From: Phoronis australis
Lineage: Eukaryota > Animalia > Phoronida
DNA: 64,000 nucleotides
Assembly: GCA_002633005.1 (NCBI GenBank)
Contig: NMRA01000008.1
Location: 1,255,974 to 1,319,973, forward strand
Reading direction: 5' to 3'
Shown: positions 1-64,000 of the stretch, piece by piece
Layout: the number at the start of each line of letters is the position of its first letter
Position numbering within the stretch: the first letter of the stretch is position 1
Translations under genes and position numbers: made by a program
Notes under the pieces: generated by a model
Told to the model about the DNA's origin: nothing
Databases searched by the model: none
Seen by the model: the letters and a program-made list of their open reading frames with translations, nothing else

Positions 1-390
1 TGAAGAGCTTTGTGGTTTAAAAACGTTAACACGCTCACCTGTTCTTGAATTAGTGACAAATAAGCTGTCAACTCCACTCACAGGTAATCCATACATGCAC
101 CTAGTATTCAGAAATTATAGGGCTGGCGATTTGTATGAAACACTTTTAAGTCGCTGATGGTTCTGCAATTCTTGATAGTGGAACTAGAGTCTTATCATGA
201 TGGTGAATGTATGAGACAGTATTTTGTGCAGTTAAATGTTAAACCCAGCTTTAATAGCCATGAAACTGGCAGCATTTAGTGCTTATTTATGCTTCTCTGT
301 ATTGTCACTGCGATATCCTGGTTCTCATAAAGGTGATCAAGTGTCGCATAGTCTCCGGTATTGTCACCTTGCAGTATGCGCTCCTTGCAG

Positions 391-3300
391 GTGTGTGGTG
401 TGGACAGGTGACAACAAGGTGTTCTTCTTCAACCCCAGCCAGCGCCTGTCTGTCTGGGAGGTGCCAGAGGACCTGCAGGGGCGCTCAGACGTTGAGAAGC
501 TGCTGCAGGCGCCACCTTCAGCCGAGAAGAAGAAGGCAGAAGAAGAGGCGGCGGACGAGCCTGCCAAGAAGAAGGTGAGTAGTTTTATACACACTGCAGG
601 TATCATGTTATAGTCGTGTGGTGTGATGGTTAGTCTTCTATCAATTTTCTACTTTTTGTAAACAAAATAGCAAGTGGAAAATGAAAACCTTTTTATGCGC
701 CCGCATATTTATGTGTGGACGCATTATGCCGTCATCTCCGTCCGTCCGGCGTCCATCCGGCGTCCGCTGCTCTATCTCCAAAACCCTTTGACATACGTTC
801 ATGAAATTTCGCACATATGTTCCATTCATGAATGGGACGGCATGTGCAAACTTTCGGACTGATCCGACTACCGGTGTGCCCCCTAGTGGCAATTTTAGTT
901 GTTTAAGCTTACCTTTGTATCTTCAAAAGTCCTGAACGGATTTACATGAAATTTGGTATGTAGGCACCTATTAGTGAGGTGACGCTATCCTCCCGTTTTC
1001 AGATGGATTCGACATAATTTGTGCCACCTAGTGGCCATTTTTAGTGTTTTCGAGTCTGTTTTTGTGCGTCCACCCCTCTATCAACCAAACTGCTCAAAGG
1101 ATGATTGTGAAAATTGGCATGTATATGCTTACTATGTAGAGGACGGTTGACGATGATTTTCCGACGATTTCAACTACTGTGGCGCCTCCTAGTTGCAGTT
1201 TTGTTTTTTTGCGCCTATGGCTGTATCTCCTAAACCTTTCGCAGGATCTTTACGAAATTGTGTAAGTATATTTATATGATGTGAACAACGGAAGATGACG
1301 ACTTTTGGACGGATCCGACTACCGGTGTGCCCCCTAATGGCAATTTTAGTTTTTTACACTTACCTTTGTATCTTCAAAAGTCCTGAACGGATTTTCATGA
1401 AATTTGGTATGTAGGCACCTATTAGTGCGATGACGCTATCCTCCCGTTTTCGGATGGATTCGACATAGTTTGTGCCACCTAGTGGCCATTTTTAGTGTTT
1501 TCGAGTCTGTTTTTGTGCATCCACCCCTCTATCAACCAAACTGCTCAAAGGATGATTGTGAAAATTGGCATGTATATGCTTACTATGAAGAGGACGGTTG
1601 ACGCTGAATTTCCCCTGACTTTGATTACTGTGGCGCCTCCTTGTGGCAGTTTTTTTTTGCGCCCATGGCTGTATCTCCCAAACCGTTTGCAGGATCTTTA
1701 CTAAATTTAGCAAGTGTATTTATGTGATGTTGACAACGGACGATGACGACTTAAGGATGATTCTGACTACCGGTATGCCTCTAATGGCAATTTAAGTATT
1801 TTACATTGATCTCTGTATTNTTTTGCAAAGTACAACATACTACGTATATGCCCTCTACTGGCCACTTTATGGTACCAATAAACAACCCTAGAAGGATACC
1901 ATATACGGTGCAATTGTGGGCGCATTTCAACGCTCTGTGTTGCTCTTGTCATGGAAAGTAGTGGAAAATGTTGTTTAATTATGTCATGGTACGTTTTGAC
2001 CACTTATACATTTGTTTGGGCTCAGTTTAAATGTGATCGTGGTGTCCACTTCCCTTCATTACGGGTGACATTGTCTCTGATGTCGTTGTTCATTTGCAGA
2101 CGAAAGCAGAGGAGAAGAAAGAGGACCGTCCGAAGCAGATAGATGCTGGGAAAGAAGCGGCTATGGAGGCTGAGGTGAAGGCAGCCCGCGAGCGAGCCGT
2201 CGTCCCTCTGGAGATTAGGATGAAACAGTTCAGGGACATGTTGGCCGAGAAGGAGGTAGGTTACACTGGTGAAGGCCCAATGTAAGGATGATAGGAGTTA
2301 GTTTGTCTGTCTGGTCTGACAGTGTGACTGAATGATTTATTGAAGTTGTCCCGAGTACTGCATGGGCGAGTCCAAAAGTAGTCAGTTTCAAAGATTTATG
2401 AAATCAGAATGAAGTGATTTATTCAATCTTGAAATAACATATATAAGCTTCATGCAGTATAACCATAGAAGGCATCAGGTGTGCACTTGTCTTATATCAC
2501 GACTCGGTTTTTAGTCATCGCAAATTTGAATCGAAACTTTTGACAATCGCTATATTGCAAAACGGAATGCTCCCTAGGTAATAAATAGTCTTGTACCGTA
2601 AAGTGCCCTTGTTAGGAATTGTGTCCTTTACTTTCAAAAGTGTACAGAATAAATTGTCTCAAGCGGATAACACCTGACGTATGCTGTTTGCAACAATAGG
2701 TAGCAAAAGTACTGCGTTCACATGTCAGTGAAATATGAAAATTATATCCTGGAAACCCTTGGAATATACAGTATCAGTGGGAACCATCACGTGGAATTTG
2801 ATAATCTACATTATTTGTTTCCTGACAGGTGTCAGCCTTCTCCACCTGGGAGAAGGAACTACACAAGATCGTGTTCGACTCTCGCTACTTGCTGCTCACA
2901 TCGAAGGAGCGTAAACAGGTGTTCGAGTCCTACGTGAAGGAGCGCGCCGAAGAGGAGAGAAGGGAGAAGAGGAACAGGCTACGCGAAAAGAAGGACCAGT
3001 TCCGAGCGTTGATGGACGAGGCCAAGCTGAGCAGCAAGTGAGTGTTGCCGCCTGGTGGCTGGGGTGGAATGTTTAGATGCAACTCGGTGCTGTGCTGTGT
3101 TTGCAGTCCTACTGCCTATGTATTGAAATACTTGTTGCAAGACTGTCGACAAATTTGTTTTCGTGTGTTGGATTTCGGTTGTAAGATGTGTTTGTTCGTT
3201 CAAACACCATAGGCCTGTTCCATCAAAAGTCAGGCATGTTATTGCAAACATGTTTTGTTTGTTTTTTCATATGAATGAAATGCAGCTACTAACATCAAGT

Positions 3301-6300
3301 TAACTTTTCATCTTCAAACTTAACGACTACCATCACATTTATGAACTGCGTGCAAGTTAAAATTAAAGTCAGGTATGTTGTAGTTAAGACTGAACTTGTA
3401 ATCTTTGGTAAAAGTGGTCCAAGCTCTTCGTTTGCAGCGTATGGCTTGTTCCTCGAGTTCTAGAAGTCTGAGGGGGTATTCTCCAGAATAGTTTAGACAT
3501 TGCTCACCCGTAATCACCCTCGCAAGTCTCAGGGGTGATAATGGGTGTCACCACGTAGCAAGTGTTACTTCACGCGATTGTCTGTTTGCCCGACAGGTCA
3601 TCCTTCAGCGAGTTCGCCAGCAAGTATGGTAAGGACGAGCGATTCAAGGGAATTGAGAAGATGAGAGAGAGGGAAAACTTGTTCCAGGACCACCTGGTCG
3701 ACCTGCGACACAAGGAGAAGGAAGAAAGGTCCTCACAGAAAGAGAAGGTATGTTAACACTCAGAGGTTTGTGTACGGTCAGTTTGAAGGTCCAGCTGACT
3801 GATGCAGGGTGGTCAGCAGTAACGCATTATCCTGTAAAGGGGACTGATACTTTTTTTCATACGTTAATTCACCCTGAAATTATGACGGTTGTTAAGTTCG
3901 TGAAGTGGATAAGACTGTGTTGTTTTCTTAACGACGGAGTGGATTTTTAAAAAAAATGCATTGCTTTTTTGGTGTCCTCCTGCTTAAATAGTATCAATGA
4001 TCAGTTTTAAATAATTTATAGCAACATATCTGACTGTGTATTACTTTATGTAATGTTTTCGTTCTTCTGTACATTTTAAACAGTGTCATTCTGATATTAC
4101 GTTGATGAATTAACTATTTAATGAGTGTGCCATTCTGTGATGATTGCAAAACACATACGCCGTATATGTAACCCATTACATTTCAGCTGTTCTAAGCCTT
4201 TGTTTTCAGTTCGTGTTGTATTGCATTCAGTCATTGTATTGCCATGTGTCTTAATTGTTAACGATCACTTTAAGATTACGATCTGTGCTCGGTTGAAATG
4301 GCGCGTTTTATGCTGCATTGATAGTTTTTTACAATCGGAACTGCCACTAAATAGATATAACACGAACTTGTTCTGGAGAGTTTATTTTAAAAGTTTGATA
4401 CCAGTTGACGTTGATCTCTCTTAACTTACGATTCTCAAGCCGTGTTTAAATATCCGCGCAGTTGTGAAGTAATTTGTTTCGCGTCTCTTAGTGTGTGAAT
4501 GTCTAGTGTTATAATGTCACTATGCTTAAAAGGATAAATTTGTTTTTGAAAAGATCCAAGCGCTAGCAGGCTGAAGCGATCATGTATTTGTCTTTGTGTA
4601 CAAGCAATGTCGGGTCAGCGAATGGTCGGCATAAGTTGACCGCTCTCTCTTCTGGACACACGCTGTGAGCATCTAACTGCTACTACCCTTTGACCGTGTA
4701 TACTAGAAAACCCTCATGGTATTTTGTGTTTAAAGTTTTCAACTGTTCTAATAAACTGGCAATGTGCCAACAAATTCCAAATCATTTTGGTGTTAGAGGC
4801 TTGTAAATGAAATAACGTTGCTGTGTTACCTCACTTTGGAATTTCTAACTTCAAGTTACCAACATTACATTGCATCTTCCTCAATAGTATTTGGCCAGCT
4901 GAAAATTGTGCCAAAGTGAGACCACCGTGTATCGTTTCTCGAGCTTTATAATTTGTTCTTTTTGATCCAAACCTACAAGCTCGATTTAACTAATTGCTGC
5001 GTCTATGACGACTGCTCGGCGTAATTCGAGATACACACTGGCCATTATTGTTTTTCTGATTCGCTTATCGCTTATTTAATTGATGGACAACAAGATTGCC
5101 AGTACTTTAAGACTTGATGGTATTCGTTTTGTCACAGTGTTCAGTTGGCAAATCTGAGGGTAACATGAACAAAAAGACTGAGTCTGTAAGCAAATTTTAG
5201 TTGGAAGCCTTACCTTGCAAAGATTCGTGTTCGAAACGTTTATGGTATTTCTGTTATGCGCCCAGGCCCTCGCTCACCAGAGTGGACTGGTGAGAGGGTA
5301 ATTTTATGGGTGAGCTGAAAATCCCCCTCCCTGGGTCACCACTAATTCCAGCCCTCATCAGCGATGCCTTAGGTACCTAAAACTAACTGTGAAAGGAATA
5401 TTTTAGTGATTGGAGGGGATTTTTTGTGCCTGATGAGGGAATTTTGCGATTTTTTCTTAGGAGAATGAGACGATAATTTGCGCCAAAGTTAAGGGCCCTA
5501 TCCCTGTGTCTCAGTTTAAGGCCCAATTTGTCTTTCTGAAAGGCTCTTCTTTTTGTTCATGCTACATGCTGGTTTTGATTATTTCGTGGCCGTGAAGCAG
5601 AGCAGGGAACTCTCATTTTGTACTTTTCAGTTGTGCAAAAGTTAACTTTGTGATCTATTGTTTCAAAACATTTTAAAAGAGGCCTGCTTAATCCGCGTTT
5701 TTCTAATGTTATTTCATTGTAATTGTTGTTGAATGTATTGTTCTCTGTGCTGCTTCGTGACTTTCATAACAATTTGTAGTACTGCCACAGTCTAGTGCTG
5801 GTTAAATGCAATGTGAGAAGTCTGATTTAAAATAACTTTACAGAAAAGCAGTTAACTGATTTTACACCGATATCTTGAGAACATGCTGATCAGAGTTTTG
5901 CAGAATAGTAGTCAATTTTACATTCATTGGTGGTAATATAGTGTGCGGACCATGTTTTTGTTTTATCTTGAGCTTTCAGCTAGTCACATGTGTTGATAAT
6001 GAATAATGCCCTTTGTTTTCAGATACAATTTGCTTTGTGACCAAATATAACTATGCAATACATAATTATAAGCTGCTGCAGTTGACAGAATTTTCGATTT
6101 GCCAACATCAGAAGCAAACTTTCAATTGTAGCATGCTGTCGATAAAGAATCTGCACGACACGCTTGATACGATTCTGTAATTTGTGTTGATAAAGATAAT
6201 GTCTTTTGTTGGGTCCTTAATTTCGAGAACCAGTTTTCTCCACTGAGTCAAACTGGTTCTCAAAATGCAGCTCCTCCGTAAGTGACTATTGCCAATTCTT

Positions 6301-9300
6301 AACACTGCGCCAATTGATTTTTATTACACTGAGTGTCAAGCTTGTCGGGATTCAGATTTCTAAGTTCATCTTCAGATTGTTGTGCCTCGTTTCTTATTGA
6401 ACTAATTGTGTTGTAGCTTAAAGTGGAGTTTATCCAACTGCTCAAGGAGACGTCGGGCTTGGATCGTAACTCTCGCTGGAGTGAGACTAAAAAGAAGATC
6501 GACTCCGATCCACGTTACAAGGCTGTAGATAGCAGCTCGCGACGTGAGGACTGGTTCAGAGATTACGTCAAGAACCTGGAAACAGTAAGTGTTCTGGGGC
6601 ACTCGAAGTATTGGTGTCTTTTATAGAAATTATGAGATTGGTGGTGATGGATGATTGAGCAGTGGGGTCACAGAAAAGTCAAATGGCTGGCCCAAGGAAT
6701 ACAATGCACTGTACTGTCAAATCTAATGGTTACACCATTTGTATCTGGTGGCTGGGGACCACAGTCATGTTACAGTTTGCAGAGTACCTATACGTGACTT
6801 TGGTATTATCCATTTGGAGCACGTAGACTGATGCAATGTTTCTTGGACTTGACACTGTTGTGTCTAAAGCCAATGTGCCTATTTTGGGGTAACTGAGTAC
6901 TTCTGGTACCAGGAATTTTTAAGTTGCGAGACCAATATTGCGAGTTTAGATCTCATCTTCTACAACTTAAAGACTAGCCTTGATACAAAGGTCCGGTAAG
7001 TATGCTGCCATGGATGGCTCTTGGTAAAACGAGTGATGACAAGAATTTGTGTCGTGAAAAACAACACCATCGGGTTGGCAGTAGGAATTTGCGGAGTTAA
7101 AATATTGTCCGCATTGTTCTGTTTCTCCGTTGCAGCTGAGTGTGCGGAATGGTGACATGCTTCACAGCGAAATGGCCACTTTCCGGTGGTGTTATATCAT
7201 CAACTGTAATCTCACTGGGGCACAGCTTACAGCGGATCACTAGAATTGATTTCTCACTCGTTGTACCATGTGGTATTTTATCTGCTATTCTTCTCAGACT
7301 TATTTACCGATGAAGTGAATTTAGATACAAATTTTACCGCTTGGACACGGTTGCCACGGCCACCAAACATCACGTGCCGCTGTGTTGCTAACACAAGCCT
7401 GGTGACGGATGTAAAAGTATGTCACCAGCAAAGTGTAGCATAGTTGACAGCTTTATCTGTTGCAAAAAATGACAATTGTCAATAGTCTTGATCCACTGGA
7501 AATGGCTATTTTTCACCCACAGCAATTCCTGGATATTTTGATGTTAAGCCAGTGTAAAACTGGTTGGGTTACTGTGTTCAAGCATTGTCGATGACGATCG
7601 TTTCAATCTACGTCTGCACTTGAAAATGAAATTTATTTTATTTCTGATGACAAATATCTTAGTTTAATTGAACAATAAGAAACAAATATTTGACGTCAAA
7701 CTACTGATTTGTTCGTCAAAATTTATACTTTGTTCTAGTGCATAAGTTTCAGTATTTGGCAGTCCTGTTATCTAGTTTACCCAGAAGTGAACTGTGATGA
7801 AAACATTTGTTCTGGGCGCAGGATTTGTTCCCGGTCATTGGATTCATTCCCCCTCAGTCGTCTGATTCAGTTGATTCAGCCATAGGATTTGGTGAAACCG
7901 TGCATAGTGTTTTTAGTCGGACAGTTGGATTTAGCAGTGCTGCACCAATTTTTTTCGGCGCTGTTGTTGGATTTATGGCACTGACCTTAGTCCTGTTTTT
8001 GCCCCTTTGACCAGCAGTACTCATGTTTAGCTGTTGCTGCTTATTCAACCAATAATACAAGTTGTGGCTTTAGGCAGTAATGAGATAAGAAACGAAACAT
8101 TTCTGGTTTTCCATAATGATGGGGTTGAATCTTGGCATTTTTTCAGTAATACTAAAGCTGTCTTAAAACATCTTTTTTATTTTGAAATTTTGACTTCCAA
8201 AGGAACCTTAAATATTACGTGAAATTTAAACTGTGTTGAAGAAGGGAGAAAATGTTGATTCGTCTGTATATGTGTTTGTTTTGTGCATTGAAGTTGACAT
8301 TTATCTCATGATGTGATGTCCAATGGTCACGGGCTTAGTTGCCCTGAAACAATCGGGCACCTTTACCACCACGACAATATTGAAGGGAATTAATAAGATG
8401 TTAGTATAAAGGTGGCCAAGTCGTTCTGTAATTAGAATTTTGGGAGTGTGAGACTTAATTTCTGCCTGAAGACCGCTTGTCTTGCTTGGGCCCGCTAATG
8501 CTTGAATGGAGCAGTTATCACTTCCCTGGTGCTTGGTGAATAGGTGATGTTTATTGGTTTTGAAACAGCCAGTAATTATATGTTAATTTATGTAGGAGTC
8601 AGATGAAGAGGAAAGGCGAGAACGTGAGAAGAAAGAAAGACAGGAGAAGAGTATCAGGGAGCGGGAGAAGGAAGTGGAGCGCACCCTGTCGTCATCGCTG
8701 CGTGAGCGCGACAAGGAACGCGAACAGCACAAGAAGGACGAGGCCATCCAGCACTTCAACGCCCTCTTGGCCGATCTGGTAGGAACCGCAGTTATCCAAC
8801 TTAATGATGCGTACAGATCTTTGACTAAGTTTCTGCGTGTGAAAGTGTGGAGACAAATCCGTTTCGTTTTAACAAAAATCCGTTTTAATTCCGGCTTAAT
8901 CTCGTCAAAATCGCAAAATTTTGCACCTGGAATTATGCATGTCTGTCGATTTTGGCCAACAGAATTAGTGGGTATGCGCAATGCCATTGAATTTGTCTCT
9001 GATGGAAATTAGTGCACAGTTCGTTTTATACATTTTTAAATGCCTAGTAACACGTGCATTGTTGTATTGCAAACAGGTAGCAGATTCCAACTGCCAAAAT
9101 TTAAACTGCGAAAGTGGCGTAAATTTTATAGCAGATATTTGGGCTTATTTATTTGGTCCTGGACTAAAAATCCGATTTGTTTTACGAGGTTTTGTAGTAA
9201 CGTGAATGAAATGTACTGTATCACGTGGGAGTGGTCGGCATTTATTACTCTTTTGACCGCATGGATGTGTTCTGTATACATTACCCATTACACAACATGA

Positions 9301-11891
9301 CTGTCGTTGTTCTTGGCAGGTGCGCAATTCCGAAGTGTCGTGGCGCGATACGCGCAAACAACTAAAGAAGGACTCTCGCTGGGACCTGGCCGACCTGATC
9401 GAGCGAGAAGAGAAGGAGAAACTATTTGACGAGCACATCCTGAGCCTGACCAAGAAGAATAAAGAGATGTTCCACAAGCTACTCGATGAGACAACGGAGG
9501 TGACGCTCACCTCCACCTGGAAGGAAGTAAAGAAACTGATTAAGGAAGACCCGCGTTATTCCAAGTTCTCTTCCAGTGATAGGGTAAGTATTCCCTTGTT
9601 CTGTTATGTTGTTGCTGCTGCAATCTTTTGGCTGGCTAGATTGTCAGCATTGGCATTGTCAGCGGTTTCATTGTCAATATCTGTTCTTTCTGTTGTCATC
9701 AGTGTTGAAGGTGGTATCATTGTTGTCTTCATTGATGTTATTGTCAGTGATTCTGGCACCATTTTCAATATTGGTGACGTGTTGTTTTGTCAGAGCGCAT
9801 TCATTATTTCATTATTGTTATTATTTTCTGATAGAAAAAACTGAAAAATGTGTATATATTCCCTGTTTGATTTTCTCTACATGTGGATGTTTGGTTTGTA
9901 GAAGCGTGAGCGCGAGTTCGACACGTACATCGAGGAGAAGTATGTCACAGCCAAGTCGGACTTCCGAGAACTACTGAAGGAAACCAAACTGATCACACAC
10001 AAGTTAGTAGTGGTGCAGCTCTGTTAGTGGTGCAGCTCTGTTAGTGGTGCAGCTCTGTTAGTGGTGCAGCTCTGTTAGTGGTGCAGCTCTGTTAGTGGTG
10101 CAGCTCTGTTATTGGTGCAGCTCTGTTAGTGGTGCAGCTCTGTTAGTAGGCAGTGTAAAGAAACAGTTTATTGACTGGACTCTCACCAATCTGCTGTGAT
10201 GCTGAACCTTTAAGTACAATACCTGCTGTAAAAATTTTCCAGTTTTGTACAGTATTAGTTGTTTTGCTCATAAGGTTGGAGCTTGTACCAAGTTTTAGAA
10301 ATAGGCAATGTTGGCCATACCAAGTTGAAGAATTACGTGAATTTTTTCAGCCTGTAGATCAGACATCAGCACTGCCCTCTGATGGGACAGCTTGTTAACA
10401 ACACGAGAGTGGCCTCTGAACAATTTTTCCTCTCTTAATAAGTATCAGAAACATCAGATACATGGCATTACCAAGTAGTAAACAGCTTTAGGTTATTCTC
10501 TATTGTGAAGTGATTCAAGGTTTTCTGCCTCATAAATAACATTTAGTTCACCTTATTTGACTCCAGATGTGTGTGAACATTACCTTGCGAAGTGCCTATC
10601 GGTTGAACATTCAGAACTTTTGTTGCTCAGAATGAAGTAGATCGATATAATCTTAAAATGATGTGGAACCTGATGAAAAGTGTTTGTTTTTAGAAAAAAA
10701 ATCTGTAAGCATGGTCGTTTATTTTCCTGATGATTGAATTTACCACTGATCCCATTATGGTGAGGGAATTTTGTGCTAAGTGGAGAAAAAGACACAGCCC
10801 AAGGTTCATCTGAATTTGAATCTTAGCTTCATAAACTGCTGCTTGTTTACATTGGGGAACGTGTTTAATCTTGTGCCTTGCAGAAGTACGTCTGATAGCC
10901 ATTCATAACTGTGGCAGCCTTCAGCCCATTAGGTTGAATGAATAATTATTAGCTAGTAACCGGCAATCCAAAAGTATAGATAAGATCATCGCCGTACCAA
11001 TCCCCTTTTCTTCATTATTGCAGGTCACTTAAAATGACGGAAGAGTCGGATGTTCATTTGAATGATGTTGAGAAAATCTTGGAGGTAAGGGAAGATCTAC
11101 TATTAAATTGCAACCCGGTACTTGGCCAACTCTCAACTGTCCCGCATATAGTTGTAGAGTATCTTTGACCAAATCGCTAGGAAGATAACTCCGTTAACAA
11201 TCGGCAATCATTTATTTCACTCGTTTCAGCTGGCTGCCATTTTCGTTGCCCATTATTTTTTATGCGCCCACATATATGTGGACGCATTATCTTTGAATTG
11301 CACATTCTGTTGTGATGACGTTATTTTAAAGGCGATCTATTCACAAAATCCTGTTAATGCATGGACAGATGTCTGGGAGCGGGGTGCACAAGCACTCCTC
11401 GCACCAATTAGGGATGACGCGATTATCTGTCAGTTGAATGTTTTTCATAGTTCACAGCGATGTTGATAAGGTTATAAAAATCACTTTCTACTAACTGTTT
11501 GAAGTTGTTGACTACACGCGTAAGTTATTTTTTATTTTTTGCGGACATGCCCTCAGCCCAGACGTTCAGTAGGATTTTACCTTATTTCGATAAAGTCTTT
11601 GGACCAGTTGGATCAGACTGGCACAAGTTTTACTGTAGTTGGCCATCTTCATTTCAAGCTATAAAGAGGCTAACACACAGCCATGATGGCCTGATCAAGT
11701 TTCTTCATGATGCCAGATAATCTATACTGTCTATTGCTTTTCAGAATGACAAAAGGTACCTAGTCCTCGACTGTGTGGAGAACGAACGGAAGAAAATGGT
11801 CATTGCTTACATGGAAGACCTTGACCGAAAGGGTCCCCCACCGCCCCCTACAGCCTCCGAACCTTCTCGTCGAAGTGCAAAGAAAGAGTAA
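391..11891 (+). CDS. TCERG1: Transcription elongation regulator 1 (CA150) homolog, 3' part (5' exons lie upstream of the window)
   Basis: Ten GT-AG exons join in one frame: 391-574, 2100-2255, 2829-3037, 3597-3747, 6417-6584, 8596-8778, 9320-9583, 9902-10002, 11024-11084, 11745-11891 (TAA). The translation has a WW domain ([25 protein letters not shown]), FF domains ([29 protein letters not shown]; [16 protein letters not shown]; [14 protein letters not shown]; [14 protein letters not shown]) and the characteristic C-terminus [10 protein letters not shown]...[17 protein letters not shown]. Confidence 0.96.
691..1949 (+). mobile_element. Non-autonomous Helentron/HINE (DINE-1-like) element with an internal tandem array, in a TCERG1 intron
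   Basis: 5' end TTTTATGCGCCCGCA...TGTGGACGCATTA (subterminal inverted repeat), then a GTCC-type microsatellite (ccgtccgtccggcgtccatccggcgtcc). About 450-bp tandem units start at ~861, ~1312 and ~1759. 3' end TGTGGGCGCATT followed by the hairpin CAACGCTCTGTGTTG and CTCTTGT. Confidence 0.75.
10010..10147. repeat. 17-bp minisatellite (GTGGTGCAGCTCTGTTA), about 8 copies
   Basis: Near-perfect head-to-tail copies starting a few bases after the splice donor at 10003; no spacers. Confidence 0.95.
11255..11295 (+). mobile_element. 5' terminus of a related HINE-like element
   Basis: ttttttatgcgcccacatatatgtggacgcattat matches the 5' end of the element at 691. Confidence 0.55.
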
Positions 11892-12461
11892 ATGGTTCAT
11901 CTTAGTGATGATTCACACGACACAAGGGTCGTAGTTGTGCCTCTTGTCTGTAGGGGTCACTGTTTTGTTAGGTAGCACGGTTAAATGGATCGCAAATAGC
12001 AGGGTGGAGGATTGGTTCAGTGACCTGGCTAGTAAGTTTAATGGCCAGTCTGTGTAAACTAAACTCTTCTCTAGAATTAATTTTGTGGACACGTGCAAAA
12101 ACACCAATTGTCAGATTTCTAAATTCTCTTGACAAGTTTCAGTCAAAGACTCCGTGACTTCCAGCTGCTAGGTAGTTTGTCCAGCCACTGGATTGTTCTT
12201 GCACCCTGTTTAGGATTATTCACTGTTGTAACATTGAATTGTGTGAAAAATTGAAAAGTAGGTCGTTCCAGTTGTACCTGTCGTGTTACTGTTCTGAATG
12301 CAATTAATGCATCTGTGCGCAAATTTTAAAATCCTGTGTCTTTATTGAGGATTGTATCTTGAACACTTTTGGCAACGAATGATGTTTACGACGCAGCATT
12401 AAGCAATGTTTTAATAGTCCTGTTGTCAATTTTAAGGTAAAAACTGTCTTGACGAGAATGT

Positions 12462-12467
12462 AATAAA
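12462..12467 (+). promoter_or_regulatory. Candidate polyadenylation signal of TCERG1
   Basis: AATAAA about 570 nt after the stop codon, followed by a T-rich tract (tttgttttttttcttgctctttt). Confidence 0.55.
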
Positions 12468-13554
12468 TATTTGTTTTTTTTTCTTGCTCTTTTTAATGTT
12501 CACCCAGTAGCATGTACAAAATCAATGAAATCTGCTTGTTTACACATTTCAAATTTTTATCGTAAAACCTTAACCCATTATAGTGCCCCTTTGGATATCA
12601 CATTTAATATGAAGTAGTCACTTCAGTATCAGATTGCAGAAGAAGTCATTGACGTCCATTTAGTCCCCAGATGTCCAATACCAAGCCACTAAAACACAAT
12701 GGTCTTGAAATTTTCTTTACCACGACTTCATTTGTATTGTCATTACTAACATACAGCGTATTTATGAGACAAGGAAAATTTTAAGAAAACTTTGTTAGAG
12801 TTCAGTAACGCTAGGAACTCGATAAAATCAAGCCAAAACCATGTGTTCTTATTTCATATACACCCAATAACTTGCGAAATCTTGCTTTTTAGCAAGGTGC
12901 TAGTGCTGTTGAACTCCTCCCTGGGCTGTGTTGAGCAGATACAAGAATTTCGCTAGTAAATATTGTGATAGCGTGCTTTGCTTGTAATACATGGCAAAGT
13001 TGCATATTCCTTCATTTCCTTAAGTTTCTCACCTCTGAGGAACACACCCCTAGGCTGGCTGAACCTTCCAATGTTAGACTGCTTCTGAATCATTGGGTGA
13101 CTTAAAATCCACAGGGTGGCATAGTGAGACGAATGTCTTAGCTGTACAAATGTATATTCAGGTAGTTGTTGAGTACCCTAAACGCAGATGGCCCCAAACT
13201 GTCAGATGAACTTTCAGCTCTTGATCTATTCAAACGTGGAAAACAGAACCTTTTGTTCATAAGCGCCACCTATTGAACATGGCTTTGTCCATTAAACCAT
13301 AGTCACAATTACAAGTGAACGTTAAAACGTGTCACCATTGTGGCTCGGAAATTTTCAAGTCCAGAGCTGTGTACAGAGCAGGATGCACTAAAAGTCCCAG
13401 AAGCTAACACGCACAAGCTTATAAATAAAGTAACCTATTAAACCAAAGATACCATCTCTCCAATCTCGCCCACAGTCGCCAAGTAGATTGTCTAAAGGGT
13501 TAGTCATGCTTATCCATTCACAACTGATAAAATAGAAGTCAAAGTTAATCGGAG

Positions 13555-13770
13555 AAAATACAATTTTCCTATCATGATGGCCAACTCTGTTCATGGTAAT
13601 AGCTGTAGAAAAGAAAAATAATTACTGAATGGCTTAGCCACCTAATACTAATTCTCCCTTCATTATCTGTCATGAGGGAAGACAACTCTGACGATAAATT
13701 TTGCTTAAGCCTATCCCCCATGACGGAATGCAGAGTCATTTTGTATATTTCTGGCTTTTACTGCACTAGG
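13555..13770 (+). repeat. Diverged dispersed repeat, second copy at ~16812-17055
   Basis: Shared blocks in the same order: a(t/c)ac(a/c)attttcc, gaatggctta(g/a)cca, tactaa, catgacggaatgc, agtcattttgt. Confidence 0.5.
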
Positions 13771-14069
13771 CTAACTTTAATTTTAAGATTTCAAGTCCGC
13801 ATTTCTTCATCAAATAATTGCAGGCAGATAGAAGTCTTGACCAACTGCTTGGTGATAAGCCAATTGTTTCTTAGAGAACTAGTCCTTTCTTCAAGATGAT
13901 ATTTCCGTATTTGGCCGTTTCCCTGTAAACAGATACAGATTAAGGCATGAAACGAGCTATTCTTTCGAGTAACCAACGGAGGCCATGTCTGTCACAGCTG
14001 AATCTGCCAAACTTAGATTACAGATTACATTACAAGATCAACTTGAGCCCGAATGCACCACAAACGGTG

Positions 14070-14863
14070 TGCTTTTAGTGGTGTATATTTGATTGATAAA
14101 AATGGCCACTAGATGGAGAAAAATATGCTGAATCGTCTGAAAACGCAATCGTGTCGTTGATTCTTAAATAGAAAACTATTAATAAAATTTCATGAAAATC
14201 CGTTAAGGAACTTCTGAGAAACGGAGGAAAACGGAAAGAAATGAAATTGTCATTAGGGGGCACAGTGTTCGCTGGATCCGTCTGAAAGTTGTTGTCTGTT
14301 GTCAGCTTCATATAAATACACTTGCTAAATTTAATAAAGATACTGCAGTGGGTTTAGGAGATACAGCTGTGGGTGCAAAAAAAGTGCCACTAGGAGGTGC
14401 CACAGTAGTCGGAAAATAATTGTCAACTGTTCTCTTCACACTAAGAACAAAATATGCCAATTTTCACAATTATCCTTGGAGTGGTTTGCTTGATAGAGGG
14501 GCAGACTCGACAACAGTAAAAATGGGCACTACATGGTGCAAAATACCTCGAATCCATGAAAACGGGAGGATAGTGTAATCTCACTACTTGATGCCTACCG
14601 GTATGTGCCAAATTTTATGAAAATCTGTTAAGCACCTGTTTGAAGATACAGAGGTAAGCGTAAAACACTAAAATTGCCACTAGGGGACACACTGGATGTC
14701 GGATCTTTCCGAAATTCGTCATCATCCGTCATAAACTTCATAGGAACACATCTGCCAAATCTCATCAAGATCCTATGATGGGTTTAGGAGATACAGCTGC
14801 AGACGACGGACGCCCAGACAGAGATGACGGCAATATGCACCCAAATGTATATGGGCGAATAAA
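14070..14863 (-). mobile_element. Diverged reverse-orientation copy of the HINE-like element at 691-1949
   Basis: Reverse complement begins tttattcgcccatatac...gccgtcatctctgtctgggcgtccgtcgtctgcagctgtatctcc and shares internal blocks (ctatcctcccgttttc, gtgaaaattggcat, tgtggcacctcctagtggca). Confidence 0.75.
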
Positions 14864-17284
14864 TGCATATTCTTTCTTATCCACAACTCAAATCAAAAAA
14901 CATGTTCATTACTGAATTTCACAAAATGTGTCTTGGGCATTTCCAAATCATGCAGGTGAAAAGAAGTCGGAAAAGCTATTTTGACAGGATTGCTCAAGAT
15001 ATTTTTCTAAAATATTCAGTTTTCGTTTTATGCAAATTACACAAGTCCTATTTTTATGACCCTGGTACAAAAGTGAAACATTTTCGAAATAACTCTTAAC
15101 AGACTTGTAGAACAGTGTACAAAGCGTAGCACGTGAAAGTTTCATAGACCAGTCAGTCGTTTATGAGATAGGATGTTCTGAAGTCAACCAAATAAAGATA
15201 TTTTTCAAAGCAGTGTTTAGCCTACATGAAGTTAATGTAGGACCTCATCAACAAGCTTTTGTGTTTATCCAAATATAAAAAACTATGGATTTTAAGTCAG
15301 TAATATTTTCGGGAAAACCTGTAGAATTAGATTTTTTAACCATCAGCCCTTGGTTGGGTCGCGTGACCATGTCTTATTGGTAAAATTTTCCAAAAAGAAA
15401 AGTACATTTGATATGAAAACTTGTACCAATAACATAACTAAATCTCATTTCCTATAAAACCTCATAAACACTGTTAGTTTTCCAATTCACTGTTTCATTT
15501 TTGATGTAGTTTTTGAAATTCTTCACAAAAATCACGTAAAAATACTAAGTCCCATTTTTGATAGCCCCTCATAAAGAAGTGGAGCGTTTTGAAAACAATT
15601 CCTAAACAGAGATTGGGAGAACATAAAACATCGAATCTGAAAGTTTCATTATGATCCTGATCAGCCATTTGTGAAATATGATGTTTCCAAGTTTGCCAAA
15701 TTAGGACATTTCTGTACAGTCCTGCCTACATCAGGTAACTGATTCAGTAACAGTGCTACAGTTTTCAAAAATGTTGATGTCGAAGTGATGCTCAAAACTT
15801 TCAAGAGACCTGACAGAACATTAAATCATTTGAAAATTAGCTGGTCAGGAAATGTTTGCTTCTCAATTTCGCCAATTATCAAGTTGTTGGAAATACTGTT
15901 CAGTGGTTGCCTGAGAGTGGATGCTTGCCAAAAAATTGAACTTACCCTGAATGCACTACTGCAAAAGCACACTTGGCTCTCTCATAAAATTGAAATCTTT
16001 CAACTTTTTCAAAGACAATCTGTAACATAAAACACTGCAGCTTAATTTCTTGGTCACATATCTGGTGATGCTTGGCTAATTCCATTGATTGATTTTTTCC
16101 AGATACATTTTACGGTGTGAGTTTTTATTGAAGTAACTAGAGGTCCTTGAATTTCGATACAGATCTGTGACTGGGATTCCCAATTATTTCCCAACTGTCA
16201 GGTTATACAACCATTTTATGACATAAACTTATGGCATCGATGACAAGTTTAGGTGATCAAAGCATAAAGCATAGCACCAACTTAGGCGACAACAGGGTGG
16301 ACGTCACTAGACTGAGCTGCAAGTTTTGTCAAAACAGAATCTACAGATCTGATCAGAAGATGAGACCAAGTTTAAAAGAATTCAGGGAGAGGATTCTTAG
16401 ATCGTCCAGTAGCCATTTTCCATTTTGGGAAAACATGTTGAAATTTGCTGTGTTGCTAGATGGCGATGCAGTACTTTGAATGCAAATGACTTGTGCAATT
16501 CCACCTGCGGTTTGCATGTAACTTGGACAGGGATTTTAAAGCGGCAGAATTTTACATTTTCTAAATTCTTTGCTAACAGTCTGCCTTCAAATCACAATTA
16601 CTCTGCGGTGGGACGTTCAAATGATTCACGTAGAAAAGGCCAATGTTACTAAGTGTCCGTGAACGAAAGAAATTGAGTATCATCTTTCTTAACTCTGCCG
16701 GTCTCGACAAGCACAATTTAAAGTTGATTGCAACAGTTGTGCTCTCCCATTGCTATATTCCATATCAAATGTTTCCTATTTTGTATATACAGTATAGGAC
16801 AAAAGTAATCAGACAAAACACCATTTTCCCACCGTGACAGCTAATCAATAGGTTAATAGTAAAAATGACTGGTAATGACTTTTGTATTGGCCAAATTCCA
16901 ATTACAGAATGGCTTAACCATCGTACTAACTTTCCTGTTAATTTGCATTAATTCTCAGTCATGACGGAATGCTACTCTGATACCGAGTTCTCAGCTCAAG
17001 CATCACCACGGGGAATTCCAAGTCATTTTGTCAGAATACTTTTGGCCTGTACTGTACGGCAGCTTTGGGAAAGTGTTATACTCAAGTACCAGCTCTTCAT
17101 TGACCCCCAGAGATGTAGAAGTAAAGTTTCACTGACCACGCAAATTTGAAGAGGATGCCAACCAGAAAGAAACTAGCCACACAACTGCCATAAAAAGCAA
17201 ATATTGTAAATTTACAAATATTTGACCTAGGGTACCTAATTGTAGATAAGGTTCAACATAACCTTGACACTGACCGAAGGCGGC

Positions 17285-17357
17285 AGGGTGGCCTAGTTGG
17301 GTATGTCTCTGCTTGCTTCCTTTACTCAAGTTTGTGGGTTTGAGTCCCACTGGGGTA
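17285..17357 (+). mobile_element. Degenerate tRNA-derived SINE head
   Basis: A-box-like TGGCCTAGTTGG and B-box-like GGTTTGAGTCCC at Pol III spacing; no cloverleaf. Confidence 0.35.
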
Positions 17358-20300
17358 CACTGCTAAAGCCAGGTCTGCAGCTCCTCAGCCCGGTTTTAAC
17401 TACACATCAAATAAAGCATAAAAATGGTCCAGGTGATCCGTGCAATAGGCCCACCTGACCGGCCTGTGCACGAGTGGTGCAATGTGTACCAGACCACCTG
17501 CAATTATTACTTTTTTATTTCATTGACACTGGCCATATTCTTGCAATAAATATCCACAAGTAACGACTCACATATTTCCCTTCTGCTTCCGCCACAGTCT
17601 TCTCATAGTCTGCCCACACAGGAGGCTCACAGCCTTGATCGCTAGGCACTTGCTGCATTACAGCTACCTGCAGAAACAATTGAACATCAGGGCCCAGTTG
17701 CATAAAAGTTATATTCAGCCCAGGGCCCTGTTTCACGACTTAAGATATTTTGTCTAAGGCTCCCACTTCAAAATTTCTGGAAAAGGTTTAGCCGCAGCAA
17801 TTGCGGGCACATCACAGTCTAGAAATTAAGTGCAGAAATTATTTTAATATCCAGCAGTTATGCGTACATTTTCTTAGAAATTTAACACTTCTGTTCAAGT
17901 AAAAATTACTTATAACAAGTAGCTGCATGAAGTATAAGACCAAATTTCTGACAGAAATCATTTAAAGTCACTTTTCCTGAAACAGACCCCAGTGTTTGCA
18001 AGCAATCTGAACCCAGAGACCATGTTGCTGAAATAATTTCAGGGTCCCAAGACGATGCCTGCGACGGCGAATACCCACCAAGTGACACTTCTCAACCAAC
18101 CACCTCCAATAGGAGGGCTCCCCGGGTTATCTCATTTTGGGGTCTGAACATATTGACGAGAGTGAAGGTAACAAAGAGGATATAAACAAACTTACCAACT
18201 TTTGATTTACTGCTATGAATTTGGTCTCAAATTGTTTCCTCATCATATTAGAGAAATTACACTTTGTTATTTCTTGAGACCAGCTCATCAAGTTGGTTTT
18301 TCATGGCACATCATTTTTTGCCCCGAGCGTGGTCTTGAGGAATAACAAACTGTCTGTTCTTTACAAAACCCAAAAATGACTTCTCTTAGTAAGGGGCAAG
18401 CTGAGATCAATTTTTTAACGGAAAATGGTCTAAATCAAAAGTTCGATTCGTGAACGCAATGTAGGTTTAAATTTATAGATCTTCAGAACAGAGCAAAATA
18501 TAAGGGAGAAAAGTGGATTTCGTTTTGTCACATTTCTTAAACGAGTATTATCAAAATTAAGATTTTAGTTATTTTTTCTACTGACATTCAAAGGTTTTGA
18601 TTACGCAAATGTCATCAAGATCAAACAGATGATAAAATTTTAGGATGTAAATTGTTGTAAATGTTGAAATATAGGAAATAACTGAAAAATTGATCAAACA
18701 AAATGCGTCTTTTAAATTACTCGGACAAAATTTAAGTGAAACTACTCACAGGATGCGGGACATAGGTATCCAGTGGAAACAGGTGTAAAATTGCCTTCAA
18801 AAGACTGGGAATGTCGTGACCTACAAAATAACCAGAGAGACGTTGGATCTCAGTTTTCATTCAGCACAGGGTGAAACATAGAGTGTGACCTCAAGCTCTG
18901 GAGGGTTGCAGCACGGTATATATACAATGTCATTTGTCAACCATATTGTGACCTGATAAGATTCTGGCGTAAGGCCAACAAAACAATATTTTGGTTCTAG
19001 CCTTTACCTAACTGCCAAATTCCCGTTCTTGTTTTCAAAACCATGCAAGTTAGTTTGAGAGACGACTTCACTGACTTAAAAATAGATTATGACCGCTATG
19101 TCGCATTCATCAACTCGGCTTCCCCTAACTACAAAATTAATGTTCCATCATCACGAAAATGCTTATCAAATCATATGATAATGACTCAACATTTCATGTT
19201 CACAACCAAATGACATGATTGGATTTATTTCAACCAATAGAAAGCTGGAATGCTAAACGTGGTACTGAAAGCAATGTAATGAGGAGACAAACAGTCAAAC
19301 AGTCAGAAACTTTGTAAACACAGACATGCCAGTAGCTTCATCTTTCACTGTGAGATTCCAAACTTAGCCTCTGAAATTCGAAGCACAAGCTCAGTAGATA
19401 ACGGTCACCGTATTATGATAGTCTGGCTTATCTTCTGATTCAGAACCGACAAGTTTTGACGTGTTCATCTGGACAAATTGACTTAGCTAATGTTACCATA
19501 AGTGCATGCGGGAGGTCACTCCTTTCCAAGATGTCTGCCTGGATAACACCGAGTCACGATTAAACAAATCCCTTTCACAACGCCCATTTTTGCACATTGT
19601 TCACCGAATTCTGAAAACAGCTTTAGCTTAACAAGTTCTGGATAACTCTATAGCCGGACCGTATTTTGCTAAAAACAGCTATGAACAGACGTCCCGAGTC
19701 ATTTTTGGTTGGTAACTGCATTCATCCAGTAACACATTTTAGGAGATGTACAAAAAATCCACGATAAAAAATTATATCGAAGCGCCCCTGGCAATAATCA
19801 ATTGATAATACCATCGTTGAATTAGAAATGTCAATAAAACAGCAAAGTCTGGTTGGGGATTACCAGATCTGTACACTTTATTTGAAGACAGTCGTACCAT
19901 CAGCTCGTATCTCCTTCGCCCCCTTAGCACGGCAAACAGAGCTTGTTGGGAAATGCGTATCAGCCAAAACTGAAAAGACATATGTAGTTTACATTCACAC
20001 TAGTTGAACGCAGCAATTCTTCAATGAATTACCTCTTACAAAAATCAGAGACAGATACAGGATTTAGGGGGAGAAATATATGTTTGACAAGAGAGGGCGT
20101 GTTTAAGTGATGAAGAACATCTCAAAACACACGGTAATCAAATACAGTAGGCACATCTCAACACAATGCTCTCTCGATTTTGGAAGCTGCCAGTTTTGTA
20201 AGAAACGCTACAAAATCTGACATTTAGTATTTCTGTAGTGAATGCCTTTCAACTGCAAACATCAGTATAGGCTATAGTTAAGGGCAGGGGTTAATACAGG

Positions 20301-21226
20301 ATTTCAAAATAGGGCGTAAAAAATGGGTTTCTCAAAATCTCAGGGTGTCCATGACCAATGACTCGTGCCTGTGAGTTCTTGACCCAAAGTCAGATTGCTG
20401 TTATAGGCTGGTGTGTTAGTGTGGAGATGTGGACCATCCGCAATGAGGTGCCAATATTTACTTCACTTGGGCATCCAAATGCTTAACAGGGATTCCTAGA
20501 TAGAGTGTGTCTACATTTGCCTCAGTATGTCCAGTTGGACACCCTGGACAACGTCCAGATGAAGGCCTGGTTAAGGGTTAACTGCAGTCTGTTATGGCCG
20601 TCGTTGGCACAACTCAGTAGCCGTCCCGTGAACTAATACAAGCATAACATCAATGGTGAGCTCTTTTTTGAATTGCGAATCATCCACAAAGCATTACAAA
20701 CAAAATGACTACATCTAAAGCAGAAAAAAAATATTTAATTTCTTCATTATGAGAGTTAAGTGGAAGACCTCCCGCATTGTCAGTACCCTACATTCCCTGA
20801 AAAAATCCCCGAATTTCCAGCACTGGCTCTGGGACCTTTGAGAGCTCTGCATAGTGAATGTCAGTGATTTCTATCATGCTTAAAAGTCATAGCTAATGGA
20901 TTTATTGCTCAGTTCCGCGTAAAAAGAAAGGATGAGCAATTCAGAAATCGTGAAATTGTAGGTTGTTTGCCCAGTGTAACGACTGTAATGGTTCTTGTAC
21001 TTATCTACTGACCAAGTATAAGGTCCCGTCAATATTGGGGCATTTTTGTGAATATCAGTTTTCCGGTTAGCGTACCGTACTACTCTTCGAATAAAACAGT
21101 TTGACATGCATTGGAGGATAAGCGATGTCTTAAAAGCATTTAACATCTAATTTGGTCACCGTGTTTTGTTTCCATTTGTTGTAATGTAACTTAGTTGCAT
21201 ACTAAAAGAATAATCCATGTGACATT

Positions 21227-22155
21227 GTTAATTGTAATCAGTGTTTGTAAATCCTCGGAGTATTTCAATACACATGACGGATGCTTATCTTCCATCGTAA
21301 CCAATGTTTGTAATTTTTAGCTTATTACTCGAGTTCATGAATTTTTAAAAATCAAAAACCACACTTAGATGATTTTTTACAACTGAATAACGCTGTGATG
21401 TTTATTTTTAACGGCAATTATTGGTTTATGTATTTTGAAAGTTCCCAGTACGTACAGGCAGAGATGTTTACTACGGCCCAGTAACTACACTTAATTTGGT
21501 GTTGCTCATACCAGAAAATGCGGTCATCACAACTATGCTCGACTACGGAGCCAAGCTCTCTTTGATCCTGGTAAAAGACCCCCAGGAAGACCAGCAGTGA
21601 AAACTCCTGCATATCTTTAGAAATGTGTGTATTCCTCGTTATTAAAGCGCATTATTCACGGCACGAGGCTGGCTCAGTTCACACAGTACTACCGTACGTC
21701 TAACAGAAAGGTTGCCCGTTTTCTTCATACCGTAAATAATACTCACACAAGTAATTCACAGATTTCTAAAGATATGCGGGAATTTTCATCGCTCGTCCTT
21801 CTGAGCGGTTTTTACCAGGATCAAAGAGAGCGCGGCGCCAGAGTGCGATGCAGTTGAGATGACCGCATTGTCCAGTGCTAGCAAGACCAAATTAAGCGTA
21901 ATTACCCGACCATAAAGTGTAGTAAACATATCTGCCTGTACACACTGTCGAATTTTCAAAATGCATTAACCAATAATTTTCGTTAAAAACGAACACCTCG
22001 GCAGTATTCAGCTGGAAAATCAACCAAGTACGGTTTTCGATTTTTAAAAACGAACTAAGAAGCTAAAATCTACAAATATTGGGTATGATTGAAGATAAAC
22101 GACCATGCATATTGATGTACTCGGTGGATTTACAAACGCTGATATCAGAGTTAAC
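21227..22155. mobile_element. Foldback/MITE element: ~430-450 bp imperfect inverted arms around a short spacer
   Basis: aatcagtgtttgtaaatcc pairs with ggatttacaaacgctgat; ctctctttgatcctggtaaaa with ttttaccaggatcaaagagag; gcatatctttagaaat with atttctaaagatatgc. The ORFs at 21418(-) and 21627(+) both contain GFYQDQRE-like text because they are the two arms. Confidence 0.85.
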
Positions 22156-22210
22156 TAGGAAACAGTAACTCAGTTGTGCCCACTGTTCATTTTTATGACT
22201 GATAAAAAGG

Positions 22211-22316
22211 CAATAGTCTTATATAACGTGCCCGTATTTTGAGAACCAGTTTTATGCCCGTTATTCAGTGGAGAAAACTGGCTCTCAAAATTCGGGCACT
22301 TTATATCAGACCATTA
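22211..22316. mobile_element. Short palindromic MITE, related copy at ~6215-6270
   Basis: gtgcccgtattttgagaaccagtttt pairs with aaaactggctctcaaaattcgggcac; the same gagaaccagttttctccactga core occurs at 6225. Confidence 0.65.
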
Positions 22317-24316
22317 CCAACAAAAAGCTAGAATAATTATGTAGTCGGCGCAACAGAAATTGTCCTGAGACTGCTGAATTCCAAATCTTCAGTCATATTT
22401 GCACTTTTGTATATTTTATGATTAGAACTCTAATGAAGATTAAACTTGAACAAATGACACGTGTCATTTTGTTTGCCGTGAATTGTTTAGTGTAGCTGCA
22501 TACGTAATCTGGAAAGTTCAGGGATGGATTCACAATTAACTAAAAATAACGATATCAACCCGTTTTCGATAAATAAAAGAAAAAACAAACAAACAGGAGT
22601 ATTGAAAATGAAATAACAAAAACTGGTATGAAACATATTTAAAACCATCGTTCCTTTGGGAAGTGGCTCTTTGTCAAGATAAACACAAATGAACTTTTTT
22701 TAGTCATTTTCACGGGTGAGAAACAACATGACCGCCGGTCCTCTAAACAGGACCTCCGGGGATCAAATGGGACCNTGAGCACTGAGTGACCGATGTAAGC
22801 GAGAAATCCTCCACATCTTGGAGATGGTAACTGGGTAAGGGGTAATTCCATACTACTCACCGAAAACTTTTGAAATATTATCAATTATGTCAAAGTAACG
22901 AGATGTAAGGGGTTTTCTTGGCAGATGGCGACATGGGAGGGGAATCCCACGGCCACGGCCTCGAAACCTGAATCGCTTGTTAATCAGTGCCGTATTGCCG
23001 TAAAAACTGTCAGAAACTGAACTTCAAGTTTCTCAAAACTCAAGGCAGAGAAATATTCTTCATTTTCTCAAAAGATGCCGACTGGAAACGAGAGAATCTC
23101 AAAGCTCGCAAAAAGTTGACGATTCTCTATGGACATATTCTGTAGGCCCTACTCGCGCCACGGAGACGAATGAGCTTTGTTCGCAAGTGTAGGCCTACGT
23201 ATGCACACTCACGTTTAGGCAGAGGTTAAGGAACAAAATGAAGACTTCAGTTTATTAACTCACCCACCTATTTCGTCCCCATGCCCCATTGAACATAATG
23301 CATGCAGAAGGTCAGGTGAAATAATTCCAGGGACGTTTTTGAGAGGCATCTTGTAGATCAAGTTTCGAGGGGAAAAGCCTCCTCAGCGCTCCACACTTTC
23401 CTTCACAGCGCCCCCATGTGCTAACATTGACTACTAAACCCAATGCGTTATTTTTATCTCATTGAGTAAGCCTAGCAGCAGCGCGGTAAGTCCGGGTATG
23501 GAGAATTATAACAAATAAACATTAGCACATCCTAGAGAGCCGACTAGAAATTAAAATTATATATAGAACAGTTAAAGTAGCTAAATGTAAACAGACAGAA
23601 TAAAGTTAAACTATTTATATATACAGATACAACAGAACATACGGACGACATCGAAATAGCCACATTTACGAAGGTCAGAGGTTACACGCGCCGTCGGTGT
23701 ACAAAGATGACACACTGAGAGCGCAGGTAAGCCATTGCACCTGTCATGAGTGTCTGAGTCATTAATGATTCTCAGAGAGAGTTAGGAAGTTTAGTTGTTC
23801 CGCAGTTTGCTCTAGGTTGCAAACAGGATTTAAACTATTCAGTAGGATAAAGTGTTGAAGCAAGTGTATTCTCAGATCTCAGCTGACTCATGTGACGTCA
23901 TAACGTGAAGAGAATGTTGCTATATCACTACAATGTGCTTGAAGACTTCAGAAGCCTAGTGTTTTTTTTTTAAATTCTCCATGTCATCAGCATCATTAAA
24001 ATTCCCCAGGTCTTAAGCAGAGCATTTAATTTTACTCTAGAATCCCACAGCTAGGGATAGCTTGCATCTGAATAGTCAACTAAGATATAGCCTTCAAAAC
24101 TCAATTTTCTTAGAAATTTCCACCCCGGTGCCATTGTAGCTCGAGGGCGGCAGGTTAGATCTGAACATAAGCAAGAAATGATTTCATTTTTATCAGTATT
24201 CATTTGGGTGGCGTAGTCTAAACAGTTCAGTAATTTGTCTAAAAGCTTTCTGGCATATTGTGTCGACATGTCAGGAATTTTTACTTTGCCCGGCCGCGGC
24301 TCAATAGTTACTCCGA

Positions 24317-25239
24317 GATGTTTAACAAATTATTACATTTAACTCTCATCAGTATTTACAACCAGAAAAAACTTTTCAGGCTCGCATACTTCTTGTTTAG
24401 AGAGAATAATGGCTTTAGCTGATTGCTATGGCAACGCCTCAGTCTAGGGTCCGGAAACTAGTGCATTCCACGGCCGCCGTCCAGTGAGACCCAGAGGCGC
24501 GAAAACGCAAGCTAGATCACAAGTCTTCGCGAAATTTCGCCATGCATTACAAGCCAAGTAACTGATCACAATGATCTTTTACGTCGAGTGTTTTGGTCAA
24601 CGGAACTTTCCTTCGGACCACGCCGGAGAACTTATTTCGATCTATTAGAAGTACCGGTAAGCCACCCATGCTATATTTTCCAACGGCGATTTCAATGGTA
24701 TGCCGCACACCGCATTTCAATTGAAGTGGAAGGGCTCGAGTGTATAGTAAAACGTATAAAGCACATTAAATTTATTGNGATGTTTAACAAATTATTACAT
24801 TTAACTCTCATCAGTATTTACAACCAGTAAAAACTTTTCAGGCTCGCATACTTCTTGTTTAGAGAGAATAATGGCTTTAGCTGATTGCTATGGCAACGCC
24901 TCAGTCTAGGGTCTGGAAACTAGTGCATTCCACGGCCGCCGTCTAGTGAGACCCAGAGGCGCGAAAACGCAAGCTAGATCACAAGTCTTCACGAAATTTC
25001 GCCATGCATTACAAGCCAAGTAACTGATCACAATGATCTTTTACGTCGAGTGTTTTGGTCAACGGAACTTTCCTTCGGACCACGCCGGAGAACTTATTTC
25101 GATCTATTAGAAGTACCGGTAAGCCACCCATGCTATATTTTCCAACGGCGATTTCAATGGTATGCCGCACACCGCATTTCAATTGAAGTGGAAGGGCTCG
25201 AGTGTATAGTAAAACGTATAAAGCACATTAAATTTATTG
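24317..25239. repeat. Direct tandem duplication of 461 bp joined by a single N
   Basis: 24317-24777 and 24779-25239 are identical apart from about 4 substitutions; N at 24778. Confidence 0.95.
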
Positions 25240-25711
25240 TCAAATAAATCAAGTAAAACTGAAGCCGGAAGCAAAATGACTGCCCCTTCTAAATATCATA
25301 CAACCCTCGTCTTAATTAAGTGTAGCGCCCACGTATGGTTTAGTTCGCCATGGCCGAGTGAGCTCTTGAAAAAAATCGGATGTCCAGGTACAGAAATTCT
25401 CGGAGATTTTTCCGTTTAGCTGCGCCTACTACAGGGCTAGTGACTCATTTCCTGAAAAGGTAAACATCGCGAGTCGACCAGTAAATATTGGTTATGAGCT
25501 CCTCGTTTACTTGAGGACAAAATAGGTTCAAATCAAATGCACTTCGCAATTTATACGGGGTCTTACTTATCATGTTTCTGCTTTTTCTTGTCAATACTCT
25601 CTGTACTCTTCGTGGTATGGGCCGCATGTCGGCGGGTTAAAACCACTATATATGTACTTGAAACCGACTTAATTTGGTCAAGGGATAAAATTAAGGCCAT
25701 TTTCGTAAGTG

Positions 25712-26000
25712 CATAGGCGGATTTAGGGGACAAGGGGTCGCCCCCCCCCTTGGCTGGCGCAAGCAAAATGAAACAGCAACAGCGTGAAGCGTGAGGAAAT
25801 AAATATTGAGCTCAGGAACTAGGACCGGTAGCGGACGAGGCTCAGGCGCAGAAACACGCTCCCGTTTTTTTATTTTTAGTCCACCGATGGATTATCCGAA
25901 CAGATGGTATACATACTCGGCCCCGTAACTTTCGGGCCGCCTGTGCACAACATACAATCGCGCTTTGCCCAATTCCCCGAGGGTGTTGGGGCCGCCACTG
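25712..26000 (+). mobile_element. Non-autonomous DNA transposon with CA..TG ends and 5-bp TSD (AAGTG)
   Basis: Ends CATAGGCGGATTTAGG and GCCGCCACTG, flanked by AAGTG on both sides; core gcaagcaaaatgaaacagcaacagcgtgaagcgtgaggaaat is shared with 32403 and 41048. Confidence 0.8.
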
Positions 26001-27319
26001 AAGTGGTGTGAATTAAAAGCATTCTTTTGTGATAGAAGATTGTTTTTTGCCGCTTTAAATAACTTAAATAATACCACTTGCCACCACAGACACTAAGCAA
26101 TTTGTTTATCCATGTTGAACAAAATAAGCATGACCCGAACTTCTTACGATTATTTTGCAGAGTTTAGAAAAAAGCTTTACATTGTTTTCTTTGTGGCAAG
26201 TCCATGAGTACAACAAGCATTCAAGGACAGTGAAATTTTGGCCAGGCAAACGGCTTTTACGTTCTTTCGTAAATTTTCCCACGGAAAATGCTTAATCACA
26301 GAAGTGACGAGTTTTGCAAGAATGCAATTGTGACTGGTCAAAGGATGATAACAATAACTTTCGTGTTGGCCATTCTAATTCTCTGGGAAGCCTGGTTTCG
26401 CTCTTATTTTCTGTCTATTTTTAGAAACCAAACAAGTCAATACAAACTGCAGTATGTTTGTAAGCGTGCTAGCCAAGCTTCGCAGTCCATGTCTCTCGAA
26501 TTCGTATATTGTTGGGGTGGGCCAAACAGCTTTCTATACAAATTCTAGTATTTAAATCACATGAAATATTCCAGTTAACAAAGCATATTCATTAATCGTA
26601 GTGGGCGGGGTGTTCGCAGATAAATGAACGTGACACAATACCGAAAATCGGGCCGAGATCATTTCATATAAACCTGGATAATGGTGAATTCACGCACCAG
26701 ATCGAATATACACGACCTTCCGGTTTTATGTATTCATATTTAAAAGTCGAGGGTGAATCGTTATATCGTAAATATTATATCTAGGCATGTGTAGTGTACT
26801 TATGGTCCGTTAATGCATTTTCTTATGAATGTTTACCGAAATCTTTGAAAATTTATCACATGACCACAAAAAGATGCATCGAAAATTTTCAGTCGAATAA
26901 ACATCTTGCGTAAATATTCCTTAAAAATAAACAGAAGAGGCAAGAATGAGACAACAAATTTGTGTGTGCGCGGCGGAGGAGGGCCGGTGTTCAGTCACAT
27001 TACTGTACCATTGGTCACAAAACGTTTTCGAAAACGAACTCTAAGGACATATTCAAAGTATTTTGAATGGATGTTGAATTTACATAGCCATTTTAACATA
27101 TCGAACTTAAAAACACCAGTCGTTGATTCCCATCCCTCCTAGATTCATTACGACAGGAGAACGCCGGCGCAACATAGACATTTAAAAGAAATGAAACAGG
27201 TCATCAAAAACTAAACAGAATTTAGGTAAACATATCTGACTAAATCATGTGAGCACTTTCCACAATTATAGCGTCGGACAAGACGCCAAGGGACGCCAAA
27301 TCGTAGATCACACTTTCCT

Positions 27320-27472
27320 GCCTCCCGTTCAGTAACGCTAGGACCTCGCTAAAAAGCAACACTTCGCGAGATTACGTGAGATATTGCCGTGCATTTTAAA
27401 TGAAAACACGTGACTTTGACTAGGTTTTACTAGGTCCTAGCGTAGGTCCTAGCGTCTACTGAACGCACGCCT
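27320..27472 (+). mobile_element. MITE with GTTCAGTA..CGCTAGGACCT inverted ends; reverse copy at ~42343-42495 and a diverged copy at ~12798-12920
   Basis: gttcagtaacgctaggacct pairs with aggtcctagcgtctactgaac; the internal sequence is nearly identical to the reverse complement of 42343-42495. Confidence 0.8.
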
Positions 27473-27479
27473 GATTTCC

Positions 27480-27738
27480 TTCTAATCTTTTTAATTGAAA
27501 TTAGGTTATTGGCAGTTTCTACTCTACTTTTGTGCGAACTCAACATAAGTGTCTATTTTTCTATGCTCGAGTACATAATGACCATAATGACTTATGTGGA
27601 TATTTTTTTAGTTCTAGTCTGCAGTTGATAAACCCAACATTAAGGCCAAATGTTGGAGTTTGAACTTGAAATTTCGAGTTTTTACTAGTTTGCAGCACGA
27701 ATATTAGGGTCATTAAGTGCAAACTTGGACTAGAAACT
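27480..27738 (+). mobile_element. Partial copy of the MITE at 51578-51977
   Basis: Shared ttctactctacttttg(t/g)gcgaactcaa, ctatgctcgagtaca, gaaatttcgagtttttactag. Confidence 0.7.
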
Positions 27739-27939
27739 CACTGGCCAGCCAGCTAACTGTATGAAGACTATCGTCAAAATATAGCTAGGGACCACTTAGC
27801 CAGCCAGCCAGCTGTATGAAGACTGTCGTCAAAATACAGTACCACGTGTGTATTTCTTCCATAGACCTCGAAATTGCACACAGCCAGGGTAGTTCTTCTC
27901 GTCCGCAACTCGCCGTGAAACCATAGATTATAGACAACA

Positions 27940-28089
27940 GGGTCCAGTTGCATAAAAGTTATACGCTGTGTAGCAACAATGACGTCGCATTATCAAGCGT
28001 CACGTTATTGTTGAACAATGCACCTAACGTCATGCAACAATTAAACTTATCCAGCGGATAACCTTTGAAGCTTTATGCAACTTGGCCCT
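27940..28089. mobile_element. PIF/Harbinger-like MITE
   Basis: Ends gggtccagttgcataaaag and ctttatgcaacttggccc; the same end occurs at ~17690. Confidence 0.6.
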
Positions 28090-29481
28090 AATTCGCAACT
28101 CCGACATTTTCTTGCGCACTATCCTAGAGAGGAGGCGTCACCCTCCTAAATTACCAATTTTAGTTTTCCGTTAGTGTATTTTGACTGGAAGTTCTCGCAT
28201 CTAGTTTACTGTGCAGTAAAACGAAAAAAAAAAAATCGGCATTGAAACGCTGTTCAAAGTATTCCAATAATAGAACTGTTGGTATCGTGAGTACTTTTGG
28301 CACCCGACCACACAACATCCGACTAGCAGACGACGTACTTACCTGAAGTAAAACTTGCTAATTTTGTCAGGTGACGCTAGTGAATAATGACGTCACGGCT
28401 TCTGTGTAAGATCACAGATTTCCTCCATTGAAAATATACGGAGTTGGCGGCCCATGTGCTATAGTCTACGCAGAATTTGATAGTGACAATGCATAGATAA
28501 TGGCTTCTTGTAATTGTCTTCAGCTGTTCCACCGGCTAAAGCATGTGCGGCCGGTTGCATGAAACAGTCTCAAATAGGAGCTCGACTAAGTTTATGAGAT
28601 TGTGCCTTTGTTTACTCACAAACGTCATTGTTTCGGTTTACTCTCAAATGTTTCGTTTTCCCATAACGGTTTCCTTTGGTCCGCTAAAGACGAAACTCGC
28701 TCTTTTGTCAGATTGCTTCGCCAGTTGCGTTCAGTTACCGTGCTTTCTGACAAATAGTCATATTTTGATTCAGGTCGCTTACCGTTATAAAGTAGGCTTA
28801 ATGTCTTGCCCTTATTCAATTTAGAAATGATCCCTAGGCTTGGAACTCTGACATATCTTTATTTTTCAAGCTATTATATTTTCATAAAATTTGAGCTTCT
28901 AAAATGATTATGAAACAATACAAGACCAGTTTTATAACGGATCGGTCTGTTAAAACTTGCTTTTGGCAGAAAGTACTGGTTTAATGAGGCTTTAAATATC
29001 GAATGAGGTTTAGTTCCCCCAGCTGAATTGGGCAGCGACCGCGAGATGGATTCAAATTCGCGCCGAGGCTGATCTCAGAAAATCGCTTTTCTAACCGATA
29101 ACTTTGAATGTCAAACAAGAGGCGATATGTAACAGTGGAAGTCTTTGGAAACTCAAATACGCAGTGTTATGCCGACAAAGCAACTGGGTGTGCGTTCCGT
29201 TGACCGGGCACGAGAATCTCTTCAAACACGTCATCACACTAGCTCGACATGTTTACACTCGGACTCAAACCAGAACAAGGCGTCATAGATTCGAATACCG
29301 AAACCAAATACTTCCTAATTAAAACGCAGTGAAAATTTTGATGGATTAAAAAGAAGACGACCCCTTTCAATTTCCGCTCTGTCCATCGGCCTGTTTCACG
29401 AATACGCCAATTGAATGTATGAGGATGTTAATTATTGTACAAAATGATTGGCTTGCATTCAACGATTCCCAATGATGCCCT

Positions 29482-29714
29482 GGGTACCGTTCTAAGAAAA
29501 CCATCATAGTTAAGACAAATCTTGAATTTCAGCCAATTTTATAGAACTTGAATTCATTTCAAGAAAGAGATCTTAAGTTTGACTTAAGTTTTTGACATAA
29601 GTCTTGTCTAAAGTTTGACCAACTTGTCGAATGTAGGAGTTTCAAAGTTTGGAAGTTGAGACAAATCTTAGATTTAAGTAAAAAATGAACTAACTCATTT
29701 TTTGGAACGGGGCC
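29482..29714. mobile_element. Harbinger-like MITE
   Basis: Ends gggtaccgttctaagaaa and tttttggaacggggcc; internal ttaag/agacaaatctt repeats. Confidence 0.5.
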
Positions 29715-32340
29715 TTAGTCCGCACTAAGATCGTAAAAAAACACCCAGCTAGTTTAACACTTCCGGCGATTTAAGCTCGAATTAGAAAACAGGTTTGTGG
29801 TCCCCGGTTTAAGGGACTAAAATATGAAAGCGAAAGTGTGTTTGAAATCTCGGGACTAAAGAAAGAGAACGTCGTTCCGTTGTCAAATGTGAGATGGCCT
29901 AATTAATTAATTACCAAAACACTTCCGCCTCTGAGTATCTGTACTTATTAACGAAGAACGTCAATATTTTTAACGTGCTCATTTACAGATATGAGAACGC
30001 GCTATGTCTATTTCAACATGATAACGAAACCAAACATTTCCTAATTAAAGCGCAGTGACAGATTTGTGTCAAAAAGAAGACTGTCGCATTCAATTACCGC
30101 TCTGCCCATCGGAATAAGTCAAAGTATTGGTCTTAAGCATTACACACCTGACCATTTCTGAAAAATAATTATATCGCCTTGAGAAAAAGTGTAGTTTCCG
30201 AGTGCATGCACATATCTACTTGTTACCGACTGAGACAATTTCTATAAATCATTTCTAGACTGTGATGCACTCATAATTACCTTTTTTCAGCAATTCAAGT
30301 GGGAGCGCAAGAATCAAGTTTCCCTCTCAAGTTAATTTCATGCAATAGACCCCCAGACTGGGGATAAGGTAATTTCTTTAAAGATTTATAGACCGTGAGA
30401 CTAGTTATGTCACAGGCCACAGATGCACCCTAATGGAATAATCTTAAGAGGCCCAATATACAACGCTTGGATGTAGAAATTTCAGCGATCGTATGTGGGT
30501 ACCTCCGTTTTTTGTATTTTTTTTCGTCGACTTCTTTGTTTTGATCAAAGAGACTTTGAGCCTAAATTTAGTCAGCTGTCTTGCCCCAAAAGTAGCGTTC
30601 AAGTATTAAACGTGCAACGTATTAACATTGCAGCGACAAGAAAAAATAAGCCGTAAACTTTGACTGACAAAAGCCAAAAGCTCCATTTATGAGATAGAAA
30701 CCCGTCGAAAGTGCATCACTGGAAAATTTAAAGCGGCCAAAACTCGTCTTCCACCATAAAATAAACGTTTTAGGCACTTTCCATTGAAAATTCGGTCCTA
30801 ACGTATTCCTTGCTCAGACTTAGAATCGATTTCTTGGCTTGGGAAGAAATTACAAATCATTAAATCGTTATTGCTCGAGATCAGGAGCCTAAAGTTGATT
30901 TGTCACGGCGGATCATTTAAATCGCCGAGACCGGAAATCCTTTTAATCCGACAGAGTAGGGAAGAACCAGTCACGACCAATTTTATAACCGTAAGTAATC
31001 TAAAACAAAAGTGAGTCAACAGACATTTTTCGCAGCCGATTGTGTATTTACAGCTATTTCAGTCCCGCGGGTGAGCTCCAAAATTATCCTTATGAAAACC
31101 CAAGGTGTATGTTAAATTTTCACCACGCAAGCCCGTACCGTAACTACATCTTTGCATGAGTTCATAGTTTCTAACACTTCCATACCTAGCTTGTGATGCA
31201 ACAACACGGGAATATTGGCAAGATCAATTCACTAGAGAATTCTTCGAAAAACTAGCCTTTCGTTGCACCACCGTTGAAATTCCCCCTTGCTCTTTTTGTC
31301 CTTACATAACGATATATTTGACTATACATTTTGTGGACTCTCATCGGTGCAATATTGTTATTGAAACACTAGTTAATAAAAATAACATGTTCGCAGGTCA
31401 AGTATAGGCTCATGCAGCGATCTTGATAAAAATCAGTGAAAGTGGTAGTAAACTACAGACTATGAGTGCAGAAAACCGAAGCATGTATCACCAGTTCTCC
31501 TATGTTAAAAAAGCAACGAGACTATTGTTTTATCTCAAATGCCAACATTTAGTCATGGATATGGTCTTGCTGTGTTATTTCTTTAATCGCTGCTTTTTTT
31601 TCTAAAACCTTAATTATTGAAAGTTGTTATGAACGTGATAGTCAGGCCAACGGAGCTCGTTCGGCCCACTGGTCAGCCACGCCGGGGCAACCAGACCGTT
31701 TTCGCTAGCCTTCGCTATAGTAGCAATATCTTTGATAGTAGCAAAACGCAAGTCGTGTGAATTAATGACTACAAATGACAGACACTTTTGCGGGCGGTTT
31801 GAGTTACTCCAAAATTTCTAGGGTTTTCGCTGAGGGCTTTTTAGACAGACCACTTACTTCACCGAACACACATGTACAAGGTTAAGATATGAAGGAGTCG
31901 GTTTAGTCGACCAGTTTTCTTTAAAAAACGATTCGAGTGTTAACTGAGGAAACAAACCTGCTGAAAATGACTTCTTCAGTTCGCGGCGGAAAGATCAATT
32001 GTTTGGCTAAACGCTATCATTTTCGCAAGCGTTTTAGCCAATGAAACTTAGTAGTGCATGCGTTATCGCCTCTCATGAGAGCCTATACGTACGAGTTGAC
32101 AAATAATAGTACTTGTGTATAGTACCATCATTCTCGTTATCGCTAGTGAGATAGAACCGGAGTCTGGGTTATGTTTTTTTTTATAAAACTCGCTATCATG
32201 GGCTCTAATCTCAGAGTCGGCCTTCAAACGACTGCCGAACGGTCCGTGACCACTGGGCTCACGACCAAATAGTTCCGCAGCCAACATAGCGCCACCGGCA
32301 CCTCTGCATACTAACACTCGCGGGCAAACATCACGACACA

Positions 32341-33310
32341 TACAACGACGACGTTAGCACGCACGAACTACTCTCACTAGCTAACAAACCACCCCTTCAT
32401 CTCATAGGCGGATTTAGGAGGGAGTGGCAGCCCCCCCCCCCCCCTTGGTTACCGCAAGCAAAATGAAACAGCAACAGCGTGAAGCGTGAGGAAATATTGA
32501 GTTCTGGAACTAGGACCAGTAGCGACCCCATATCGCGGCGGTATGGTGTTCCCGTATTCTTTTTTCTTTTAGTCCACCGATAAATTGTCTGAACAGCATG
32601 TCCACATACTCGGCTCCCACAACTTTCGCACCGCCTGTGCAAATAAAATACATACAATCGCGCTTTGCCCAATTTTTCGATGCAACATGTTGGCCCCCTC
32701 CCCCTTATGGTATCCTAGATCCGCCACTGCATCTACAAAGGCTTCGACTTATTGCAATAGAAGTATTTAAAATCCTTCATAGCGAATCACCCAAGAAGCA
32801 AGAAAACAATTACTCCTTTCGCTTCAGCAACCTTTTAATTAGATATTCTTCAACTTAAACCTGTCAAATATGGCAAAAAATCTTTTCGCTTCGAGGCTGC
32901 TCGGGTCTGGAACAGTATACCGAATGTGATGCGCACAACAGAGTCTTTCACTATTTTCCGTGGACTGATTCGGACACGTACCGGCCCCGAATGCAGCTGC
33001 TCTCTTTGTAAACACTCCAGGTTATGCTGTAATTAGTGTATACCATCGTTTCTTTTACGATTTATCTAGATTATAGCAATTACAAGTGTACCTATTATCG
33101 TTTATGCTCAGACCCTAGTCTATACTTCATAGCGATTACGACAACTTAACTTTTATTTACAATTATATATCTGTTATAATCTACCTTTAGCTTAATATAA
33201 TAAGTTCCATTTTGTTCACGAGTCTGTTAAATTTAAAGTCGTAGAAATCGCCCAACTGGCTAATGCATTAATCTGTTCTTCAAACGACGATAAATAAAGA
33301 TTCTTGATTC
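32341..33310 (+). mobile_element. 5'-truncated LINE (CR1/L2 group) 3' end, interrupted by a DNA element at 32403-32729
   Basis: Reads YNDDVSTHELLSLANKPPLHL|QRLRLIAIEVFKILH...YSFR...YGKKSFRFEAARVWNSIP...GPECSCSLC (with frameshifts), a typical LINE ORF2 C-terminus; ends in AATAAA followed by GATTCTTGATTC. Confidence 0.75.
32403..32729 (+). mobile_element. Second copy of the CA..TG DNA element, 5-bp TSD (CATCT)
   Basis: Ends CATAGGCGGATTTAGG and CCTAGATCCGCCACTG; CATCT on both sides; removing it restores the LINE reading frame. Confidence 0.85.
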
Positions 33311-33812
33311 GCTAGCTTCACATTTGGCAAAAAATCAAACAGCTAGCAACAACCAAGACAACAACAACAACAAATGCATTAGCTGCCTCGATCAGCCTAA
33401 CCACGAGGTCTTTTCAGTGGAATGCCTCCATTTGTTCACAACAATTCGGTCAACAGGCCAACGATTCCTGGCCATTGCGAACCGCCCTCTGGGTACTGTA
33501 AGATACAGGCATACGGCTCCGGAAAAAGCAAATTTTCCACTTCAGGTCATGCTCAGAAACATAGTTTTCGTAAATTTCCGTAACTTGTAGTCGAACCAAT
33601 CATTTGTTAAGACGGTTTCGGAAGTGGCTCAGGCACTCGCCGCAAAGTTTTGAAACTGTACGTTCTTACTAGTCGATGCCGGACATTCCTTAGCTAATCG
33701 AATCATTTCTACAGTACACAATGACCATTCCTCTGAGCCAATCGTAAGCAAACACTTCAAGCGTTTATTATTATTTGTCCGAGTCCTCGTTCTCTATTCG
33801 ATACACCCGCGC

Positions 33813-33982
33813 ATTGGTGACGTCACAGTTTCGAATGGCAGTCATTGCTCAGTTTCGTTTAATCGCCGTGAACGGCTACCCCAATCTATTTTAGTCATCT
33901 GACTATGCGTCCACCAAGAGAAATTCCCCGGTATTCACTATTGCCCATATAAATTCAGAGACATGGCCAAATCACATCAGTT
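33813..33982 (+). promoter_or_regulatory. Proximal promoter of cytokine-like gene A
   Basis: ATTGG (reverse CCAAT, 33813), perfect CRE TGACGTCA (33818-33825), kB-like GAGAAATTCCCC (33918-33929), TATAAA (33948-33953) and Inr-like TCAGTT (33977-33982) 29 nt after the TATA start; ATG at 34045. Confidence 0.7.
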
Positions 33983-34044
33983 CAACTGTTTGCAAGCCGG
34001 TATTCAACATTTTCTGAATCACAAGCCAGAATTTAATAACCAAC

Positions 34045-37000
34045 ATGCAAGGTAAGACGCGGTTGATTATATACCTACATAATTAGCATCAAACATGATA
34101 TCGACGAGACAAATTTTAATTATGTCTCATTTGGGTTCAACCTTACTAAATACCGATTTCACTGAATATTTTTGAGTAATGCAGATTAAAGGTTCTTTAT
34201 AGAATAGGCAAACTTATCCTTAAAAATCGCAATACATACTAATGGAATTTATATTTGATTAGCGCGAGAAGTTTCATTCTAACCAAGTTAGTCGTGAAAA
34301 CCATCTTTGGTGTTCATCTGTTCCATTAGTAAAGCCCGTTAGGAAAGGTGAAAGTTCCATAGACACAGTTTATTTCAGTTCGAATATTCTTAGCAAAAAT
34401 CGGGCCGTTTCATTCATTCAGGCAATATAGATAAGCAGACTGGCATACAATTTGCCCGCGTTATACATGTGACCGTTCTGGGAAATCCCAGGGTTGCCAT
34501 AGGAACCGTGCTGAGTAAGAATAGTGCAGAATATTATGAACCCGGCTTTTTGGGTCTAACACATGCTTAGAATGACGAATAATGGGAAATCACCCTAAAA
34601 TCGACAGAAAACGTTTTCTGATTTCGGGCTTTCGCACTATGATTTCCCATAATTTGTCCTCGAGGCCGGAATAAGGGAACCGCAAACGGATATTCCAGAT
34701 AAGGCGGGAAATTTTCAACGAAAATATAAATGAGCACAACACTGTAGTAGTAATGATTCACATTAACAGTTCAACATGCAAACGCGCGGTAGGTATAAAG
34801 ATCTCTGAGTAATCTTCAGAGCGGTCTGTCACCAACTGAGACTGATCGCAGCTATAGCGAGTCAATACCAGTGGTTCAAATTTCATATTAGGGTTCAACA
34901 TGGTAATAAAGGCCTATGGTCCGAGTTTTAGTCAAAAAAAAACTCTTAACGGCGTTTTAGCCGATTTTTTGGTGTGATAGATTTAATTCCTCTCCAGTTG
35001 ATTTTTCTGTTGCTTGTATTCGATTAGCCCCTGATCACGAGAAAATCGTTACTTGCATTTACAGGAATAAGAAATACAGTGATCACAGCCCTCCTCTCTT
35101 TTGGTCTCATGGGCATCCAGTCGGCGTCAATCGGCGGCGTCAAGACGCAGCGAGACGTCGAGTCAACACAAACGAGCCATGGAAGATGTCACTGGTACAG
35201 ACCATGCGGGGGTGAGATAGAACAAGTCCAAATTAATACGACTCCGAGTGGACAAACCTTCAATCAAGCTTACAGAGACATGGCAGTAAAGGCTTTTGGA
35301 CTATCTAGACAGTCGCAAGATTTAAAGATATCCTACGTGAGTTTATTTTACAATTTAAGTCACTGACAGTTTGCGTACCGGTACGGTATATACTTTGTTG
35401 AGCGTCCGTAGTCGGATTACATTCGACTCGGTAAAATGGCTTTTCAGTCAGCCTAGCGGGGACAGGGGGGTGGTGTCCGATCAAGAGAATCAAATCGCAT
35501 TCAATACCCAAAATAAAATTTCCCGTATGTAGTGCCTCTCACTGAAAATTCTCTGCAACCGCCTACGCAGTGTTTAAAACCAAAACTGTAAAGACAACGG
35601 GCAACGCGTTTCGAAGAAATCGCAACCTGCCAGAACAACAACGTCCTACTGCATTAAATAGGTCGCATAAGTAATCGGAAAGGGCTATTGGGTGATAAGG
35701 TGATGGTTTGCGATAACTTGGCGGGTGACGCAAAATTGCAAGGCTTTTCAGACCTGTAGAAGTTCCCTTGATTTTAAAGTGTGCAAAATTTAGATTTACA
35801 CGCCATCGCAGTTGAATGAGACATTTATCAGTGCGAACTCGCAAATGTAGTAATGTGCTGTTTATGCCACCTCCATCCAGGAGAGAACGGTAAGAGTGTG
35901 TCAGGTCGTTTGTTTTCCAACTGCTCTACGAAACTTCTTAGATCTTCATAGGCATCTCATTTGAGTTTGTTTTGTATTTGTACGAATTCATATAGTGTAT
36001 TCGCACTATTGGACTGCACCTGCAAAATTATAATTGCATTAAGTTACTGGAATTATTTTTGGAGTGTGCAACTTGTGAGTTGTGTGTGAAGTTGAACCGT
36101 CCATTTGATTTGTCTCACGGGCTGTAAAGCCCCAGGCATAGTCTAGGTAGTCTGACCATAGACTGGTGGCCGCCTTGTCCTGTTGTGTTAAAACCGAAGG
36201 TAGATAATCTCCATTATTCAACCTAAATATTTGTTTCATTTTTGGCGGAAATTAGTCACGAAATGTTTTTAAATTTACATGCTCGTACTGACAGCGGCTC
36301 CTTGGCTTACTTCGCATTTGTCAGTTGATGAAAAAGGTGACCCAGGCTCATGGAAGTGAGGAAAGCACAAAAAATTCAGTATTTCAGGCTTCATGTCCAA
36401 GTCTCAATTTGCAGTACAATTGTCCGGTACTTCGTCTCTCATGGATCTATTATGAACAAATGGACGTCGTGCTCAACAAAACTTGTCTCAAGGAAAATTT
36501 GCTGCCGATATACTCCAAATAAAATATATATAACACATAGATAGGTGACTTGGTTTATGAAATTTCGAAAAGTGTCCATGAATTTTATCGCAGTTGTTGC
36601 CAACTTCACTGTATCCTTGATTAGTGTGAAAGTTTATTCTGCCTGTGTTGGAGCTGTTCACTGTAGTTATGCTGAGTGAAAATTAGTTTTAATTGACCAA
36701 GCGTCATTGGAGATTCTTTTTGGTGGGGAAGATGGACAATTAGAAATGGATTATTAACATTTGTGGTACCTGTATCATAGGTCTGTGATTTGCAAAAACT
36801 GTTAGCTCAATCCTGTTGTGTCAAAATTCTCGACTAAACCAAAGGCACTCTCATTACTCATTTGACTATATGTATCAGAACTTCTATATAATGTGGTGTA
36901 AAAATGCAGTGGCTGATACGTGTGCATGTGTGAGAACTTTTGTAGTGAGAACTGCCATGGTATGACTGGGTCCTCTGCTTTTTATGATAATTGCACCGTT

Positions 37001-38574
37001 TATTTAATTATTATTGACAGATCAAGAGAGCAATGCATGACCCGGAGTTTGCGAGTCTGTTTGATGCATTTCACTTCAACAAATTTCCTGTCAATCAAGT
37101 CACAGACAGCGCAGTGGAATTCGCCACAGAACACGTAAGTCAGATAATCACAACAGAATATCTATAAGGATATGTGTCACTTTATCAACAAGTGTGTAGT
37201 TGCCCAAATATCTACTGTAGAACAATGGGTTTTAACTCAGTGAAAGTTTTACATTTTCTGAAAGTAGAAAGCCTTTATTTATTTTTTTGTTTACTTTAAA
37301 GCTATAGTGTCTTGTGACCATATCTTTTTGTAGTAAAATTTAGCAAAAAGAATGGTTCGTTTATAGAAAAACAACATCATCATCAATAACGTGGCAAAGT
37401 TTTGATTGATAAAAATATTCACGATGAAATCTCAAAAATGCTGCTGATGCATGTCTTGCCGCTGATCATGATGTTGTTAACTCCATTGTTAACAATGCCC
37501 CCTGGTGCCAGATATCACATGTAAAGCTGAATTAACTCGTGTAATGTTGCACTGTCATCTCAGATAAAAAGTTACTAGTAACTTGCTTAACGTTACTTCA
37601 ATCGTATCCATACTGGTCCGCCATGGTATGTGACTCGTCCTTAGTTTTGCACTGCTTTATTTCAGACCGACACGTTTCTTGTTCAAACCTATCAAGAGAT
37701 GGCAACCATTTCCGTCTATCTTAACAGAGTGCGACTGGAGAACAAGCACTGGTCAGTAGGTGGCAACAGTATGTTCTACACCACCATCGACCAGATTTCT
37801 ATTCAATATTGTGATTTGATGTGCAGCCTCAACATCCATATCAAGGCAACTAAAGGTAAATTCAACACCCACATGCACACATGCAGTCAGGGATACCAAT
37901 TCTTTTGTTCATGTTGCCCTCGAGGCCTTAAAATCCATTTTGTGTTATGTCTAGTTCCCTGATCTACCTTAAGTCAACAAAACTTTCACGTACGAGTTAA
38001 GTGGTGTTTTGAACAACAGTCGAAACTTTAAAGCCTTTGGAACATCAAAAAATCGCTTTCGAAAAAATTCTGTAAACATATGCTCTTCAAGTAGAAATTG
38101 TTGAAATATATTTGAAACAGTTGTACAGAATGTTTTTCTTTGCTTTTGTTTTTAGAAACTTCCTCGAAATTTTGAAAATAGAATCGATGGCAGTTCTCCT
38201 AAATTTACCAGTCGATAAATAACTCAGTAAAATTTATTTAAAAAATTCCTGGCAAACCAATTGTTCTGGTAGGATTGGTGTGTGATTAACGTAAAAATGT
38301 GGGAAGCAGATGGACCAGTTGGAAGGAAATGTGAAATGTTTTGTGTTGGTATGATGTAAGTGAATTGTTTTACACTCATTGTTTTCTCGTTGTAGGTCTC
38401 GTAATACCGGAAACGGTCACCGAAGATGTTATAGATCCTCATTACGATAACTTGGGCTTCAGCGAGACCTACAAATATGTGCGCGACTACATAATAATTC
38501 GCGATTACAGTCACTACCTTAATTACTTGGGTGAAATGATGCAGGAGTTGGAGAATCTGCCTTCAAACCACTAA
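34045..38574 (+). CDS. Secreted helical cytokine-like protein A (putative IL-6/IL-11/Unpaired-type), 253 aa
   Basis: GT-AG exons 34045-34051, 35065-35336, 37021-37134, 37666-37855, 38396-38574 (762 nt, phases 1,0,0,1) give one open frame: MQGIRNTVITALLSFGLMGIQSASI...RCHWYRPCGG...QAYRDMAVKAFGLSRQSQDLKISYIKRAMHDPEF...TFLVQTYQEMATISVYLNRVRLE...IDQISIQYCDLMCSLNIHI...YKYVRDYIIIRDYSHYLNYLGEMMQELENLPSNH. Every exon and splice site is conserved in the paralog. The gene model is well supported; the family call is an inference. Confidence 0.88.
34476..34489 (+). promoter_or_regulatory. Overlapping STAT (GAS) and NF-kB consensus sites in intron 1 of gene A
   Basis: TTCTGGGAA (TTCN3GAA, 34476-34484) overlaps GGGAAATCCC (34480-34489); further kB-like sites at ~34584, ~34641 (-) and ~34706. 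Confidence 0.5.
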
Positions 38575-39470
38575 AGTGATAAAGCTGTTCCACGTTTCCC
38601 CGCACCCTATGTGGGGTGCCCAATTTGTACAGTTTATGATCCATCTGATATTCAGATTGGTTCGTAAGTTGTACAAAAATGTATGTGCTATGCACGTGTT
38701 ATAATTTTAAATAAATGATTGCTTAACATGTGATTTGATGACATCAAAACAGTTGTATGATTATGTTCCAGTTGTCTGAGACAATTACCAACCACTGGGT
38801 GCATAATTGTATTAATTTTTGATATCATGTGTTTGATAATTATTTTGATCTGTTAAAGGCTAGTATATCTATTTAGATATATTTCTCATGAGTGACTTCA
38901 GTAAAGATTTGTTATCATTAGCTTTTTTATTTTAAATTGTTTGTGAACTGGAATACAAATTAATAAGGAAATAGAAAAAGAACTACTGTAAAATGCAGTT
39001 ATGATATGTAGCTTCAAAGCTTTCTAAACAAACTTACTTGTAATAATGTAATGATGTAATAATGTAATAAATAAACTAACAATAATGAAGTGATGGAAAA
39101 ATTTTAATGAAAGGAATTTTAATAAATGTTTGTTAATACTTATTACATTCAGTGTTGTAAATCAACTGAGTGTGAAGTTGTGTAACCGTAACTCAGAGTG
39201 TTATAATCAAAAAATGTACTGTAGTTTTGTAATCATGAAGTACTTAATCCACTATCTTGTTTTGTTTTGTTTTGTTGTGTGTTGTTTTTGAAGTGTTATT
39301 ACAACTTGTTCATGATTTATGTGATGGGTTAGTACTGCAATATACTGCCAATAATTTATGCTAATTTATGCCTGTTATGTGAGACTGCTACTTAACCTGA
39401 GTTTTTGCTCCGTTTAAACTACTGCTTTTTCATTTGTGAACTGCTGATATTTCCTGATATTTATATCTCT

Positions 39471-39492
39471 TTATTTATTTATTTATTTATTT
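39471..39492 (+). promoter_or_regulatory. Clustered AU-rich element in the putative 3' UTR of gene A
   Basis: TTATTTATTTATTTATTTATT (overlapping ATTTA pentamers), with an equivalent cluster in gene B at ~61293-61323; a distal AATAAA lies at ~39704. Confidence 0.55.
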
Positions 39493-41047
39493 TTTTATTT
39501 GGATAAGTTGTTTAAGTAGCTGAATACCGCATTTTACTTAAAATTTCTAAGTTTCCCACAATATGTTTTTGGGTTTTCAATATGGTTAGTTAGGGTTCCA
39601 ACTGTCTATATCATGGAATATTAACTTAACATTCCTATGCAGAGTGTAAATATATAACTTGCCTGTACTGAAAGCATTCCTTTGTAATTCGTGGTTGTGG
39701 TGTAATAAATTATTAATATAAAACTGACTTTTATTTCATTAAATTCTATACATAACGAATTATTAACGTCAGCGGCAAAAGTGAAAAACACGAAGAAAAA
39801 TGAAATCAAACACTTTCACAATGGTCTGGTATTGTGGTTCTTATTGATTGATCTTTGCATCTGTTCACTTGAGCCGTCCGGGTCTCGGTGATTCATTTCA
39901 ACCAATGGCGTTTTGGGGATGAAGTTGCTGTAACAACATTAGGCCTACTGTTGAGTGTAGCGTTGTACAATCTGTGTTCTTAGAAATTTTCAAAATAGTT
40001 TGATCTGAAGTGATAGATCTCCTTTCGCATTTTAGAGAAGAAGAATGAAGATTTTTCAGTTTTCTCTTGAAATATTGGTAACGGCAAACAATTCGCTTGC
40101 GATTCTATCGTCATTCATCTGTTCCATAGGCGAGCAATATTTTCATGTTGTTTACTTTTTATCGTCGGCCGTCCGGTATCGCCATAGAAAACTGCGTAAT
40201 GTGGTGAAGAGCTACAGCTTTGTGTGTAGGCCTCACCCGCAGGCCCGTACCCAGCATTGCGCGGGAGTGGTTCGAATTTCTAAAACGGTGGACCTTAGAC
40301 ATTTTGCAAACGTCGGCACTAGAGTTCTCGGTTAGGCCCTTGACGCAGCTTAATTAGGGGGTTCCATGCTTTGCGTTCCTGAGATAAGACGAAATTTATA
40401 ATACTAGAAATCAAGATTGCCGTAACGGTTGCTCGCAAAGAACTAAACGCAAATTCAGATGTAACGTGGCTCAGAGTGTATCGCGTGCCGTAGCGGTGGA
40501 AGTGTAGCGCGTAAATTTACGAGCGAGACTTCGCTCGTATTTTACGACCGAAATCGTTATATCCAATGAAAAATTGGTTTGTCGGTTACGTGAGCTCTGA
40601 AGCAGTTGTGCGCTCGTAATATGTTTCGCTCGTACTTTTACGTTCGTAATTTTACGCTCGTATTTTTCGCATGTTATTAAGTATTCAGAAGGTAAAATCT
40701 CAGGTGCAAAGTCCAAAAGGTTGAAAATATCAAAGACTGACTGAAATGTTTTTACATCAGTTGCTCCCCTAACCATCCCAGACACTTGAAAGTGCTCCGT
40801 TTTAGTACATAATGATGTATCAAATGTCTGACAATGCTTCGATATTATTTTGTTAAAATAACTATGCTTTATCGTTTATTTCGACAACATCTCATTCTCT
40901 TACTCTTAACATTGCGTGCAAATGACATATGACGTTGCAAAAAACATTGGTTCCAAACGGTTTGAGGGGTTTATTTAATAGAATTTCTAAATGTTGCTGG
41001 TAAATCACTCACTCTTTATTCAAGACATTTGAATAAGAAACCATATG

Positions 41048-41335
41048 CCGTGGCAGATCTAGGATACCATATGGGCGGGGGGGGCAAAATGTTGCCTCGG
41101 GGAATTGGGCAACTCGTGGTTGTATGTGTACAGGCGTCTCGAAAGTTGCGGGGGCCAGGAGTATGAACCTTCTGTTCGTAAAATCTGTCGACTAAAATAA
41201 AAACGGGAACGCGATCCCGACGCGAACTGGGGTCTGAGCCCCCCACCCCCCTCCTCCGCTACCGGGCCTTGTTATATTTCCTCACGCTTCTTGCTGCTGC
41301 TGTTGCTGTTTCATTTTGCTTGCGGCAGCCAAGGG
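41048..41335 (-). mobile_element. Third copy of the CA..TG DNA element, truncated by the gap
   Basis: gtggcagatctaggataccat...tttcctcacgcttc...tgttgctgtttcattttgcttgcgg is the reverse complement of 32403-32729. Confidence 0.8.
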
Positions 41336-41914
41336 NNNNNNNNNNNNNNNNNNNNNNNNNNNNNNNNNNNNNNNNNNNNNNNNNNNNNNNNNNNNNNNNN
41401 NNNNNNNNNNNNNNNNNNNNNNNNNNNNNNNNNNNNNNNNNNNNNNNNNNNNNNNNNNNNNNNNNNNNNNNNNNNNNNNNNNNNNNNNNNNNNNNNNNNN
41501 NNNNNNNNNNNNNNNNNNNNNNNNNNNNNNNNNNNNNNNNNNNNNNNNNNNNNNNNNNNNNNNNNNNNNNNNNNNNNNNNNNNNNNNNNNNNNNNNNNNN
41601 NNNNNNNNNNNNNNNNNNNNNNNNNNNNNNNNNNNNNNNNNNNNNNNNNNNNNNNNNNNNNNNNNNNNNNNNNNNNNNNNNNNNNNNNNNNNNNNNNNNN
41701 NNNNNNNNNNNNNNNNNNNNNNNNNNNNNNNNNNNNNNNNNNNNNNNNNNNNNNNNNNNNNNNNNNNNNNNNNNNNNNNNNNNNNNNNNNNNNNNNNNNN
41801 NNNNNNNNNNNNNNNNNNNNNNNNNNNNNNNNNNNNNNNNNNNNNNNNNNNNNNNNNNNNNNNNNNNNNNNNNNNNNNNNNNNNNNNNNNNNNNNNNNNN
41901 NNNNNNNNNNNNNN
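41336..41914. other. Assembly gap (run of N)
   Basis: Continuous Ns. Confidence 0.99.
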
Positions 41915-44319
41915 AATAACTATTCAACTAGTGCACATTCTTTAAATGGTTACTAAATGGACACAAATACAAAACTTTATTTATGTCAGTTCCGACTAAT
42001 TAACAGACAATCAGAGTAATGAACTGTCGGAATTCTGGTTTCAGAATTCGAAGTAAGGAACTTTCGAAGGTAATGAACCTTCGGAGACGTGAATCTTGGA
42101 AACATACTCATTTTTATTGTTCGTATAAAATCTGCGAGGCTGTGCACCGTCGACACTGATTGACAAGAGAAGACTTTCGTCATTGACCAAAGTTCCTATT
42201 AGGCCTAGGGTTACTTTTCCCTTATAGTGTGAACATGCCTGTAGGAGATTTCTCAATGCAAGAAGTCACGGTAATTAAATGTCTGGTTTTTGAGCAACGA
42301 CGGAGGACTGACAATATTGAACTTACCATCGACGATTACTGGTGTGCGTTCAGTAGTCGTTAGGACCTACGCTAGGACCTGGCTAAAACCTAGTCAATGT
42401 CACGTGTTCTCATTTAAAATGCACGGCAATATCTCACGTAATCTCGCTAAGTCTTGCTTTTTAGCGAGGTCCTAGCGTTACTGAACGGGAGGCTGAATTT
42501 AAAAGAACGGAAACACATACACGCATGCGTTTCAATCCACCGATCCACAATCAAAATGGACACTAGATGAACAAAATATTTGACGATCACTTTCAATTCG
42601 AAATTTGAAAATGTCTGCACTTTATCGAGCTATGCTATCAAGTGTACCAAAATAGCAGACGACCAACATATTTTCTGCTGTTTGTTTTTTGATCGATTTT
42701 AAGGCAAAGGTCATTCAAGATCAAGGTCACTTGATTATTTCCCAATCGCTGTTACTTTCCTCCAAAAAAGGATTCTGAGTTTGGAAATTAGACGCTGGGC
42801 TCAGGCCTGACTGTCAGTTTTACGCTCGTCCTTGGCCGCAATCTTGCACTAGCGGGGTATGAGAAGAGTTAGTGGTATTGCGTCATAATTAGACCGGCAG
42901 TAAAAGGCCGCCTTGGCATAGATGAACGAGATACCATCATCTGACCATAACAGCACTTACAGTCCACCTCAGTATATACAGAAATGTACGTTTGCCGTTG
43001 TCTAGACTCTGGATGTGACCCCTGGGGACCTTACAAAGGGGACAAAAACGAGCTGATTACATATTCGAGGTACCGGCCAAAACTGATTTAAAACGGACAA
43101 TAGTACCGCACTGAACATCAAAATACACATGACAGAAAAACTGCACTGATACTGGAATGGGTCCGGCAGAAACCAAGAATGGACCCCAAAATGAGCGAGC
43201 TCATACATTCGAGGAACCACAAAAATCAATTCCATGTGATTCAATACATGCCACTGATCACTAAATGCCCCATGACAGACAAAATACACTCTGGGTTGTG
43301 CACTTCACTGAGAAATCCTCAAAAATGTCAACAACGGTAAGCCATTGGAAATTTGAGCTATATATTGGATATACGAGATACTGAGCTAAATCTGATTTAA
43401 AACGAACAATGGTACCTCACTGGACACCGAATGACCCATGCAGTCTGGAAAGCGTCCGCCAGAAAACCAAAAAGACCCCCCCCCCCCAAATGAGCTAGCT
43501 CATACATTCGAGATACCACAAAACAATTCCATGTGATTCAATACATGTCACTGGTCACCAAATGACCTATGACAGATAAATTACCCTCTGGGATGCCAGT
43601 GCCTGCTAGAAATCCCCAAAATTCTCAACTACGGTATGCCATCGAACGTTTGAGCTACATTAGACAATTGAGGTACCCTCTAAAATTGACTTAAAACCAA
43701 CAAACGTTCCGCATTGAACACCGAATGCCACGGCAAACCAAATGTCCTCTGGAAAAGGTTCACCAGAAGCTCAAAGGAGCTAGCTCATATATTCGAGGTA
43801 CCACAATAAACAATTCCATGTAATTCCAATAGATGTTACTGGTTACTAAAGGGCCTGTGAAAGACAAAACCCAATCTGGTTTGTGTGCGCCAGCCCCAGA
43901 AATCTCAACCACGTAATTCTGTTGCAAACGTGTGATACATTTGATGATAAAGGTTCCTGTTAAATTTTGGTGAAGTTCCATAGAATCAAGAACTTCGATA
44001 AGGAAGGTATTGTGATCACGTGCTTCGTTTGCAGTTATGGCGAATTCTTGTATTTCCGTAATACTTTCGCGTCCACCGATCTCTCGCCTTGCTTAAAATT
44101 AATAACAGCGTTAAACTGAGTTCCAAGAAGTTGATGGCGGAAAGTAATTTGGAAAATACCTGATAACACTAAAACTTTGGGATACCAGGAACTGTCACTT
44201 TCAAACAGCAACCCAAAAACTTAAAACAAGATAAAAGACACATTAAAATCACTGCATGGACGAGAACATTAGGTATACACATGTTTACACGTCAATAATA
44301 GTTTCTTGTTAGATTTTAT

Positions 44320-44945
44320 GTTTCACTATCAGATTCGTCACTGCTTCTCCAACTTGATTCGGGCTCGCTTGTTTCGTCATCAGTCCATTTCATTTCCTTC
44401 TTGATCGGCTTGTTTTCTTGAAAAGACCCGCACCTTCAAAAAGGACGACAGGAACGGCAGGTCCACAAAACCATTGGAGAGTATAATATCTATAATGTAG
44501 CTTCCATCAGTAGTTGAAAGTATTCCAAACGTTTCCTAAGACCATCGCAACATAATGGGCTCATTTAGCTTGTTCAGTAGTGTGTTTTGCAAGTAGAAAA
44601 CAATGCACTGTCTATCGTCTTGACGTTGGACATCGGGTTTTCTGGAAATAAATAGTGAGAAAACTTAATTGATGAGGAACCAACTGTCTAACAGTGGAAA
44701 AAACCTAGAGCCAGAACATCACTTACTGTCCTTTAAGCATCATCTGAGACTGGACCTTTTGGTTTAATACGACGGAAGCGTTATTTGAAATTATTTTCAT
44801 TGCATTTATCAACTATATTTTACCAATTATGATTATATTTCCGGTCATGTCGATTAATTTCAGATATCTCGCTTCATTATCTTCGACGCCCTCCTTCAAT
44901 CCAAACAGTATGCTTATGAAATTCTTCTAACTTTCTTTTGCCTGG
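44320..44945 (-). pseudogene. Decayed C-terminal fragment of an Academ-type (XPG-like domain) transposase
   Basis: Minus-strand frames give KLEEF..ILFG, GVEDNEARYLKL, IDSALFSTCK..LLNKLK*AHYVAMV, LQWFCGPAVP and an acidic tail DDETSEPESSWRSSDESDSET*. These resemble the VNEARY / LPPC..L..K..RA.Y...W / WF.G..P motifs; stops and frameshifts are present. Confidence 0.55.
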
Positions 44946-45570
44946 ACAAACGTTTGAGTTTACTATGAGGATGTGTTCTACTGTTGTTTTCGTGCTGGGT
45001 TCCTAAAAACGACGTCACCACTTTCCATCGACGAGTATTTTACAACAAGCTAGGTTGTTAGAGAACTCAACTAGGATTTAGGAATCGCTTAGTTTATAGC
45101 AGTCTGAAAATGGCTGGAGTCGGCGACCCATATCACAGACACAGTGTCGTGAGTGACGGAGACATATTGTTCACAGCAGCGGTGAAGAGGAATTTTTCAC
45201 GAACAGTCAGTGGGTAGATATAAGCTTGAGCGCGAGTATAATGAGACAGAAAATGCACAGAGACTTGCGGGATGAGGCAGAGACTGATGACACACCTGGT
45301 GGGACGTCTTGCTGCACGGTGTGCACTGTTATAATACAGGCCTATGCTGTTCCCACTGGATGGTGACCTGAGAACGTTGCGTAGACGGGTAACGCTGCTT
45401 TCTTCACACGAACGAGACAAAGGCGGCAGAGTGTTACCTTTCGGAAAGCTATGTAATGGCTTACCCAAAGTGCGCGTGAGACAATAATAGGTATACACCC
45501 CGATACGCAGCAGCCGTGCGGCATGCTGACTGACCGTAAACAAAGGCAAACGACGACCAGACTTATCACA

Positions 45571-45663
45571 ACCACAGGCACCTTTAATCAGCCCTCGACG
45601 ACATACCGTATAATAAAGAGAGTATCGGTATATCGTCGAGGGCTGATTAAAAGTGCCTGTGGT
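45571..45663. repeat. Near-perfect hairpin, 38-bp arms with 2 mismatches and a 17-nt loop
   Basis: accacaggcacctttaatcagccctcgacgacataccg pairs with cggtatatcgtcgagggctgattaaaagtgcctgtggt. Confidence 0.9.
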
Positions 45664-46424
45664 AAGACAATTACTGTCTTGACAGCTCACACTGTCAGAC
45701 GATATGGAAACAAACTGGCAGGAAATTCTTAACACCCAAAACGTCACTTCCGGAGTAAGACACGATTAATTAATAAAATCACGTTATTAACAGACCTGTA
45801 TACCACCAAAACTGCACTGGAGTACTTTGGACTCCAGATTTGCAGATTTTCTTAGTGAATTTGCAGATTATCATTGCGTACAGAGCAAAATTTCGAAAAT
45901 TCGAATAGAAAGGTTTCTTACTGAACTAAATAGTTATGTTGATACATGCCGCAATGGCAATAAATACCGTGAATCGTGATAAGTTGGATACACAACAGAC
46001 AGGCCTTGCTTCAAAAGTTGTGCTCGTTTCTAAATAAAAAACATATCTGCTAAAAGGTGTTCATGAATCTACAATAGATAATGTTTTGCACTAGACGTCA
46101 TGTTCTTAACCATTCACAAAAGTTTAGAATAATTATTCATTCCAAGTGTCTGTGAACACGTACCGCCGCACTACCTGTGAAAAATCTAGAGTGTTACCGT
46201 CGGCTCAACGTGCCACGAAGTCAGTGCAGTCACCATGCGCGCACAAGAAAACAACACGCTCCACAAGTTGCATTATAAATTCGAATGTCCCTTCCATGAG
46301 ACACTGTCATTCATTGAAATAACGAAGTAAAAACAGATGTTCCCTTCCTTCAGAAGCTACTTTCTTCACAGCTCGGAGTTGGCGGACACTCATACTTTGC
46401 CATTTTATCAACAGAACCCAATTA

Positions 46425-47308
46425 GGCGGAAATAGCCGAAATTACGGAAGGAAATTTCAGTGGGCCTAAATGAAAAGTTTAGGCCCTAAAAACATGTAAT
46501 GTTTGTTATTCTGTAGTATTTACCTATAACTACAATAATCTTAGTTCCCGTGAAATAAAGTTTTGAAAAATGAAAAGTCCACCTTGTAAAAGATCCTAAG
46601 CCAGTGCTTCGTGCTCGCTGGTTCCCTGCCTGCTTAGCCCAGCCAGCACGCAGGTATCACGTAGCGGCACGTGCTTTAGCATTGGTCGATGTAACCACGG
46701 CAGTCATTGGTTAGCTTTACAACACCGTGAAAAATGGCGGAGTGTGAACGATTTTTAGCCTTGTCATGCAAGTGAGTGGCGTCGCAGCAACTATTTCGTT
46801 TCTGTAGCGATGTTCAATAGCCGCGTGGTTGAAGCATATACATGTACAATTAACACATATCTGGCCAATTTAACCGGTGTGTTATTCATACTGTATGAAT
46901 ACAGGACAGTATCGTAAACAAAAGTCATCGACAGTAGAAAGATGCATTCCGAAAAGGCGCAATCACAATTTCTAGGCTTCACATTTCCTGAACATAAATT
47001 TTAAGCACCGATTTGTCTGTACAACAGACTGCATTTTACACTTCAGTCTATCAGTCATGCCCGTTTTTTTGCGTAAAGCGCTGTCTGTTGAGAATTCTAC
47101 TAGCCAATCAGAAACGCCGGTGTAAAAAAATTTCCCGAGGAAAATTAAGTGATACCTGCGTGCTGGTGCGGCTACCGCCCCACCTAGTGGCACGCAGGGA
47201 ACCAGCGAGGTACTTCGTGTTACTGACAGCGTACAACGTATAATTATGTCAATTTTCCCGTTCTTTGCAGATTGACCGACTTATTTGAATTTTTTCCGCT
47301 ATTCCGCC
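46425..47308. mobile_element. Possible nested TIR element
   Basis: ggcggaaatagccgaaa pairs imperfectly with ttttccgctattccgcc. Confidence 0.4.
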
Positions 47309-48362
47309 ATCTAGATGTCCTGCTTTTTGACACACGTCCAAACTAACATACTGTCATACACTACTGTGATTTCCCACGCAACATAGCCATATTTTCCCGC
47401 TCGACTTCCTTATCGAAGTTGCTGATTATACGAAACTCCAACAAGATTTAATCGGGATCTTCATTGTTAAATATATCACACATTTTCGACAGTGTGTTTT
47501 GGCTGTCACAAGCCATTTAGTAACCAGTAACATGTACAGTGTATTCGAATCACAGCGAGTTGTTTGTGTGGTACCTCAAATACATGAGTTAACTTCTTTT
47601 TTGGGTGTCGATTTTGAGTTTTTGGCGAATCCTTTCTGAAGGACAATTCGTCTGTCATGGGTCATCCAGTGCTCATTGCGGCACGATTGTTGGTTTATCA
47701 TGGGGCATTTAGTGACCAGTGACATGCACTGAATCACAAGGAATTGTTTTTTGTGTTATCTGGAATGTATGAGCTAGCTCATTTTTGGGTTCAGCGGACC
47801 GTTCCAGAGTTCAATTTGTCTGTCATGAATCATTTGGTGTTCAGAGCAGTACTATAAATCAGTTTAAGCTGGTACCTCGAATATTTAATCAAACACTAAT
47901 TTTCAGTGGTATACCGTGGTTGACATTTTTGGGGGTTTCTGGTGGGCACAACCCAGAGTGTATTTTGTCTGTCATGCGGCATTTAGTGGACAGTGACATA
48001 TATTGAATAAAATCGAATTATTTTTCTGTGGTACCTCGAATGTATGAGGTAACTCATTTTTTTTTGGGGGGGGGGCGTTTTTGGTTTCTGCCGGACCCAT
48101 TCCAGTATGCAATTTGTCTGTCATTAGTCATTCGATGTTGAGTGCAGTATTATTGTCCGTTTTTAATCAGTTTAATTGGGCGGTACCTCTAATATCTAAT
48201 CTAGGTCATTTTTGACCCCTTTGTGTCCCCAGGGTCACACCCAGAATGCAGATAACGGCAGAAATCCATTTCCGTATATACTGAGGTGGACTCCAAGTGC
48301 TCCTATGGTCAGATGTTGGTACCTTGCTCATCTATGCTAAGTGCTCTGGGCTGCCGGTCAAA

Positions 48363-49281
48363 GTGTGCTTTGGAACATCCCTTAGTTTATACAAGTGTGC
48401 TGGCTACAAATTAGGATTAATATTCGCAAGTTTTATTCGAAATCACCATTTGTCTTTGCCCAAACATACAATTCCAGACATGGTACATGCTTAAAGTTCT
48501 AGTTGAAAGTACGCATCTTGTACAATCATTAGAGAGAAGTGACGGAAATTCTATGTTTTGTTGAAGGTCGTTTACATTCGCCAAGTGGTTTATACTTTGC
48601 GGTTGCTTAAAAACAAATGTGACGTCAGAATCCGGAAGAAATAAAAATTCGAAGTCGTTTAAAAAGACATTCGATTTCTGGAACGAGTAGCAGCAGCCAA
48701 TCGGAAGACACGAAGGGTCAATATAATGCTCTAAAATACTGAGTGGCTGCTTGTAAGCCTGTAAGTCCATAATATCCCCAAATCATATAATAACAATAGC
48801 TATTCACTCGAAAGGGTCCCTGTGTTCAAAGTCTGCCCGTGGATGTCCCCGAACAGGGGATAAGTTAGCCCATCACTGAAACTCGAAGTCCATTATTCCG
48901 TAGCCAGCGCACCTCACAGAATTAATGAGGCGCATGATATTGACTGGACTACGCGCGAGCTCTGGACAACATCCGGCTAAAATTCACAGGCTAAATGTCA
49001 CATTTCTTGTCCGATTTTAAAAATTCAAAAACCATACAAAGTCTACTTCTCATGAACGATTCAAGTCTAAAATTAAAAAAATCGCCACCCCCAGTATGTT
49101 TATGGTGGGTCTGATTATCTAAGAACGATAACATCAGCAGATTGATGCAACTTTGAACCACAACAGCATACCTTTGATCCCAACCGGCAATTCTTACGGT
49201 AGGCAAACCGGTCGAGTTGCCGAATCTCGACCGGTTTCTGCGTCAACGGAAAGGCTTCTTGTTATGTGTTCCAAAGCGCAT
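48363..49281. mobile_element. Nested TIR element interrupting the right arm of the large transposon
   Basis: gtgtgctttggaaca pairs with tgttccaaagcgcat; arm homology stops at ~48360 and resumes at ~49365. Confidence 0.55.
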
Positions 49282-49739
49282 TTGTTACTACTGTGAAATT
49301 TTCTTATGGGGAACAAAGTTGACTTCTGGGCAACAATTCTTGTTATTCCTTTCAACTTAGTTTTGTGCCACTAACCCTCTCATACCCTCGCTTCCTACAC
49401 AAGTAGATAAGCCGTCGTGTAAGATTGCGGCACTAAAGCGGATGGACAGGTCTGAGCCCAGCATCTAATTTCTGAAATCATACACACACGAGATACTCGA
49501 AACTTCAAGCTAAAGTCGCCATGTTTAGCCAGGCTAAAAGCGAAAATGGAATTACATCTTTTGCTCTACCATTTTAACTCGGTCACACAACACTCATTAT
49601 CATGACAGTATTTCCTGTTACCAACAAAAATCATGAAACCATCACTGGCTCACTCAAGAGTTTATATGCCAAGCTGGATGTGGTCAACACAAAAATTGCG
49701 AAGCCGAAACCAAATGGCGTATGAACACCGGCACTGCGG

Positions 49740-51340
49740 AATGTTGTGACGGGTTCTCATGGTTAAAGTATTGGAACCTCAGCGTGTTAATATCCAGCCA
49801 TTCCCATTGTTGAAATGTGGGGAACCCCTTTCAGTTTACTGTTTTGTACATGTAGTATGGCGACCACCTTTGACTTTAATATTTGCAATATATTAAAACG
49901 GTCAGTGATCGAAGTAAGAAAATCAAGGGAACCCCGATCCATTGGCTTACGCCCAAACAATGAGTGCATAAAGCGTGTGCAAGTGGTGGCGATGTGACCG
50001 GTATTGATGCTGTTACTACTCGGCAAATCTCTGCCCGCCTCATTAGAAGCGCGCTGCAAGGTCCGGATAGCTTTTCTTTGTAGTAAAATAAGATTGATTA
50101 ATTACACCCTGCAAGTTTTATTCAGACAAGGGTGAAAACTACAAAGACAAAAGCCGCAAAGAATTGTTTACATAAATCCTTTTCTCCATGCATGATATAC
50201 AAAGCTGTACGAAACGTGAGCTCAACTCTCCGTCGACGAGGGTGCTCAACTATCCTCCACATTCACATGAGTTAATTGAACCACTCGACAAATATTTCGT
50301 AACCATAAATGCAGAGCGAGATTTAACTCCAGTTGACCGTAACAATCATCTTCAAGATCCGTTGGCTTCAAGTTATACTCACAGCCCGACGACTATCGGC
50401 AATGAACGAACAGGTGTCTCAATCCACGCTGGTCTCCCCTCAGTGTACGGTTGTTCACTGGTCCTGGCTGATCTAGTGTAGCGGTGCCGGGATTTCAAAG
50501 AAAGTCCAACTCTGGAACCTCGTATCTTCATTTGGAAAAAAGTCTCATGACGACACTGCAGGATAACGTCACCCGTGGTCATCTCAATCGGGTCGTGGAC
50601 TTGCCGTCCTTCATCCTGGCATCGTAGCACTCGATCAGTTATGGAGGCCAAACAGCCTTTCGTCTTGTTTAGGGAAACCAGTGAATTTGGGTAACTTTCA
50701 ATTGGTTTCAGTTGTGAGTGAAGCATGCGATCTCTAGTGATAATATCGAAGATTGAACATATAACCTAATTAAAAATGGGTCAAAGGTCGACAGCAGTCA
50801 TCCCTTCATGACGTGGAGGAGTATAGTTGAGTGCAGTGTAAAAAGGAGACTTGAGCTCACACTTGCTCCAGTTGTGGTGCAATGATGGAGACAATTAAAT
50901 GCTCTATGGCTGGTGTTTTTATTTTCCGGTACTTTCAAATGTAACCCTATCTGCAACAACTTTAAATAACAGAGCCTTCTGTCAGACATTATGTGACAAA
51001 ACAAAGTTCCATTGGATACATTAGGCAACTCGCACGCCAACGCCATTTGCACACGAGTGGACGAGAATGCGCGCATCTTTCACCCACAGTGTCGACACTG
51101 GTTTCATCATGGTCCGATACATGCGCCATCTGTGGTTTTAATTACTTTGATATTTATTGCGGTGGCTGTTAATCCGGTACAGTGGGAACATTGGCGATTT
51201 ACTACGGTTGCTTATCTTAAGTATCTGAGGAAATGTTACCTATTTCTTTATTCCGGTGTGGCCTGTGGGAAACCATCTAAAGGCTTAATTGTTATGATTT
51301 AAATGAACTGGTCGCTATTCATGGTTTCGCCCAAATGTGT
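49740..51340 (-). mobile_element. Highly decayed DIRS-like (tyrosine recombinase) retrotransposon relic
   Basis: Minus strand, in DIRS order: RT-like HFLRYLR...TGLTATAINIKVIK (~51140-51250), a segment resembling the IL.AP.W....WFP motif (~50530-50580), and YR C-terminus-like KGVPHISTMGMAGY...EPV (~49745-49830). Many stops. Confidence 0.45.
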
Positions 51341-51577
51341 GCTACCCTCTAACACAGTACCAACTATACTGAAAAATGGCATTCTTGAAACATGATGAAC
51401 AACACACGGAATTCCGCGTGTAGGCATCAATGCCATGCCTAGGTTGGAAGTATGTCGATCACATCGCCACTACATCCAAAGGCCTTTAAAGGAGAATGCC
51501 ACAGAAAAAAACTATCAATTTAGATCGAGTAGTTCCTCTCGATAACAGCAATTTCAGTTGTTTTACCTGAAACCTGA

Positions 51578-51977
51578 GCCCGGTCTCCAATCTTTTTACT
51601 CGAAATGGAACTCGAAATTAGGTTTGGCATTTTCTACTCTACTTTTGGGCGAACTCAAGATAAGTCTCTAATATTCTATGCTCGAGTACACAATAACTTA
51701 CGTAGATAATTTATTGCCCTTTGTTCACAGTTTGTAAACCCAATATTAAAGCAATAAGTTCGGCTTTGAACTCGAAATTTCGAGTTTTTACTAGAGTTTG
51801 TACCACGAATATAAGGGTCTTCAAGGGCAAACTTGACCTAGAAACCTCTATGCATAAACTATAATGTATTCGAGCACAGTCTGATAACCAATTATCTTAA
51901 GTTCGCACAAAAGGAGCAGAGAAATTGCCAAGAATAGTTTCGAGTTCGTTTCAAGTACAAAGATTAGAGACCGGGCC
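51578..51977. mobile_element. PIF/Harbinger-like MITE, possible TGA TSD
   Basis: gcccggtctccaatcttt pairs with aaagattagagaccgggc; inner inverted blocks (ttttgggcgaact / agttcgcacaaaa); TGA at both flanks. Confidence 0.75.
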
Positions 51978-52956
51978 CTGACTGCAGACGGACGTGTTGA
52001 AATTAACCAATGACGTAATCGGTTCGAACGCTGTCTGTTCAGCCGAACACGCTTAGGCTTACTGGTGTCAACTTATCGCTTGAATTCATCGTTTTACACC
52101 AATAAATCATCAAAATTGGATGTAAAACCTTTACAAATACACCAAGTTCTTGAACAAACGTGTTGTTTTATTTCACTGTTACGGATTTATTTGAACGTAC
52201 TGTAGCCTACAGAGTTCTGTAGGCCAATTTACCATGGTCGATCGCGGGAGTTTGGGTCTGTTTGGTGATAAATTCGAATCATTCTTTCGTGAAATACAGA
52301 CAGGAGAACACAGCTTGGTGTTGTAATTTTATTCGTATGATTTTTTTCAGTTCTAAACACACAAAACACTTGTTATCCCAGCCAGTGGCTCGGAACTCGA
52401 TCAGGCCCGTCGCGGCCGCCGGCGGGATTGCACATCACGAACATAAACCAGCTTAAGTTGGAAACTAAACCTCTAGTCACGAAAAGAAATAATGTGCACG
52501 TAATTAGTTTGGTGAATTAGTCACGAAACTGAAAATCTACATACTCGTCCGGGGCAGCGGAGTCACTGAGGTTCCTCTTCCACAGAACCTTCAAGGCAAA
52601 AGTTGTACAATAACAATGATTTGAATAATGTATTTGTATATCTAAGTAAAGATTCCCCAAACATGGGACCATAGCATATAAGATCGAGTTATTGTTTCAC
52701 AACAGCTTCTGTCAGCAAATACTGAATTAATTAGCATGCGCTCACACGGCCTCGGTGCCCGGTGAATTATCTTTATTGCATCTAAAGACGGTAACGCAGT
52801 GTTTCACTCATTGCTGGCTTCTCAAAACATTTGCCCTCACGAATACTCCAAAGGCATTACAAATTGTATCTAACGAGACAGACTTTGTTTCAGTTTCATA
52901 TAGGCGTAGATTAGGGTGAGAATAATTCATTTCAACACAGAATAATAAACGTCAAC

Positions 52957-53375
52957 ATGGCGACTCGCAATCACGACTCAGGCGAGAGCTCATCCGACGC
53001 AGACTTTACAGGTGGATCGTTAGGTTTTACAGGCTATCAGTTCGAACCGCAATACACTGATCAAGAAATACTAAAGTGGCGCCATTAAAATGCACAGGCA
53101 ACGGAACGTATGGATAGTTCTTTGGTAAGCCGGCATTCGTTAGAGAAATCACTGTCGACGAAATGTCGGCCACATACACGGAGATGTTTCACGGCCTCAT
53201 ACTTGCTATTAACTGCGTACTTTTCATTCTTCACTTCCGCGAGTCACTTCCTAAGCAATTCGGGTTCTCGAGGAAGTCGAAAAAACGATATACCCGCTTT
53301 CTTCGCAGCTCTATAGTTCTGGCAAGCGGGAACTATGCACCGCAACATAGACTCTATTCACGCGGCGGCCATTAA
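52957..53375 (+). pseudogene. Possible relic of a Kolobok-associated P2X7-C-terminal-like (nanor-like) ORF
   Basis: caacATG start then MATRNHDSGESSSDADF...GYQFEPQYTDQEI (Y.FEP motif), stop, then TEMFHGLIL...VL; the Cys cluster expected in this family is absent. Confidence 0.3.
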
Positions 53376-54515
53376 AATCCAAAGCGAGGCTCACTGCGAT
53401 AAACAAAGCGGAAGTAGACATTGCGTGAGTTAAATAGCCGGTCTTTCGAGTCCAACCTGGATACTGAATTTTAATGATGTGTCGACAATTAACCACAGAG
53501 ACGCAGAAAATTACATTAGAGAACAAGTTAAGACGCCAAAGAGTTGTCTGACGAAAAGGTTAAATTTTTTCGGAAAACTAGGTTCGAAACATGAAAAGTA
53601 AATATGACCAAATTGCAGCAATCGTGGTGTTAAGGATTAGGTATTATGGTGAATGCAGGGTTACGTTTTTTCTTGTAAATTGTTGATCAAAATACTTTCT
53701 ACGCGGACCAGGTCATCTGCTCGTATTGTTGACGAGTTGCAGACATATTCGACAGTGGTGGCTGTCATGTGCAATTAGTCACATCTGGTTTAATTTGTTG
53801 ATCAAGAATATTAACATCAAGCATAGGATGATCCTATGCACTCACTGGGACTAACAGTTGATTTGTCATTGATCTGAAAGAATAGTTGATGTTATTAAAT
53901 ACATTTTTTATTAAAATAATAAACCAGGCTCGTAATTGAAAATAAAAATGATTTGACCATCAATTCTGCTTTCATGGTTGTAATAATTCTTACGTCTATT
54001 TCATGTGTTAGATATCAATCTGGACCAAGTTGAATTTTAAATTAAAACACCTAATTCGTTCGTCCAAAACATAACCTCGTTTTAGAACTCAATTTCAGTT
54101 AACTGGACAATGCAATCATAGTTATCATGTTTCTTCAGGAACCTCGTTCATCCGAGGGTAAAGGTGCCAGTGCGGCCTACTGAGAGGCGATTTTTTCGCC
54201 GAGTGAGAGCGGGAACAATCTACCTCCCGATCACCATCAATAGCACCCCCGCCCTGTTGCAAGCTCTCATAGGCTCTGTCTCAATTTAAAGTAGCCTTTT
54301 GTGCTCTTAAAAATTGTCACCTGTGTGGTTACAAATGACGTGAACTCAGAGAGATTTTTCACTAGGGGAATTTTTATACCTCGTGGGGGGGAATTTCGCG
54401 TGATATTTCAATATTTTTGAGAGGGGAATAGGACCGATATTGGGCCCCAAATTTTAGGGAATGAGGGCCCTGTTCTTTTTGGAAAGAAGAATTATAATGT
54501 TCGTTCAACCCGTAG

Positions 54516-54831
54516 CAGGGGCGGATCCAGGATTTTGAGTTGGGGGGGGGCAGGGCACAGGAATAAGCAGCATTTCGGCAGATGCGCGCGCCCAGCCTAA
54601 AATCTGGAGATGCAGGGGTCTTGAATTCTTGGGTTTGCGGACGTGTTGACTAAAAAAAAAAACGGTAAACCGAGGGTTCATTCAGCGCCTATGCGTTGTT
54701 TATTCACCCCCCAAAGACCCCCTGGTTGCGCTCGTGTGCTAGTCAGCAATTCGCACCCGAACTCAAAAATGGGATCTGATACAATTTTAGGGGGGGGGGG
54801 GGCACCCCCCTCCCCCAAATCCGTAGTCATG
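54516..54831. mobile_element. CAGGGGCGGATCCAGG-type non-autonomous DNA element
   Basis: End CAGGGGCGGATCCAGG followed by a G run; other end G run/C run then AAATCCG; same terminal type as 25712 and 32403 with a different interior. Confidence 0.55.
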
Positions 54832-56056
54832 AAAATACAGCCTGGCATTCTCCGTTCGTTACTACATGATGCTTGACAACTAGATGCGACAACATATGAT
54901 CTACTCATTTCGAAAACATTTATTTTACACGGACATATTTTGCTTCGTCACGGCGTATGGCAACGACCCAACGCTTCCGAATCTCACGTCTTTAGAGATT
55001 GTAAAGCAAACAGTTGCGTGTCCGAATTTTTTCAAGCCGTTCGCGGAACAATACGGACGGAAACACAGACTCCTATGCCGATAAGCTAACAGAGCTATCG
55101 TAGCGAGCCTCGTTTTGGAACGCGCCTCCTATCGGCGTGAATAGGGTCTATAGCGGCATTCACTCTGCAGACGTCGCTGCGTCGTTTCTCGCCTTCCTTA
55201 CAGGTTAACACGACACCTCTCGGCAAAAAGGTAAGGTCGACCGTGTGAGAGGCGATGTGGACATAGACCGATTAAGACGGTAAAAAGACTAATTAAATCG
55301 GGTAGCATTCTCTCTTAAGCATTGTACCTGCTTGGGCTTAAGCCAATGGACCGCGGATTGATTTTGTTTACTTCGATCACCGTATAGGGAAACAGTAACC
55401 AGAGAGGGGTTTCTCAGATTTCAACCAATGGGAATCACTGAATTCTATGACGTCGATTTCATTACTTTAACCAATGAGAACCCATTTTAAACAACATTCG
55501 AGAGTAGAGAGTGTAAAATGCGTATTGGATGAGATAAATTACTGTCGTGATAACGCGTCTGGTTATCGTACGAGTTTCAAAATAAAAAACGACCAATAAG
55601 TAAAGGCAATTGACCAACCTCACGGTTTTTTAAAATTGAAAAGTAAATAATAGCAGTCTTCGAATTTTTAAAAGCGGTGCATTATTAGAGAAATTAGGAA
55701 TAGTTTTTCTTCATGAGCCATGCGCATTAATTAACTTTTACATGCGAAACTTCCGCTTTTAACCAAGTTTCGGTAAGTGGGAGAGGATAATTCCGTTAGT
55801 TAATCTGCAAGCGGTCATCGATATGGTCGCTAGAGATAAACATCGAAACGAAATAAATTTCAAGTCAGTGATATAGATTTTGCAACTTCCCTAAAAAGTC
55901 AAGTATCGAATGAAAATCGATTCCAAGATTGTTAAAGCTATTCTATAGGTCCCCTAAAAAGCAAATGAGGGAAAGCCTCCTTGGACGCATGCATATGATC
56001 GCTAGCTAAAATCAGTAAATTGTATACAAGAAAAAAAAACCCCGGTTCAACTACTC

Positions 56057-56065
56057 TATATAAAG
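56057..56065 (+). promoter_or_regulatory. TATA box of cytokine-like gene B
   Basis: TATATAAAG 57 nt before the ATG at 56114; weak kB-like GGGAAAGCCT at 55969. Confidence 0.55.
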
Positions 56066-56113
56066 AATTTGAACATGAATTCAAACCAAGTTAGCATTAT
56101 ATTTTACTCAAGC

Positions 56114-59100
56114 ATGGAAGGTAAGAAGCGGTTGTGCGTAACGATAGATAAATAAGAAACATGGTCTCGATGCGGAGACAACTCTGAAGGCTTCATTTGG
56201 GTTCTGCCTTACGAAGTATTAAATTTGGTTACATCTTTCCAAGTAATACAGGTTCTAGGCTCTTTTGAATAGAAAAAGTTTTTATCTATGGAACCACGAT
56301 TTGTTCTAAGTAAATCATAAAGTGTATTACAGGCGGAAAAAGTTATACCTTACCAAGTTATTCGTGAAACCTATTTTTGGTCTTCGGCTGTTCCTTTAGA
56401 GAACTCTATTAAAAACAGTAAAACTCCCGTTGCATTTTTTAATATGTTTAAGAATATGAAAATAGGTTTCATTTTTTCACTCATAATCGATAGGAACGAC
56501 TCAACGGTAACGTCGCACGGTAATGGACGAACTTTGTATCGAACGAACGGGGCATAGTCACGAGCAACAATATTAACTGTCAGTTTCTTGAAAGACCAAA
56601 AGAACCTCTTCCCATCCCAGTAAGGAACAAGTTGAGCAAAGAATTGTAGCAGTTTTGTGACCTAAACCAAGAGTTAGTTTTTTGGCAGAACGCGGGTTTA
56701 TCGTCACCTAAATCTGGCGTACATAGCAAAGCATCATGCTAAACATTTATTGCTAGGTATGTAAGTGCATATGTTACATGTTTAGTTACAATTTGTTAAT
56801 TACTTGAGAATATAATGCATTGCAAAGAAATGGTTTAGTTTATTTGCGAATACGTATGTCCAATTTCACGTTTTTTTTTCTTTCCACTAACTTTGAATCT
56901 CTCAGAAATTTCACGCTTGAATTTTTAGGAATCAAAAATTCATCGATCGTCCTGATCCTCCTTGGCCCGTTCATCATGGACATCTTGTCGGCGCCAGTCG
57001 ACAGCAACGAGACGCAGCAAGTCGTTGAGTCAACGCAGACGATAAACCGCAGATGTCATTGGTACAGACCATGCATTAGTGAGATAGAACAGGTACAAGC
57101 TAACACGACACCAAGCGGACAACTCCTCAATGAAGCTTACCGAAACATGTCATTGAAGGCTTTTGGACTATCTATACAGTCACAAGATTTAAAGACATCC
57201 TACGTAAGATTTTGAAACATTTATTTGGATGAGTTTTAATCCAATCAAATTGTAGTGTTGGCTACTTCAGTATCGTTGTGAAAATTTATTAATTTCACCT
57301 GCTAAAACGCGTTTTTCAAACCAATGGGTAAGTCTTATTTCATAATTATCCCAGATGTATCAGCGTTTGGGATTTATTATCCTTAGCGGACGTTGATCGT
57401 TCCGCAGAAATCTTGGTGAGCATAATTAGTACAGTTATCAAGTAAAATGTTACGTCACACGTGAGAAGACGCACCATAACATCACCACGCGGCAGTAAAG
57501 GGTGTTTATTGGAGGCTGGTATTTGATGCAGGGAACCGTTCAAGTTCTGCTGTTGCCAAAACAGGAGTGCTGAATTGATTTTTGGATAACCTAATACACT
57601 GGTTAGAGAACCATACCGAGGGACAATTTATAGAGAAACCGGCGGATATAGCGTGTGGTGAAAAGAGTGTACGCACAACTTTGAAGCAAGTCTGACGGCC
57701 CGGGCATGGTGATGAGTTTTGGTTTAGTCCCGAGGGGGCGCAACCTTTGACTTCCTGAATTTTTCAAAGACGAAGAGTTTGACCTGACTGTTACCGATGG
57801 ACGGTATAGGCCTAGAGCCGGTACAGTGTGTTCCTTCGCAGCGCTCACCTGTGGTGAAAATGGCGTTACAAATGTCAATTCTGCGCAAGAACTTGGAATC
57901 CTGCTTAATCTCAAGATCGCGTATGCGTGAACTTGGATTACACGAGGAAACTTGACAACTTCACTCAAATAATCACGTTCACGTTGATAAAAATTTGCAC
58001 CGCACTAACTCAAATTACATATTAACAAATTAACGTAAATTTTAACCAATCTTTTTCTAACAATTCACAGTATACCTCCGATTCTGTGACACAAGTTACG
58101 CTAATGGAGGAAATGGATGATCATGAGGCCAACAATTACAAAACTCTTTACAATGACCAAAAAGTTCACCTGATTGCCCAAATGAATATTCAGTTCCAAG
58201 CTCACGCATTCACGATCTTGAGATTAAGCAGGATTCTAAGTTCTGTATTAGAATTTCGTTTCCGTTTTATACAACTTTATTTTTTTCGCAAAAACCACAT
58301 AAGTTTCTTTTTTGATAGCTTCTCATGCAAAAATGAAACATTTAAAAAACAATTCTTAAAACATTTTGGGGAACTGTGTGTAAAGCATAGTAGCTGAAAG
58401 ATTCATAAGAATTTACCTGCCGTTTCTGAAATAAGATATTCCGGAGTTGGCCAAAATTGGAAATTTTTATGGGCCCTATGTGACTTTAACATTTTGACGA
58501 ATCTGACTGGTGCTGGCGGAAACGGGCAACTGTGGCCAAAAACGTGTCTCGAATACGGCATCAATAATGGACCTCCTACCGGTGGTGTCTGCAACTATTC
58601 CGCGCCACTCTCAATTCTAGCCCGTTGTGTCTAAATCTTTGGGAACTGTCGATTGGCTGTTACATGCACCTTTGTGAGAACTTTCGCAGTGTGAACTGCC
58701 TTGGTGTGACAGGGTCCTTTGGCTTTTCATGATTATTGCACTGTTTATTCAATTATTATTGACAGATCAAGACAGCAATTCATGACCCGGAGTTTGCGAG
58801 TCTGTTTGATGCATTTCACTTCAACAAATTTCCTGTCAATCAAGTCACAGACAGCGTAGTGGAATTCGCCATAGAACACGTAAGACAGATAACGACATTA
58901 GAATATCTATAATGATATGTGTCACGTGATCAACAAGTGCGTATTTGCCCAAATATCTACAGAACAATGGATTTTAACTCAGTGAAAGATTTATATTTTC
59001 TGCAACTAGAAAGCCTTTATTTTCTACTTTAAAGCTATAGTGTCATGTGACCATATTTTTATGTAGTATTTAGTAAAATTTAGCAAAAAGAATGGTTCGT

Positions 59101-60767
59101 TTATAGAAAAACAACACCATGGCAAAATTTTGATCGATAAAAATATTCAAGATGAAATCTAAAAAATGCTGTTGATGCATGTCTTGCCGCTGATCATGAT
59201 GTTGTTAACACCATTGATAGCAATGCCCCTGGTATCAGTTATGACATGTCAAGCGGAGTAAACTCATGCAATGTTGCACTGTCTTCGCCGACAAAAATCA
59301 TTAGTACTTTGATAAACGTTAATTCAATCGTTTTAATAATTATCCGCCGTGGTACCTGACTTGTCCTTAAGTTTTGCACCGTTTTATTTCAGACCGACAC
59401 GTTCCTTGTTCAAACCTATCAAGAGATGGCAACCATTTCCGTCTATCTTAACAGAGTGCGACTGGAGAACAAGCACTGGTCAGTAGGTGGCAGCAGTATG
59501 TTCTACACTACCATCGACCAGATTTCTATTCAATATTGTGATTTGATGTGCAGCCTCAACATCCATATCAAGGCATTAAAAGGTAAAGACAAAACGCACA
59601 CGCCCACGCAGAGGCGCACGCAATCACCCGCAATCATTGGACTGTTTTTTTTCATGATGTCTTATAACGGCTAACCAAACACAAGTTTTTGGCATCACAA
59701 ATTCCTTCTTTTCTCACCTCCATTCTCTCTCGACAAATCGCTCACTTCCCAACGTTTACCATGTTTTCTTCATTTGTACATGACTTTGGAGTGAGCTGAA
59801 AAGCACTGATTGCACGATATCTGCACAATATAAGCATGTAATTCTGAAACCCGTTTGGAAACGAAATGCGCGAACATTTTTAAGTCTGGTCAGCACGCCA
59901 CCTGTGGCCACATCACGTGAACTGAATATAAGTATGAAAAGATTTCTGCCCCAACCGGGAATCGAACACGGAACCTTCTACTCAGTGGATTAGAGCTTGA
60001 CTACGGTTACAAGCGTTCGAGTCCCGCTTGAGGCAGAAGGCGTTTCAGACTTATATTCATTAGGTCACGTGATGTAGCCACAGGCGGTGTGCTGCACAAA
60101 GTAAACTGTTACTCTGAGCTTGTCAATTGATTGCTGACAATGTATGAAGAATTGGTTTCGATGTAATTTTACTGTAAATGTGCACACTTAAGGCCATGCG
60201 TCTAATTCCAAAATGCGTTTCTTTCACTCACGTTCTCCATGCAATAAGGCACACGAGCCTACTCTTTACTGTCTTGGGCACAGTCATCTACACACGTTAC
60301 TAAATTTGTGTTTTCCCAGGGTTTTCGTCCATTCTTAGAATTCACCTATATCGCCCAGGAGAGTTACAATTGAAGTAATTGTTAACGTAATAGTATCTAA
60401 CTTCCACAGGAAAGGATCTTAAATCTGCATGCTTGATTTTGTGGGTGTATGACGCTCATGGTTCTTATACTTTTCTATGGACAAAGTATAAGTTTCAGAT
60501 GATCACGATTTCTGCCACTGTGTAGTTTAATGTTCACTAAGAGGTATAATCCTGTAACTTTTTTCCACTCATCATCGTTATCTTTTGGTAGGTCTCACAA
60601 TACCAGAAGTGGTCAAAGAAGACGTGATAGACCGTCGTTACGCTAACATGGGCAACGAGTCCTACAAATACGTGCGTGACTTCATAATAATTCGGGATTA
60701 CAGTCACTACCTAAATTACTTGAGTAAACTAATGCTGGTGTTGGAAAATCTGTCTACGAACAACTAA
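56114..60767 (+). CDS. Secreted helical cytokine-like protein B (paralog of A), 253 aa
   Basis: GT-AG exons 56114-56120, 56929-57203, 58766-58879, 59393-59582, 60592-60767 (762 nt, phases 1,0,0,1): MEGIKNSSIVLILLGPFIMDILSAPV...RCHWYRPCIS...EAYRNMSLKAFGLSIQSQDLKTSYIKTAIHDPEF...YCDLMCSLNIHI...YKYVRDFIIIRDYSHYLNYLSKLMLVLENLSTNN. No stops or frameshifts. Confidence 0.88.
57877..58256. mobile_element. MITE in intron 2 of gene B
   Basis: agaacttggaatcctgcttaatctcaagatcgcgtatgcgtgaacttgga pairs with tccaagctcacgcattcacgatcttgagattaagcaggattctaagttct. Confidence 0.8.
59890..60094. mobile_element. Palindromic element whose arms contain tRNA-like T-arm/B-box sequence, in intron 4 of gene B
   Basis: cagcacgccacctgtggccacatcacgtga pairs with tcacgtgatgtagccacaggcggtgtgctg; GTTCGAGTCCC on + and GTTCGATTCCC on -. 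Confidence 0.7.
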
Positions 60768-61292
60768 AGTGATAAAGCTGTTCCACGTACAACCCGCTCT
60801 ACGTAGAGAGCCTCTTGTACAATTATTGTACCGTCTCACACACCGATTGGTTTATGAATTGCTCAAAAATGTATGCACATTTAAATCTTAGATAAATGAG
60901 TTTCATGTCCTGAAATGGAGTAGAAGTAACTCGATGTATGTAGTAGTCAAAACGCAATGGCATAACCGCGCAGCACAATTCACGAATTCTTGTCTTGTTT
61001 TGTTTTATTCATTGTTCCTCTTGAATTATCATTACTACTTGTTCATTGCTTTATGTAACGTTTTTCTACTGCTCTGTTTACTTGATATCTAGTTCGTACG
61101 ACTTGATGTTTCGCACGTACGACTGAATTATTGTTTTTCTCACGTACAAATACGCTTCTGTAATTTGTGACACGCAGTCAATTATTTGCCGTTGTAGAAC
61201 TGCCACTGGACTTGAGTTTTTGCTCTACATAACCTGTTGCTAACGTATTGAGTTTTCTGCATTGTTTTCAATGTCAATAGTGTTTGTATGGT

Positions 61293-61323
61293 TTTATTTA
61301 TTTATTTATATTTTGATTTATTT
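61293..61323 (+). promoter_or_regulatory. Clustered AU-rich element in the putative 3' UTR of gene B
   Basis: tttatttatttatttatattttgatttattt; AATAAA at ~61800. Confidence 0.55.
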
Positions 61324-63096
61324 GTACTGTAAAACACTTTCTTTGTCCGGAATACGTTTTTAAATTTTTAATAGAGCAAGCTGAGTTTCTCACTAGATGA
61401 ATTTACACACTAAATATTAGAAGGCTGAACTAGTAAATTGTTAGTGCTTTAAACTAACTTTCACGAGGCTTGGAATTTTCTTCTTTTAAGATAATTGTCT
61501 CTTTTTTGGTTTTGATTTCCTTTTATTTGATTTCTAGTTTCCTTTTTTGATTCTCTTTTTTATCATAAATTTGACTTTGCTAATGCAAAAACATTTATTT
61601 CACTTAAATTCTACAACACGAAAAATATTTGTATTACTCAAGCCTATTTATTTGTCGAATTATAAAAAACCTGGAAATTTTTCCTCTTTTTGTCATTCGT
61701 CATTCTAAGCCCTGCTTTCAATACAAAGTGTGTAGATTTATAACGTACCAGAATCGGTTTTAGAACGTTTTGTTCCTTTGTACTTCTTGACTGCGGTGGA
61801 ATAAAATTTTATATAAACTGACTTTCATTTATACATAATCATAAATTGGTCTGAAAAACGATAAAATGATTTAGCAAATTGAAATAATCTACAACTTTTC
61901 AATGCGATGTGGTAATATGTTTCATGTTAATCCTTCGTGTTTAAAAGGATATCCCACCCAGTCCATGAATCTCTTTGTTTTCTCAAACCATGCGTACTAT
62001 TTATTATCCCATGAAAATATGGCCATTGTATATGTGACGTATTCAACTGTGATATACGGGAAAGTAGAGCCAATCCGTATTAAACGGTAGAAGTCCGGTA
62101 TTTCTCGGTTGGTGACTAGTGGTGGAGTAAGTTCGCGTGTACAACGCCAAATGTTATATCATTTGTGTTACCTAAATCATTAATTCAAGGCATCGTTTCT
62201 GAAAAAATCAGTTTTACTGCTCTAAAAACAGAAAAGATTTACCGATGAAAATTCCGACGCACGGTGATCAGGCGGCTATTTTTCGGTCTCGTTCAAGTCT
62301 TAATTTGAGTAAATAGGTCAAACTGAGTAAGGTCACCAGCTAGTAAAATCTGCCAAAATCTAATTCAAATCCAACAAAAACGTTTCGTTATGGATGCATA
62401 CAGTATATCTACCCTGGGATCTAAGGTCTTTACAGGAAATCAAGACCTAATAACTAGTATGTATTTTTTACTGAAGCAATTGTCTGCTCGCAGCGTACAA
62501 CTCTCCGTCGCCGGCCGTGGCGTATAACTTCTGTTTTTTGCGATAGTCCTTAGGCCTACCTCAAGTTTTACAAATCAGCATAGTTTCCACCGTTATTTCC
62601 TAATGCTGTGATCAACACAGGGAAATGTTTCTATTGCTATGTACATTTCAGAAGCTAAGACACGAAAATAGACCAAGAAAACTAAGAAATTTATCGAAGC
62701 TGACAACAAACTGTTGCAGGCAACTCAGTTCAGGGAATGTTTCAATTTTTATATTCCCGGATGGATTATTTCTAAGTTTCCGACAAACTTATGATATAAT
62801 TGAATGCTTCAATGCTTTAACTTGTATACTTGACAGTGTAAAAATTCCGATGAATTTATTACAAAATAAAACTTTACTGGTTATTCAACACTTTCACAGA
62901 TTCTCTTATAGCTTAACCAGTTTTGGTAACGTACTTGGCATACATATGACGTCATATAACAACAAGCCGGATCACACGGCAACAGGGTATTGCCACGATG
63001 ATGCAAATATATGGGATATAACACAATATTAGCCTCGAATGGCTAATACAACCGTGTAATAACCCATTTAGTTATCTCACTAGTGAGATAACATTT

Positions 63097-63177
63097 GGCG
63101 GGAACCGAGGCCAGTTTCGAACCCGGGCCGCAAGAGTTTCCAGTCGTCGACTTTACCACTACACCACTCAGCGGCTG
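63097..63177 (-). mobile_element. tRNA-derived SINE head
   Basis: Reverse complement has A box TGGTGTAGTGG and B box GGTTCGAAACT; no valid acceptor stem. Confidence 0.5.
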
Positions 63178-63455
63178 ACATCATCGAATGCGAAAACACG
63201 CGCAACAATCGCATGTTCAACAAAGGGCATTGTACCGACATTTATAGGCTATGGAAACTAAGACGCATAATTTCCATAAAAACGATATTTTAATTCAGTG
63301 AAATTTTTCTCTCATTTCCACTCACTTGTAAATCCCCGATCTCCACTTATTTGAATGCGAGTATCGCGTCGTCGGGATCCTTTGACTTGAGCATTATACT
63401 CAGTTACCAGTGGTAACATTCTTTAGCAGACGATACTTTCCAGGTCGAAGCTTGG

Positions 63456-63459
<4 letters not shown>

Positions 63460-63550
<91 letters not shown>
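63460..63550. repeat. (TA)n microsatellite
   Basis: About 90 bp of TA with two TG interruptions. Confidence 0.98.
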
Positions 63551-63551
<1 letters not shown>

Positions 63552-64000
63552 TAAGAGAACTATACAGATCCGGGGTATTTTTATATATGAGACCTTTACT
63601 GTGGGGTTGCAAAAAATTGTGGGGTATATATAATGCCCCACAATTTCAGACCTATCAGAAACTGTTATTTGGTATGTACAGTGCCTCCACGTGTATTCTA
63701 TCAACAACTTGGTTTCATCACAACATCATATATATAACTCTGTACAGTCACTCCCAAAAGATGTCACTGTTATTATGAGTGTCCTGCCACAGAGTGCCAT
63801 ATGTGACCTACATTGGTATACTGTTATGTAATGGCCATGGAGGATATTAAGTTACTTGACCTAACACTGCAACAAGCGTCTGAGGTTTTGATTTTAGTGT
63901 TTAATAGAGTTGGGGTTGAACATCCGTTTTAGAGTTTGAGTTGAGACAAGTTTTACTTCGTTTTATCTGAAACAAGAATGTTTGTGTGGAAGATGGTACA

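What the first reader, a model, noticed from the sequence alone, without database searches (positions are those of the whole stretch)
34045..60767. Tandem pair of hidden 5-exon secreted genes that look like invertebrate IL-6/IL-11/Unpaired-type helical cytokines
Seen: two intact paralogous genes, each 253 aa, with a hydrophobic signal peptide, four Cys (CHWYRPC and CDLMC), a shared N-glycosylation sequon (NTT) and four candidate amphipathic helices (AYRDMAVKAFGLSRQSQDLKISYIK; FLVQTYQEMATISVYLNRVRLE; IDQISIQYCDLMCSLNIHI; YKYVRDYIIIRDYSHYLNYLGEMMQEL). A Pro-containing linker (GLVIPETVTEDVIDP) precedes the last helix. Recalled, not searched: insect Unpaired-like JAK/STAT ligands carry an N-terminal W-x-N-P-C-G motif, a Cys in helix C and an R-D-[WY]-x-x-x-R-[DE]-Y helix D, which line up with WYRPCGG, LMC and RDYIIIRDY. 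Inference: these are long-chain four-helix-bundle ligands for a gp130/Domeless-type receptor. Such ligands are poorly documented in invertebrates other than insects and would normally be annotated as uncharacterized.
Basis: partly seen in the sequence, partly recalled or inferred. Interest (0 to 1): 0.9.

Follow-up and report, generated by a model that had tools for sequence, protein, structure and literature searches.

The report
Tandem invertebrate IL-6/Unpaired-like cytokine genes
Two neighbouring five-exon genes in a likely invertebrate genome encode probably secreted proteins related to unnamed true-bug proteins, one of which is predicted to fold like interleukin-6-type signals, so they are testable but unproven candidates for the JAK/STAT trigger that recent surveys report missing in most invertebrates.

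The parts
34045..34051 (+). Gene A exon 1 coding part (7 nt, phase-1 intron follows)
   Evidence: ATG and GT donor, mirrored in gene B; no RNA reads
35065..35336 (+). Gene A exon 2: predicted signal peptide, N-terminal segment with Cys44 and Cys50, predicted helix A
   Evidence: aligned to helix 52-81 of the Rhodnius model; no RNA reads
37021..37134 (+). Gene A exon 3 (114 nt): end of helix A region and predicted AB loop
   Evidence: donor confirmed by RNA joint 37134>37666
37666..37855 (+). Gene A exon 4: predicted helices B and C with Cys180 and Cys184
   Evidence: AlphaFold of this exon: helices 3-26 and 35-62, mean pLDDT 80.9; acceptor confirmed by RNA
38396..38574 (+). Gene A exon 5: predicted CD loop, helix D and stop
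   Evidence: HMMER hit to P0001, E 6e-4; hhalign 92% against the hemipteran alignment; sense-strand RNA depth 1.5-2.7 in 3 of 3 raw runs
38575..39558 (+). Likely 3' UTR of gene A with AU-rich block at 39471-39490
   Evidence: sense-strand reads to about 39558; motif scan
56114..56120 (+). Gene B exon 1 coding part (7 nt)
   Evidence: no RNA reads
56929..57203 (+). Gene B exon 2
   Evidence: 79% nt identity to A exon 2; no RNA reads
58766..58879 (+). Gene B exon 3
   Evidence: 110 of 114 nt identical to A; RNA joint 58879>59393 in 4 reads that may come from gene A
59393..59582 (+). Gene B exon 4
   Evidence: 184 of 190 nt identical to A
60592..60767 (+). Gene B exon 5 and stop
   Evidence: top-scoring of 1,668 six-frame segments against the hemipteran-only profile; RNA depth at most 0.24
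36910..37880 (+). About 970-bp tract (end of intron 2 to exon 4) homogenised with 58654-59607; likely gene conversion
   Evidence: 87% nt identity including intron 3; dS 0.045 in exons 3-4 against 0.42 in mature exon 2 plus exon 5

Best explanation
The two genes are intact tandem paralogs encoding likely secreted long-chain class I (four-helix) cytokines, homologous to uncharacterized hemipteran Unpaired-like proteins, that would signal by dimerising a Domeless/gp130-type receptor and switching on JAK/STAT. Shown: gene models, paralogy, homology to the hemipteran proteins, splicing of exon 3-4 and low-level transcription of gene A. Predicted: cleavage of a signal peptide near residue 22-24, and a bundle of helix A (about 61-90), a long AB loop (exon 3), helices B and C (exon 4), a Pro-containing CD loop and helix D (about 218-248). 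Inferred: the N-terminal Cys pair is disulfide-tethered to the two Cys on helix C; expression is low at rest and inducible by infection or injury; the receptor is this animal's Domeless/gp130 homologue. The B/C core was likely homogenised between the paralogs by gene conversion while helices A and D diverged, which could tune receptor affinity.
Confidence: 0.72

Rival explanations
1. Same fold and family, but the proteins act as endocrine or developmental hormones (prolactin/GH/leptin-like) through a short class I receptor, or as antagonists, rather than as immune ligands of a gp130/Domeless-type receptor.
Against: The three best VIA-align rows are gp130-family members. The only functionally tested invertebrate proteins of this general kind in the papers read, Drosophila Upd and Aedes Upd-like, act through Domeless.
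Confidence: 0.14
2. The family assignment is right but one or both copies are functionally silent: gene B is not expressed, and gene A yields mainly 5'-truncated or intron-2-retaining RNA that lacks the signal peptide and helix A.
For: Exons 1-2 have zero depth in 4 of 4 runs for both genes; sense reads lie in intron 2 of A (35870-36954, depth up to 8); B exon 5 has depth at most 0.24.
Against: Both ORFs and all splice sites are intact, with dN/dS 0.36. Only 18-19% of each raw run was read, depth was single-digit and 3'-weighted, and tissue and treatment are unknown.
Confidence: 0.07
3. An unrelated secreted helical protein whose last exon resembles the hemipteran proteins by chance.
For: No Pfam, PDB-sequence or close database homologue for any exon; entry E-value only 6e-4.
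Against: Collinear, non-circular profile match over exons 2-4 with shuffle, block-shuffle, reversed and six-frame controls; independent ESM leads to the same clan.
Confidence: 0.04
4. A and B are two haplotypes of one gene, or unlinked copies, placed in tandem by the assembly.
For: A scaffold gap (N at 41336-41914) lies between them; exons 3-4 are 97% identical.
Against: dS is 0.42 outside the tract, and introns 1, 2 and 4 and the upstream regions are not alignable. RNA from other samples differs from gene A at only a few percent of sites. The gap leaves the distance open, not the paralogy.
Confidence: 0.03

Closest known systems
Uncharacterized hemipteran proteins (Rhodnius prolixus T1IEV2 / XP_073998466.1; Cimex lectularius LOC106670563)
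   Same: Length 244-248 aa, hydrophobic N-terminus, W-x-x-P-C motif, helix-B pattern, helix-C Cys and helix-D R-D-[WY]-x-I-x-R motif in the same order; profile match 45 bits.
   Different: Only about 20-31% identity. The window proteins have a second Cys pair (44 and 180), a shorter AB loop and no helix-D Cys. These insect proteins have no tested function.
Drosophila Unpaired 1-3 (Pfam PF15972) and Aedes aegypti Upd-like (AAEL028247)
   Same: Secreted ligands of Domeless/JAK/STAT. The Rhodnius relative has a weak PF15972 hit over helices B-C (E 0.024).
   Different: The window exons do not hit PF15972 at E<=10 and the relative stays under the cut-off. No direct alignment to Upd1-3 or the Aedes protein was possible here.
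Vertebrate gp130-family cytokines (CLCF1 8d7h_D, IL-11 8qy4_A, CNTF 1cnt, IL-27p28 7u7n_D, IL-6 1alu, LIF 7n0a_C)
   Same: [quoted passage not shown]
   Different: Identity in the structural alignments is 9-12%. The IL-6 signature Cx9Cx6GLx2Yx3F is absent, intron 4 is phase 1, and the upstream neighbour is TCERG1, not TOMM7. The N-terminal/helix-C Cys layout is more like LIF (Cys12-134, Cys18-131; recalled, not tested).
Prolactin / growth hormone / placental lactogen
   Different: No sequence match; higher rmsd (4.4 against 2.5-3.3 for the three best gp130-family rows).
Lamprey and lancelet interferons (10.64898/2026.05.30.728932)
   Same: Small secreted helical proteins on five exons, found by gene structure plus fold.

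Membership tests
Long-chain class I helical cytokines | Precursor of about 150-280 aa (criterion used in PMC13081863) | tested here: met
   253 aa each
Long-chain class I helical cytokines | N-terminal signal peptide and no transmembrane segment | tested here: met
   By hydropathy and the (-3,-1) rule only; SignalP was not available
Long-chain class I helical cytokines | Four-helix bundle superposing on IL-6-type cytokines, tested on a full-length homologue | tested here: met
Long-chain class I helical cytokines | Four-helix bundle for the spliced window protein itself | tested here: inconclusive
   Only exon 4 was folded: a helix-loop-helix matching helices B and C
Long-chain class I helical cytokines | Binds a class I cytokine receptor and activates JAK/STAT | not testable with these tools
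   No genome or receptor sequence of this organism is held
Unpaired family (Pfam PF15972) | Score above the Pfam gathering cut-off (27 bits) | tested here: not met
   0 of 8 single exons hit at E<=10; the Rhodnius relative scores 14.6 bits. Single exons lower sensitivity.
   Shared with the hemipteran proteins; not compared with Drosophila or Aedes sequences
IL-6 proper | Canonical cysteine signature Cx9Cx6GLx2Yx3F | tested here: not met
   Cys spacings are 6 and 4 residues; signature from PMC3271213
IL-6 / IL-11 genes | Five exons, four introns, one in the signal-peptide region (7 bp from the start in IL-11) | tested here: met
IL-6 / IL-11 genes | Intron phases 1,0,0,0 (recalled) | tested here: not met
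   Phases are 1,0,0,1; 3 of 4 agree
IL-6 proper | Adjacent to TOMM7 (PMC13081863) | tested here: inconclusive
   The upstream neighbour is TCERG1; the downstream neighbour lies outside the window
Interferons (class II) | Five exons with phases 0-0-0-0 | tested here: not met
   Phases 1,0,0,1; criterion

The most novel reading that the evidence does not exclude
These genes belong to one ancient, unnamed bilaterian cytokine family from which both insect Unpaired and vertebrate gp130 cytokines descend. This animal keeps the insect-type sequence motifs together with an IL-11/IL-6-like five-exon layout (7-nt first exon), so it would be a bridge showing common descent rather than convergence, and would supply the missing Domeless/gp130 ligand of its phylum. 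The two paralogs, with a gene-converted B/C core and diverged A and D helices, would be a natural experiment in receptor tuning.
Probability: 0.35. Interest if true: 0.8.

Novelty: new member of a known kind. Interest (0 to 1): 0.6.

Why it matters
[quoted passage not shown] A 2025 paper says the same for tunicate, amphioxus and cyclostome annotations (PMC12284397, passages). Structure-guided work has since filled the gap for lampreys (PMC13081863) and mosquitoes (10.1101/2025.09.21.677592). These two genes give exact, cloneable candidates in a further lineage and tie them by sequence to unnamed hemipteran proteins, which makes the missing-ligand question directly testable. The value is tempered: the phylum is not established, function is untested, and this scan has noted the same kind of gene in other invertebrates.

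Full report
Observation. Reading the splice sites gives two five-exon genes: A (34045-34051, 35065-35336, 37021-37134, 37666-37855, 38396-38574) and B (56114-56120, 56929-57203, 58766-58879, 59393-59582, 60592-60767). All 8 introns are GT..AG with phases 1,0,0,1. Both CDSs are 762 nt and encode 253 aa; 193 of 254 columns are identical. Each has four Cys, an NTT sequon and one hydrophobic stretch, at the N-terminus. A (-3,-1) rule allows cleavage near residue 22-24; SignalP was not available. Introns 1, 2 and 4 do not align between the copies while the exons do, and dN/dS in mature exon 2 plus exon 5 is 0.153/0.42. These are real, selected paralogs. There is no third copy in the window. A scaffold gap at 41336-41914 lies between them.

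Organism and neighbourhood. No genome is held. The only other coding gene found among 137 stop-free segments of 70 aa or more is the 3' half of TCERG1, with WW and FF domains, at about 236-11890. CpG observed/expected is 0.55-0.81 over the first 24 kb, which includes TCERG1, and mostly 0.9-1.2 further on. That mosaic pattern is what established knowledge expects of an invertebrate with gene-body methylation, not of a vertebrate. The phylum is not determined.

Expression. Three raw RNA runs and one contig set came by species label; 18-19% of each raw run was read. On gene A the joint 37134>37666 (GT..AG) appears in 9 reads from 8 starts, all in one direction. Exon 5 and the downstream kilobase carry reads in the same direction at depth 1-4. 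Exons 1-2 have no reads in 4 of 4 runs, and introns 1, 2 and 4 have no listed joint (three reads are needed). Same-direction reads also cover 35870-36954 in intron 2. On gene B the joint 58879>59393 appears in 4 reads, which may be gene A molecules because exons 3-4 are 97% identical; B exon 5 has depth at most 0.24. So gene A is transcribed and partly spliced at low level, the full-length mRNA is not shown, and expression of B is not shown.

Relatives. Single exons hit no Pfam family, and word-index searches with exons 2 and 4 found nothing. A two-sequence profile of exon 5 against 1.84 billion representatives gave 1 protein at E<=0.001 (P0001, E 6e-4). A search seeded with it gave 3 proteins among 590 candidates: Rhodnius prolixus T1IEV2 (244 aa), a Logan protein and Cimex lectularius LOC106670563 (248 aa), the named ones uncharacterized. 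Because exon 5 was the bait, I tested the rest separately. A profile of five of these relatives scores spliced A 45.4 and B 40.1 bits, against at most 9.7 for 1,000 shuffles and below 0 for the reversed proteins. It aligns A as one collinear domain from residue 41 to 244. A profile cut before helix D scores residues 44-194 of A at 17.4 bits, reached by 0 of 2,000 residue shuffles and 0 of 2,000 block shuffles; B scores 12.4, reached by 0 and 5 of those shuffles of A. Of 1,668 six-frame segments of the window, the five best are exons of A and B. Helix A is the weakest part (hhalign 13%, 11 columns) and helix D the strongest (92%). The Rhodnius protein has a sub-threshold hit to Pfam Unpaired (E 0.024, 14.6 bits; 2 of 7 alignment members, both Rhodnius).

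Mechanism. Shown: the genes, their homology to the hemipteran proteins, partial splicing. Predicted: secretion and the four-helix bundle. Inferred from established knowledge of class I cytokines (three receptor-binding sites on IL-6 and Domeless as the gp130 homologue; PMC7378365, passages): the ligand would bring two chains of a Domeless/gp130-type receptor together and activate JAK/STAT. The two N-terminal Cys probably pair with the two helix-C Cys; one pair (50 and 184) is conserved in the hemipteran proteins. A similar N-terminus-to-helix-C tether is recalled for LIF and was not tested. Low resting RNA and AU-rich blocks after both genes (39471-39490, 61294-61310) fit an inducible cytokine, but the blocks are simple TTTA repeats and weak evidence. 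A tract of about 970 bp covering exons 3-4 and intron 3 is far more alike between the paralogs (dS 0.045; intron 3 88% of aligned bases) than the rest (dS 0.42), which points to gene conversion of the AB loop and helices B-C.

Comparison with what is known. The proteins work like long-chain class I cytokines. They are not filed as Unpaired (Pfam cut-off not met), as IL-6 (cysteine signature Cx9Cx6GLx2Yx3F absent; PMC3271213, passages) or as interferons (phases 0-0-0-0; 10.64898/2026.05.30.728932, abstract and section 5). [quoted passage not shown] The fourth intron is phase 1 here, against phase 0 as recalled for IL-6/IL-11. Published invertebrate ligands are Drosophila Upd1-3 and Aedes Upd-like, which induces Socs through Dome (10.1101/2025.09.21.677592, passages and section 8; 10.64898/2026.10.23.761461, passages); both papers place the homologues within Diptera in the text I saw. 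Shrimp Vago4 is described as a Domeless ligand (10.64898/2026.10.26.761873, passages) and oyster CgIFNLP as an interferon-like protein (PMC8218723, passages); I did not compare their sequences. PMC13203501 (passages) and PMC12284397 (passages) report IL-6-type ligands as not found in most invertebrates. PMC13736523 (passages) held nothing relevant. Ten library searches listed no paper describing this family outside insects and vertebrates. The library lacks most subscription journals, I opened no supplements, and the supplementary trees of the Aedes preprints could list non-dipteran members. An oyster IL-12p35-like cytokine is recalled but was not seen.

Earlier scan notes. Look-ups by words returned unchecked notes on similar genes in an annelid, octopus, a springtail and an ascidian. 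Look-ups by sequence found no look-alike of exon 4 or exon 5, and none exist for this genome. They agree with my reading, which was set before I saw them, and are not counted as support.

Verdict. A real tandem pair of probably secreted long-chain class I helical cytokines of an unnamed Upd/IL-6-like invertebrate family. I put the fold and family at about 0.85 and action through a Domeless/gp130-type JAK/STAT receptor at about 0.72. New member of a known kind; interest 0.6, or 0.8 if it proves to bridge Unpaired and the gp130 cytokines.

Noticed in passing
window 236-11890 (+): 3' half of a TCERG1-like gene (WW_TCERG1 and FF domains), the nearest upstream coding neighbour found; useful as a synteny marker.
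   Followed up: partly
window 36910-37880 and 58654-59607: About 970-bp tract with 87% identity including intron 3, dS ten times lower than in the flanking exons; likely gene conversion between the paralogs.
   Followed up: yes
window 35870-36954: Sense-strand RNA covers the last kilobase of intron 2 of gene A while exons 1-2 have no reads and intron 3 is spliced out: intron retention or an internal start.
   Followed up: partly
window 38879-39131: Three reads skip 251 nt in the likely 3' UTR of gene A with non-canonical ends (TA..TT); probably an allelic deletion.
   Followed up: no
window 59873-60090: Partly palindromic dispersed repeat in intron 4 of gene B, abundant in RNA on both strands; related pieces near 57890-58240.
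   Followed up: no
window 24317-25239 and 850-1805: Tandem duplications of about 460 and 450 bp; the first is 99% identical and split by a single N at 24778, possibly an assembly artefact.
   Followed up: no
window 41336-41914: Scaffold gap of 579 N between the two cytokine genes; their distance is not certain.
   Followed up: no
window 42912-43966 and 47405-48341: Inverted pair of a nested repeat family (about 76% identity over 680 bp) in the intergenic region.
   Followed up: no
P0002 / P0004 (database proteins): Rhodnius T1IEV2 is annotated as uncharacterized but is predicted here to be a long-chain class I cytokine; with its Cimex homologue LOC106670563 it is a candidate hemipteran Domeless ligand.
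   Followed up: partly
window 35175-35189 and 57045-57056: Arg (A) or Arg-Arg (B) directly precedes the first Cys, a possible propeptide cleavage site; exon 2 before it is the fastest-diverging part.
   Followed up: no
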